From positions 1-42,077 of the IMG/VR virus record IMGVR_UViG_3300044899_000016: a DNA stretch of 42,077 nucleotides. The stretch is one strand, 5' to 3'. Source of the stretch: a virus (Duplodnaviria; Caudoviricetes). A model generated the notes under the pieces. It did not search any database. It saw nothing but the letters and a program-made list of their open reading frames with translations, and had not been told where the DNA came from. This document shows, piece after piece, positions 1-42,077 of this stretch. Both the position numbers and the translations under genes were made by a program. The number at the start of each line of letters is the position of its first letter. The first letter of the stretch is position 1.

Positions 1-1644
1 CAAATCGCGGCGCTCAAATATGTGAGCGACTTAGGCGCGAGACTTCACGCTGATAATCCTTATGTCAAACTTTTTGAGAATGCGGAAACTCTTGCCGACA
101 GATTGCGAGAGAAGTTTAAGCTTCTTGGCAGCGACATAATCAAGCAGATAACAAGCGCAGAGCAAAAGGCTATCGAGCTTGACACTTACAGCCAGCATTT
201 GAAGACAAGTCTTTCTGCTGTTCAATTAGAGTTTCAAGCCGACTCTTTACAAAAAGGTTTAGTCGGTGTTTCCGCCGAACAGCAACGGCAGCTTGACGTT
301 CTACAAAAAAGATTTGAAGCGGCAACTCAAGCACCCGCATTGAAGCGCGAAGCCGAAGCCTACAGGAGCGGTTTTCTTCCTCAGAATCCCTATGCCGTCA
401 GGCAAGACGAGATTCGAGACTATGAGAGCGTCAAGCGGCTGCGCCCGGCGGGGAATGATGAAGCCGCGCGCACGGCAGCAAAGTTAATTGATGATTACAT
501 TCTTGAGCGCACAAAGAATCTTCCGGTTAGTGCGCGCTTCTCACCTGATGCTTTCACGCGCGAGCTAGGCCAAGACCGCGCCGCCGCTTTAGACGCCTCT
601 GCCAAACGATTGCAGGCGCAGATTCAAGATGAAATCAAGCGCGCGGAGGCCGGGCGCGCAGGCGTTCAATTAGCTACGCGCGAGTTGCAAGAGTTGGCGA
701 AGCATCCAGCCGGAAGCGGGCAAGAGCGTGACGTGCTTCGCGCAGAGTTTTTGAAAGTCACGGATAAATTAAATCCATCTGAACTGAGCGGCGCTCTTAG
801 GCAGGGCGTTATCTTAGCCTCACACGAAGAAGCGCAGCATCAACGCCAACTTGAGAAAGAGGCTCAAGACTTCCGCAAAGAATTAGTTGGTAGCGGCGGC
901 ATTCTTCATCAGATCAAAGCTGCCATTGAAGGCAAGACGACAGGCAAGCCGTCTCTCACAGAGCTATCTAAATCTATACCCGGTTTATCAAGCTTTGCAG
1001 CAACCGAAAGTGGAGACGTGGTAAATATTTCTTCAAAGCCTGCTTTTAACTCGAAAGAAGCGTATGAAGCTGCACACGCTTCCGCAGTTGATAAGCAGCA
1101 ACGCGAAGCGGCGACCAACTATTTTACTAATTCATCTGCGCGCGGCTACGACCCGAAAGTTAATCAAATATCGCTTTTTGATACGGGCGCACTTTCGGAG
1201 CAAGACGAAAATCTTAATGCCTTCATGCGCGCGAAAGCAGAGGGCAGAATCTTTGGCGACCCACTTGCGCTCTTTACCTCTGGCTTGCCGCGTGGGAAGA
1301 ATGAAGTCAATAAATACTCGCAAGCATTTTTCCGCGCGCGTCCCGGTTACTCGCCTGCGAATGACCCGCGCTCTTTCGATGCAGCAAATCCATATCAGCA
1401 AGCGTTCTTACATGCGGGTTATCTTGATTCGCTCCGCAGTTCTGCTTACACGAAACACGAAGACCCTTTGACTAAGGTTACTGATTTCGTAGATGTGTTG
1501 AAGTCTCTGATAACCGATAAGGGTTTGAAAGTTAATGCGGGCGCGGCTGCTCAAATCAATATCAATCCAAAATCGGGCGCGTCAGTTTCGACGTTAGGAC
1601 CGGCCATGTCGCCTGACGCGCCTTTGCCCGGCTATAGAGAGTGA
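1..1644 (+). CDS. Tape measure protein paralog, C-terminal part (5' end outside window)
   Basis: Frame is open from base 1 (QIAALKYVSD...). Shares motifs with TMP 12604-15342: DNPYV, AKAEGRIFGDP vs AKDAGKFIGDP, and C-terminus LKVNAGAAAQINI...STLGPAMSPD...PGYRE vs LQVNAGAAAQINI...STLGPAMTPD...PGFRE. Confidence 0.75.
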   Translation, partial: QIAALKYVSDLGARLHADNPYVKLFENAETLADRLREKFKLLGSDIIKQITSAEQKAIELDTYSQHLKTSLSAVQLEFQADSLQKGLVGVSAEQQRQLDVLQKRFEAATQAPALKREAEAYRSGFLPQNPYAVRQDEIRDYESVKRLRPAGNDEAARTAAKLIDDYILERTKNLPVSARFSPDAFTRELGQDRAAALDASAKRLQAQIQDEIKRAEAGRAGVQLATRELQELAKHPAGSGQERDVLRAEFLKVTDKLNPSELSGALRQGVILASHEEAQHQRQLEKEAQDFRKELVGSGGILHQIKAAIEGKTTGKPSLTELSKSIPGLSSFAATESGDVVNISSKPAFNSKEAYEAAHASAVDKQQREAATNYFTNSSARGYDPKVNQISLFDTGALSEQDENLNAFMRAKAEGRIFGDPLALFTSGLPRGKNEVNKYSQAFFRARPGYSPANDPRSFDAANPYQQAFLHAGYLDSLRSSAYTKHEDPLTKVTDFVDVLKSLITDKGLKVNAGAAAQININPKSGASVSTLGPAMSPDAPLPGYRE

Positions 1645-1713
1645 TCGCCGCTCATCATAAATAGCGAGCGGTCAATAGTCTTAATCCAACCAATGAGAAA
1701 GAGAAGATAAGGA

Positions 1714-2145
1714 ATGCCATACACTAAAGAAAAATCATCGTCAGTAATAGAAGTTGAAGTTATCAACCCGCAATTCAAAGACGAGAAGTTTATTTTTTAT
1801 CTCTCAAAAAATCTCTCCAAAGAAGCGCGCGAGGCTCATGCCGCATATTTTGGACTTCAAAGAGACGAGAGGGAAGATATAGAGCGAGCGCAGTTAATAA
1901 ATGCTATCTGTGAATCAATGGTTAAAGAGCCATCAAACTTTGCTGACTTTCCCATTGACGAGCGACCATTGGCAGAGCGGGCGCGCGAGTATTTTGATGA
2001 TGCCGAAAGACAAGAATTAGACCGCATTTTATTCTCTGTGTGGAGGGTCTATATGTCTGCGCTCTTGCCGCAGGCATATCTCAAAAGCCTTCAAGATAAT
2101 GACGCGGGAAGTAGTCAACTATCGGCAGCAACTAGCGAAGCTTAG
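1714..2145 (+). CDS. Tail assembly chaperone (G-like), second copy
   Basis: Clear paralog of 11164-11601 (FADFPIDERPLAERAREYFDDAE vs FDDFPIDERPLPERMREYFDDAE). Confidence 0.7.
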   Translation: MPYTKEKSSSVIEVEVINPQFKDEKFIFYLSKNLSKEAREAHAAYFGLQRDEREDIERAQLINAICESMVKEPSNFADFPIDERPLAERAREYFDDAERQELDRILFSVWRVYMSALLPQAYLKSLQDNDAGSSQLSAATSEA

Positions 2146-2497
2146 TCCCGGCTTCGATGATTGCCCCGCGCCTTGCCAGCGCACTATTGAAAGCGAGACG
2201 CCGGATTATTTAACCGACTTCTGCGAGACGTGCGATGTCAGATTTCAATGGGGCTTTTTCAAGCAATCGTTTGAATATGAAATCAATCGCGCGTTCCCTG
2301 ATGGCTGCGCTTGGGACTTTGATCTACTCTTTGCAGATGTCTCGTATGTAATGAGTGAAAACCAGCAAAAGCCGCGTGGCTATCCGCGCAACTGTGATGT
2401 TAAATTGGCGCGGTGTTTAGACATTGTAAGGGTTGAAGAATTTAGGCCGCGCCGGATTCATTATTGGGAGTTGCAGCAAAAGAAACCAAATGGCTGA
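2099..2497 (+). CDS. Tail assembly chaperone extension (T-like, Cys-rich), second copy
   Basis: Paralog of 11549-11956 (CETCDVRFQ, FPDGCAW, GYPR). Overlaps the upstream ORF in the +1 frame. Confidence 0.65.
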   Translation: MTREVVNYRQQLAKLSPGFDDCPAPCQRTIESETPDYLTDFCETCDVRFQWGFFKQSFEYEINRAFPDGCAWDFDLLFADVSYVMSENQQKPRGYPRNCDVKLARCLDIVRVEEFRPRRIHYWELQQKKPNG

Positions 2498-2687
2498 GCA
2501 GGAATGTACACAAGACTTTGAACTCTCTTGCGCTCATTGCGAGAGCGTTCTTTTGATTCTGCGGGCTGCGCGCCTCACAAAACCAATCACTTTGAAATGC
2601 GCCAACTGTTTGAGGCTCACAGTTTGGCGTCCGCCCGTCAATCTTCTTAAATCTGAGAACGCCAATCTGCATCACCGACAAGCTTAA
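2490..2687 (+). CDS. Small zinc-ribbon protein, Mu Com-like
   Basis: ATG at 2490 overlaps the upstream gene end. About 65 aa with CAHC...CANC and xxCxxCxxxLL spacing typical of Com-family zinc ribbons. Confidence 0.5.
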   Translation: MAEQECTQDFELSCAHCESVLLILRAARLTKPITLKCANCLRLTVWRPPVNLLKSENANLHHRQA

Positions 2688-2695
2688 GAAATCCC

Positions 2696-3100
2696 CAGCG
2701 TCAGGAAACCTTAAGAGCCTATCGCACAGCCACGCTCGAAAACTATAAAGCGGCTGGCGTCGTTAATCGCTGGCGCTGGCTTTCCGCACAAGACACGCGC
2801 ACCTGTGCCCTCTGTCTTCTGATGGATGGCAAAGAATTCCCGCTCGCCGTCAATCTCAATTCACACGTCGGATGCAGATGTTCGATGATACCGGTCTCAT
2901 CAAATACTCCGATACGCCCGACGGGAATCGAACGCTTTGAAGAGTTAGAGCCGGGCGTGCAGCGTGAGCTATTAGGCGCAGCTAAATATGAAGCGTGGAA
3001 AAAAGGCAAATTCAAGTTGGAAGATTTGATAGGCGTGCGCCTTGATCCGCAATGGGGAACTACCCGCTTTATTCGCAGCCTCAAAGATTTGCTCACATGA
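2696..3100 (+). pseudogene. Headless 3' half of Mu gpF/SPP1 gp7-like minor head protein (variant A, intact Cys motifs)
   Basis: Reads QRQETLRAYRTATLENYKAAGVVNRWRWLSAQDTRTCALCLLMDGKEF...SHVGCRCSMIP...; D-x-R-T-C-x-x-C and H-x-x-CRC are gpF-family motifs. In-frame TGA at 2654 and no start codon between it and 2696. Confidence 0.8.
2699..2715 (+). repeat. 17-bp direct repeat CGTCAGGAAACCTTAAG, copy 1 (candidate crossover core)
   Basis: Identical to 41285-41301. 2695-2730 vs 41281-41316 match at 31/36, with only synonymous differences. Confidence 0.9.
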
Positions 3101-3318
3101 TCACTACTCGCCACTTCTAGCGATACTCGACCAAATGTGACTCGTCGACGACGCCGCACATCGAGCAGTCACAGTAAACGTGACAGCCCGGGCGAACTAC
3201 TCACCGGCCATTTCACACTTCGCGCGCCGTGACTGAGCTCTGAATCTTGAGCGCTGCGCCGTCACACCTGCAGCATCGCCAGAATTGAAGGTGATCGAGC
3301 CACGCTCAAATTGGCGAT
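3093..3318 (+). repeat. Composite palindromic element copy 1 (motif A, three motif B units, two motif A)
   Basis: 3093-3129 and 3229-3304 are inverted copies of 20673-20709 and 20497-20572. Motif B at 3137 (N26), 3180, 3229; motif A at 3107, 3275, 3301. Confidence 0.9.
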
Positions 3319-3328
3319 GCGAGCAGCT

Positions 3329-3343
3329 TTCGTAAAAATAGAC
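3329..3343 (+). promoter_or_regulatory. Conserved upstream motif TTCGTAAAAATAGAC, candidate late-promoter/activator site
   Basis: Identical 15-mer at 36808-36822. Both copies precede late operons (scaffold/capsid and packaging). Confidence 0.55.
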
Positions 3344-3425
3344 CCTTCATCTCCCTTAAATTCTCAATTGTGATGAGCCGCATGCGCTCAAATTTAATTT
3401 TTCAATTGAAAAGGAATTTAAGAAA

Positions 3426-3971
3426 ATGGACGGAGACGAAAACACAAACAACACACCGAACAACGATACACCGGCACCGCCCGCCACAAATGGCGATGCT
3501 CCAGCGAATGATGCGCCGCCGGTAACACCGCCTGTAGTCGAGCCGCCAGCCGCGCCAGTTGTGCCGGATGGCTACGTCAAAGCTGAAGACGTTGAAACTG
3601 AGCGCACGGCTCGCACAGCAGCCGAAACAGCGCGCACGGAAGCTGAGACGCGCGCAACACAAGCCGAAGCTCGCGCTCGCGCCGCAGAGATAAAGGCAGT
3701 CGCGCAAACTTTAGGCTTTAACGATCCGAGCGATGCTGAGAAATTCGTTGCGGCTGATGTGACAGACATCGAAGGCGCGTTAGCGTCGGTGATTGAATCG
3801 AAGCCTTATTTGAAGAAAGCTTCTGAAGCTGTCACGCCGCCTGTTACGCCGACGAATCCGACGAATCCCGCACGGCCTGAAGCGCTCACGCTTGATTCAA
3901 TCAAGACTATGACGCCCGCGCAGATTAACGCGCGCTGGAGCGATGTCAAACAGGCGCTCGCCCGAAAATAG
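3426..3971 (+). CDS. Capsid scaffolding protein
   Basis: Acidic Pro-rich N-terminus, coiled coil, xxPYL motif. Lies directly upstream of the major capsid gene. Confidence 0.75.
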   Translation: MDGDENTNNTPNNDTPAPPATNGDAPANDAPPVTPPVVEPPAAPVVPDGYVKAEDVETERTARTAAETARTEAETRATQAEARARAAEIKAVAQTLGFNDPSDAEKFVAADVTDIEGALASVIESKPYLKKASEAVTPPVTPTNPTNPARPEALTLDSIKTMTPAQINARWSDVKQALARK

Positions 3972-3997
3972 CTCAATAGACCACAGGGCAAATCAAC

Positions 3998-4052
3998 AAG
4001 CAGTGTTACCGAAAGTTACAGTTTCAAGCTGTAACTTTCGGTAACACTGCTT
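3998..4052. repeat. Perfect 24-bp inverted repeat with 7-nt loop
   Basis: AAGCAGTGTTACCGAAAGTTACAG-tttcaag-CTGTAACTTTCGGTAACACTGCTT, between scaffold and capsid genes. Confidence 0.95.
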
Positions 4053-4128
4053 TATAGTGTGCCCCGAACGAAACGCGGCTCAACATCATGTACCGCCAAT
4101 AACCTTCCCTTAAATAAAGGAGCATCGC

Positions 4129-4980
4129 ATGTCAGTTGCAACCTTCATCAATACAGTTTGGGCGGCGGCTCTGCTCGCTGGCCTTCACAAAAATCTCGTC
4201 TTCGCGCAATCCGGCATAGTCAACATGGACTATGAAGGCGACATCACGAAACAGGGTGATCGCGTGAAGATAAACTTTATCGGCGACATCACTGTCTTCG
4301 ATGTCACGCGAAATGCCGACATCCCCGACCCGGAAGAACTCGACACAGCCGCAACCTATCTCGACATTGACCAGGCGAAAGGATTCAACTTCGCGGTTGA
4401 TGACGTGGACAAGGTTCAGGCGCGCGGTGATTTGATTGAAACCGCGATGGGCGAAGCCTCTTACGGCGTGCGCGACAAGGCGGACCAATTCATCGCAGGG
4501 CTTTACACGGATGCGGCGGCGGCGAACCTGATTGGCTCTGACGCCAGCCCGATCACGCCGACGGCAGACACCATGTATGACTACCTGGTTGATTTGAGCG
4601 TCAAGCTTGATGAGGCAAGCGTGCCATCAGGCGGACGCTGGTGCGTGTTGCCACCGTGGTCGCACGGCTTTCTTTTGAAGGACAAGCGTTTTGTGGCGAC
4701 AGGCACTGCCGCTGGTGACGTGACGCGCGCTAACGGCGAAGTCGGCGAAGCGGCTGGTTTTCGCATCCTGAAGTCGAACAACATTCGCAACACGAATTCC
4801 ACGCTCTACAAAATCATGGCCGGATACCCGGGCGCAATCTCCTACGCAGACCAGATTCTTTCGGTTGAAGCTTTCCGCATGGAAAAGAGATTTTCAGATG
4901 CGGTCAAGGGACTTCATGTGTACGGCGCGAAGACCGTCAGGCCGCAGGGTCTGGCTGTCTTGACGGCGAACAAGTCATAA
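4129..4980 (+). CDS. Major capsid protein (HK97 fold, P22 coat-like family)
   Basis: DYEGDI...GDRVKI, LDIDQAKGFNFAVDDVDKVQ, DAVKGLHVYGAKTVRP are typical of this MCP family. AAGGAG RBS present. Confidence 0.9.
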   Translation: MSVATFINTVWAAALLAGLHKNLVFAQSGIVNMDYEGDITKQGDRVKINFIGDITVFDVTRNADIPDPEELDTAATYLDIDQAKGFNFAVDDVDKVQARGDLIETAMGEASYGVRDKADQFIAGLYTDAAAANLIGSDASPITPTADTMYDYLVDLSVKLDEASVPSGGRWCVLPPWSHGFLLKDKRFVATGTAAGDVTRANGEVGEAAGFRILKSNNIRNTNSTLYKIMAGYPGAISYADQILSVEAFRMEKRFSDAVKGLHVYGAKTVRPQGLAVLTANKS

Positions 4981-4993
4981 GGCTTCAGCTCAC

Positions 4994-5057
4994 ACCGCCT
5001 TCTTTAGCGATGGCGCGAGTAACCCGGAAGCATCGCACTTTATAGCGATGCCCGATC
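4994..5057. repeat. Pair of motif A boxes after the capsid gene
   Basis: ACCGC-N8-GCGAT at 4994-5011 and perfect ATCGC-actttata-GCGAT at 5032-5049, followed 4 bp later by GATC (5054). Confidence 0.8.
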
Positions 5058-5085
5058 CCAATCTTTTGCGATAGGAGATTTCAAA

Positions 5086-5478
5086 ATGGCAAACCCTGCT
5101 GCTTTAACACTGACCGCTCTTACGAAGAATTCTTCCGTGACGCAGCCCGCCGCGAACGCGATTGATACGACCGGCACTGTGCCTCTTCCTTCAACCTCAG
5201 AAACTGAGCGCGTGATTCTTGAGGTCATCAATCTCGCTTCTGTCGCTCTGACTGTCAAAGTATTGGCTGGCGACGAAGGCGCAGGCGCGATTCGTCAGGG
5301 ACTTGGCGACCTTTCAGTGAGTCTTGCCGCGACCGGAAGCTCCGGCGATAAGAAGCTGGTCGGGCCGTTTGAGTCCGCGCGCTTCATTCAAGCTGGCGGC
5401 AAAATCAACGTCTCGTTTACTCCGGCTTCAGGTTCGCCGAACGCGACCGTGCGCGCGTACAAGCTGTCGAAGTCGTAA
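5086..5478 (+). CDS. Putative capsid decoration/cement protein
   Basis: 130 aa, beta-rich, GPFESARF motif. Directly after MCP with GGAG RBS. Confidence 0.55.
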   Translation: MANPAALTLTALTKNSSVTQPAANAIDTTGTVPLPSTSETERVILEVINLASVALTVKVLAGDEGAGAIRQGLGDLSVSLAATGSSGDKKLVGPFESARFIQAGGKINVSFTPASGSPNATVRAYKLSKS

Positions 5479-5481
5479 AAA

Positions 5482-5556
5482 CAGTGACGAGTTAAGAGTG
5501 ACGAGTGACGAGCAAAAGTCTCTAACTTGTCACTCGTCACTTGTCACTCGTCACTG
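5482..5556. repeat. Heptamer-repeat hairpin (AGTGACG)n ... (CGTCACT)n
   Basis: About four heptamer units followed by four complementary units, intergenic. Confidence 0.85.
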
Positions 5557-5559
5557 CTT

Positions 5560-5901
5560 ATGTGGTTTTTGAACAAGCGGACAGGGGTGCGCTGGGACGT
5601 TGACCCTGTGACGGCAAAGCGCCTGACTGCTTCTCCTGATGTTTACGAGCCTTGCGAACCGCCGCGAGGCGAAGATGAGTCCCTCGGCGGTTCGGTGCTC
5701 CGTAAGGAGAAGGGCGCGGGGGACATGCCGCGCGCCCTTCCGCCGGGGGCCGAGCGCCTGACAAACCCGCAACCCTTAACCGACTCTTCATCGAACACCG
5801 ACGATGCGAGTGATAGCACGAACAGAACTGACCAGCCCGATTCTGCAACCGGGCAACCTCAAAAGCGGAGTAGAAAGAATAGTCGCGCAAACCGCGACTG
5901 A
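5560..5901 (+). CDS. Hypothetical head-associated protein
   Basis: ATG at 5560 after the hairpin (MWFLNKRTG...). Low-complexity C-terminus; position in head module. Confidence 0.5.
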   Translation: MWFLNKRTGVRWDVDPVTAKRLTASPDVYEPCEPPRGEDESLGGSVLRKEKGAGDMPRALPPGAERLTNPQPLTDSSSNTDDASDSTNRTDQPDSATGQPQKRSRKNSRANRD

Positions 5902-6289
5902 CTACGAGCGCGAGGTTAAAGAGCAGATGCGTGCGCCCAAACATGGGCGCACCTATCGCCGTTCGCGCATCACACGCGCGGCCTCTTCCTCTCTCCCTAA
6001 CGGACTTCGCACACGCACAACTGAGAAAGGAAATCGGCGCGCCATCGTCGGCTATAAGCTGCATCGCGCGAGCGCGCCCGGCGAAGCTCCTGCCGTTGAT
6101 AAAGGGTTGCTTATCAATTCCATTCAAGCCAAACCTGACGGATTGATAGCAAGGGTTTTCGTCGGCGAGCCATACGGCGCGATTCTCGAATATAGACGAG
6201 ATCGTCCCGTGTTCGAGCCGACGCTTGAAAGGATGCGACCCGGATTCATCGCCGCAATCAACGAGGAAGTGAGCGGGCAATGTCAGTAA
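5804..6289 (+). CDS. HK97 gp10-like neck/tail completion protein
   Basis: HRASAPGEAPAVDKGLLINSI, YGAILEY...RPVFEP motifs. Confidence 0.7.
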   Translation: MRVIARTELTSPILQPGNLKSGVERIVAQTATDYEREVKEQMRAPKHGRTYRRSRITRAASSSLPNGLRTRTTEKGNRRAIVGYKLHRASAPGEAPAVDKGLLINSIQAKPDGLIARVFVGEPYGAILEYRRDRPVFEPTLERMRPGFIAAINEEVSGQCQ

Positions 6290-6945
6290 CTAATCTTTAC
6301 GCCAGTGTTGACCAATTGGCCGCGCGCGTGCCGACGCAATTCCGCGCGACCGCAGATGATCGCACAGACGAGCAAACGACTGCGGCTGAAAACTTGCTCG
6401 AAGCCATCTCGCGCGCCATTGATTCCGTGACCAGGCGCGAAGCGGGCGCGTTCTCTCCGGCGGCGACTACTCCGAGCGCGAAAGTAATTTACGGAAACGG
6501 CAAAGCCTGCTTAGACGTTCCGGCGCACATTCCGACAACAGTTAATCCGACAATCACAACAATTTCTGGCGTGACGCCGCCAAAATTTGCAGAGTATAGG
6601 GGGATGCTCTGCATTACGGATGATTCGGGCGTGCTTCTCAGGCATGAAGTCTGGCGTGAGGGCGTGCCCTTTACGATTACCGCGCGCTGGGGCTATCAAG
6701 TCACGCCCGCCGACATCAGAGAAGCTTGTCTTGTTTGGGCGGCACAGCGCGCTCGCATGAACTCGGGCGACATGGCCGGGATGGTAACGCAGATCACGAG
6801 AGACGGCGCGACCATCCAGCGAGACGATATTCCGCCTGTTGTGCGCGACTTGCTCAAGACTTTTATCTTGCCCGAAACGGAAGATGACCATTCGGGAAGA
6901 GTCGAATTCGGGACGGTTAGAAACTCGGATTTTTACAATTGGTAA
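6280..6945 (+). CDS. Head-tail adaptor protein
   Basis: YASVDQL, ISRAIDSVT, WGYQVTPADIREAC motifs typical of gp6/gp15-like adaptors. Confidence 0.7.
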   Translation: MSVTNLYASVDQLAARVPTQFRATADDRTDEQTTAAENLLEAISRAIDSVTRREAGAFSPAATTPSAKVIYGNGKACLDVPAHIPTTVNPTITTISGVTPPKFAEYRGMLCITDDSGVLLRHEVWREGVPFTITARWGYQVTPADIREACLVWAAQRARMNSGDMAGMVTQITRDGATIQRDDIPPVVRDLLKTFILPETEDDHSGRVEFGTVRNSDFYNW

Positions 6946-6948
6946 GTT

Positions 6949-7467
6949 ATGCCAACTGCTTTGCCTTCAGACCAAGTAGCTTTAGAGCTTGCCATTCGTA
7001 GCGCAATCGTCGCGGAGCTTCAAGCTATAGACGCTTCAGATGATGTCAGGGCAAGGGTTTGGCCGCGCGGGTTTTTCATAGAGAGTGAAAAAGATTGGCT
7101 TAGCTTTGCGGCGACGAAGCGCGACAAAGTTTTTGAGACGCGCGCTGTGTTCGTCACGTTTGCAGGCTTTACAGAGAAAGACGAGGGCGCTTGCACGCAT
7201 TCGCAACTGACGCTCTCTTACGATCTGGACGTGCTATTTGCGCTCGTGAATGAGCGGCGTGACGGCTCGAATTCGCATGATGATTTCGTAGGCTATCTGA
7301 TGAAGGCGCGCGCGCGCTTTCTAGCGAACCGCTCTTTCGGTTACTCGCCGGGCACAGTTGAAAGCGGACTCCTGCAAACCAAAATAGAGGCAGGGGTAGA
7401 TGAGAATTTCGCAGGCGGCACAGTTCACCGCACAAACTTGAGTCTTGATGTGGTCATAGACCTTTAA
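6949..7467 (+). CDS. Putative tail terminator protein
   Basis: 172 aa, between adaptor and tail tube, IRSAIVAEL N-terminal helix. Call is mainly positional. Confidence 0.5.
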   Translation: MPTALPSDQVALELAIRSAIVAELQAIDASDDVRARVWPRGFFIESEKDWLSFAATKRDKVFETRAVFVTFAGFTEKDEGACTHSQLTLSYDLDVLFALVNERRDGSNSHDDFVGYLMKARARFLANRSFGYSPGTVESGLLQTKIEAGVDENFAGGTVHRTNLSLDVVIDL

Positions 7468-7476
7468 GGAGAAAAG

Positions 7477-8820
7477 ATGTCAACAACCTTCAAACAGAAA
7501 AATGTCGTCGTCGCCTACTCGCCTATTATCGCTGTGCAGAGCGACATTTTCACGCCACTCGACACGGCTACACAACTGACGGCAGTTCTGCCTCTGCCGC
7601 GCGATGCCAAGCCTTTGCCTAACATCAGGAAGACGAGAGATGAGACGCGCGAGTGCAGAGGCAGGTATTTAATCGGGCGGCGCGTGACATCAAGGCTGGC
7701 GCTCTGGACTCTGCGCTTTACTGACGTGTCTGCTCAATTCGTCGCAGGCATCCTTGCGCTGGCTCAAGGCGCGGCTGCGGCGGCGTCTGGCACGAATGAA
7801 GTGCAGACGTTGACCATCACGGCGACGGGCGGCACTTACAAGCTGCGGGTTACTATCGGCACTGATGTGCAGACAAGCACGGACATCGCATATAACGCGA
7901 ACGCGGCGGCGATTCAGTCTGCATTGGATACGCTCTCTAATCTGGCAAACGGCGACATAGTTGTGAGCGGCACGGGGCCGTTTCCATTAACGGGCGCAGG
8001 CAATCTCGCAGACCTCGATATTCTACCCATCGAAGTTTTGACAGGCTCGCTCACGGGCGGCTCTGCGAGTATCAACACCACAACGCCGGGCGCAGGACGC
8101 TTTCATCAGATCACGCATCTTGATTCTGACGACGTGCCGAAAACAACTTTCGTGATAGGTGTTGAAGATGACTCGGATGAGCCTATCGAAGTCTATAAGG
8201 GCATGTGCGTCAATCGCGTCACGCTCACGGGCGAAGTCAGAGGCAAAATCTCGATGGACGTTGAATTCTGCGGAAGCGCGGACGTTGCCACACTGGGAAG
8301 TTTCGATTTCGCATCGTGCCAGAATCAAGCGGCCATCTATTCAAACGATTGCCAGCTTCTCATCAATTCAGTTGACCGCACGGCAGACCTTCGCCGCTTC
8401 CAGTACACCTATAACCAAAACTTGGCAATTAGCGATGATCCTTTCGTGTTCGATGATGTTGACGCTTCAAGGATTGAGCGCGGGCAGGATGCGGAAGATA
8501 CGCTCTTTAATTTTCAACTCTACGGCACAAAGGCGCATGCGGTCTATGTGGCCGCAAAGAAGGCTGATAGCGAAGACCCGACTATCAGAGCACAAGCTGT
8601 GCTGCCCGTCGCTCTGAGAATCGGCACGGCGAGTGAATACGCGAAGATCATCGCGGCAGGCGCAGAGTTTGCGCTTCAAGACACAGAGCTAGGCTATGCG
8701 GGCGAAGCTAATCGCTCGGTCATTAACGTTGACGCCGTGCCTTACAGCGTCGGCGGGGCAGCGCCTGACAGAGTTGAAGCCTTGCTCGCGCAGCAAAGTA
8801 GATTCTTAGTCGCGCCGTAA
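7477..8820 (+). CDS. Major tail tube protein with inserted beta domain
   Basis: Position, RBS AAGGAG, VYKGMCVNRVTL motif. Internal NEVQTLTITATGGTYKL...IAYNANAAAIQSAL repeat-type domain. Confidence 0.7.
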   Translation: MSTTFKQKNVVVAYSPIIAVQSDIFTPLDTATQLTAVLPLPRDAKPLPNIRKTRDETRECRGRYLIGRRVTSRLALWTLRFTDVSAQFVAGILALAQGAAAAASGTNEVQTLTITATGGTYKLRVTIGTDVQTSTDIAYNANAAAIQSALDTLSNLANGDIVVSGTGPFPLTGAGNLADLDILPIEVLTGSLTGGSASINTTTPGAGRFHQITHLDSDDVPKTTFVIGVEDDSDEPIEVYKGMCVNRVTLTGEVRGKISMDVEFCGSADVATLGSFDFASCQNQAAIYSNDCQLLINSVDRTADLRRFQYTYNQNLAISDDPFVFDDVDASRIERGQDAEDTLFNFQLYGTKAHAVYVAAKKADSEDPTIRAQAVLPVALRIGTASEYAKIIAAGAEFALQDTELGYAGEANRSVINVDAVPYSVGGAAPDRVEALLAQQSRFLVAP

Positions 8821-8823
8821 ACC

Positions 8824-8864
8824 GTGACTGCTCGATGTGCGGCGAACTCCGGAGAGACACACTT
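8824..8864 (-). repeat. Solo motif B unit
   Basis: 41-bp perfect inverted match to 35719-35759, starting 3 bp after the tail tube stop codon. Confidence 0.95.
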
Positions 8865-8891
8865 AATTTTCATCGAAAGAAGGAAAAGGGC

Positions 8892-9101
8892 ATGGACGAA
8901 AAATCGGAAATCACAGAGAAGCTTGACGAGCTTGATAAGGCTCTCAGTGAGCTACGGCATCGCTTATATCCGTACATGATTGATCCAATATCACCGCCAG
9001 AAAACTCAGCCGAAACGCGCGCTACAAGATCGCCTGTTTATGAGCGAATCAATAGCGCAACCGAGAATGTGTTGGATATGGCTAAGCGGATCGTGCCGTA
9101 G
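8892..9101 (+). CDS. Hypothetical protein
   Basis: ATG at 8892 with purine-rich RBS (MDEKSEITEK...). Confidence 0.5.
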   Translation: MDEKSEITEKLDELDKALSELRHRLYPYMIDPISPPENSAETRATRSPVYERINSATENVLDMAKRIVP

Positions 9102-9176
9102 TTTCAATTTTGACAGTTTTGGACGCTTGAAGACAGGGGTGTCTTTTGAGAGATGCGCCTTTGAAGGAGAAAGATC

Positions 9177-9770
9177 ATGGCAAAAGAGGCAAGAGATTAT
9201 TATCTCGACAAAGCGCCGCACACGGCAGAGTCTGCACTAGCGACTATTGCAAGCGGCAAAAATCCTGACGGCTCGGATTTCACCTTGCCTGTTGACGCTC
9301 AAGGCGCAACTTTCCAGGCGGGCGATATAGAAATCGGCGCAGTCGAATTAAAGAACGGCGCGGATGACACTCGTGCGAAGATCGGCGCAGGCACTTCATT
9401 GCTCGAAGGTGACAACGCTTTAGCTGTGCGCGACCCGAAAGCTGTCTCTACTCTCGTCTCCATTCTCGCCGCGCTTTCTGCGCTCGGCATCTCTACCTTC
9501 AAAGGCGCTGCCAACGTCGCCATCGGTAATGTCACGGCAGGCTCAACTTCAGGCGCAGCCGTTGCCGCACGCGCCACACGTCGCAGCGCGCTAGTCAGAA
9601 ATGAACATGCCAGTGACTCGTGCAGAGTTGGGCCGGGCACGGTGAGTGCTTCGGTAGGATTTCTCTTGAAAGCTGGCGAGGCCGTAGAGATTGAGACGAC
9701 AGCAGCAATCAATGCGATTCGCACAGGCTCGGCAGATGTCCCTCTTTCCTTTCTGGAGGAATACGACTAA
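9177..9770 (+). CDS. Putative virion structural protein
   Basis: GDIEIGAVELK motif, Ala/Gly/Ser-rich, beta-sandwich-like C-terminus. GGAG RBS. Confidence 0.55.
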   Translation: MAKEARDYYLDKAPHTAESALATIASGKNPDGSDFTLPVDAQGATFQAGDIEIGAVELKNGADDTRAKIGAGTSLLEGDNALAVRDPKAVSTLVSILAALSALGISTFKGAANVAIGNVTAGSTSGAAVAARATRRSALVRNEHASDSCRVGPGTVSASVGFLLKAGEAVEIETTAAINAIRTGSADVPLSFLEEYD

Positions 9771-10606
9771 TGGCAGAACTTTATCAACCCAGCGGTGGAG
9801 GCGGTGGCACAACAGCAACGACTCCTATCTTACTCTCTTCTACTCAAGTTAATTTGAATGAAGAAACGGGAGCGAAGCAGACGCTTTATACCGTGCCTGC
9901 CAGTCGTAAGGCGATTATCACAAACGTAGTCTTACAACACTTTTCGAGCGGTGCGAATGTGGCACATATCTCGCTTGGATGGGACGACCCGCCGTCTGAT
10001 GCGACAACTCATGGCACGGTTGATTTAAGTGGCTATCCAACTAGCAATAACGCGGTGATTTTAGGACTACAAGACGTTGCGGGTTCTACATCTCTACTTG
10101 ATACGAGTCTGCACATCGGTCTAGCTGGTGAGAGTTTTGGTTTGTCAGTTGGAACGCCCGAAGGCTCTGCTCTTACAGCCCAAGTAGATGTCTATGGCTA
10201 CCTGACAGACATCAATGGAGTCCCGCAGCCTAATGTTGGCGGCGGAGCATCCACCGTCACGCTCAATCAAGTCTCAGACGTGACGGCGACAGCTTCGGAA
10301 GTTAATGCTCTGCATGGCGTCAAGCGATATGTTGTGCTACTTAGTCAGAGCGGGGAAGATGATCCTACTGCCATCGTCTTAGAAAATAGTTTAGGCGGAA
10401 CGGTTGTCTGGACAAGAAGCAGCGCAGGCAGTTACGTAGGTACTCTTAACGGCGTCTTTACAGTAAATAAGACGTGGATAATAGCCGCTACTCACGGTTT
10501 ATCGGGGGTTGGGGCAGCGCCGGGAAGTGTAAACGCTGTAACAGTGCAAACCGATGGCGACGATGCTTTAGACGGAAACGCTATTGAGATTCGGGTCTTT
10601 CCCTAA
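9770..10606 (+). CDS. Putative virion structural/fibre-like protein
   Basis: Translationally coupled (TAATG). Gly/Thr-rich, with VTATASEVNALHG motif seen in phage fibre proteins. Confidence 0.55.
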   Translation: MAELYQPSGGGGGTTATTPILLSSTQVNLNEETGAKQTLYTVPASRKAIITNVVLQHFSSGANVAHISLGWDDPPSDATTHGTVDLSGYPTSNNAVILGLQDVAGSTSLLDTSLHIGLAGESFGLSVGTPEGSALTAQVDVYGYLTDINGVPQPNVGGGASTVTLNQVSDVTATASEVNALHGVKRYVVLLSQSGEDDPTAIVLENSLGGTVVWTRSSAGSYVGTLNGVFTVNKTWIIAATHGLSGVGAAPGSVNAVTVQTDGDDALDGNAIEIRVFP

Positions 10607-10613
10607 TTGACTG

Positions 10614-10841
10614 GTGAGCAGCGCAATGAATCCTATATATCTGAACGCTGAAAACAGGGCTTACGTTGGAGATATCCTCAACGGCTGCATTGTTATGACA
10701 GCCAACGATGCCGACCCGCCATCTGGCACGATTAACTTTTACGTGAATGATGAAAACTTTGCTACCGTAGGCGAAGGGGTTGTTGCGACGTTTATCAGAA
10801 TAGACGGACAGTGGCGCGAGATAGCCGAACATGGGCTTTGA
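10614..10841 (+). CDS. Hypothetical protein
   Basis: ORF in operon orientation; no recognisable motif. Confidence 0.4.
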   Translation: MSSAMNPIYLNAENRAYVGDILNGCIVMTANDADPPSGTINFYVNDENFATVGEGVVATFIRIDGQWREIAEHGL

Positions 10842-10940
10842 TAACAACTCTTTTCAATGAAGCGATTCACCATAGGCGATTCACTTTGAAAGGGAGCGTC
10901 AATATCTCAACACTCCCTTACTTTAGGTTTGGAATCATCA

Positions 10941-11162
10941 ATGCCAATCACTAAAGAAAATATCAACGAAGTCTTCACCTATCACGCGCCCGATGAAGCG
11001 CAGATAGAATCTTTGAACTCTGTGCGCTATCACGCGAAGGTTTTAGCTCACGCTATCTTGAATGAAGTGCCAGCGTGCGCAGACCAGCAAGCCGCACTGA
11101 GGTTGTTAAGAGAAGCCGTGATGACAGCGAATGCCGCCATCGTACTGAAAGGAATTATCTAA
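10941..11162 (+). CDS. Acb2/Tad1-like helical hairpin protein (candidate cyclic-nucleotide sponge)
   Basis: FTYHAP...Q...VR...AK.LA..I...P...AL..LREAVMTANAAI matches the pattern I recall for the Acb2/Tad1-related hairpin family. Confidence 0.6.
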   Translation: MPITKENINEVFTYHAPDEAQIESLNSVRYHAKVLAHAILNEVPACADQQAALRLLREAVMTANAAIVLKGII

Positions 11163-11163
11163 A

Positions 11164-11601
11164 ATGGGATTCTCAAAGAAAGATTATTCGCCGGAAGTGG
11201 CAATAGTCATCAATCATCCTTACTACCCTGAGACGCCTTTCGTCTTTCACTTTCAAAAGCTGATGCCGAAGGGCGCAGACGACGCGCTCAATGCCCTTAT
11301 CAATCTCAAAGAAGATGAGCGCAAAGAGGGCTATCGCTCGGCATGGCTCAACATCGTTTCTGAGTTAGCGACCAAAGCTCCAGAGGGCTTTGATGATTTT
11401 CCCATTGATGAGCGACCTTTGCCGGAGCGTATGCGCGAGTATTTTGACGACGCTGAGAAGCCGGAATTTGCCTCAATAATTTTTAGGGCGTGGAATGAGT
11501 ATCAGGCGGCGGCTATTCCTGCCGCCCGTTTGAAAAGCCTTTCGGATTATGGCGCGGGAAATAGTCAATCTACACGAGCAACTGAGGAAGCTAAATCCTA
11601 G
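11164..11601 (+). CDS. Tail assembly chaperone (G-like)
   Basis: Between tail tube and tape measure, with an overlapping downstream ORF as in lambda G/T. Confidence 0.7.
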   Translation: MGFSKKDYSPEVAIVINHPYYPETPFVFHFQKLMPKGADDALNALINLKEDERKEGYRSAWLNIVSELATKAPEGFDDFPIDERPLPERMREYFDDAEKPEFASIIFRAWNEYQAAAIPAARLKSLSDYGAGNSQSTRATEEAKS

Positions 11602-11956
11602 CTTCTCTGATTGCCCAAGCCCTTGCGCGCGTCGCTATGAAGATGGTGAGCGCGTCACGGATTTACCAGACCTTTGCGAGACGTGCGACGTGCGCTTTCA
11701 GTTGAAGTTTTTTGAAGAGAGCGCGCGAGCCGAACTAAGGCGCAGATTTCCCGATGGCTGCGCGTGGACGTTTGAAACTCTCTCGGCAGATGTGGCGAGG
11801 GTGCAGCGCATTGACAAAGATGTCAGAGGCAAAGGCTACCCGCGCAAGTGCGGCGAGTTGGAAGCGCGACTCTTAGACATCCTCAGAAGTGAAGAGTATA
11901 GGCCGCTCAGAATCATGCGCTGGGAAGACGCACAGAAGAGGGAGCGTGAAAAGTGA
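11549..11956 (+). CDS. Tail assembly chaperone extension (T-like), probably reached by frameshift
   Basis: Overlaps the G-like ORF in the +1 frame; CxxxC and CETC motifs. Confidence 0.65.
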   Translation: MAREIVNLHEQLRKLNPSFSDCPSPCARRYEDGERVTDLPDLCETCDVRFQLKFFEESARAELRRRFPDGCAWTFETLSADVARVQRIDKDVRGKGYPRKCGELEARLLDILRSEEYRPLRIMRWEDAQKREREK

Positions 11957-12557
11957 AGTTCGGCACATCAAAATTCTGGCAAGAGTTTCAAAAGCAGTTC
12001 GGGCACGCGCCGCAGGCGATTGAAAAGCAGGGCACTGAAACTCTGCTCACTTTAATTTCTTCCGATGCGCAGATAGAGCGCGTGGAATGGGCAGCTTACT
12101 TGCTCGGCACAATTCGCAACGAGTGCGGCTCAAACATGCAGCCCGTTAAAGAGATTAAGGCAGCAGTGGGCACGCTCGTTTGGGAGAAGTATCAAAGAAT
12201 TATTGGTCGTCGGGCTTCTATGGACGTGGCTACTCGCAACTGACGCTCAAAGGAAACTATCAGCAATTTTCTCAACTGCTCTTTAATGACAATCGCCTTG
12301 TTAAGAATCCTGACTTAGTTATGAAGCCGGAAGTAGGCTATCAAATTTTAGCGACAGGTTGCGTGCGAGGGCTTTTCCGTCGCCGCTCGAAAACCTCTGC
12401 CTTTAAGCTCTCGGATTTTCTCAACGACAAGATTAAAGATTACGTGGGCGCGCGCCAGATCGTGAACGGCGTAGGTGGCGCTGCTCGACAGTGGGCTTTG
12501 CGAGTCGGCGATTACTCTGAGCGTTACGAGACTTGCTTGCGGGCAAGTCAGGCGTGA
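11953..12557 (+). pseudogene. Glycoside hydrolase family 19-like endolysin, split by a frameshift near 12190-12200
   Basis: ORF 11953-12243 has AAYLLGTIRNEC...PVKE. ORF 12180-12557 has FYGRGYSQLT..NY, LVKNPDLV, ARQIVNG. One extra A in TATCAAAGAAT would join them (YQKNYW). Confidence 0.8.
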
Positions 12558-12590
12558 CGGCGCAGCGGAAAGGCTTAGGAGCTCAGTCAC
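12554..12590 (-). repeat. Solo motif B unit
   Basis: GTGAC-N27-GTCAC whose GTGAC contains the endolysin TGA stop. Interior resembles 20536-20572 and the reverse complement of 35814-35850. Confidence 0.9.
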
Positions 12591-12603
12591 AGGGGATGGA
12601 TTC

Positions 12604-15342
12604 ATGCCGAACAGGATAGTCGTTGAATTCGACGCAAGCGATGAAACGCAAGCCTCTGCGAAGGTTGTAGAGCTTCGCAGCGAGATAGACTCGCTAGGGA
12701 GCGCGTCCGCCGCTTCGTCTGCACAACTCTCGGCAGCCGCTCAAAAGTACGAAGCCGATTTAATCAAAGCTGGCGTGGCGTCTGCTCGCGCACGCGAAGA
12801 GGCAATCAAGTACGGGGCGGCGCAAGTAGAGGCCGCAGGTGCGACCGTGAAAGCGGCGGGAGAGGAAGCGAGAGCCGTTGAGCTATCAGCCGCACAACAA
12901 AAGGCCGCAGTCGAATCCTTACAACGTCAACGCTCGGCAGCTCTTATCGCTCAATTCAGAGATGAGGAAAGAGTGCGCGCCGAGAGCGCCAGAGCCGCCG
13001 CGCGAGCCGCAGAGCAACAAGCCGCGCTCGCGCTTCGCGCCGCCGAAAGTGAAGCGACAGGGGCGGGCGGAATCGGCGGGGGCTTGCGCGGTCAACGCGC
13101 AGCTTTGCGCGCGGGCGGGCGGGCGCTGGGGCTTCCCGGCGAAGCAACGCAGATTGGCGGCTTAGGTCTTTATGGCGGCGGCATTGCTGCAATAGGCTTA
13201 GGCATCGGCGCTCTCGCCGCAATTCGGGCTGAAATTCAAGCGATTTCGGAAGAAGAGCAGGCCGAAATAAACTTGAAGGTTGCCGCTCATAATACCGGGC
13301 AAACATTTCTTGAAGCCTCGGGCAACGCGCGCGCTTTCAGTTTTGCGCTGGCCGTCAATCACGAAGAGGCCGGGAAGCTCAGCGCCGCTTTCGGCGAATT
13401 GCAATTAAAGACGAGCGGCACAATCAAAGATGCGGACATCTCCAAATTCTCAACCCTGATTTCCGCGCAAGGATTAAAACCGGAAGACGCCGCCAAAGCG
13501 CTACAGGGCTTGGCGCGCGGCAATGCTGAAGCCTACGAGGAACTCACAGGCCATCGCGCCGATCTGGTGCTTGATAATTATGCGCGCTCAATTGGCACTA
13601 CTACCTCAAAGCTTACAGAGTGGGAGCGGGCGCAGGCGCTCTCTAATGATGCGCTTGCACGCTCAAGTGAGCTTACCTATATAGCTGACTTAAGAGCTAA
13701 GAGTCTGGAAGGAACGTATGCGCGATTAGGTCAAGTCGCTTCGGGGCTATATTCAACGCTTGGCGATATAGGAAGCGGCGGCGCAATCACCGAACTAAGG
13801 AATAGGCAAGATGCTATTGCGCTTGCCGAGCTTGGTCAAAAAGCTCTGCTTGGCTCGCCTCGACAGCAAGAGGAAGATTTAGCAAAGGCGCGGGCGCAGA
13901 ATGCGCGCGACCTTCAAGAGCGTCTGAGCGACCAAGAACGTGCGCGGCGGGCACTCCCTGAAAATTTCCAAGTTGGACTTTCAACGCAGGAGCGCGAGCA
14001 AGCGTCGCTCTCTCGCCTGCGCGCACAACGCGAAGCGGCGCAGGCTGAGTATGAAGCCTTCCAAAAGATTCAGTCTCAGTTTTCTTCTGACGATGCCAAG
14101 AAGTTTGATGACCAATTCAGAGACAGAATTCAATCTCTCACTGACCAGATACGCGGGTTACTTGATGCGGAAGCGCAAGCCGTCGCTCAAGCTCAAAAGA
14201 AAGTTGTAGATGAAGCCACACAGAGCGCGCAAGGTCTATTCAATTTCTTGAAAGGCTACGCGGGCAAAGATAATCCTTATGTCTCAATCTACACGGAAGC
14301 CAGACAAGCGGCAGAAAACTTTCAACAGACCGCGAAAAGCTTGAGCCAACAATACGGCGCGGCGGCTGATGAAGCAATCGCCAAGCTTGACCAACTGACC
14401 AAAGCCAAGCAAGCGGCGCTTGCCGAAGAAGGACTTGCACAACGTTTTTCTGACAAGCTGGACGCGCAAAGCTACCGTGATGAAGCGAAGGCTCTAAGGG
14501 CAGCGCCCGTCACGGCGCAGAGCGCGCAAGCTGATTCAACTTTCCAGCCCGAAAGCGCGCGCCGCGTGTTGCGCTCTGTGCATGACATTTCACTTGGCGG
14601 CGACTCTTCTTCTTTTCTCAGTAGTGGCGCATCCCGCTCTTCACAAGCTGCCGAAGCGGAAGCGGAAGAAAAGCGCATTGCTGAGGAAAGGTTGAGAGCA
14701 TTAGTTGCTGCAACGGACGCGGGCAGAATTCACGCCGACCCTCGACAATATGCGGCGGCGCATTTCAAGTTCACACAAGACGAACAATTCAGGGCGCTCG
14801 TCAATGCGAAAGACGCGGGCAAGTTCATCGGCGACCCGTCGCTAGTTTTTGATCCGAGGGGCGCAGGGGCGGCGGCTGGAGCTTCGCAGGCCATAGTTGA
14901 AGCTCGTAATGCTGCGCAACTAATTCAGCAGATGGAAATGGAAGCCGAAGCGCAGGGCATCAATCCTGCCGTTGCTCGAAAGCTTGCTGATGAGCAGATT
15001 ATATCTCGCGTCAAAGGCCACTTGAGCGACGCTGAATTAAGGTCGGATAGCGGACTTAGAGATTTAGTTGCTGGCGCGTATGAGCGTAGAGGAGACCGCT
15101 TTGACAGTCGTGAGTCCGACGCGATGAAGTTTGTTCAAAACCAAGCAAACCAGATAGCGGATTTAACTAAAACGATTCAAGGTTTAATTAAAGACAATCG
15201 GCTTCAAGTCAACGCGGGCGCGGCGGCGCAAATCAATATCAGCGCGAAAGACTTTAACATGACAAAAAGTACGCTTGGCCCGGCCATGACGCCTGATAGC
15301 ACTCGAGCGCTTCCGGGTTTCGCGCCCGGCTTTCGTGAATGA
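12604..15342 (+). CDS. Tail tape measure protein
   Basis: About 910 aa, Ala-rich helical, Gly-rich hydrophobic segment, follows the chaperones. Likely start ATG at 12604 (MPNRIVVEFD). Confidence 0.85.
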   Translation: MPNRIVVEFDASDETQASAKVVELRSEIDSLGSASAASSAQLSAAAQKYEADLIKAGVASARAREEAIKYGAAQVEAAGATVKAAGEEARAVELSAAQQKAAVESLQRQRSAALIAQFRDEERVRAESARAAARAAEQQAALALRAAESEATGAGGIGGGLRGQRAALRAGGRALGLPGEATQIGGLGLYGGGIAAIGLGIGALAAIRAEIQAISEEEQAEINLKVAAHNTGQTFLEASGNARAFSFALAVNHEEAGKLSAAFGELQLKTSGTIKDADISKFSTLISAQGLKPEDAAKALQGLARGNAEAYEELTGHRADLVLDNYARSIGTTTSKLTEWERAQALSNDALARSSELTYIADLRAKSLEGTYARLGQVASGLYSTLGDIGSGGAITELRNRQDAIALAELGQKALLGSPRQQEEDLAKARAQNARDLQERLSDQERARRALPENFQVGLSTQEREQASLSRLRAQREAAQAEYEAFQKIQSQFSSDDAKKFDDQFRDRIQSLTDQIRGLLDAEAQAVAQAQKKVVDEATQSAQGLFNFLKGYAGKDNPYVSIYTEARQAAENFQQTAKSLSQQYGAAADEAIAKLDQLTKAKQAALAEEGLAQRFSDKLDAQSYRDEAKALRAAPVTAQSAQADSTFQPESARRVLRSVHDISLGGDSSSFLSSGASRSSQAAEAEAEEKRIAEERLRALVAATDAGRIHADPRQYAAAHFKFTQDEQFRALVNAKDAGKFIGDPSLVFDPRGAGAAAGASQAIVEARNAAQLIQQMEMEAEAQGINPAVARKLADEQIISRVKGHLSDAELRSDSGLRDLVAGAYERRGDRFDSRESDAMKFVQNQANQIADLTKTIQGLIKDNRLQVNAGAAAQINISAKDFNMTKSTLGPAMTPDSTRALPGFAPGFRE

Positions 15343-15415
15343 TCCGCGCTCGTCATAAATAGCGAGCGGCGCCAAGGCGTGACGCGATGGCTGGCGCGCG
15401 CGCTCGAGCGGTCAC
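15341..15415 (+). repeat. Motif A (GATC-N4-CTCGT-N8-GCGAG) plus motif B unit after TMP
   Basis: GATC at 15341 overlaps the TMP stop; box at 15349-15366. GTGAC-N27-GTCAC at 15379-15415 shares GTGACGCGATGGC with 35585. Confidence 0.85.
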
Positions 15416-15433
15416 ATTTTAGGAGTTGAAACT

Positions 15434-15865
15434 TTGTCTGACAGGTTCGCGCTTGTACAACTAAACGATCTTTTTTTTACGAGCGACGGCACGTCAACGG
15501 GTATCCCTTGCCGCGTGCGCGTTGAAGGTCAGGAATCTTTCGCCAGCAACTATGTGATTTCTTCGGCGGTCGCGCTCGATTTCACTGTTCATTCTCAAGT
15601 GAGCGACCGGGGCGTGAAAGGCAATCAATTCGACGTGATAGCGGAGTTTTGCCCGGAAAGTTTATTGACCGCAATTGTCGTAATTCTAAACGCTTGCTTG
15701 AGCGGCGGGAATACCGTTCGCGTCCGAGTTCAACACCTTCAAACCTTCGACGTTGAGGCCGTGCCTCTGACTCAGGGCAGCAAGCTTTACACTTTTGAAT
15801 CTCGCTCTGGCGGGATAGCTAAATCGGTCAGACTCAGATTTATCTCAACTGCTACAGGGAGCTAG
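15434..15865 (+). CDS. Putative distal tail protein
   Basis: First gene after TMP, AGGAG RBS with TTG start. Positional call. Confidence 0.5.
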   Translation: MSDRFALVQLNDLFFTSDGTSTGIPCRVRVEGQESFASNYVISSAVALDFTVHSQVSDRGVKGNQFDVIAEFCPESLLTAIVVILNACLSGGNTVRVRVQHLQTFDVEAVPLTQGSKLYTFESRSGGIAKSVRLRFISTATGS

Positions 15866-15868
15866 AAA

Positions 15869-16267
15869 ATGTCAAAGACTACTTTTGAAGCCAACCGCAT
15901 TCTGGATTTTCTATTCGGCGGCGGCTCATATTCACCGGCGGCGACTCTTTACATCGCGCTCTTTACCGCGATGCCGACTGTCGCGGGCGGCGGCACTGAG
16001 GTAACCGGCGGTTCTTACGCGCGCGCGGCAGTGACGAACAACTCAACAAACTTCCCGGCGGCTACGGGGCGCACGAAATCAAATGCGCTCGCCATCACAT
16101 TCGCGCAGGCAACCGCATCATGGGGAACGATTGTCGGCGCGGCGATCATGGACGCGCTCACTGGCGGCAACATGCTCGACTTCGCTGCCCTTGATGCTCC
16201 GAAGGTTGTAGCCAACGGAGACACATTCAGTCTTCCTATCGGCTCACTGCGCTTGACTGAAAGCTGA
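15869..16267 (+). CDS. Small minor tail/fibre-associated protein
   Basis: LYIALFTAMP...GGTEVTGGSYAR...ITFAQATASWGTI is a widespread phage tail family motif. Confidence 0.75.
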   Translation: MSKTTFEANRILDFLFGGGSYSPAATLYIALFTAMPTVAGGGTEVTGGSYARAAVTNNSTNFPAATGRTKSNALAITFAQATASWGTIVGAAIMDALTGGNMLDFAALDAPKVVANGDTFSLPIGSLRLTES

Positions 16268-16278
16268 GGTAAGCGAGC

Positions 16279-17646
16279 ATGGCGAAGCAATACATTTACT
16301 TGGAAGTAGGCGCTCTCTCCGCAGTGCAGCAAAATCTTCGCGCTGTGCGCGCGCCGATGGACTTCACGATTGAAAACGTTGAAGTGAGCGCGGGCGCGAA
16401 TGTCGGGGAGGCCACTTTCAACGTGCGCGCTGGCTCTACGCCATCCGCAGCTACAACTATCTTTGCTTCCCCTTCAGACCGTCCGAAAATCGCATCAGGC
16501 GCATCGCGCGGCGAAAGTGCGGGGCTTTCAGTCGCCATCACGAAAGACACATGGATTGTTTGGGACGTTGACGCCGTGCCTGTAGGTGGAATCAGCGCGC
16601 CGGTGACTATCGCTATTCGTGTCGAGGATGGAACTGCCGTCGCAGGTGCGCCCGGCTCGCAGTGGCTGAATGGCACAGGCGCACCTTCAGGCGGCATCGG
16701 CGTCAACGGCGATTATTACCTGCGAACTTCAAACGATGATGTTTATTTTAAGAATGCCGGTGCGTGGTCAGTCGTTGGAAATATCAGAGGTGCGGCGGGC
16801 ACTCCAGGCATAGATGGCTCAGTCTTGCGCAATGGCTCTGGTGTACCTAGTAACGGCACGGGCGTTGATGGTGACTACTACCTCCGCACAAGCAACAATG
16901 ATCTTTACCAGCGCCAAGCAGGCTCTTATGTTGTTGTTGGAAACCTTCAAGGCGCTCCAGGCGCAGCTGGACAGGGCTTCACTTTTCGCAATGCTTGGGC
17001 TTCCGGCACTGCTTATGTCGCCTATGATGTTGTCACCTATAACGGCTCGACATATCTGGCGATTGCTTCAAGCACAAATGTTCTACCTTCGTCTGATGTA
17101 ACGAAGTGGGCGGTCATGGCGTCAAGCGCGAACTTGTTAGCCGGAGAGCAAGATGTTGCCTGGTCTAACCTCTCGTCAAGCGTCACGGTTGACTCAAACA
17201 ACACTCTCATAGGCTCAAGCGTCAACGGCGGCGGGAATGCGACGCAGACCATAACGGGCATTGGCGGCATTGTCCGTTTTCGCATTGGACCATCAAGCGA
17301 ATCAACGCGCTATGCCGGGCTGCGCACTTCTAGCCCGACTCACACGGGACTTGACTCAACAACGGGCTGGCGTTGTCAGGTGCGCGTGGACGGCACTATC
17401 AACGCCCAAAACGACGGCGCGAATTTCTCTTCGTCGCCAACGAATTTCGCCTATACAGATCAGGATGAATTGAAATTCGAGTGCTTTGATTCTGGCGGCG
17501 GGACGCCCGGCCTTCGGCTCTATTCAAACAATGTCTTGAAAAAGACCTTCACGGGCACAATCAGCTTTCCGCTCTATTTTGATGTGCAGTTTACTTCTTT
17601 GAGCACGCAGCATATCTACGGCGGGAAGATTAAGAGCACGGCGTAA
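16279..17646 (+). CDS. Tail fibre / receptor-binding protein
   Basis: Two GxPSxxxGVxGDYYLRTSNxD repeats, short G-X-X runs, and a CBM5/12-like WASGTAYVAYDVVTYNGSTY segment. Confidence 0.75.
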   Translation: MAKQYIYLEVGALSAVQQNLRAVRAPMDFTIENVEVSAGANVGEATFNVRAGSTPSAATTIFASPSDRPKIASGASRGESAGLSVAITKDTWIVWDVDAVPVGGISAPVTIAIRVEDGTAVAGAPGSQWLNGTGAPSGGIGVNGDYYLRTSNDDVYFKNAGAWSVVGNIRGAAGTPGIDGSVLRNGSGVPSNGTGVDGDYYLRTSNNDLYQRQAGSYVVVGNLQGAPGAAGQGFTFRNAWASGTAYVAYDVVTYNGSTYLAIASSTNVLPSSDVTKWAVMASSANLLAGEQDVAWSNLSSSVTVDSNNTLIGSSVNGGGNATQTITGIGGIVRFRIGPSSESTRYAGLRTSSPTHTGLDSTTGWRCQVRVDGTINAQNDGANFSSSPTNFAYTDQDELKFECFDSGGGTPGLRLYSNNVLKKTFTGTISFPLYFDVQFTSLSTQHIYGGKIKSTA

Positions 17647-19856
17647 TGTCTATCTTTTTCCCTGTCAACGCGCTTGAAGGCTTTGCCTTTTCAGAAGGCG
17701 CGCTTTTCGCGGGCGCGACATTCCTGGAAGTTGACGCGGAAGTCACAAAGACTGCGCGCGTCACGTTCAATGGCGCAACACTTCTGACCTTCGGCGCGGG
17801 GCAAGGCTCTGTCACATTCGCAGGCTCAACGCTGCTTGGCTTCGCTGGCCGTCTCAATAATGAGGCGAACGTTTTAGCAGATGCGACGTTCGCGGGCGCG
17901 ACTGCTTTAGAGTTTTTACCGGAGGGCGCGCGCGCAGGCGGCGTCTCTTTTGATAGCGCAACCGCGCTTGAGTTAAATGCCCGCGTTGACCGCGCTGAAG
18001 AGTTCGGCTTCACCTTCTTCGTTGACATACTCGACACGGACACGAGCGCGGCTCTTGCTTCGAATAATCGCCGCTATACATCTCGCCTCGTCGTTGATGG
18101 CGTGGAAGTACCCATCATTCGAGCCAATATCAATGCGCCCGACGGCGCGCTTGGAATTGAGTTGAGCGTCATTCTCGCGCGCCCTGATGTGTCGCAGGTA
18201 ACTTCCTCTTCAACTACCAATTTTGATATAGGCATTTGGGCGGGCGGGGCTTGGAAGTGGATAAACCTGCTCACGGGCGCGCGCATGAGCGGGCGGGGCG
18301 CGCGTTATGCGAATGAAGAGAAGCTTCCCGCCGATTCTGTAGAAGTGACTTTCGTTGATGTCATGGGCGACAGGTGGAATCGCGCGCCTGGCACGAACAC
18401 AATTCTTTACGATCCGCAGACGGTGGACGCGCCCACAACTGACACCATCAGCCAGCAAACTATTTTCGATGGGAACGGGGCCGCGAAAGTTCCTGTCTAT
18501 TCGGCGATCTACGGCATGCGCTTGAAGGATGTAATTCACGCAGCTTATGTCGAAGGCTCAGGCTTCGATTCTGTTGTCACCAACATAGACAATTTCCCTG
18601 TCGAGCAAGTTGTTTTCTCTCTCACGGGTGGCTATGACGCTGGCGTGCGCCCCTTACTCGCGCCCTTTGAGCCTATCTTTTTCACAATCGGAAATACACT
18701 CTGGATTGTTAGCTTAGACAACCCGCTTCCGGCGGGCTTTGCCGCTCAAGATTTTCCGGCTTCAAAGGTCGTTGAGATTGATGACCAATTGCCACAGCGC
18801 GAGCCTGTCAATGCTCTGCTTGTGCATCTCAAAGACAACGGCACGGGGGAATATGTCACTGAGCGCGAGGAAGCGCCGCCCGCCGTGCCAAGCGGTACGT
18901 TCGGCGCGCCCGGCTATACAGAGACAGAGACGACACGCAGAGTGCGCGAGTATCGCAACTTCCTGACGCCTACCGTCATCCAGCGCGAAGAAGAGGCTTT
19001 TTTGAAAGTGCGCGTGCTGGATTTCGAGTTCAATGAGATTTCGATTGACACGCGCACGAGCTACTTTGACGCGCGTAACCGCCCCACTGGTTACAGCCGC
19101 ATTGTGCATTCGCGTTTGCCTGATTTGAATGACCCGGCCAAACCGCTTGTGCTTCAAAAAGCAGAAGAAGAAACGCAGACAATCACTTATGCGCCGCATC
19201 CTTTGAATCCACAGCGAGATGTGCAGAGCCGGATTGTTACTGAAATTAGCGGTTTAATTATTACCGATAACGATAATCAGTATTTAGGCAAACCTTATAA
19301 GATTTCACTGCACAATGGTCATAAGAGCGGCTATGTCAATGCCGATGCCGATGCGTCCAGCCAGATAAGCTCTTTTGGCGCATTAAAGACCGTTACAGAG
19401 ACTTTAAGAGTGCAGGGCGGGCAGGTTGTGCGTGATAGGCGCGTCACAGACCACGTGGCGAATGTGGTTGACCCGCCGACCACACAGGTCTTACCCGGCG
19501 ACGCGAGCTTCAATCCGCGCACGGAAGGCCGCACGCGCACGGTGCTTTTGACCATCGCCGGAACTGAAGCGAGTGGACGACGAGCCGCAGACTTTGACGG
19601 CACAGGCTTGCCGACAGACATTGCGATGAAGCTTGCGGCAAAGAGGCTCGCGGGCTTGAGCAATCCGCCGCGTGCGGCGAGCGCGCCAATGGCCTTTTTT
19701 GATGTAGTGATGCGCAGAGGTCTTGACTTGCAACTTCCTGCGCGCAGTGGGAGCTTGGGCACTTATATCGTTCGCGGCTATTCAGGCATGATAGAGCGAA
19801 ACTCTGAAGGCGTTGTAGAAGGTAAGATGAGTTTTCAAGCAAGGGAGCTTAAATGA
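17646..19856 (+). CDS. Large tail tip/hub protein
   Basis: 736 aa in the tail tip module, with N-terminal FAGATxL repeats. Confidence 0.55.
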   Translation: MSIFFPVNALEGFAFSEGALFAGATFLEVDAEVTKTARVTFNGATLLTFGAGQGSVTFAGSTLLGFAGRLNNEANVLADATFAGATALEFLPEGARAGGVSFDSATALELNARVDRAEEFGFTFFVDILDTDTSAALASNNRRYTSRLVVDGVEVPIIRANINAPDGALGIELSVILARPDVSQVTSSSTTNFDIGIWAGGAWKWINLLTGARMSGRGARYANEEKLPADSVEVTFVDVMGDRWNRAPGTNTILYDPQTVDAPTTDTISQQTIFDGNGAAKVPVYSAIYGMRLKDVIHAAYVEGSGFDSVVTNIDNFPVEQVVFSLTGGYDAGVRPLLAPFEPIFFTIGNTLWIVSLDNPLPAGFAAQDFPASKVVEIDDQLPQREPVNALLVHLKDNGTGEYVTEREEAPPAVPSGTFGAPGYTETETTRRVREYRNFLTPTVIQREEEAFLKVRVLDFEFNEISIDTRTSYFDARNRPTGYSRIVHSRLPDLNDPAKPLVLQKAEEETQTITYAPHPLNPQRDVQSRIVTEISGLIITDNDNQYLGKPYKISLHNGHKSGYVNADADASSQISSFGALKTVTETLRVQGGQVVRDRRVTDHVANVVDPPTTQVLPGDASFNPRTEGRTRTVLLTIAGTEASGRRAADFDGTGLPTDIAMKLAAKRLAGLSNPPRAASAPMAFFDVVMRRGLDLQLPARSGSLGTYIVRGYSGMIERNSEGVVEGKMSFQARELK

Positions 19857-20140
19857 ATCCGGTTCGCATACCACGCGGCAATTTAGATGACGACGACCCG
19901 CGCCCTTGCTGGATTCCACTTGTGACGGGCGAACCGTCACGGCCATGCAAGCCTGCGATCCGTTGCAAGTGTGGAATGCTCACTTGCATAGGGCTTCATC
20001 ACGTCCACGCAGACGGCACTGTGACGGCGAGCTTCTTTCACGACAAGCCAGAGCCGGAAGCCTGCGGCTGGCACGTCTATCTGTTTCTTGAAGGCTACGC
20101 CGAAGAGATAGGCATAGACTTCCCGCCGGAAAAAGAGTGA
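19853..20140 (+). CDS. Small Cys/His-rich hypothetical protein (DUF6527-like pattern)
   Basis: IRCKCG...DGTVTASF...CGWH pattern; ATGA overlap with the upstream gene. Confidence 0.4.
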   Translation: MNPVRIPRGNLDDDDPRPCWIPLVTGEPSRPCKPAIRCKCGMLTCIGLHHVHADGTVTASFFHDKPEPEACGWHVYLFLEGYAEEIGIDFPPEKE

Positions 20141-20143
20141 CGA

Positions 20144-20470
20144 ATGATGAGTGACGCGATTACTGATACGAACGGCGAGCCTCTGCTTTACGTCAATCTG
20201 TCGTTGACGGAGAATGCAGACAGCGTTGTGATTGCCGCTCTCGTGCCATGCAAAGCCGGAAAGTATCTCGCCTCGAATAGCGATGCTGGAGCGCAGGTTC
20301 TAGCTCGTCGCACAGGCTCTGGCGGCTCTTTCGTTGACATTGCGACTTCCCCTATTGACCTCACGCCATACGACGGCGAAACAGTCTCTTTTGATTTCAA
20401 AGTTCACAGTAACAGCGTGTCAGGTTTAGAGCGCGTGGCTTTGCCTGTGCGAGTTACTTTTAATCCATGA
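20144..20470 (+). CDS. Hypothetical tail-associated protein
   Basis: Beta-rich, 108 aa, in the tail module. Contains a motif A box at 20267-20284. Confidence 0.5.
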   Translation: MMSDAITDTNGEPLLYVNLSLTENADSVVIAALVPCKAGKYLASNSDAGAQVLARRTGSGGSFVDIATSPIDLTPYDGETVSFDFKVHSNSVSGLERVALPVRVTFNP

Positions 20471-20736
20471 TCCGCCGGCGGCATCGTCACTTCCGGCGTG
20501 GCTCGATCACCTTCAATTTTGACGATGCTTCAGGTGTGACGGCGCAGCGCTTCAAGTTTGAAGCTCAGTCACATTTGAAAACGTGACTGACTAGGCTAAT
20601 TGCTTCCTGAAATGGTCACACATTCTGTGACTGCTCGATGTGCGGCGAACTCCAGAGAGACACACTTGCGCGCGAGTATCGCTAGGAATGGCGAGTGATG
20701 ATCATGTGACCTGGATGCGTCGCCGAAGATAGCGAG
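20469..20736 (-). repeat. Composite palindromic element copy 2 (inverted)
   Basis: Motif A at 20483, 20509, 20678, 20719; motif B at 20536, 20583, 20627. 20583-20673 is an inverted copy of 35713-35803 with 3 mismatches. Confidence 0.92.
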
Positions 20737-20756
20737 TGTGGCCAAGGCTTCAGACT

Positions 20757-21818
20757 ATGGCAGAGAAGAAAATCATTGTCGGACATGGCGAAAAGCTCTC
20801 AGTCGAGATTCCGAAAGAGAGCACGCCCGATCTTGTATCGCCAGAAGCGGCGCGGCGAGCAGCGCTTTTTCCTTCCGATGTTGACGAAGAGCTTTACGCC
20901 TTCAGGCAAGGAATCACGTTCTATGATTTAGGCACTCGAAAGCAGGAAGACGGCTCTTATGCACACATCACTTTCAATTCTTTCACTCAAGCGCATCTAT
21001 CAAACATCTGGCCTCCGCTCGTGAGCGCTTACAACGCGGCCTTGCTCGCTGGCGATTTCACGCACAATCAGGCATGCGCCAAGCTGCAAAAGAAGAGTCA
21101 ATTTCTCTACTTCGATGTTGTCTTCAAAAAGACAGGCGAAGATGATGATGGAGAATTGATTGGCGAGAAAGACACGCGCCCCTATGTGCAGGATTTGCCG
21201 TTGCAGGGAAGCCCGATGCCAGCGAGCGTGCATGAATCGAAGTGGACGGGCTCTCTAAAATTCTCAAAAAGCGGCTGGCAGATGCGCGTTGAATCAGCCT
21301 GGTTTTATAACGAGTTCGATACGTCGGACCTGACGAGGTTCAAGATCACAGAGAGCGCGGACCCGGACGCATCGCCATTTCTGGATTTCAAAGTCTCAGG
21401 CGGGATGCGCATATTCCTGACGCCGCGTTGCAATTTCTTTGGCTTCGATGCGGGCGCGCTCACAACCTACCATCTCTCTCGCTTTCTGCCCGTGCTGCCT
21501 CTCAGTCAATTCGAGACACAGCCTCCTTTCACTCAAATAGGTTTTGTCACGACAGGCGGCGTCCAGATGAGGGCGCATGCGACTGTTGATTTCTGGACTG
21601 CAATCGCAAGCTATTATCTCGCCTCATACCCTTCTTTTGATTCAGGCTCTGCTTTTATTGACGACGACGCGAGCGCGTACCTATTGGTTGACGGGCATAG
21701 TCTCAAGGCACTCGTCGCCGTTGTGGTTCAAGGCAGCAAGACTTATTATGTTTGGCGCACGGGCATCTTTGACTCAAACCTTTGGCATGCGAACAGGGTT
21801 TACAATCCTTCATTCTAG
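20757..21818 (+). CDS. Hypothetical protein, last gene of the late operon
   Basis: About 350-aa aromatic-rich ORF; likely ATG at 20757. Confidence 0.55.
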   Translation: MAEKKIIVGHGEKLSVEIPKESTPDLVSPEAARRAALFPSDVDEELYAFRQGITFYDLGTRKQEDGSYAHITFNSFTQAHLSNIWPPLVSAYNAALLAGDFTHNQACAKLQKKSQFLYFDVVFKKTGEDDDGELIGEKDTRPYVQDLPLQGSPMPASVHESKWTGSLKFSKSGWQMRVESAWFYNEFDTSDLTRFKITESADPDASPFLDFKVSGGMRIFLTPRCNFFGFDAGALTTYHLSRFLPVLPLSQFETQPPFTQIGFVTTGGVQMRAHATVDFWTAIASYYLASYPSFDSGSAFIDDDASAYLLVDGHSLKALVAVVVQGSKTYYVWRTGIFDSNLWHANRVYNPSF

Positions 21819-21939
21819 GCGGCTAAAGTGGAGAGCGGAAAAAGGGCAAACCAATATCCTTTTACTTTTCAACATTTAGAAAAAGAGCTTTTATCTCTCA
21901 TGAGGGCACTTCAAAAACCTTGAAAACCTCAACGATTCC

Positions 21940-23133
21940 TTAGCCTTTCGATTTTGCGGCCATTTCCAGCAATCTCTCTTTTTCACTTACTTCTGAATCA
22001 GGCGAATTATCCGAACCATTAACAGCGACTTTGGCGACCAAAGCGGAGAGCGCGTCCGCCGTCTCGCGCCTACTCTCACTTCGCGCGTGGGCGTATCGCA
22101 TCAGGATTTGCTGCGTTGAATGTCTGCTCTGGCTTTGCACAGTCGCCAGGTCATAGCCCGCTTCAATTAAAGCCGTCACTGCGGTGTGCCGCGTGGTATG
22201 AAAGACGATGCCGTTTCGTTTGTCATATCCCCAGGGGATGCCGTGCTTTTCCGCCGCGCGCTTAACTATGTGAGTTGGCAAAAGTGAGACGGCGCGCTGT
22301 GGGTTGCGGTCCGAGGGAAAGACGAAAGGGCTTTCGGGATTCTGGCCTGACTTCCTTCGCTCGAATAATTCTATCAGTCTGGCAGGGATAAAAATGATTC
22401 CTTCCTCGTCCGTCTTTTTCGAGTCAATCCGAAGCTTCTTCTCTTTCCAGAAAATATCATCCCAGCGTAGAGTGCGTATCTCATCTTTTCTGGCGAGCGA
22501 GAGGAGCGCGACTTCAAAGAAATCTGCGGCATCAGAGCGAGCGCGAAAGGCTTGGCTGTTCTCGGTCTGATTTTTAGGCAGTCTTAACTCAGCGAGAATG
22601 AGCGCGATCTGCTCTCGTGAGATTGTGGCTTTACGATAGCCTTTAGGAATCTTGAGCTTTGGTCTTTTAGGCGCTCGCCATTCCGATAGCTCTGTGAAGA
22701 GTTCGGGCGCGCTATTTAAGCAGGCGTAAATGTCTGCCATCTCGCGGTGGACGCTCTGAGGCTTTAAACCTGAAGAGAGCCGCGCATCTCTATATTTAGC
22801 GAGATGAGCTGTCTTTACTTCTTCAACTAACAAGCTGTCGGGAAGTGTCGCGAGAAAAGATTTGAGAATGCGCGCCGCATTCTTTCGCATATAGGTTTTG
22901 TCGCCGATCTGTTTGATTCGCGCATTGACGAGTTGCCTGACGGTGATGCGCGCTGTCTGAGAGATGATTCCGGCCCCGCGCTCATTTGCTTTCACGCGCC
23001 GGATGGCGAGCGCGAGTTCCGCATTTTCTTTGGAGGCGAAACCTATCTTATGGACGCGCCTTCCCTTGATGCGTGAGTCATAGCCCCATGTCCAATCATT
23101 CAATAATGCGCTCCAAAATTGTCTGACGGCCAT
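21940..23133 (-). CDS. int: Tyrosine recombinase / phage integrase
   Basis: Catalytic pattern R (LARKDEI), K, HTTRH, H (RHS), Y (MRYAH). N-terminal arm-binding-like GFASKENA region. Confidence 0.92.
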   Translation of the reverse strand: MAVRQFWSALLNDWTWGYDSRIKGRRVHKIGFASKENAELALAIRRVKANERGAGIISQTARITVRQLVNARIKQIGDKTYMRKNAARILKSFLATLPDSLLVEEVKTAHLAKYRDARLSSGLKPQSVHREMADIYACLNSAPELFTELSEWRAPKRPKLKIPKGYRKATISREQIALILAELRLPKNQTENSQAFRARSDAADFFEVALLSLARKDEIRTLRWDDIFWKEKKLRIDSKKTDEEGIIFIPARLIELFERRKSGQNPESPFVFPSDRNPQRAVSLLPTHIVKRAAEKHGIPWGYDKRNGIVFHTTRHTAVTALIEAGYDLATVQSQSRHSTQQILMRYAHARSESRRETADALSALVAKVAVNGSDNSPDSEVSEKERLLEMAAKSKG

Positions 23134-23201
23134 AAGGCACACTTATCCCCGTAAAGTGAAAGGCACTTTTGAACGTGTTTTCGGGAGTTAATTAAGCGAA
23201 C

Positions 23202-23555
23202 TTAACGAATTCTATATGTCGGCCCGGAACTCAGAGCCAATAAAAACAGTAATACAAAGGTGTCTATAAAACTGATTATGAGCATGGCTATAACAATTGG
23301 TTTAGACCATCCGGTGCGATCTACAATTAACGGGAATCGCTGAATATACCTTCCGCATTGTGGGCAAGATTCGGCCATACGAGAAATGACGCGCCCGCAG
23401 TCAGGGCAGGGCAAAAGGTTCGGGTAAACAGCTTTTTCAACCTTCTCTTCTCTCTGTTGTTGCGGTGGCTGCACAAGCTCCGCGCCGCATCGTTTACACT
23501 TTTCATCTGCGGCGAAGTTTGCTAAACCGCATTGAGGACATTTAACGCTGCTCAT
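23202..23555 (-). CDS. Double zinc-ribbon membrane protein
   Basis: CPQC..CKRC and CPDC..CPQC plus a C-terminal hydrophobic helix, common in lysogeny modules. Confidence 0.7.
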   Translation of the reverse strand: MSSVKCPQCGLANFAADEKCKRCGAELVQPPQQQREEKVEKAVYPNLLPCPDCGRVISRMAESCPQCGRYIQRFPLIVDRTGWSKPIVIAMLIISFIDTFVLLFLLALSSGPTYRIR

Positions 23556-23581
23556 GTTTGAGGCTTCCTTTCATGTGAGAA

Positions 23582-24037
23582 TCAAATGCCGTACAGGTCT
23601 AAAATCCTGAGCCTGAATTCAATCATCTCGCGCGTGTAGCCGCACTCTTCTTCAATTTCACCGGCGAGCATCCTTCGCAGCATCGGCTCCGGTATGAGCG
23701 CGATGGCCGCGCACGCTTCAGCTTCAAATAAAACCTTTCCTTCTTCTCTGACCTGGAAGAAGAGCGACGACGGGGCGTTCGCCGATCTTGGCGCATGCAG
23801 GAAATGATGCGCGAGTTCGTGAAAGGCAACGTGTAGCCAGCGCACGCCGCGCAAACGAGAATCAATCACGATGAAGCGACGGCCTTTGCATGTCATGAAG
23901 AAGCCGGGCACGAGCAGAGGCATCTCGACAACCTTAATCCGCTCGCGTCGGCAGATGCGGTAGAAGTCGCTTTCGGTGAGCGCGCGAGTGTTCAGGCCGG
24001 GAATGCGCTCAAGTAATTTTGCGAGGAAGAAGAGCAT
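23582..24037 (-). CDS. ImmA/IrrE family metallopeptidase (anti-repressor protease)
   Basis: HELAH zinc motif, EAEACAAIALIP; lies downstream of the repressor. Confidence 0.88.
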   Translation of the reverse strand: MLFFLAKLLERIPGLNTRALTESDFYRICRRERIKVVEMPLLVPGFFMTCKGRRFIVIDSRLRGVRWLHVAFHELAHHFLHAPRSANAPSSLFFQVREEGKVLFEAEACAAIALIPEPMLRRMLAGEIEEECGYTREMIEFRLRILDLYGI

Positions 24038-24057
24038 TTAAGACCTTGCCTTGACAC

Positions 24058-24444
24058 ATGCTTTACAATGGCCGCATGAACGAAGAAACAGGAACCACCA
24101 AACAAGAAACCTATCCGTTTCTTATAGACGCCGCCATTCCTTCACTTGAACAGCTTCGTGATGCATGTATGTCAAATGGTGTTCATATCGGCCCTATCGG
24201 GCGGATAGGATTTGCGCACATTAACCTACCTGACGGCTCAAGCAAGCCTGTAATTGCGGTACAAGCTGAGCTTTATATGCCAATCGCACCGATTAGCGAA
24301 CCTGGCGACGCTCAAGAAAATGGTGGCGTAATCAATTCGGTTGATAAGCATGAAGTGGCAATCAATCTCTCGCAGGAGACTTTAGGCGCGCTCCGAAACA
24401 TGATTATGTCGCTGGCTTCAAGCATTCGCGCCTCGAAAGATTAG
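24058..24444 (+). CDS. Hypothetical protein
   Basis: 128-aa ORF fitting the gap between minus-strand genes. Confidence 0.45.
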   Translation: MLYNGRMNEETGTTKQETYPFLIDAAIPSLEQLRDACMSNGVHIGPIGRIGFAHINLPDGSSKPVIAVQAELYMPIAPISEPGDAQENGGVINSVDKHEVAINLSQETLGALRNMIMSLASSIRASKD

Positions 24445-24638
24445 CCGGTAGGCGAAATCAACAAAACTTCGCGCGCGTCAAGCCATATATCCGCGTCGGT
24501 TTTATTGTCTGCGCCTTGAAAAGTAATGCTATCGCCTGCTTTTTTGAAGCCATGAGCGCGCACAATATAATCATGGCCGTTTTTGAAGACGACCCGAAAC
24601 TTCTTTTCTTTGGGAATAGTTAATCCTTCTGTCATCAC
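24441..24638 (-). CDS. Small hypothetical protein
   Basis: GGGG RBS; follows the repressor in the same orientation. Confidence 0.5.
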   Translation of the reverse strand: MMTEGLTIPKEKKFRVVFKNGHDYIVRAHGFKKAGDSITFQGADNKTDADIWLDAREVLLISPTG

Positions 24639-24655
24639 CCCTTCTTTCTCGCCCG

Positions 24656-25063
24656 CTACTTTTTACCCTTGCCTTTATCCGGCGGCTTCTTTGGCCTGCG
24701 CCTCTGAATTTCACTGCCTAGCATTCTGACGGTCGCCAACATCTCCGCTTTGTCTTCTTCTGATAGTTCCTCGAATCCTTTAAAGGCGACGTAGATTTCA
24801 CTTTCAAAGGCTTCCGAGACGCTGAGAGCCTTACCGCGGGCAACTGCGAAAATCTCATCTTCTGAACCTTGCAAACCCTTAGCGAGCGCACGAAGCTTCT
24901 CTGGAGAAACATTTTTTACATAGCCGTTTTCTATTCTGGTCACATAAGCATCTGAGATTTCCCCGCCGCTCTGCCTTTCCACGTCGGTTGTAGATAGACC
25001 CTTTTCGCGCCGAATGCGCCTCACGTATTCAGGCAGCTTCTCCAGACCGTTCCTACTATCCAT
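24656..25063 (-). CDS. XRE-family HTH immunity repressor (cI/ImmR-like)
   Basis: VRRIRREKGLS...ISDAYVTRIENG...LRALAKGL. Likely start ATG at 25063 rather than 25246; divergent from the cro-like gene. Confidence 0.88.
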   Translation of the reverse strand: MDSRNGLEKLPEYVRRIRREKGLSTTDVERQSGGEISDAYVTRIENGYVKNVSPEKLRALAKGLQGSEDEIFAVARGKALSVSEAFESEIYVAFKGFEELSEEDKAEMLATVRMLGSEIQRRRPKKPPDKGKGKK

Positions 25064-25164
25064 AGCGAATAAGCTACTATGATAGTTTCCTATTATGGGT
25101 AGAGATGCTCCTAAGAAAGTAGTTGACACGCCCATTCTTGTCTGATAGGCTCCTACTATCGTAG
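25051..25164. promoter_or_regulatory. Divergent lysis/lysogeny control region with repeated operator-like CTACTAT(N)NNTAG sites and rightward promoter
   Basis: CTACTATCCATAG 25053, CTACTATGATAG 25074, CTATTATGGGTAG 25090, CTAAGAAAGTAG 25111, CTACTATCGTAG 25153. TTGACA at 25123 with TAGGCT at 25146 (17-bp spacing). Confidence 0.7.
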
Positions 25165-25194
25165 CAATCAGGCTGCGAACAATAGGAGAGTCAA

Positions 25195-25422
25195 ATGTAC
25201 CGAGATGATGTAATCCGCGCGAAGCTAGGCGAACTTGGCTGGTCAAAAGCGCGCTTCGCTGAAGAAAGCGGCCTCAACATAAACACGATCACGGCCCTAT
25301 GTCGCGGCGACCTAGTTTCGCTCCCAACAATTTATACGGCGGCTGAAAAGCTCGGCCTGAGCATGCAGGAGCTATTCACTCCCAAAGCAGAGGAAGAGAA
25401 AGAGCCAGCCGCAGCCCGATAG
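25195..25422 (+). CDS. Cro-like HTH regulator
   Basis: GWSKARFAEESGLNINTITAL HTH, AGGAG RBS, divergent from the repressor. Confidence 0.85.
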   Translation: MYRDDVIRAKLGELGWSKARFAEESGLNINTITALCRGDLVSLPTIYTAAEKLGLSMQELFTPKAEEEKEPAAAR

Positions 25423-25511
25423 CTCAAGCTGCGCCGCACGCGCTGGCATCACGTCTCAAATAAAACGCACAAGCCCGCGCACTTTCCACAGACATTTTCA
25501 CAGAGGAAATC

Positions 25512-25799
25512 ATGCCAGACCAAATCGCGCTCGTGCCGGAAAAGAAAAAGAAAACTAAGGCCGCGCTTTCAAAGAAAGAGAGTGCGCGTTATATGAGCCT
25601 TCAAGAGGTTGCCGATCACTATCGAATATCAGAGGCCACCGTCCGCTTAGGGCACAAGCCTTTCGACCAACTCTACACGGTCAAAGTCGGCAAGCGTCGT
25701 CTGGTCTTGAGAAGCTCTGTTGATGCTCTCGACAGGCGATTAGAGCGGGCGGCTGTGAAGCTCGCCGACGAAGGCAGCGATACACGCGCGATTGCGTAG
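25512..25799 (+). CDS. Excisionase-like HTH_17 protein
   Basis: YMSLQEVADHYRISEATV...VKVGKRRLV. Confidence 0.7.
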   Translation: MPDQIALVPEKKKKTKAALSKKESARYMSLQEVADHYRISEATVRLGHKPFDQLYTVKVGKRRLVLRSSVDALDRRLERAAVKLADEGSDTRAIA

Positions 25800-25819
25800 A
25801 AATTAAGAAGGCCGAAGCG

Positions 25820-26188
25820 GTGAGCGCGTGCGAAGCAATTCACCGAATCAGCCCTGAACCCCCGAAAGGATTACGTGTCATGTTACGACCAAACCAGAAA
25901 CCCAGCAAGCAAATTTTCAAGTCAATGCTAGAGATGAAAAAGCGCGGTCTAGTTCCTATTCGCCGTCGCGCGGATTTGTGGAGAGTTCCATCTCAGAGCA
26001 TCCCCTGCCAAAGCTACACCGTAACCGTCAGAGATGTTCGCGCGCGCCTCGAAACCGAATGCACCTGCAAGGCTGGTCAAGCAAATCGCCTTTGCAAGCA
26101 TCAACTGCTCGTCTTAGGTGAGTTCGACAGGGACAACCGGCACTGGATAGCACTGCTCGCGTTTCAGGAAGAAAGGCGGGCAGCGTAA
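25820..26188 (+). CDS. SWIM zinc finger protein
   Basis: VPSQS...YTV...CTCKAG...CKH. Confidence 0.75.
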   Translation: MSACEAIHRISPEPPKGLRVMLRPNQKPSKQIFKSMLEMKKRGLVPIRRRADLWRVPSQSIPCQSYTVTVRDVRARLETECTCKAGQANRLCKHQLLVLGEFDRDNRHWIALLAFQEERRAA

Positions 26189-26464
26189 ATGAACGGCGAA
26201 TTTCAAAACGCATACGAAGTCAGTGTTCTCACAACCCCGCGCAGAGATGAGGCAGAAGAGGCGGCGCGACTCTCGCAGCTAGGCTATTGGGTCTTAGTGA
26301 CGGGCGCTGAGATTTGTTGTCGCTTCACGGATGCTTTCATTAGATGGGAAACGCGGATTGTCTGCGCGTCTCGCACGCTCGCGGAAATTGAAGAGCATTA
26401 CATTGACGGCGAACCCGGCGAGATGGACGAAGTTATACCGCCAGAGCAGGAGCGCGCAGCATGA
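26189..26464 (+). CDS. Hypothetical protein
   Basis: Abuts flanking ORFs in the early operon. Confidence 0.5.
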   Translation: MNGEFQNAYEVSVLTTPRRDEAEEAARLSQLGYWVLVTGAEICCRFTDAFIRWETRIVCASRTLAEIEEHYIDGEPGEMDEVIPPEQERAA

Positions 26465-26889
26465 GCAAGACAAAGCACGTACCTGCAATAAAAGAAGTTC
26501 CTGGCTATCCGGGATATGCAGCCGATAGTGCCGGTTTCATTTGGAGTACAGCTTCAAATTGGAGAGGTTATGGAGTGCGGCCACTTACCTTTTTAAAAGA
26601 TCGTGACGGCTATTATCGCGTGCGGCTCGTTAAAAATGGTAGGCGTATAAGGCGAGCCGTTCACTCTTTAATTGCCGTCACGTTCATAGGTCAACGGCCA
26701 TCTTCAAAACATGAAGTCCGCCACCTGAACGGAATTAAGTGCGACAACCGCTCGCTAAATCTTTCTTGGGGAACAAGGAAAGAAAATGCCGACGACAGGG
26801 AAAGACACGGGCACACGTCACGGGGCATTTCTCACTCAATCGCTATCAAAAACGGATTAAAAAGGAGTGGTCGCAATGTCAGAAAGTAA
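26461..26889 (+). CDS. HNH homing endonuclease (NUMOD4-like N-terminus)
   Basis: VPGYPGY, VHSLIAVTFIG, VRHLNGIKCDNRSLNLSWGT. Confidence 0.9.
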   Translation: MSKTKHVPAIKEVPGYPGYAADSAGFIWSTASNWRGYGVRPLTFLKDRDGYYRVRLVKNGRRIRRAVHSLIAVTFIGQRPSSKHEVRHLNGIKCDNRSLNLSWGTRKENADDRERHGHTSRGISHSIAIKNGLKRSGRNVRK

Positions 26890-27226
26890 ACCGACTCCTG
26901 GCCCCTGGGTTATCACCCCTACTGATCCTTGCGTCATCTACGCGCCGCACGATCCCGAAGACGAGCCGTGCCTTGCTATCACCTATGACGCGGAATCGGC
27001 AGAACGCTTTGAATGGCTCAGAAACACGGATGAGGCAGAAGCCAACGCTCGCCTCATAGCTGCCAGTCCCGAAACACTCTCGACTGCAAAAGATGTGCTC
27101 TCGGATTGCTTCATCCTGCGCGACTTGCCAGGAATCGCGCGCGAGCATGCCGACTTTATTACCGCGCACCTGATTCAACCTTTGCAGGCCGCTATCGCCA
27201 AAGCTGAAAAGGGAGAAAGCCGGTGA
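26876..27226 (+). CDS. Conserved phage hypothetical protein (TPGPW...ANARLIAA family)
   Basis: PTPGPW and EANARLIAASP motifs. Confidence 0.7.
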   Translation: MSESKPTPGPWVITPTDPCVIYAPHDPEDEPCLAITYDAESAERFEWLRNTDEAEANARLIAASPETLSTAKDVLSDCFILRDLPGIAREHADFITAHLIQPLQAAIAKAEKGESR

Positions 27227-27477
27227 GCGCGACGGGACTCTCAGACCTCTACATCGAACGGCGCTTAAAGCAGGCCGACGACGACTCGCGCCGCGTTGAC
27301 ATGCTCGCCTCGCAGGGTGCGCGCCGCCACTACGCGATCATGCTGGCGTGTCGCCGCCTTGAGGCTGTGCGCGGGCTTCTCGGGGACATACCGCGCGCGA
27401 GCATTGACGAACTGCTTTCTGAAATTTACTGCGACCTCGAAAAAGCTAATCAGGTGCGTGCCAGTGACGAGCAATGA
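27223..27477 (+). CDS. Hypothetical protein
   Basis: GTGA/ATGA overlaps with neighbours. Confidence 0.5.
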   Translation: MSATGLSDLYIERRLKQADDDSRRVDMLASQGARRHYAIMLACRRLEAVRGLLGDIPRASIDELLSEIYCDLEKANQVRASDEQ

Positions 27478-27755
27478 GCAGACAAGTCTCTCGACATCTT
27501 CAACTTTATAGAGCTGGCATCGCCGAAGACGGCGAGCGTGGACGAATCATCGCGCGCGAGATTTGGATAGCTCGAATGCGCGAGCTTCTCAATGAAACAG
27601 AAGCTCAAGACTTCGACGCCTATCTTACCTTGCGCGCCTCACTGTCAGTTTTCGACCTCATTGAGATTGCAGGCGAAGAGATGAAAGACGCTTTGACGAA
27701 GCGCGGCAGCTTTAAGCCTGAAGAAATGACGCTCATCAGGAGTGCAATTAAATGA
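27474..27755 (+). CDS. Hypothetical protein
   Basis: ATGA overlaps at both ends. Confidence 0.5.
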   Translation: MSRQVSRHLQLYRAGIAEDGERGRIIAREIWIARMRELLNETEAQDFDAYLTLRASLSVFDLIEIAGEEMKDALTKRGSFKPEEMTLIRSAIK

Positions 27756-27967
27756 GCCATCCGGTTGACGATTATCCAGACGATTACGATTTCGACGGCG
27801 ACGATGATGACGAGCCGGATGAATGGGAAGAGGCGATGCAAGAGTGTGGGCGTGGACAAGGCTATGAAGGCTGCACGCAAGCCGGTACTGAGTATTGCGA
27901 ATTCGAGTGCCCTTTCCGAGATGAAGAATTAGATGAGGACGATGAAGACGACCTTTCTTATTGGTAA
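27752..27967 (+). CDS. Small, highly acidic Cys-rich protein
   Basis: 71 aa, very D/E-rich, with a CG...CTQAGTEYCEFECPF core. Confidence 0.55.
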   Translation: MSHPVDDYPDDYDFDGDDDDEPDEWEEAMQECGRGQGYEGCTQAGTEYCEFECPFRDEELDEDDEDDLSYW

Positions 27968-27998
27968 GCCACTTTAACTTTCAACTAAGGAGATTTTT

Positions 27999-28880
27999 AT
28001 GAGTACGAGTCAACAGGCGCTAGCGCGCCTCGAAACTTCTAATCAGCTTCAATCAGCAGACGACTTTGACATCTTCCGCATTGGCGAAACGCTTGCTAAA
28101 TCGGGCTACTTCGCGGACGCCAAAGATGTGGCGCAATGTGTGGTCAAAGTCTTGGCCGGGCGCGAGCTTGGCATTCCGCCGGTTGCCGCGATGACCGGTG
28201 TTTATATTATTCAGGGCAAGCCAAGTCTGAGCGCAAACCTAATGGCGGCGATCATCAAGCGAAGCGGGAAATATAACTACCGCGTCGTTCAGATGGACGC
28301 GCAGGTTTGCGAGATAGAGTTTTTCGAGCAGGGCGCGTCAATCGGGAAATCCGCTTTCTCTTTGCAGGACGCGAAAGTCGCGGGCGCGCTGGACGGCAAG
28401 AATAAGCATACCTGGGCAGCCTTCCCGCGCAACATGCTTTTTGCTCGCGCGCTCTCGAACGGCGCGCGTTGGTACACGCCAGATATTTTTTCGGGACCGA
28501 TCTATACGCCAGAGGAATTAGACGCGCGCGTTTCATCCGAGGGCATACCTGAGGCCGTTACGCCTGCACCCGTGCGCCAGCATCAACCGGCTCCTACCGC
28601 CACAACTGACGATGATCCTGTCGAGAGGGAGCGGCAAGAGATTGTCAAAGACATCTATGCGACCTGTGCGCTTCTTAACGAGAAAGGCGATAAGGCCATA
28701 GACGCGCAAGGCCGTGAAGCTCTCTGGAAGTCCACGTCCCTCAAGATTTTTGTCAACAAGGAATTCAAAGTAGGCGACGGTCTTGAGGCTCTATCTGTTG
28801 AATATTTGAAGAAGCTTCACGGGATGCTGAATCTCAGGCTTGACGCAATCACCCCTAAAGACGGAAGCCTATTACCCTAA
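27999..28880 (+). CDS. RecT/Red-beta-like single-strand annealing protein
   Basis: GRELGIPPVAAMTGVYIIQGKPSLSANLM, W..FPRNMLFARA, YTPEEL motifs. AAGGAG RBS. Confidence 0.75.
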   Translation: MSTSQQALARLETSNQLQSADDFDIFRIGETLAKSGYFADAKDVAQCVVKVLAGRELGIPPVAAMTGVYIIQGKPSLSANLMAAIIKRSGKYNYRVVQMDAQVCEIEFFEQGASIGKSAFSLQDAKVAGALDGKNKHTWAAFPRNMLFARALSNGARWYTPDIFSGPIYTPEELDARVSSEGIPEAVTPAPVRQHQPAPTATTDDDPVERERQEIVKDIYATCALLNEKGDKAIDAQGREALWKSTSLKIFVNKEFKVGDGLEALSVEYLKKLHGMLNLRLDAITPKDGSLLP

Positions 28881-30198
28881 AACTAAGAGCCGCGAGCATT
28901 GGCTAGATGCTCGCGGCTCAATCTACAAAGAAAGGAAGATAGAAACAGTGTCAACAACAATACCATCATCCACATCTTCAAATCAATCTTCTTCTACGAA
29001 GAAAAAGGGCGCGAGCGACATTAAAGGAGCGATTGAGGAAAATCGTAAGTTCCCTTCTGAGCTTGTCGAAAAAGGCTGGCGGCTGGCAAACGAAGGACGT
29101 CGCTTTTACGCGCACAATGACAAGACGGAGGCAATGACCGTCTTGCACGATACGATAGAGGCCGTCGCTGAAGAGGCAACAGAGATAGACGCTCGCAGCC
29201 AGAGCTACGGGCAGCACGAATTCATCCCGAAACAGGATAGCAAAACAATCTGTGCGCTCTGCTTTCAAGGTCGCAATGGAAAGCCGCATCGCCAGTGGAA
29301 AGAGGCACAGAAGAAAAATGATCTGGCATCGCAGGAAACGGCGAGCGGGACCGACGAGTCTGGCTCTCAAAAGCGCGTGATTGCTTTAGCTTTCCTCGCA
29401 GACTTAGAAGACGAGCAGAAAGGGCGCTGGGCGACGCTATGCGAGTACGAACGCCTCTATGAAGCCGCTACTAAGATTCGTGATAAGAGACGGCTCACGA
29501 AAGAGCGCATGAGGATCGTAGCTGACTATGATCGCGCCTGGGATGAAGCCATTAAAGCCCTCGACAATAACGAGGACGTCGTTCAGGAAGTGCGCGACCG
29601 TGTAGAAGCGAGCGGCTCGACCATCGCAACAGATGCCGATAGTGCCGGCGGATCGGCTCTCGTTGAAAGTGGCGAGCCTCCAGCGTGGCATGAGTATTTC
29701 GAGCAGACGCCAGGCGAAGGCTGCTTTCTCGGATGCGGCAAGCCGGAAGATGACCCTATCCATCACGAGCCTGCTACAGCTGAGCGCGCCGAGAATGGCG
29801 ATGCTGCAGAAACCTTGGCGCCGCTCGCCGAAACTGACGATGCGGGATCACAAAGCCCTTTCATCTTCACAAAAGAAATCGAAGTCGAATTAGCCGACTC
29901 CGATTACAAAGCTAAATCCCGCCAACTCGCTTTCCTTCGCGTCCAGATCGAAGAGCTACAGGCTGAGAAGAAAACCGCTGACGAAGGCTACAAACAGAAA
30001 ATAGGCGGGCTTGAAGAGCAATGCACTGAGCTATTCCGCTCAATTCGCAGAGGCCGCGACACGCTTAAGCTAGAAGTTTTCGAGCGGCGCGACTATGGGC
30101 GCAAAGTTGTCGAGACAGTGCGCGCGGACACGCAAGCGGTTGTCGAGTCGCGCCCGATGTTGCCGCGCGAGCTTCAGCAGCCTTTACCTTCAATCTAA
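28840..30198 (+). CDS. Mosaic hypothetical protein containing five in-frame motif A boxes
   Basis: Long ORF (true start uncertain) with two small Cys/His clusters and a C-terminal coiled coil. Confidence 0.6.
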   Translation: MTQSPLKTEAYYPKTKSREHWLDARGSIYKERKIETVSTTIPSSTSSNQSSSTKKKGASDIKGAIEENRKFPSELVEKGWRLANEGRRFYAHNDKTEAMTVLHDTIEAVAEEATEIDARSQSYGQHEFIPKQDSKTICALCFQGRNGKPHRQWKEAQKKNDLASQETASGTDESGSQKRVIALAFLADLEDEQKGRWATLCEYERLYEAATKIRDKRRLTKERMRIVADYDRAWDEAIKALDNNEDVVQEVRDRVEASGSTIATDADSAGGSALVESGEPPAWHEYFEQTPGEGCFLGCGKPEDDPIHHEPATAERAENGDAAETLAPLAETDDAGSQSPFIFTKEIEVELADSDYKAKSRQLAFLRVQIEELQAEKKTADEGYKQKIGGLEEQCTELFRSIRRGRDTLKLEVFERRDYGRKVVETVRADTQAVVESRPMLPRELQQPLPSI

Positions 30199-30209
30199 GG
30201 AAATTAAGC

Positions 30210-31070
30210 ATGGAAATCATTTCTCTTCCGCCGCTACCTAAAGACGTACAGCCGCGCCTACGCATAATTAGCTTAGGCGCTGGCGTGCAAAGCACAACGA
30301 TGCTTCTTATGGCTCTACACGGCGAAATTACACCTTTACCTGACTGCGCTATTTTTGCTGATACGCAGTGGGAAGCTCGCAAGGTTTATGAGCATCTAGG
30401 CTTTCTCTCTAGGATCGCGGCAAAGCACGCCTTTCCAATTCTAACTGTCACTATTGGCAACATACGCGATGATGCATTCTCAACTCGCGCAGCAAGGAAG
30501 CGTTTCGCTTCCTTGCCTCTCTACGTCCGAAATCTCGCAGGCGGACAAGGGATGCTGCGCCGCCAATGTACCCGTGAATACAAAATCCAACCCATCACGA
30601 GCAAGACGCGCGAGCTACTAGGTTTCAAGCCGAAACAACGGATTCCAATAGGTATTTATGTTGAGCGCTGGATGGGCATTTCATGGGATGAACGCCAGCG
30701 AATGCGATATAGCGAGGAAAGATGGGCGGTCAATCGCTACCCGCTCATTGAGCGCCAGATGACGCGCACGGACTGTTTAGTTTGGCTCGCGCGGCATGAC
30801 TATCCCCTTCCGCCAAAAAGCGCGTGTCTTGGTTGTCCCTTTCACGATGATAATTATTGGCGCAACCTGCGGGACAACTCCCCTGATGAATTTGAGGACG
30901 CTTGCCTTTTCGATGACCAGATTCGCGCAGACCCTACTGGACGGGTTGAACAAGACGCCTATCTCCATCGCTCGCTAATTCCACTCAGGCAGGTTGATTT
31001 TTCAACGCCGGAGGATCGCGGGCAAATGAATTTCTTTATTAACGAATGTGAAGGGCTTTGCGGGGTGTGA
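30210..31070 (+). CDS. PAPS-reductase-like / adenine nucleotide alpha-hydrolase family protein
   Basis: PP-loop SLGAGVQST, IFADTQWE, RQCTREYKI, KSACLGCPFH, ECEGLCGV. Confidence 0.75.
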   Translation: MEIISLPPLPKDVQPRLRIISLGAGVQSTTMLLMALHGEITPLPDCAIFADTQWEARKVYEHLGFLSRIAAKHAFPILTVTIGNIRDDAFSTRAARKRFASLPLYVRNLAGGQGMLRRQCTREYKIQPITSKTRELLGFKPKQRIPIGIYVERWMGISWDERQRMRYSEERWAVNRYPLIERQMTRTDCLVWLARHDYPLPPKSACLGCPFHDDNYWRNLRDNSPDEFEDACLFDDQIRADPTGRVEQDAYLHRSLIPLRQVDFSTPEDRGQMNFFINECEGLCGV

Positions 31071-31115
31071 TTATTTTCGCACCCTCTTTTTCTTTCTCTC
31101 TAACAATCGGATTCG

Positions 31116-31487
31116 ATGCCCAAAAATAATGAAAGACCAGCTTTCTTGCTCTATCCCGACGACTTTACCTCTGACGGCAAAGTCGAGGCGATGAGTACAG
31201 AAGAAGTCGGGGCGTACTTTCTTCTACTTTGTAAATCTTGGCGTGAAAAACCGGTGGCCTCAATTCCAGATGACGACGCGACCCTTGCGCGGTGGGCAAG
31301 GCTTAGCGTGGAGCGTTGGACGGAATGTAAGCCGCGCGTTTTGGCTGCGTTCAAGTTCGGCAAAGATAGCAGATGGTATCAGAAGCGATTGAAGGCGGAA
31401 TACGACCGCCTTCAACAGAGGGAAAAATTTAAGCACGAAAGAGGAAAAAAAGCGGCGCAGGCCAGATGGAAAAAGGGAAAGGAATGA
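31116..31487 (+). CDS. DUF1376/YdaU-like replication initiator N-terminal domain
   Basis: PAFLLYPDDF...MSTEEVGAYFLLLCKSW...IPDDDATLAR...AAQARW. Confidence 0.8.
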   Translation: MPKNNERPAFLLYPDDFTSDGKVEAMSTEEVGAYFLLLCKSWREKPVASIPDDDATLARWARLSVERWTECKPRVLAAFKFGKDSRWYQKRLKAEYDRLQQREKFKHERGKKAAQARWKKGKE

Positions 31488-31496
31488 ATCACTTAC

Positions 31497-31544
31497 ATGC
31501 AAGTGCATTGCAACTGCATTGCATGAGCAATGCTTGAGGAATGC
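31497..31544. repeat. 11-bp periodic iteron-like repeats (candidate origin)
   Basis: ATGCAAGTGCA TTGCAACTGCA TTGCATGAGCA ATGCTTGAGGA ATGC, followed by TTCATTTTCATC repeats. Confidence 0.6.
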
Positions 31545-31762
31545 CTTTCATTTTCATCTTCATTTTCATCTTCAATTCAACAGCGACTTGAAAGCGTCGC
31601 TGTGTTGAGTGCTCGTAAATTTCCTGATGAAAATTTACTCCCCATCATCATCATTTGCGGCGTGGTCGTCGAGTAATCGCGCGCGAAGCGAGCGGCGTGC
31701 CGGGCAGAGGGATTGATGATGATTTTTGAGAGAAATTTTCAGGAAAAAACGGAGAAATTTTC

Positions 31763-32242
31763 ATGCCGTCACGCTTCGATAAAGACACTATCCGTGAGTA
31801 TTTCGAGGAAGCCCAGCGCACAGGCAGAAAGCGCGTCGGCAATATCAACTCGCTCACGGATCATGCGCACAGGACAGGCAACAACGATGAAGAAATCCGC
31901 GATTGGCTTTTCCCGCCCGTGCCGATGATTGTTTGCCCGACGTGTCAGGGCAAAGGGCGCATTCTGACGCCTCGGCAAGAGCCGCAAACTTGCTTTCATT
32001 GCAAGGGAGCGCGCGAGCTTGTGCGGCTCAATCCTGAGAGCGGTGAAGATGAGACTTGGCCGTGCTCGGTCTGCGAGAAAGAAAGGTTCGCAGAAGCGGA
32101 GCGCGAGCGGGGCGGCGTACCTCAGCCTGTGATTCTGTTCGCGCCAAACAAGGAAATGGTGAGCTTCGCGGATTTGAAGATTGTCACGGCGCGAGATAGC
32201 GATGACGGCCAAGGCGAAGGGCGGGAAATTTTACCGGGGTAA
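31763..32242 (+). CDS. Hypothetical protein with DnaJ-type CxxCxGxG zinc motifs
   Basis: CPTCQGKG, CFHCKG, CSVC; GGAG RBS. Confidence 0.6.
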   Translation: MPSRFDKDTIREYFEEAQRTGRKRVGNINSLTDHAHRTGNNDEEIRDWLFPPVPMIVCPTCQGKGRILTPRQEPQTCFHCKGARELVRLNPESGEDETWPCSVCEKERFAEAERERGGVPQPVILFAPNKEMVSFADLKIVTARDSDDGQGEGREILPG

Positions 32243-32278
32243 TTCGATTTTGACAGTTTTGGAAGGAGGGAAGCAGGG

Positions 32279-32557
32279 ATGGCAGATATAAAACACAAAG
32301 CAGATTGCGAAGTCCTGTGCAGAAATGGTGAGTGTGATTGTGGCGCAAGCTCTCAGGAAGAAACCGAACGTTGCAGCTGGCTATACCTTCAAGGCGGGCA
32401 GTGTGGCATCAAATGGGTGACGCATCAATTTGAGCCAGAGGACAGACGACTTACAAAACGATTCTATTGCAGAAAACATGCTGCCATTATGCACACCTTA
32501 GGTTTTCAGTTATCAAGAATAGTAAAGGGATTTCAGTCACTTTTCGAGGGCAAATGA
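32279..32557 (+). CDS. Cys-rich hypothetical protein
   Basis: Strong GGAGG RBS; multiple Cys/His. Confidence 0.5.
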   Translation: MADIKHKADCEVLCRNGECDCGASSQEETERCSWLYLQGGQCGIKWVTHQFEPEDRRLTKRFYCRKHAAIMHTLGFQLSRIVKGFQSLFEGK

Positions 32558-32781
32558 GATTCATTCCCGGCAATAGAGTCGCGCCCCTGCGCGCCATAAC
32601 TCACACAGAGCGCGGCGAGACAGTGATTGACGTATCGCCGGAATTAAAGATCACCGCGCCGACGCTCATTCACACGCTCGAATGCGGCCACAAGGCAGAG
32701 CCTTTAATTCGCATGGGTGCGCGTCTGCCGTATCCGCCGAAGAGACGTAGATGTAAAGAATGTATGGAGGGGAAGAGATGA
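32554..32781 (+). CDS. Hypothetical protein with LECGH...CKEC zinc motif
   Basis: ATG at 32554 overlaps the upstream stop. Confidence 0.5.
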   Translation: MRFIPGNRVAPLRAITHTERGETVIDVSPELKITAPTLIHTLECGHKAEPLIRMGARLPYPPKRRRCKECMEGKR

Positions 32782-33002
32782 GCGAAGCAACTTTGAATCC
32801 GCCAAGCCTTGAGCAAATCAACCGCGACTTGGCTACAACCGTCTCGGAAGAGATGCAGAAAAACGAACGGCTGCTGTCAGCTTTGCAAGAAATCGAAGAG
32901 ATAATTGTGGCTTGCATCAAAGACAGCGGGAAGAAAACGTTGTGCGAATTCTGCGCCAATAAGATTCACCGCCTCATCAGGGGAATAAGAGGCAGACAAT
33001 GA
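32778..33002 (+). CDS. Hypothetical protein
   Basis: ATGA overlaps; CEFC motif. Confidence 0.5.
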   Translation: MSEATLNPPSLEQINRDLATTVSEEMQKNERLLSALQEIEEIIVACIKDSGKKTLCEFCANKIHRLIRGIRGRQ

Positions 33003-33505
33003 AAGCTCTAACGCTTCATCAGTATTGGGCACACGCTATGTCGCCGCTTCTGCTCAAGAAAATCGAAACGCGCGGCTGGTACACGCCCTTTCGCGGAACG
33101 CTCGCAATCCACGCTGCCGCTACAGTGCCAGCTTATGCGCGAGAAGATTTCGAGTTGAATCCTACGGCGCTGGTCGCCTTCGGCGCACCGCCGCTTGGCA
33201 TCCGTCACGGCGACGAATTAACGAAACTGCCGCTTGGCGCAGTCGTCGGCGTCTGTGATCTGGTCGCATGCGTGACGACAAATATAGTTTGGCCGACTGA
33301 CCCTATCACGCGAAAGACTTATGAGCGCCCGGCAAAGCAGAGTCTCGAATACGCTTTCGGAAATTACGATCCGAACCGCTTCATGTGGATTACTGAAAAC
33401 ATGCGCGTCTTATCTGAGCCGGTTCCGTGCAAGGGCCATCAGCGATTATGGGATTTGCTGCCTGACGTAGAGCTTCGCATCAATGAGCAACTCAGACAAA
33501 GCTAA
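32999..33505 (+). CDS. ASCH domain protein
   Basis: MKALTLHQYWA...KKIETRGW...RGTLAIHAA...PVPCKGHQRLW. Confidence 0.88.
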   Translation: MKALTLHQYWAHAMSPLLLKKIETRGWYTPFRGTLAIHAAATVPAYAREDFELNPTALVAFGAPPLGIRHGDELTKLPLGAVVGVCDLVACVTTNIVWPTDPITRKTYERPAKQSLEYAFGNYDPNRFMWITENMRVLSEPVPCKGHQRLWDLLPDVELRINEQLRQS

Positions 33506-33692
33506 TCTCACGCGCTACAAAGAACTGCTCTCACGCGCTCTTTTCGAGTTGAAGCTGGCGCATGACTTGGCCGTGTCTCTGAAGCTGTCTTACAAGCGCA
33601 CGTCGCGCTTACAGCGAGCGAGAAAAGAACTGTTTGACGAGAAGGAAGAGTTGAAGAAAGTTGATGCCCCTGCAATCGAAAAGCAGGGGTAA
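33483..33692 (+). CDS. Hypothetical protein
   Basis: Short helical ORF in the operon. Confidence 0.4.
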   Translation: MSNSDKANLTRYKELLSRALFELKLAHDLAVSLKLSYKRTSRLQRARKELFDEKEELKKVDAPAIEKQG

Positions 33693-33899
33693 GGTGAAGG
33701 CAACTCTTCACCGGTGAAAGGAGTTTTTCAGGGTGAAATACGATTCATATTGGCGAGTGCGAACAAGGCATCCTGAGCGATTCGGGCAAAGCTGTCGAGT
33801 GCTCATCTATGGCCGGATGAACACCTGTCTTGTCGAGTTTGAGATAGACGGTTTCCAGACCGTGACGTGTCGCTATTACATAAGAAAACTACATAAGAA

Positions 33900-34745
33900 G
33901 TGAACCCGGAGCTATCGCCAAAATTGAAGAGGTCGAGTGTCGCCAGAAAGGGCGATGCGGTACTGATCGACGATAACACCGCTTCTGGCGATGGGCGCCA
34001 GCAACATCATATCCAGCGAGACAGCCTGAAGGTAAAACGTGCGAGCTATCCCGGCGGCAAAAACGGCGCAGGCGTCTATCAAAATATCATCTCTCTCATG
34101 CCGCCTCACGAAACCTATATCGAAGCCTTCTTAGGCGGCGGCGCGATTATGCGTTTGAAGCGACCAGCCGCGCGCAACATCGGGATTGATTTAGACGCGG
34201 CTGCCGTCAACGCTTTTCCTAGCGATGCAGTACCGCGACTGAAATTGATTGAAGGCGATGCGCTATCAATCTTGCGCGCTTGGCGCTTTGAAGGTGACAG
34301 CTATAGGCACACTCTAGCTTATATTGACCCGCCCTACCTTATGAGCACCCGCCGGCAGCATCGCCCTTTATATAGATGCGAGCTGTCGAGCGAAGCCGAT
34401 CATGTGCGCTTGCTTGAAATCCTGATGAATTTGCCGTGCATGGTCATGCTCAGTGGCTATCACTCGAAACTATATGACCGCGCTCTTTCGCATTGGCGGC
34501 GCGAAGAGTTCTACACGTCAGACAGAGGCGGGAATCGAAGGCTAGAGGTCGTCTGGATGAACTTCGCGGAGCCGTTAGAGCTTCACGACTATCGCTATTT
34601 GGGGCGTGGCTTCCGGGAACGCGAGCGCATCAAGAGAAAGCGTCTGCGCTGGCGCGCGCGTCTCGAAAGGATGCCCTCCTTAGAGCGTCACGCGCTGATG
34701 GCGACGATTGACGAGCTACGCCATGGATCCAATCGTCAAGAATAG
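33900..34745 (+). CDS. Dam-like (D12 class) N6-adenine DNA methyltransferase with basic C-terminal extension
   Basis: YPGGK, YIEAFLGGGAI, YIDPPY, MLSGY, EVVWMNF motifs, plus extra LHDYRYLG.GFRERERIKRK..RW tail. The first ~40 codons run through four motif A boxes. Confidence 0.9.
   Translation: MNPELSPKLKRSSVARKGDAVLIDDNTASGDGRQQHHIQRDSLKVKRASYPGGKNGAGVYQNIISLMPPHETYIEAFLGGGAIMRLKRPAARNIGIDLDAAAVNAFPSDAVPRLKLIEGDALSILRAWRFEGDSYRHTLAYIDPPYLMSTRRQHRPLYRCELSSEADHVRLLEILMNLPCMVMLSGYHSKLYDRALSHWRREEFYTSDRGGNRRLEVVWMNFAEPLELHDYRYLGRGFRERERIKRKRLRWRARLERMPSLERHALMATIDELRHGSNRQE
33914..34020. repeat. Cluster of four motif A boxes at the 5' end of the adenine MTase
   Basis: Boxes at 33914, 33939, 33975, 34003; a fifth at 34732-34749 spans the stop codon. 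Confidence 0.75.
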
Positions 34746-34768
34746 CGAGGGAGTACCGGAGAAATGAT

Positions 34769-34957
34769 ATGGCAGACGTAGATAATACCGAGATGGAGAA
34801 AGCAATTGATGAATCAGTTTTTCTCATCATCGTGCGCCAATTTGAAGAGATAACTAACCGGCTCAAATCAGAGGTTAAGGATTTGGAGCGCGAGAGGCGT
34901 ATAGCTTATAGCAAGGGCTATCAAGCTGGCTTGCGTGCTGCTGAGAAAAAGAAGTGA
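34769..34957 (+). CDS. Small coiled-coil hypothetical protein
   Basis: Between the two MTases; AYSKGYQAG motif; GGAG RBS. Confidence 0.55.
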   Translation: MADVDNTEMEKAIDESVFLIIVRQFEEITNRLKSEVKDLERERRIAYSKGYQAGLRAAEKKK

Positions 34958-35790
34958 ACCTCATCTTGTCTCTTTTTCCCGGTATAGACTTGCTCGGCAA
35001 AGGTTTCGAGCTTGAGGGCTATTGTGTAGTGCGCGGTCCAGACATCATTTATGGCGGCGACATAAGAAGCTTCCGCGCGCCCGCAAACCGCTTTGACGGC
35101 ATCATCGGCGGCTCTCCCTGTCAGGACTTCAGCTTAAAGCGTCGCACGCCGCCGACGGGCGAAGGCGTAGAGATGATGCGACAGTTCGGGCGCGTCGTCT
35201 TAGAGTCTGAGGCCGCTTGGTTTCTGCTTGAGAACGTGCCCGCCGCGCCTGACTTGAAGGTCTTTGGCTACACCGTTCAGCGCTTCGATTTGAACGCGCG
35301 CGAGTGCGGCCTTGCTCAGTCGCGTCTCAGACATTTTCAATTCGGCTCGCGCTCTGGTCTTGTTATCTCGCCGGAAAGAAGAAAGCCGAAAGGCAAAGCC
35401 GAAGCCATCTGTCTTGCGTCTGAAGGCGAGAGCGCGAGAGCGCGGCGCGCTTGGGGCGACTTCTGCGAGCTTCAGGGCTTGCCGCGCGATTTCGAGCTTC
35501 CGGGCTGGTCTATCGCTGCCAAGTATAGAGCCGTCGGCAACGGCGTGCCCGTGGCCGTGGCGCGCGTGATTGCGCGGGCGATCCGTGACGCGATGGCAGC
35601 GCCGCGCGGTCGCAGATTCACAGATGTCAAATTGTGCGCGTGCGGTTGCGGTCGCATCCTTGAAGGTAAACAGAAGGCGGCGACGCCAGCATGCAGGAAG
35701 AGACTTGAAAGAGCGCGCAAGTGTGTCTCTCCGGAGTTCGCCGCACATCGAGCAGTCACAGAATGTGTGACCATTTCAGGAAGCAATTAG
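34954..35790 (+). CDS. Compact C5-cytosine DNA methyltransferase with C-terminal zinc finger
   Basis: Motif I SLFPG, IV GGSPCQDFS, VI LENV, VIII QSRLR, X GNGVP. Very short target-recognition region. Extra CACGCG...TPACRKR tail. Confidence 0.9.
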   Translation: MNLILSLFPGIDLLGKGFELEGYCVVRGPDIIYGGDIRSFRAPANRFDGIIGGSPCQDFSLKRRTPPTGEGVEMMRQFGRVVLESEAAWFLLENVPAAPDLKVFGYTVQRFDLNARECGLAQSRLRHFQFGSRSGLVISPERRKPKGKAEAICLASEGESARARRAWGDFCELQGLPRDFELPGWSIAAKYRAVGNGVPVAVARVIARAIRDAMAAPRGRRFTDVKLCACGCGRILEGKQKAATPACRKRLERARKCVSPEFAAHRAVTECVTISGSN

Positions 35791-35922
35791 CCCGGTCAGT
35801 CACGCTTTTAATTGTGACCGAGTTCCTAAATCTTTCCGCAACGCCGTCACGCTTGAGCTGCACTCGCCACGTTCGGCGATATGCGATCCGCCGGCGTCAT
35901 CGTTACTTCCGGCGTGACGATC
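35713..35922 (+). repeat. Composite palindromic element copy 3, overlapping the C5-MTase 3' end
   Basis: Motif B at 35723, 35767, 35814 (plus 35585 inside the gene); motif A at 35863 and 35899. Confidence 0.92.
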
Positions 35923-35950
35923 ATGCTATTTCTCCGCTATATTCCAGAGT

Positions 35951-36205
35951 GTGCGAGCGTGCGAGCCTGAACCTTTTTCAAAGGAGCATGCCTCAAAAGT
36001 GGAAGATGAACAGAAGGAACGGACAGGGGGACGCCGCATCGTTGACGCTCACCGCCGTGAGATCGTCCGCCTAGTCCGTGAATTTCTCGCCTACGCAGAC
36101 TCCAAACCTCAACATCTTTTCGCCGAAGGCACGCGCCGCTTCATCGAAGAAGTGCGCCCGATAGTCGAGCAGAAAGACTTGCTTAACAAGCGCTCGCGCA
36201 AATAA
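35951..36205 (+). CDS. Hypothetical protein
   Basis: 84-aa ORF after the element. Confidence 0.4.
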   Translation: MRACEPEPFSKEHASKVEDEQKERTGGRRIVDAHRREIVRLVREFLAYADSKPQHLFAEGTRRFIEEVRPIVEQKDLLNKRSRK

Positions 36206-36309
36206 ACCTTCTAAAACTCTTAGTAAAAATAGAAACCCCGCGTCTCATAAACTTTCTCTTGTAAGGGCTAACAAGCCTAAAGCTTTTAGACAAGGAAGAC
36301 TTTAGTAAA

Positions 36310-36801
36310 ATGAACTCTCGCATGGACACGCCCGCAATCGCCCGCCGAAAGCCTGCCGCAACTGCCAACTGCCAACTGCCAACTGCCAACTCTATTGAGT
36401 GTCCGCGCGAGAGCATTCCAGCTTCAACGCCTTCTTTCAAATCCTTCGCGCATATCCGCAACCCGAAAGTGCGCCGCGCGAAAGAGTATGAGCAGCACCT
36501 GCTTTTCATGCGAGATTCATTTCCTGAATATAGCGCCGGGATTGAAAAGCAGATTGCATATGCAAGATCGCAAGCTGAGCGCGGGCGTGCCTCAGATCAC
36601 GACCAAGTTCTAAAGCAGATGGAATCATGCGCGCTCTCGTGCCGTGAAATCAGTGACGATCTTTCAATCCCTTACGCTACTGTCTATAAGATTTTGCAGG
36701 AGTATGCTGCAGCGGGCGTTGTCATTATCCGCCAGCATGCAGGCCGGGCAGGAAACAAGCCTGTCTGCTACTACTCGCTATCGCACGCACAGACGCTTTA
36801 A
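36310..36801 (+). CDS. Winged-helix DNA-binding protein, candidate late-gene activator
   Basis: LSCREISDDLSIPYATVYKILQEYAAAGVV HTH; last gene before the packaging operon. Confidence 0.65.
   Translation: MNSRMDTPAIARRKPAATANCQLPTANSIECPRESIPASTPSFKSFAHIRNPKVRRAKEYEQHLLFMRDSFPEYSAGIEKQIAYARSQAERGRASDHDQVLKQMESCALSCREISDDLSIPYATVYKILQEYAAAGVVIIRQHAGRAGNKPVCYYSLSHAQTL
36359..36391 (+). repeat. Heptamer tandem repeat (CAACTGC)x4+
   Basis: Seen directly in the sequence. Confidence 0.9.
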
Positions 36802-36807
36802 TAGAGC

Positions 36808-36822
36808 TTCGTAAAAATAGAC
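36808..36822 (+). promoter_or_regulatory. TTCGTAAAAATAGAC, second copy
   Basis: Identical to 3329-3343; partial copy GTAAAAATAGA at 36223. Confidence 0.55.
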
Positions 36823-36974
36823 TCTCTTTAGCCCCTACTCTCTTTCTTGAGAGCAGGGGCTTTTCGCGTGTTAGCGCTGAGCCAAGCCAAAAGTAGCAAC
36901 GAGCCGCCGCACCTGTCGAAAGCCGCCTACTCTCAAAATTCAATCAAGACAAATTCACGAAAGGAAATTTCTAA

Positions 36975-37172
36975 ATGAAAAAGTTTTTAACTGTTCTCGG
37001 CACTATCGGCCTGTTCGGCTCACAGGTCGGCCCGCTCGCCGGTTCTATCAGCCCGAAGGTGGGCGCGATTGCTGGCGGCGTCTCCGGCATCGCGCTTCTC
37101 TTAGGCAAATCAATCCTTGAATTCAAACAGGCCGGAAGCTCCACCGGCGATAACACGCAATCGGCAAAGTAA
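36975..37172 (+). CDS. Small two-TM membrane protein, holin candidate
   Basis: Two hydrophobic segments, AAGGA RBS, first gene of the late operon. Confidence 0.5.
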   Translation: MKKFLTVLGTIGLFGSQVGPLAGSISPKVGAIAGGVSGIALLLGKSILEFKQAGSSTGDNTQSAK

Positions 37173-37175
37173 CTA

Positions 37176-37439
37176 ATGAGAGAGAAGAGGCAGCACTGGA
37201 TTTGGGCGGTCTTGCAGTGGGCAGGACCGCTCGTGCTGTCTGCTTTTGTGGCTTATGGCTCTGTGCAGTACGGGCAGGGTGCGCGCGAGCAGAGATTGTC
37301 AACTGTTGAAAGAGACGTGAAGGAAGCGGCAGGCGCGCATGCCAATTTCGTCTCGCGCGATGAATTCAACTTGATTCTTGACGATCTGAAAGAAATTAAG
37401 CAGGACGTGCGCGAGGTCAGAAGGAGTTTGACGAAATGA
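37176..37439 (+). CDS. Single-TM coiled-coil protein (lysis-associated candidate)
   Basis: N-terminal TM followed by FVSRDEF and a coiled coil. Confidence 0.5.
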   Translation: MREKRQHWIWAVLQWAGPLVLSAFVAYGSVQYGQGAREQRLSTVERDVKEAAGAHANFVSRDEFNLILDDLKEIKQDVREVRRSLTK

Positions 37440-37563
37440 AAGCAGATATGTCGAGCGGCACGGCGAGCGTTCTGGTCGCGCTCATAGGTTTATTCGGAAT
37501 GCTTTCGAGCAAAGTATTGGATGACTACTTGAAAGAGCGCAAGCGCGAGCAGGCGAAGAAATA

Positions 37564-38001
37564 ATGAGACTCAAAAAAAAGCAAAAAGAATTTCTTTTGA
37601 AGTGCGTCGCGGAAGGTTTAGAGAGCGATGAAATCAACGAGCGTGCCGCGAAGTTCAAGCCCGCATTTTCAGTCTCGCGCCAGCAAGTTGATTTCTATAG
37701 AGGCTCGCGCGGCGTCCGTATCGAAGAGCTTAAAGAGGCTGGCGAGATAGACGCGCTTTCACAGGGGTTTGCTCTTAGAGATGAGCGCGTGCGCGTTCTC
37801 TCCGAAATTGGCAAGAGCCTTTACAAAGATTTGAAACAGTGCACGCGCTCACTTGCAGACGGCGAGTTTAAGGAAGGCGAGATACGACAGTTGCGCGGCA
37901 TCTTCGATGACCTTGCAAAAGAGATGGGCGACCGCAAGACGAAGCTGGAGCATTCCGGCGACGCTGAAAAGCCGCTCACGATTCGTGTTGAGTATGAATA
38001 G
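37564..38001 (+). CDS. terS: Terminase small subunit
   Basis: Directly upstream of and overlapping terL. C-terminal KLEHSGDAEKPLTIRVEYE is typical. Confidence 0.7.
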   Translation: MRLKKKQKEFLLKCVAEGLESDEINERAAKFKPAFSVSRQQVDFYRGSRGVRIEELKEAGEIDALSQGFALRDERVRVLSEIGKSLYKDLKQCTRSLADGEFKEGEIRQLRGIFDDLAKEMGDRKTKLEHSGDAEKPLTIRVEYE

Positions 38002-39220
38002 GATAATCACCTTAAAGCTTCCAAAGCATCACGCTGGACAACAGCGAATTGTCCGCGAAGCGCGGCGATTCAATGTTGTTTGCTGTGGCCGTCGCTTTGG
38101 AAAATCAGTCTTAGGCATTGACCGTCAGGTGCGCCCTGCGCTTGACGGTCAACTCGTTTCCTATTTCACGCCGACTTATCGAATGCTACAGGAAATCTGG
38201 CGAGAGACGCGCCGCGCGCTTCTGAATGTCACCGCTTCGGCCAACTCTTCGGATCACCGGATTGAGCTTATCACCGGCGGTCTGATTGATATGTGGAGTC
38301 TGGAAGCTATTGAGTCTGCGCGCGGGCGTAAATATCACCGCGCGATAATTGACGAGGCCGCGATTGCTCCGAATCTTAAAGACGCATGGCAGCAGGTTAT
38401 CCGCCCGATGCTCACGGACTACGAAGGTGACGCATATTTTCTTTCGACTCCGAAGGGCATCAACTTCTTCAAAGAGATTTTCGATTACGGTCAAGACCCT
38501 TCAAAAAAGGATTGGGCAAGCTGGCAGATGCCGACTCTTGCGAATCCCTTCATCAAGCCCACCGAAGTTGAGGCCGCGCGGCTCGAATTGCCGTCAACAG
38601 TTTTCACGCAGGAATACGAAGCGGCATTTCTACAAGGCGAAGGTTCAGTATTTCGCAACATCGAAGCATGCTTGAAAGCTAAAGAGTCGAACCCTTCCGA
38701 GCATCAGGGGCACAGGCTTGTCGCCGGGCTTGATTGGGCGCAGGCGACTGATTACACGGCCATCTCTGTTTTCTGCGCGACGTGCATGTGCGAGGTTCAG
38801 CTTGACCGCTTCAACAAAGTCGAATTCTCGCATCAGCGCGGGCGCATTCGAACGCATTCGGATAATTGGAAAGTCTCTCATATTCTCGCCGAATCGAATT
38901 CCATCGGCGGACCTAACATTGAAGCTCTTCTATCGGAAGGCTTGCCCGTTTATGGCTTCGCTACAACCGCGCAATCAAAACCACAACTTATTCAATCGCT
39001 CTCGCTCGCGTTCGAGCGCACAGAGGCGCAATGGCTGCCCTGTGAAGTAGCGAAGTCTGAGCTTGTCGCTTACGAAGCGACGACGAATCCACACACAGGC
39101 CGCGTGAGCTATTCAGCGCCAAGCGGCTTACACGACGACACTGTTATCGCGCGCGGGCTTGCTTTCATGGCCGCGACGCAAACGGGCGGCACAGTCTTGC
39201 ACGGCGCGCCGCTCTGGTAA
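37994..39220 (+). CDS. terL: Terminase large subunit
   Basis: Walker A CGRRFGKS, Walker B AIIDEAA, LSTP, nuclease GLDWA and HDDTV. Likely ATG at 37994. Confidence 0.95.
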   Translation: MNRIITLKLPKHHAGQQRIVREARRFNVVCCGRRFGKSVLGIDRQVRPALDGQLVSYFTPTYRMLQEIWRETRRALLNVTASANSSDHRIELITGGLIDMWSLEAIESARGRKYHRAIIDEAAIAPNLKDAWQQVIRPMLTDYEGDAYFLSTPKGINFFKEIFDYGQDPSKKDWASWQMPTLANPFIKPTEVEAARLELPSTVFTQEYEAAFLQGEGSVFRNIEACLKAKESNPSEHQGHRLVAGLDWAQATDYTAISVFCATCMCEVQLDRFNKVEFSHQRGRIRTHSDNWKVSHILAESNSIGGPNIEALLSEGLPVYGFATTAQSKPQLIQSLSLAFERTEAQWLPCEVAKSELVAYEATTNPHTGRVSYSAPSGLHDDTVIARGLAFMAATQTGGTVLHGAPLW

Positions 39221-39236
39221 GAAGGAGAAAATTAAA

Positions 39237-40595
39237 ATGATGAATTATGTGAACCAATTTACTTCGCGCATCTCGGCGTGGATGCGCGGGCAAAGAATCA
39301 CGGGCGGCGTCGGCGTAATCGCCAGCGCGCGCGACTTCTTTGACGGTTGTGTGCCGCCCTCGCTTGTGGTGAAGCCGGATGCGCCCGACGACAATATCTT
39401 TATCAATTACGCTGAAGTGATTGTTTCAAAGGGCGTCGCGTTTCTGTTCGGCGAGCCTTTGAAGATTTCTGTCGGCGAGGGCGCGGATAAGAGCGGCGAA
39501 GAGTATTTGAAAACGGTTTGGCCGGAAGATGCGCGCATGGAGGATTTTCACGAGGCCGCGACAGAGGGCGCAATCTCTGGCGACGCCTATCTGAAAATTT
39601 CTATTCAGGCCGACGGCAAGCCCCGCGTCACTGTCGGCGATCCTGACTGCTACACAGTCGAAACCGACCCGCACGATGTGACGCGCGCTTTGAAGTTCAC
39701 TTGTCAGTACGAGATTCCCGGCGCGAGCGCAGATAAGCCAATTCTCTATAAGGAAGAGACGAGCCGCAATGAGGATGGCAAATCATGGCGCATTCAGGAA
39801 TTCCAGAGCACGGATGCCGGTAAGAATTGGCAGACGCTTTCTGATAACCAATGGAATTTCGCTTTCGCGCCCGTTTTCCATTGCAAGAATCTGCCGAAGT
39901 CGAAAAGCTTCTATGGCCGTCCCGATCTTCGCGAGGACGTGCGCAGGCTCATCACGGCCATCTCGCGCCTTGATGGTATGTGCAATAAGGTTGTGCGCGT
40001 CCATTCAAGCCCTAAGCCTTATGCGACCGGGCTTCGCAAGCAGGACATGGAATTCAACACCGAGGGCGTGATGTTCTTGCCCGGCGGCGTGAACAATGTA
40101 GAGGCGAAGATTGGCCTTTTGGAGATGACGGGCGACCTTATGGGCGCGCGCCAGTTCAGAAAAGAGTTGCGTGAAGCACTTTCCGAGATGACGCGGACGC
40201 CGGAAGTGTCAACAGGTAAGATGGAAAACACCGGGCAGCTTTCAGGCGTCGCGCTCCGCATCCTGTACGGTCCGCTCATTGACCAGACGAAGCTCAAGCA
40301 GCGCTCCTTTGGCAAGATGATTAAAGATTGCGTCGCGGCGCTTCTGGCTATCGGCGGGAAGAAGGGTGAAGTCGCTTTGAATTGGGCTGATCCCTTGCCC
40401 GCGAATGAGGTTGAAGCTGTGCAGGTCGCCGAAGGCAAGAGGCGGCTGGGCTTCAGCGAGCAGACGCTAATCGGCGAGCTTGGCGGCGATGCTGCGAAGG
40501 AGAAAAAGCAGCGTAAGATGGACGTGGCTGATGCGGGCACGTCCATCTTGACGGCGTTCGACAACGGCGCGGGCGCAGACCAGCTTGCAGCCTAA
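39237..40595 (+). CDS. Portal protein (SPP1 gp6-like)
   Basis: INYAEVIV...FLFGEP, GDAYLKI, FYGRPDL, LSGVALRILYGPL motifs; follows terL. Confidence 0.9.
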   Translation: MMNYVNQFTSRISAWMRGQRITGGVGVIASARDFFDGCVPPSLVVKPDAPDDNIFINYAEVIVSKGVAFLFGEPLKISVGEGADKSGEEYLKTVWPEDARMEDFHEAATEGAISGDAYLKISIQADGKPRVTVGDPDCYTVETDPHDVTRALKFTCQYEIPGASADKPILYKEETSRNEDGKSWRIQEFQSTDAGKNWQTLSDNQWNFAFAPVFHCKNLPKSKSFYGRPDLREDVRRLITAISRLDGMCNKVVRVHSSPKPYATGLRKQDMEFNTEGVMFLPGGVNNVEAKIGLLEMTGDLMGARQFRKELREALSEMTRTPEVSTGKMENTGQLSGVALRILYGPLIDQTKLKQRSFGKMIKDCVAALLAIGGKKGEVALNWADPLPANEVEAVQVAEGKRRLGFSEQTLIGELGGDAAKEKKQRKMDVADAGTSILTAFDNGAGADQLAA

Positions 40596-41284
40596 GATAC
40601 ATATCATACATATCTTGTGTATCTTGTGTATGAACAGCCGGTGGAATAGTTTTTGGAATAATTTTTCAAGACTATTCCACTTCTTCAAACAACATGCCTG
40701 ACATCTACGAATTAGCTCAAGAACAAAAAGACGCTCTTCTGAAAAGTGAAAGGCGCGCATCATCTGAATTGGTGCGCGCCTTTGGTCTTGCATACAGTCG
40801 CATTCAAGAGCGCATTGCAGCTCTCACCACTCAAATTGACGAGGCCAGATCAAAGGGTGAAATAATCTCTTCGAATTGGCTCTATGAGCGTGACCGTCTC
40901 ACCAATCTAAAAGTTGATATCGAACGCGAAATGCGACGCTTCGCGCAACTCGCCACTGAGCGCGTGACAGCAGAGCAGGGAAGCGCCATCGAAATAGCCG
41001 CGGATGACGCACAGCGCCTGCTCAGCGCGTCTTTTCCAGAAACAGGTTCTACCCCAGCCGTCACTCTCTCGGGGCTGAATTCTGAGGCCGTGGCCGCTCT
41101 CGCCGGATTTGCAGGTGATGGACAGCCCCTACGCCTGCTTTTCGAAAAGATTGCTCCGCAGATGGCGACAGCGCTTTCTGACGAGCTTGTCTCGGGCGTG
41201 ATAGAAGGTGCGCCCGCGCGCGTGATTGCGAGCCGGATACGTGAGCGGTCAGGAATCGGCCTGGCGCGGGCGTTGGTTGTCCAA

Positions 41285-41301
41285 CGTCAGGAAACCTTAA
41301 G
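41285..41301 (+). repeat. 17-bp direct repeat CGTCAGGAAACCTTAAG, copy 2
   Basis: Identical to 2699-2715. Confidence 0.9.
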
Positions 41302-41330
41302 GGCTTACCGCACGGCGCAGCTATCTCAAT

Positions 41331-41405
41331 ATCAGAGCTTCCGACGTGACTCGATCAACTTCAATTTTGGCGATGCTTCAGGTGTGACTTCGCAGCTCAG
41401 TCACA
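41331..41405 (-). repeat. Partial composite element inside gpF
   Basis: Matches about 20490-20573, with a 16-bp deletion in the motif B unit (GTGAC-N11-GTCAC at 41384-41404). Confidence 0.88.
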
Positions 41406-41587
41406 ATTCCGCTCGCACATTCTCTGCCGTTGTTCGATGATACCTCTTACTGACAAAAAGCTTCCGGCGAAAAGTGGGGAAGAGATTTTTTCAGATCAGG
41501 AAGAGGCTATCCAACTGAGCGTTTTAGGAAAAGAAAAATTTACAGCTTTTCGTGAGGGCAAGCTGAAACTATCATCCTTAATAGGCA

Positions 41588-42076
41588 TTAAGCAAAGCGC
41601 GCAGTGGGGCACAACTCTTTTTGAGCGTAGCTTGAAAGATGCTCTTGAACGATAGCGGCGCATGTTTCGGGCGAAGCGTTAATTTCAATCTCTCCGAGCC
41701 GAATCATTTTCCAACCTTTCGATTTTAGATACTTGTCTTTGCGCCTGTCTTTAATTTGCTGAGAGGGGCGACCATGCCAATAAACACCGTCACATTCAAC
41801 GACTAATTTCTCGTCAGGAAAAGCAAAATCAACTATGTACCAATCAATGGTGAATTGAGGTACAGGGGAAAGGCCGATTGCCTTGAAAGCTTCTGCCATT
41901 TTCCTTTCAATGCTGCTTGTGCGCGGCCATGACATCAGCCCAAGAATACATGCACACCGCCTAGAACACGCGCGAAAGCGTTTTACCTTACAAGGGTGTA
42001 GCTCACACTCTTTGCCGCATATCTCACAAGCCTTTATTGTTTTCTCTTTCCAGAGAGGATGATTCTTTCCTCGCAT
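41588..42076 (-). CDS. DUF559 / Vsr-like endonuclease with N-terminal zinc ribbon (possibly 5'-truncated)
   Basis: TSSIE, QFTI..YIVDF, LVVECDGVYWH, DRRKDKYLKSKGWKMIR; CEICGK...CSRRC. Confidence 0.85.
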   Translation of the reverse strand: MRGKNHPLWKEKTIKACEICGKECELHPCKVKRFRACSRRCACILGLMSWPRTSSIERKMAEAFKAIGLSPVPQFTIDWYIVDFAFPDEKLVVECDGVYWHGRPSQQIKDRRKDKYLKSKGWKMIRLGEIEINASPETCAAIVQEHLSSYAQKELCPTARFA

Positions 42077-42077
42077 A

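Follow-up and report, generated by a model that had tools for sequence, protein, structure and literature searches.

Paired-arm units in a phage genome as candidate operators for a TRD-less cytosine methyltransferase

What purpose is served by a set of two-arm, 37-bp units that recur, singly and in arrays, along a phage genome encoding its own C5 cytosine methyltransferase (MTase)? The window, by which we mean the whole 42,077-nucleotide stretch of DNA that was analysed, contains 12 units of the form GTGAC-N27-GTCAC (B units), seven with exact arms (3229, 12554, 15379, 20536, 20583, 35767, and 35814) and five with one arm mismatch (3180, 8824, 20627, 35585, and 35723), each at the position given in the original prediction, which had also correctly placed an N26 copy at 3137. 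The histogram of GTGAC-to-GTCAC spacers from 20 to 35 that had been proposed as a check peaked at 27, with 7 exact matches (14 with up to one mismatch), whereas any other spacer gave 0 to 3. Exact N27 units averaged 0.01, with a maximum of 1, in 200 dinucleotide shuffles, and pairing the window's 52 x 49 arms at random would give 0.06.

Geometry of the units and the enzyme beside them

The full B unit consensus is Y-GTGAC-N4-C-N17-G-N4-GTCAC-R, which is two-fold symmetric over its 37 bp. It had been suggested that arms and spacing are the conserved features, and both are conserved, but they are not the sole ones, as the fifth interior base counted from the arm (+5) is C or T in 24/24 half-sites of the 12 units (16 C and 8 T). 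Two additional N27 matches with up to one mismatch, at 7121 and 14477, each have one half-site that departs from this +5 rule and have probably arisen by chance, and N26 matches at 5498/5505 were rejected as B units, being instead part of an unrelated heptamer hairpin. The B units and the remnant, none with an assigned strand, are as follows.

3137..3172, B unit, N26, following the MuF gene; TCGA at both targets
3180..3216, B unit; CCGG/CCNGG at one target, GGCC/CCGG at the other
3229..3265, B unit; AGCT at one target, GCNGC at the other
8824..8860, solo B unit, 3 nt past the stop of ORF 7477-8820; 41/41 identity to the reverse complement of 35719-35759
12554..12590, solo B unit; TGA of the left arm is the stop of endolysin-like ORF 12180-12557
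15379..15415, solo B unit, behind an A unit, after the tape-measure-like gene
20536..20572, B unit belonging to a copy (144 nt, 86%) of the 3' array in inverted orientation
20583..20619, B unit; T now at both targets
20627..20663, B unit; TCGA at one target, CCGG (now T) at the other
35585..35621, B unit within the MTase gene, in the linker preceding the finger; T at one target, C at the other
35723..35759, first B unit of the 3' array; CCGG (inner C) at one target, TCGA at the other
35767..35803, second B unit of the 3' array; outer C of CCWGG (now T) at one target, inner C of CCGG/CCNGG at the other
35814..35850, third B unit of the 3' array; T now at both targets (AGCT and GCNGC in the copies)
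41384..41404, N11 unit; inter-target stretch lost, arms aimed at both strands of one GCWGC

According to the contigs of run X1, the possible source, the main phage is circular, spanning about 2695-41283 with a depth of 16-19, and the window ends belong to lower-depth relatives (1-2718, depth 8; 41284-42077, depth 6.4). The deleted copy predicted at 41384 exists, as the N11 remnant, but therefore lies outside the main genome; it is part of what is left of an array (about 41338-41420), which in the lower-depth relative has taken the place of about 100 bp of MuF. A split of MuF in the main phage was rejected as an assembly chimera on the basis of the same contigs and depths.

The 3' end of the MTase gene overlaps into the B array.

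34954..35790, + strand, C5 cytosine methyltransferase, 278 aa, TRD deleted, with a C-terminal Cys4 finger and basic helix
35635..35718, + strand, finger CxCGCG...ACRKR and basic helix, putative GTGAC reader

The protein matches PF00145 (E 1.5e-21), retains the conserved PC, ENV, QxRxR, and GNGV, and has motifs IV, VI, VIII, IX, and X on a Rossmann fold; its AF2 model (pLDDT 89) finds its best fold match in M.HaeIII. The gap between motifs VIII and IX is about 18 aa, compared with about 98 aa in M.HaeIII, so the TRD is missing, and several TRDs in a long variable region were likewise not found in it. In the SAM pocket, FPGID replaces FxGxG and D30 aligns with the motif II Glu, followed by a 15-residue deletion. 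A two-fold homodimer is predicted, its dimer edge lying at beta-2 (residues 24-28), with a score of 0.81 against 0.48 for the best control, the mark for this score being one passed by 20/30 solved pairs and 1/23 single chains; the runs share at least 86% of contacts at a pLDDT of at least 87. The finger cysteines (C228, C230, C232, and C247) are invariant across 40 homologs, and the finger has no Pfam match under E 0.07. Because GTGAC-N4-C arrays accompany finger-bearing and not finger-less homologs, we infer that the finger and basic helix would read GTGAC.

The geometry of the units and their co-occurrence with the enzyme are established. Close homologs come from tailed phages and inovirus-like contigs, and a B unit flanks the finger-bearing MTase in 36 of 44 such loci, whereas GTGAC-N27-GTCAC was not among the top pairs around 55 finger-less relatives or 90 distant MTases. 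In one clade only (assigned, with 98% support, from a quick tree), GTTAC arms replace GTGAC with the +5 rule unchanged; another clade has tandem half-sites with a 23/24-bp period, in arrays inside the gene. Homologous proteins numbered 3749 among 7999 scored, the finger being present in some of them, and annotated phages and plasmids contributed one and two homologs, respectively, none named beyond "hypothetical." Neighbour clustering over 90 loci revealed no recurrent restriction gene and no recurrent transposase, the partners being a Dam-like MTase and viral genes; no clean empty site was found. A genome-wide host motif was rejected, since the strict pattern matched 0, 5, 6, 10, and 0 times in five host assemblies, all but 2 on the MTase contig. 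When viral contigs were scanned for tandem N27 units, the MTase lay within 3 kb in 7/29 loci, and most of the remaining loci were iteron-like perfect repeats, judged unrelated by eye.

The +5 base and its panel of contexts

Across 480 half-sites, the +5 base is C in 417, T in 49, A in 9, and G in 5, and among 139 homologous pairs it is the least variable folded position, with 15 differences (12 of them C/T) compared with 35-99 elsewhere. C-to-T changes at the target number 39 and G-to-A changes at the symmetric base number 24, 7 of the latter being -35 boxes. Invariance of the +5 C and its C-to-T decay are thus established, and they suggest that this cytosine is methylated by the phage enzyme and then decays to T. 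The 630 solo half-sites carry no such signal (C 0.224 versus 0.222 in controls), so that no sign of enzyme action was seen there. With units that travel with the enzyme, a conserved +5 C, a predicted homodimer, and a missing TRD, the idea of two anchored C5-MTase molecules facing inward on each unit gained support.

The base following the target C is G in 116, C in 90, T in 54, and A in 33 of the 334 half-sites examined, and because it varies in this way the enzyme looks context-blind. CCGG and TCGA do occur inside the arms, as had been noticed, but the target contexts extend beyond these two (there are at least 14, with no fixed surrounding sequence), and a CCGG/TCGA or CpG specificity, unsupported by the counts just given, was rejected. 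Very probably, the enzyme methylates outside its recognition sequence, irrespective of context and only where both arms are present.

The panel of contexts, also established, consists largely of restriction sites. The target C is the base modified by type II methyltransferases in 90% of 293 cases, versus 36% after shuffling, when scored against the m5C positions taken as cognate for TCGA, CCWGG, CCGG, AGCT, GGCC, GCNGC, GGNCC, and GATC; independently of that list, the context is palindromic in 96%, versus 55% after column shuffling, and 117/293 targets lie in 6-bp palindromes versus 39. The window phage avoids GATC, GGCC, CCWGG, and GGNCC elsewhere (O/E 0.43, 0.55, 0.56, and 0.26). Overlapping unit pairs number 40, with offsets of 14-21, and most are centred on one palindrome, with the spacing of 27 held throughout the interleaved pairs (14+13, 17+10, and so on). 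By their sequence, overlapping units are aimed at both strands of one palindrome, a two-strand arrangement that we also count as established.

A Dam-like gene with its own units

A second system of the same kind, likewise established, accompanies a Dam-like gene, most homologs of which start near residue 49. Its anchor (A anchor), MTCGYYR-N4-YRRCGAK, differs from the B anchor, and the predicted target lies six bases past this 18-mer. A anchors occur 57 times in 30/103 loci, versus 4 times in far flanks, and their targets are C (65%) or A (28%) and are palindromic in 90% versus 48%. The window holds 29 A anchors, compared with 0-4 in each of 12 shuffles, about 2 of the 29 being expected by chance; 51/58 of their targets are A or C, and many lie inside genes. 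The gene and its units, the latter with no strand assigned, are as follows.

33900..34745, + strand, Dam-like amino-methyltransferase of the D12 class, short between its motifs; C-terminus helical, basic, and conserved
33914..33956, two A units, 5' end of the Dam-like gene
34732..34749, A unit, 3' end of the Dam-like gene; GTAC at one target, GATC at the other
35863..35916, two A units beyond the B array; target contexts GATC, AGCT, CCGG, and GATC/CATG
3107..3124, A unit directly past the stop of the MuF C-terminal part; GATC at one target, TCGA at the other
15349..15366, A unit directly past the tape-measure-like stop; GATC at one target, GCGC at the other
1651..1668, A unit past the tape-measure-like stop of the lower-depth relative
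20483..20500, A unit in a GATC-bounded module, inverted versus the B array relative to 35885-35920
20678..20736, two A units; target contexts GATC, GCGC/CGCG, GGCC, and CCWGG
6248..6265, exact A unit inside a neck/connector gene
27519..27536, exact A unit within ORF 27474-27755; AGCT at one target
29328..29841, four A units (29328, 29659, 29785, 29824) within ORF 28840-30198; target contexts GGNCC, GATC, TGCA, AGCT, and GCGC
3480, 11782, 16609, 16696, 17046, 18087, 20267, one-mismatch A units inside genes, first part (3480..39641)
20837, 22786, 28596, 32634, 34691, 39624, one-mismatch A units inside genes, second part (3480..39641)

These anchors persist under coding constraint and at positions along the genome, both of which are expected if the benefit acts in cis.

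Possible purposes and relation to known systems

The units are likely operators for the predicted TRD-less homodimer, whose fingers would grip both GTGAC arms while, on either strand, the cytosine at +5 would be methylated. These cytosines coincide with the host-modified position of many restriction sites, which would give a self-written sampler of host-type marks on the phage's own DNA that may blunt type II restriction in cis. A -35 box, TTGACA, can cover the target base in both systems; a unit so placed, in six loci of one clade and at four A-system sites, hints, more weakly, at feedback on the enzyme's own promoter. Palindromes so marked, mostly hemimethylated, could benefit the remainder of the molecule if they recruit the host's cognate methyltransferase to phage DNA or if they detain restriction enzymes where cutting is impossible. 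We put this anti-restriction purpose forward tentatively, as possible but short of probable. It is weakened by the roughly 8 of 44 close homologs that lack an exact unit nearby, by several complete genomes with B units at the gene only (7/7 in G021), by the greater decay of distal units (target C in 30/42 versus 268/300, p=0.005), and by the frequency of outer-C CCWGG (53 cases) and TCGA (54), for which no confirmation as common host marks was found. No literature precedent was found for a few marked sites protecting others, and according to an EcoSal review, inhibitors that act directly on type II systems have yet to be found.

That two independently evolved "ruler" MTases (C5 and amino), in viruses of many bacterial phyla, use an anchor in place of a TRD and forge the marks of a dozen R-M systems is, in our judgment, probable. 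If so, they constitute a new anti-restriction or restriction-sensing device with its specificity stored in DNA, and a natural, compact, anchor-programmable methyltransferase. Methylating a base at a fixed distance outside the recognised sequence would be to modification what type IIS action is to cutting, and for site-directed methylation such an enzyme would offer a ready tool of 250 aa. The natural polylinker, which would have evolved twice with different chemistry and is read in three geometries, suggests that host restriction-modification selects on the marked sites themselves, which current phage anti-restriction models leave unexplained, and the system would permit a direct test of the role of thousands of orphan viral MTases. 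No description of such a unit/enzyme system was found in the literature.

The strongest alternative, although we hold it to be unlikely, is that the dimer is mainly a repressor on unmethylated units (at the promoter, its own gene, and gene junctions) that self- or host type II methylation releases, so that the panel reports host modification and times post-replication transcription. In 6/61 loci a B target falls on the G of a TTGACA -35 box, accompanied by a -10 box and an ATG that looks leaderless; GTCAA occurs at the A-system target 4 times versus 0 at 12 other offsets. Distal arrays lie near stop codons in 15/36 cases versus 21% expected (p=0.004), with the arm's TGA itself the stop in 9/36 (p=0.08), and the intragenic tandem arrays, the exact cognate register of the targets, and precedents in CfrBI and EcoRII MTase regulation (PMC12707154) and in stoperators (PMC9283540) fit as well. 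Against it, the C-to-T excess at the target suggests that the phage enzyme writes the mark itself, which would erase the signal, the six promoter loci form a single clade in the quick tree, and 5/10 host assemblies (incomplete MAGs) contain no other PF00145 gene.

Less likely again is that the units are bait, cut at their marks by McrA/McrBC/Mrr/MspJI/DpnI/GlaI/BisI-like type IV/IIM nucleases, so that the gene is destroyed or excised before wider harm and recombination between arrays is driven. Many contexts match such sites (RGmCY, GmCNGC, RmCGY, GmCCGGC, SmCNGS, mCNNR, and GmATC; PMC3874153), and the marks would lie on two strands; the N11 remnant is joined at its two targets, with an array piece in place of part of MuF; one locus (L475) has an internally deleted MTase and intact arrays; arrays without an MTase occur in 8 virus records, all incomplete; and the gene is present in unrelated viruses. 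However, 29 A anchors inside genes would leave the genome fragile, a purine precedes the target at a frequency of 0.43, which argues against McrBC tuning, and the 6-bp palindromes exceed the needs of low-selectivity type IV enzymes. Repeat-copy boundaries sit mostly at arm edges and do not show breakpoints at target bases. McrBC and Mrr_N, each in 1/10 host assemblies versus 2/14 and 4/14 controls, respectively, carry no weight either way.

It is highly improbable that the arrays serve as a polylinker for type II enzymes, cut when unmarked to release or shuffle the cassette while the enzyme only guards them. They look like one, they flank the gene on both sides in 13/34 loci, and a GATC-bounded module is inverted between two copies in the window; yet the gene body shows no avoidance of panel sites (O/E about 1; own-panel 6-mers 56 versus 29 expected), so the cassette itself would be cut, and type II excision of an intact cassette was rejected on this ground. 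The genome, moreover, carries hundreds of the same sites. Slightly more improbable still is mutational upkeep, in which the target C serves autoregulation only and Vsr-repaired contexts best survive 5mC deamination: it would explain the exact m5C register and the C-to-T decay, but the panel of the amino-MTase is alike, with 27/32 adenine targets palindromic, where a T:G mismatch cannot arise. Least credible are transcribed guides (TIGR- or box C/D-like, with a +5 rule) lending the enzyme many specificities. Unit length and the +5 rule resemble such guides, and the arrays lie immediately 3' of the gene, but against this reading stand the two targets being mirror images, interleaved pairs that keep 27 like a rigid duplex ruler, the occurrence of both orientations, the absence of an Rfam match, and panel sites without special change genome-wide; among 61 ORFs scanned no Cas or Nop-domain partner was found, and the arms are inverted and the linkers varied.

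The phage enzyme shares its fold and catalytic motifs IV, VI, VIII, IX, and X with type II C5 MTases (M.HaeIII, M.HhaI; PF00145), from which it differs in lacking a TRD, in its C-terminal finger, predicted dimer, and lack of a recurrent restriction neighbour, and in apparently methylating outside the recognised sequence. Bacillus phage MTases SPR, phi3T, and rho11s, which carry several TRDs, mark every GGCC, CCGG, CCWGG, GCNGC, GAGCTC, or TCGA site, a set much like the present panel, whose specificities are instead written in DNA beside anchors. In CfrBI, SsoII/Ecl18kI, and EcoRII (PMC12707154), too, the MTase acts on the region of its own promoter and there is a separate DNA-binding part, with one cognate site or HTH operator; the phage has 4-30 anchored targets set in many foreign restriction contexts, some of them 3' of the gene or elsewhere across the genome. 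Hia5/Hin1523 (PMC3299994) and M.EcoGII (PMC5778455) are likewise small, virus-borne, and of little context preference, but they methylate broadly and have a divergent TRD, whereas the phage enzyme follows a strict anchor-plus-offset rule, with no sign of action at lone half-sites.

Integron attC sites are similarly numerous, often at gene ends, and with a stop codon in an arm. The same holds for mycobacteriophage stoperators (PMC9283540), asymmetric sites with a monomeric repressor; the phage units, by contrast with both, are symmetric two-arm sites tied to a methyltransferase (a predicted dimer) and a putatively modified base, with no recombinase linked. Engineered zinc-finger-targeted MTases likewise use a DNA-binding module to direct the catalytic domain to a C close by, and DNMT3A/3L acts as a two-site ruler, with two active sites at a fixed distance on opposite strands; the phage system differs from these in being natural and viral, with co-evolved target arrays.

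Spacing of the B units and the base at +5

The original prediction that GTGAC and GTCAC arms are held exactly 27 bp apart in 37-bp units (B units) was borne out by the distribution of arm-to-arm distances, in which N27 gave 7 exact and 14 near-exact matches compared with 0 to 3 at other spacers; shuffled sequence gives a mean of 0.01 N27 matches. Twelve of the near-exact matches are true B units, and in all 24 of their half-sites (one arm plus its interior) the fifth interior base from the arm, +5, is C (16) or T (8). We found the same preference in 167 units (C 88%, T 8%, followed by any base) and in 240 units (C 417, T 49, A 9, G 5), with no +5 signal seen at lone GTGAC sites. Furthermore, +5 is the least variable folded position among 139 homologous pairs, 12 of its 15 differences being C/T, and decay is stronger in distal than in proximal units. 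This pattern is the footprint expected if a C5 enzyme with no preference for context were gripped at both arms, and would reflect methylation.

Of 293 target Cs, 96% sit inside a 4- to 5-bp palindrome (55% after column shuffling, 48% in background), and 90% are at what we take, from a list of our own, to be the cognate m5C position (36% after column shuffling, 26% in background). Where a choice of register exists it is strict (GGCC 18:3, GGNCC 16:1), and six-base palindromes at targets are enriched threefold (117 versus 39). The 40 overlapping unit pairs, at offsets of 14 (21 pairs), 15, 16, 17 (9 pairs), 19, 20 and 21, mostly put one top-strand and one bottom-strand target onto a single palindrome. 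Several sites of this panel of restriction-site contexts are avoided elsewhere in the window phage. Text of PMC11954522 confirms AGCT, GGNCC, CCWGG/CCNGG, GCCGGC, GAGCTC and RTCGAY as m5C motifs, but not which base in them is methylated.

Panel contexts at the +5 target (counts)
TCGA 54; AGCT 29; GCNGC 24; GGCC 18; GGNCC 16; GATC 14; GCGC 12; CGCG 12
Two registers: CCNGG outer 53, inner 37; CCGG 24 and 22

One genome (G015) carries 15 B units over 36 kb, several solo ones beginning at a stop codon before the next ribosome-binding site. Elsewhere, a four-unit array (L133, 10807-11089) has an inverted copy 7 kb away (17928-18197), and variant arms, GTAAA-N27-TTTAC and GTGAA/TTCAC, occur at L228 and L129 and are useful for mapping the finger code. 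Perfect 45-bp tandem repeats with GTGAC/GTCAC, found in viral contigs that lack the methyltransferase (MTase; L002, L004-L008, L010, L012 and similar), were rejected as B arrays; they are iteron-like and a different element.

Two methyltransferases, probably anchored

33900..34745 (+), Dam-like amino-methyltransferase gene, tied to the A units (TCGYYR-N4-YRRCGA type sites)
34954..35790 (+), C5 MTase gene (278 aa; TRD deleted; C-terminal Cys4 finger), adjoining the 3′ B array

An unbiased search of the flanks of C5 MTase homologs, covering all inverted 5-mers with spacers of 8 to 60, returned GTGAC/27 as the top pair, with 136 units in 36 of the 44 close loci; the top pairs of 55 finger-less relatives and 90 distant MTases did not include it. 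Searching in reverse from the motif placed this C5 MTase within 3 kb in 7 of 29 tandem-unit loci. Arrays flank the gene on both sides in 13 of the 34 loci that have flanks, and in 23 of 44 an arm supplies the TGA that serves as its stop codon. One clade of five rows (98% support in a quick tree) has GTTAC-N27-GTAAC arms with an unchanged +5 rule. N27 pairs are missing from another 31 finger-bearing loci, which carry tandem half-sites at 23 or 24 bp, often in the gene's linker; of these half-sites 171 of 241 have C at +5 and 140 a listed context, compared with 25 and 9 among 86 at 42 loci without the finger. Carriers are tailed phages, inovirus-like contigs and one plasmid.

Across 40 homologs, neither the catalytic motifs nor the four finger cysteines vary. 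The structure model is confident (pLDDT 89) and best matches M.HaeIII, with a TRD shortfall of about 80 residues. Modelling supports a symmetric homodimer formed via the beta-2 edge (0.81 versus 0.48 for the best control; at least 86% of contacts common between runs; pLDDT at least 87), at a mark reached by 20 of 30 solved pairs and 1 of 23 single chains, counts that apply only roughly to this enzyme. At L475 (5486-6060) the gene has lost about 150 codons between short repeats, with intact arrays on either side and the Dam-like gene coming after it.

The Dam-like gene is the sole recurrent partner of the C5 MTase gene; Pfam, PHROG, NCBIfam, PADLOC and Atlas label both proteins only as generic MTases. 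Its flanks hold 57 exact TCGYYR-N4-YRRCGA matches in 30 of 103 loci, versus 4 in far flanks, and counting seven bases out from the 16-mer leads to C (65%) or A (28%), palindromic in 90% versus 48%. In the window itself there are 9 exact and 29 near-exact anchors (0-1 and 0-4 in 12 shuffles), many inside coding genes; by hand count, the target base is A or C at 51 of 58 places, 38 of those 51 palindromic. In both systems the G of a TTGACA box can coincide with the target base (6 of 61 B loci, 4 A sites), the six B loci forming one clade, each having a -10 box followed six bases on by an ATG.

Two methyltransferases that likely work by anchor and ruler, each with its own built-in panel of restriction sites, make up a system that is genuine, occurs widely and differs as a whole from those described. 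The anatomy is solid, and the proposed mechanism of writing is likely. Systems for comparison are SPR-type enzymes, attC, TIGR, DNMT3A spacing and engineered finger fusions. In a search mostly outside the subscription literature, we found no published account of these arrays or of an MTase acting outside its site; related works are PMC3299994, PMC12707154, PMC2853133, PMC2993543, PMC9283540 and PMC5778455.

Possible purpose of the marks

Marks that are written at all times and yet selected to resemble host R-M marks must have host R-M proteins as their readers. After the objections to the cutting and sensor readings, we rank first, tentatively, that forged, mostly hemimethylated sites would protect in cis, even though we found no precedent for such protection and many complete genomes, among the 150 of 296 matches listed, have B units at the MTase gene only. 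That the units act as a sensor or roadblock, as their overlap with the -35 box and position at gene junctions might suggest, ranks second and is doubtful, since the strand bias of decay points to a mark written by the phage enzyme. It is improbable that the marks are a canary cut by modification-dependent nucleases: the contexts match such nuclease sites in the tables of PMC3874153, and both the fused N11 remnant (a B unit at 41384..41404 shortened to an 11-bp spacer) and the L475 deletion fit, but 29 A anchors are kept, many inside genes. Cutting by type II enzymes was rejected, as the gene body and genome contain identical sites.

The phage and its other features

The window is one virus record of a temperate tailed phage with integrase, repressors, RecT-like annealase, terminase, portal, capsid and tail genes; Blastocatellia records are among its close protein homologs. 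Contigs of a soil sequencing run (X1, possibly the source run) connect 41254-41313 with 2695-5506 at depth 17, which closes the main phage into a circle of about 38.6 kb and leaves its MuF gene intact. The window ends, 1-2718 and 41284-42077, are chimeric and come from relatives at a lower depth of 6-8; in them the tape measure, the A unit and two chaperone-like ORFs follow one another in a different, permuted order from that of the main phage, and an array remnant takes the place of some 100 bp of MuF. Other features are as follows.

3986-4064, 39-bp inverted repeat separating the scaffold and capsid genes
5479-5559 (inverted pair) and 36359-36391, tandem heptamer repeats common to many other X1 contigs and unrelated to the B and A units
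9103-9141 and 32243-32281, shared 39-nt repeat immediately downstream of stop codons, similar to a degraded A unit
10929-11162, Acb2/Tad1 hairpin-domain protein within the tail region (PF24729, E 1.6e-10), likely an anti-defence sponge
11953-12557, endolysin-like gene in two frames, between tail chaperone-like genes and a tape-measure-like gene, its 3′ end in a B unit
30210-31070, PAPS-reductase/SspD-like gene near the MTases, with homologs near the MTase also in L001 and L022
32999-33505, ASCH-like protein 400 bp upstream of both MTase genes (Atlas 0.93; PF04266 in 58% of that cluster), possibly a modified-base reader; not a recurrent neighbour of the MTase in 90 loci
41588-42076 (-), DUF559/Vsr-like endonuclease of the lower-depth relative

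What the first reader, a model, noticed from the sequence alone, without database searches (positions are those of the whole stretch)
33900..35922. Two orphan methyltransferases with extra C-terminal domains, each embedded in its own family of dispersed long palindromic sites: candidate addressed-methylation system
Seen: a Dam-like MTase with a basic helical tail has four motif A boxes at its 5' end and one over its stop codon. A compact C5-MTase with a very short target-recognition region and a CxCGCG...C zinc-finger tail has four motif B units in and after its 3' end. Each motif carries a short methylatable sequence at a fixed distance from a longer palindrome: GATC 4 bp outside box A, and CCGG/TCGA 3 bp inside the arms of box B. 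Established: D12/Dam-class enzymes typically methylate GATC, and C5-MTases make m5C. Inference: the extra domains dock on the long palindromes and restrict methylation to adjacent targets. This would give site-specific marks at gene boundaries, for regulation, self-marking or methyl-directed recombination. I do not know of a described system like this.
Basis: partly seen in the sequence, partly recalled or inferred. Interest (0 to 1): 0.92.

Follow-up and report, generated by a model that had tools for sequence, protein, structure and literature searches.

The report
Methylases docking beside catalogued restriction sites
This phage carries two stripped-down DNA methylases, each with its own family of palindromic boxes that sit at a fixed distance from the exact base that many different bacterial restriction systems methylate, so the enzymes likely dock on the boxes to mark and monitor those bases, which would explain long-puzzling repeat clusters in a major plasmid family.

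Summary
The finding is real and family-wide. Both enzymes lack the usual target-recognition domain but keep their catalytic motifs. Each goes with its own palindrome: box A (TCGCC-N6-GGCGA) with the amino-MTase, box B (GTGAC-N27-GTCAC) with the C5/zinc-finger MTase. Each half-box fixes one base: C or A seven bases outside box A, C five bases inside box B. That base is not mainly in GATC or YCGR. It is the methylated base of many R-M sites, in published registers: 211/294 and, held out, 139/219 for B, against about 30% in shuffles. This phage has purged GCCGGC, GGCGCC, GAGCTC, TCCGGA, TGATCA and GGATCC everywhere except over these bases. The amino-MTase is the IncP-1beta plasmid protein Upf31 family (52% identity), and box A matches its repeats, published as unexplained. 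Upf31 represses its own promoter and showed no genome-wide methylation, in a SMRT test that lacked the box clusters. New here are the fixed target base, the R-M catalogue, and the second family. Best reading (0.45): docked dimers methylate one strand and monitor host R-M marks. The main rival is controllable fragile sites. Neither methylation nor purpose is shown.

The parts
33900..34745 (+). Amino-MTase (Upf31 family, D12/alpha order) without a target-recognition domain; catalytic core from about 34047 (YPGGK); start codon uncertain, the first ~45 codons are made of A boxes
34563..34727 (+). C-terminal tail (LHDYRYLG..RERERIKRK..W..LER helical hairpin); predicted box-A binding and dimerisation part
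   Evidence: tail needed for repression in Upf31
34769..34957 (+). 62-aa ORF between the two MTases; no family found; not among the recurring neighbours of relatives
34954..35790 (+). C5-MTase with PC, ENV, QxRxR and GNGV motifs and the target-recognition domain almost deleted
35635..35724 (+). Four-cysteine zinc-finger plus basic helix (CACGCG..C-RKR); predicted box-B binding part
33915..34019 (.). Four A boxes (33915, 33940, 33976, 34004); targets in CCGG, TCGA, GTAC and GGCGCC among others
34210..34607 (.). Three A boxes inside the amino-MTase gene (34210, 34361, 34592)
34733..34748 (.). A box over the stop codon; left target is C5 of the window's only GGATCC, right target is the A of GTAC
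35585..35850 (.). Four B units (35585, 35723, 35767, 35814)
35864..35915 (.). Two A boxes closing the array
3108..3317 (.). Dispersed composite A+B array without an MTase gene, upstream of the head-scaffold gene
20484..20735 (.). Dispersed composite array (A, three B, A, A); 144 bp of it is 86% identical, inverted, to 35713-35856
8824..8860 (.). Single B unit, part of a 41-bp exact inverted copy of 35719-35759
12554..12590 (.). Single B unit
15350..15415 (.). A box plus B unit after the 955-aa ORF
29329..29840 (.). Five A boxes inside ORF 28840-30198
41358..41373 (.). A box in a partial copy of the 20.5-kb array

Best explanation
Two methyltransferases that lack their own sequence-recognition domain each travel with a family of palindromic DNA boxes that place the methylated base of many different host restriction sites at one fixed position, where the enzymes likely dock as dimers through their tails, likely methylate that base on one strand, and so would both shield those sites and report whether the host has already marked them. 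Shown: missing recognition domains, intact catalytic motifs, family-specific boxes, the fixed base, its match to published R-M methylation registers, the placement of a box inside the gene's own promoter in many relatives, and, for the plasmid homologue Upf31, tail-dependent self-repression (published). Inferred: tail-box binding for the C5 family, dimer geometry (catalytic domains outside a central box for A, inside two outer arms for B), and one-strand methylation (about 0.7 for this core). Least certain is the purpose: the arrays act as a multi-specificity gauge or sink for host R-M methylation that sets how much enzyme is free to repress box-bearing promoters and, in IncP-1beta plasmids, to alter the regulon that includes the anti-restriction gene klcA.
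For: Recognition domain gone: about 7 residues where M.HaeIII has 87 and 20 where DpnM has 110. PC/ENV/QxRxR and DPPY are invariant in 34 of 34 sequences each. Box specificity: C5-only loci have 231 B and 9 A boxes near the gene; amino-only loci have 332 A and 10 B (own-family counts are partly circular because the matrices were trained there). Held-out set: 227 units at spacer 27 against 0-12 at other spacers, in 71 of 80 loci. Registers: 211/294 and 139/219 unique C targets of B lie in m5C registers of PMC8112702 S5, against shuffles of 92.5+-7.4 and 63+-6; non-cognate registers are depleted, 6 vs 17 both times. A targets: 140/240 in amino registers, mostly from PMC4752239 S3, against 55+-6. 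Chemistry split (B of 513, A of 172): CCWGG C1 73 vs 1; CTCGAG C3 10 vs 0; CTCGAG C1 0 vs 3; GGCGCC C5 0 vs 6; RGATCY C5 3 vs 13. Target C>T decay 53 vs 13 expected; partner-strand G>A 26 vs 16, 15 of them TCGA>TCAA. Promoter: TTGAC at exactly -9 in 29 of 173 upstream A boxes and 0 of 176 downstream; the G of TTGACA pairs with the target C in both families. Rare sites kept only at targets: 21 of 89 in the window against 1.5% of positions; all four XhoI and all four PstI sites in the pB3 backbone. A cassette holds about 4.5 of 9 scored specificities, with few repeats. Upf31 lowers XylE from 4.76 to 0.09, costs fitness only with the plasmid present, and raises klcA; KlcA is anti-restriction (abstract).
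Against: No methylation has been observed. Upf31 gave no SMRT signal in ER2796 with an expression vector, and its authors conclude it is likely not a methylase. Array content does not track local site avoidance across loci: for B the sites present are less avoided in the flanks (pooled z +0.38, permutation sd 0.12), for A no effect, and pooled 6-mers show no difference. An enzyme that writes the mark erases what it would read, and the steady repression by Upf31 shows no dependence on host marks so far. Arrays are commoner downstream (90 of 129) than upstream (58 of 129) of C5 genes. This window's own MTases have no TTGAC-box promoter (absent from the listing). For A, non-cognate registers are also raised, 43 vs 24. 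36 of 159 C5 homologues have no recognised unit, and two distant plasmid homologues have no box cluster at >=16 bits. Motif I of the C5 enzyme is atypical (FPGID). Half-sites share ancestry, so the shuffles overstate significance.
Confidence: 0.45

Rival explanations
1. Controllable fragile sites: the enzyme writes a protective one-strand mark on restriction sites that the element keeps on purpose. Lapses after replication or transfer let whichever host endonuclease is present cut at module borders, which moves the cassette, captures cargo and punishes loss of the gene (addiction with borrowed nucleases).
For: Arrays flank the C5 gene on both sides in 44 of 129 loci. No recombinase or nuclease is a recurring neighbour in most loci, and contexts vary. 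Arrays are copied within this genome. Sites are purged elsewhere but kept at targets. IncP-1beta restriction-site clusters are described as possible integration hot spots (passage). Restriction of unmethylated CCGG drives pilin recombination in Neisseria (abstract).
Against: The benefit is second-order while the cost of keeping cleavable sites is immediate, yet 435 of 513 C targets are in listed sites. Orphan arms show no clear excess at the outer edges of arrays. It does not explain the promoter placement.
Confidence: 0.25
2. Pure reader: the proteins are repressors that flip the base to read host marks but never methylate.
For: No SMRT signal and no Dam activity for Upf31; strong self-repression. 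Atypical motif I in the C5 enzyme.
Against: SAM-binding and catalytic residues are invariant. C>T decay is biased to the target strand, although base flipping alone could also raise deamination. The SMRT test had no box clusters.
Confidence: 0.13
3. Bait: one-strand marks made in the previous host turn the arrays into hemimethylated loading sites that recruit the next host's methylases onto incoming DNA, helping modification outrun restriction.
For: Needs exactly the cognate base and a broad catalogue, and gains from dispersal. A preference of many MTases for hemimethylated DNA is established knowledge (recalled).
Against: There are few sites per specificity per genome. I know of no evidence that such loading spreads protection. 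It does not explain repression.
Confidence: 0.1
4. The arrays template or license genome-wide methylation of the catalogued sites, making a multispecific or non-specific anti-restriction enzyme.
For: It would explain the catalogue directly. Sites present in B arrays are less avoided in the flanks.
Against: GATC is in the IncP-1beta boxes, yet dam- cells with pBP136 stay unmethylated at GATC; no genome-wide signal in ER2796. This phage still avoids the sites. No G.U strand bias, so no RNA guide.
Confidence: 0.05
5. Ordinary orphan Dam/Dcm-like genes with chance or passively shielded repeats.
For: Pfam and PADLOC names only.
Against: Spacer spectra, family specificity, registers and held-out replication. 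Shielding alone would give neutral site frequencies (20% of random C), not 63-72%.
Confidence: 0.02

Closest known systems
Upf31 and the four inverted-repeat groups of IncP-1beta plasmids (Elg et al., bioRxiv 10.1101/2024.02.05.579024; MBE PMC11997246; repeats first described by Thorsted et al. 1998, not read)
   Same: 52% identical over 225 aa to pAKD1 Upf31, same tail and same box A. A box lies between TTGACA and GATGCT in its promoter. The gene is embedded in its repeats.
   Different: The passages and sections I read give no purpose for the repeats, no fixed target base and no R-M register, call the gene nearly exclusive to IncP-1beta, and conclude it is likely not a methylase. Here the family is widespread in phages and is paired, sometimes fused, with an unrelated C5/zinc-finger enzyme that has its own box.
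Dam / DpnM (alpha-class amino-MTases)
   Same: Fold, motif order, DPPY.
   Different: No recognition domain; the target is C more often than A; not GATC-specific.
M.HaeIII / M.HhaI / Dcm-type C5-MTases
   Same: Catalytic fold and motifs.
   Different: Recognition domain nearly deleted; zinc-finger tail; target context varies.
Autoregulatory C5-MTases such as M.SsoII and M.EcoRII (recalled; search gave one listing only)
   Same: A methylase with an extra DNA-binding part that represses its own promoter through a palindrome.
   Different: Those keep a recognition domain and belong to R-M systems; they have one operator and no catalogue of foreign sites.
Multispecific phage C5-MTases (SPR, phi3T, rho11) (recalled)
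   Same: Cover the same kinds of site (GGCC, CCGG, CCWGG, GCNGC, GAGCTC).
   Different: They carry several recognition domains and act genome-wide; here the variety is in the DNA and the protein has none.
Phage Mu mom control by host Dam and OxyR (recalled; listing only)
   Same: A mobile element reads host methylation at a promoter.
   Different: One host mark and a host reader, against many marks and an element-encoded methylase.

Membership tests
Upf31 family | Full-length sequence similarity including the C-terminal tail | tested here: met
   118/225 identical, E 3e-79
Upf31 family | Gene embedded in the IncP-1beta-type inverted repeats | tested here: met
   A matrix trained on the fetched viral and genome loci finds both the window's boxes and the pAKD1/pB3 clusters
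Upf31 family | Box between -35 and -10 of its own promoter | tested here: not met
   Not seen in this window (absent from the listing; the gene overlaps the upstream stop codon); met in 29 of 173 upstream boxes of relatives
Upf31 family | Tail-dependent self-repression | not testable with these tools
   Published for Upf31 only
Dam family | Helical target-recognition domain between motifs II/III and IV | tested here: not met
   20 vs 110 residues
Dam family | Score above the curated TIGR00571 cut-off | tested here: not met
   27.5 vs 114.85 bits
Dam family | GATC methylation | not testable with these tools
   Negative for Upf31
Canonical C5-MTase (Dcm/HaeIII/HhaI) | Motifs IV (PC), VI (ENV), VIII, X | tested here: met
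   Invariant in 34 of 34
Canonical C5-MTase (Dcm/HaeIII/HhaI) | Motif I FxGxG | tested here: inconclusive
   FPGID in most members, FPGIG/FPGLG in some
Canonical C5-MTase (Dcm/HaeIII/HhaI) | Target-recognition domain between motifs VIII and IX | tested here: not met
   About 7 vs 87 residues; 58.3 vs 100.65 bits for TIGR00675
Type II R-M system | Cognate endonuclease nearby | tested here: not met
   None in the window and none recognisable among the 45 largest neighbour clusters within 2.5 kb, judged by sequence only
RNA-guided array (TIGR- or CRISPR-like) | Strand-asymmetric structured RNA units | tested here: not met
   G.U-type vs A.C-type arm mismatches 197 vs 200 (A) and 27 vs 19 (B); left and right halves alike; no Rfam hit
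Multispecific phage C5-MTases | Several target-recognition domains | tested here: not met

The most novel reading that the evidence does not exclude
A new class of mobile-element system, evolved twice on two methylase chemistries, in which target choice has moved from the protein into the DNA: box arrays hold a catalogue of host R-M sites in register, and a docking methylase marks them and reads the host's R-M status to switch anti-restriction or lifestyle genes.
Probability: 0.4. Interest if true: 0.93.

Novelty: categorically new. Interest (0 to 1): 0.86.

Why it matters
It gives a testable explanation for the repeat and restriction-site clusters of IncP-1beta plasmids, which a 2025 paper still lists as without explanation. 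It also offers a reason why a conserved methylase was scored inactive: the SMRT test DNA lacked its docking clusters. It would show that phages and plasmids interact with many host R-M systems at once through designed DNA rather than through protein specificity. A compact enzyme that methylates one base at a fixed distance from a short box, whatever the context, would be a natural addressable methylase. The rating 'categorically new' is for the system type; one member (Upf31 with box A) was already studied without this mechanism.

Tried and rejected
RNA-guide reading: rejected. Host-tracking test (do arrays hold the sites their flanks avoid?): not supported across loci, though clear within this window and for four of six sites in pB3. 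Orphan-arm test for joining at restriction cuts: no clear pattern. Conserved partner genes: none except each other, 27 loci. Other enzymes on the amino-MTase tail: none among 29 scanned of the best 150 of 1839 hits, apart from one integrase SAM-like N-terminus; 12 tail-only hits look like fragments. Atlas searches of both tails gave no named family. Vsr-repair survivorship was rejected by reasoning, because it cannot explain m4C/m6A targets. Box motifs were not found in the methylome supplements of PMC4752239 or as motif strings in the library. Homodimer modelling was not available, so there is no verdict. No RNA holder was listed. Contigs break at the array copies, so inversion or excision could not be judged. 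The scan's earlier findings gave nothing. Paper searches listed no description of the C5/zinc-finger family, box B or the register rule. The library lacks most subscription papers, including Thorsted 1998, which may already note that restriction sites adjoin the repeats (recalled, not checked).
Full report
Setting. The window is a temperate phage record of 42,077 bases (capsid 4129, integrase 21940-23142, terminase 37853, portal 39159). The two genes lie at 33900-34745 and 34954-35790 with a 62-aa ORF between them. The stretch is held by two soil metagenome runs, one of which may be the source.

The observation. Box B is GTGAC-N27-GTCAC and box A is TCGCC-N6-GGCGA. Some copies share descent: a 41-bp exact inverted copy at 8824 and a 144-bp, 86% copy at 20530.

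The proteins. Both are large families: the best 120 C5 hits are 59% identical or more, and the amino-MTase has 2055 hits among 2970 candidates. Catalytic residues and the four tail cysteines are invariant in alignments of 34. Against solved structures the C5 profile skips from M.HaeIII 167 to 254 in about 7 positions, and the amino profile from DpnM 74 to 184 in 20. The skipped stretches are the target-recognition regions (established knowledge). Models are confident (pLDDT 90.5 and 85.3) and match HaeIII/HhaI and Dam folds. Fourteen long proteins were found; the seven read are amino-C5 fusions.

The boxes belong to the families. In 215 fetched loci (duplicates included), exact B units at spacer 27 number 176 in 63 C5-only loci, 55 in 33 loci with both genes, 23 in 83 amino-only loci and 0 in 36 controls, against 0-8 at other spacers. 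After removing identical genes, near-gene counts are B 231 / A 9 for 61 C5-only loci and A 332 / B 10 for 78 amino-only loci. In 80 held-out metagenome loci there are 227 units at spacer 27, in 71 loci. Hosts named in record titles span Blastocatellia, Chloroflexota, Verrucomicrobiota, Proteobacteria and Bacteroidota. Of 159 C5 genes, 110 have GTGAC units, 8 GTTAC, 5 GTGAA and 36 none; the sixth tail-helix residue is R in 107 of 109 GTGAC cases and D in 7 of 8 GTTAC cases, probably a single event. B units often interleave at offsets of 14-20 bp, and arm mismatches show no strand bias. Both facts point to double-stranded DNA read by a dimer, not to RNA.

The fixed base. Each half-box fixes one base: C in 368 of 434 for B; C in 180 and A in 71 of 272 for A. 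This fits the chemistry, since C5 enzymes act on C and DPPY enzymes on exocyclic amines of A or C (established knowledge). The base lies in a 4-5-bp palindrome in 370 of 434 and 234 of 272 half-sites, against column shuffles of 239+-10 and 138+-8. Against 23 m5C motifs from S5 Table of PMC8112702 (the non-palindromic row left out), 211 of 294 unique C targets are the cognate methylated base (shuffle 92.5+-7.4; random C 20%). Of new held-out ones, 139 of 219 are (63+-6). Other cytosines of the same motifs are depleted, 6 vs 17 in both sets. For A, 140 of 240 match amino registers (55+-6), taken from S3 Table of PMC4752239 (90 of 93 m4C rows and selected m6A rows seen) plus two added by me (GATC A2 and the reverse strand of CTGAAG); non-cognate registers are also raised (43 vs 24). 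Where m5C and m4C registers differ, the families split accordingly. One base often serves two sites, 90 cases against 40+-5 in flank swaps, though the swaps also break single sites. A cassette carries about 4.5 of 9 scored specificities with few repeated half-sites. Related half-sites are not independent, so these controls overstate significance; the held-out set and the variety of motifs are the safeguard.

Sites kept only at boxes. In this phage all four GCCGGC, all three GGCGCC, both GAGCTC, both TCCGGA, both TGATCA, the single GGATCC, TGGCCA and CCATGG, and two of three CTGCAG lie over a target. Among 6-bp palindromes with six or fewer copies, 21 of 89 do, where 1.5% of positions would (O/E elsewhere 0.02-0.14). 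In the 35.8-kb backbone part of plasmid pB3, all four CTCGAG, all four CTGCAG, the one GGGCCC, two of three GTCGAC and three of five TGGCCA do. Pooled over many loci this contrast is not seen, and B sites are less avoided in loci whose arrays contain them.

Writing and regulation. Decayed B half-sites show target C>T 53 times (13 expected), partner-strand G>A 26 (16 expected; 15 are TCGA>TCAA, the -35 sequence) and other transitions 20 (24 expected). This suggests one-strand m5C, or at least flipping, by the element's enzyme. TTGAC lies at exactly -9 from 29 of 173 upstream A boxes and from none of 176 downstream, putting the box between -35 and a GATAAT/GATACT-type -10. For B it lies at +25 in 6 of 111. 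In both families the G of TTGACA pairs with the target C.

What is known. The amino-MTase hits 123 plasmid records, 110 conjugative, several annotated upf31.0, and is 52% identical to pAKD1 Upf31. I read the abstract, whole Results and Discussion of Elg et al. (bioRxiv) and passages of the journal version, but not their supplements, which may bear on how the SMRT data were analysed. They report tail-dependent self-repression through a promoter containing the repeat, a 49% fitness cost that needs the plasmid, raised kor, kle and klc expression, no GATC methylation in dam- cells with the plasmid, and no SMRT signal with an expression vector. They propose an interaction with KorB and state that the repeats have no known purpose. 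A review passage notes clustered restriction sites in IncP-1beta as possible hot spots. KlcA is anti-restriction (abstract). My searches found no account of the fixed base, the register rule, box B or the C5 family; Thorsted 1998 was not available. M.SsoII, the SPR-type enzymes and Mu mom are recalled only.

Interpretation. Genome-wide methylation is made unlikely by the Upf31 data, and passive shielding cannot lift site frequency from 20% to 63-72%. The vocabulary of the arrays is that of host R-M enzymes, so the arrays are built to engage them. I infer docking by the tails, dimer geometry, and one-strand methylation of the fixed base (about 0.7). For purpose I favour marking plus monitoring of host R-M status (0.45), because it gives a direct benefit for many different sites and fits the promoter placement and the regulatory phenotype. 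Controllable fragile sites (0.25), a non-writing reader (0.13) and methylase bait (0.10) remain open. The per-base mapping and pre-methylation tests listed under next steps separate them.

Verdict. A real, widespread and apparently undescribed kind of system, one half of which was studied as an unexplained plasmid repressor. Interest 0.86.

Noticed in passing
window:10929-11162: Acb2/Tad1-type hairpin protein (anti-CBASS/Thoeris sponge family), Pfam E 1.6e-10.
   Followed up: no
window:22-1644 vs 12475-15342; 1714-2497 vs 11164-11956: Apparently paralogous unannotated ORF sets (67% nucleotide identity over 412 bp for the second pair; short matches at the 3' ends for the first); the long pair shares an A-box-like stretch at the stop codon.
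   Followed up: no
window:3986-4064: 39-nt arm hairpin between the scaffold and capsid genes.
   Followed up: no
window:5479-5559: Inverted tandem GTGACGA repeats, not at spacer 27.
   Followed up: no
window:36361-36391: Short tandem repeat (CAACTGC-like) in ORF 36310-36801, where many contigs have loose ends.
   Followed up: no
window:20624-35748: Logan contigs break at the two inverted array copies, so the orientation of this 15-kb segment is not proven and it could be invertible.
   Followed up: partly
L303:2780-3000 (Pseudoalteromonas phage GXT1010): A cultured phage annotated as a corticovirus has a C5/zinc-finger homologue preceded by direct repeats of half-sites only (GTCAC with G five bases before it, in CCWGG/CCGG), with no N27 pairs (read by eye).
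   Followed up: partly
L302:2370-2520 (Salmonella phage SEN5): A P2-like phage has a divergent-tailed amino-MTase behind variant A boxes with TGGCCA and CTGCAG at the target.
   Followed up: partly
L039, L041, L044-L046, L048, L052, L054; L209, L213: Variant boxes GTTAC-N27-GTAAC and GTGAA-N27-TTCAC with the same target register.
   Followed up: yes
P0242-P0255: Single-chain fusions of the amino-MTase and the C5/zinc-finger enzyme (14 found, 7 read).
   Followed up: partly
L030, L033, L034, L191, L201-L204: C5 cassettes beside Zot-like ATPase genes, which suggests filamentous prophages (family name recalled from the sequence).
   Followed up: no
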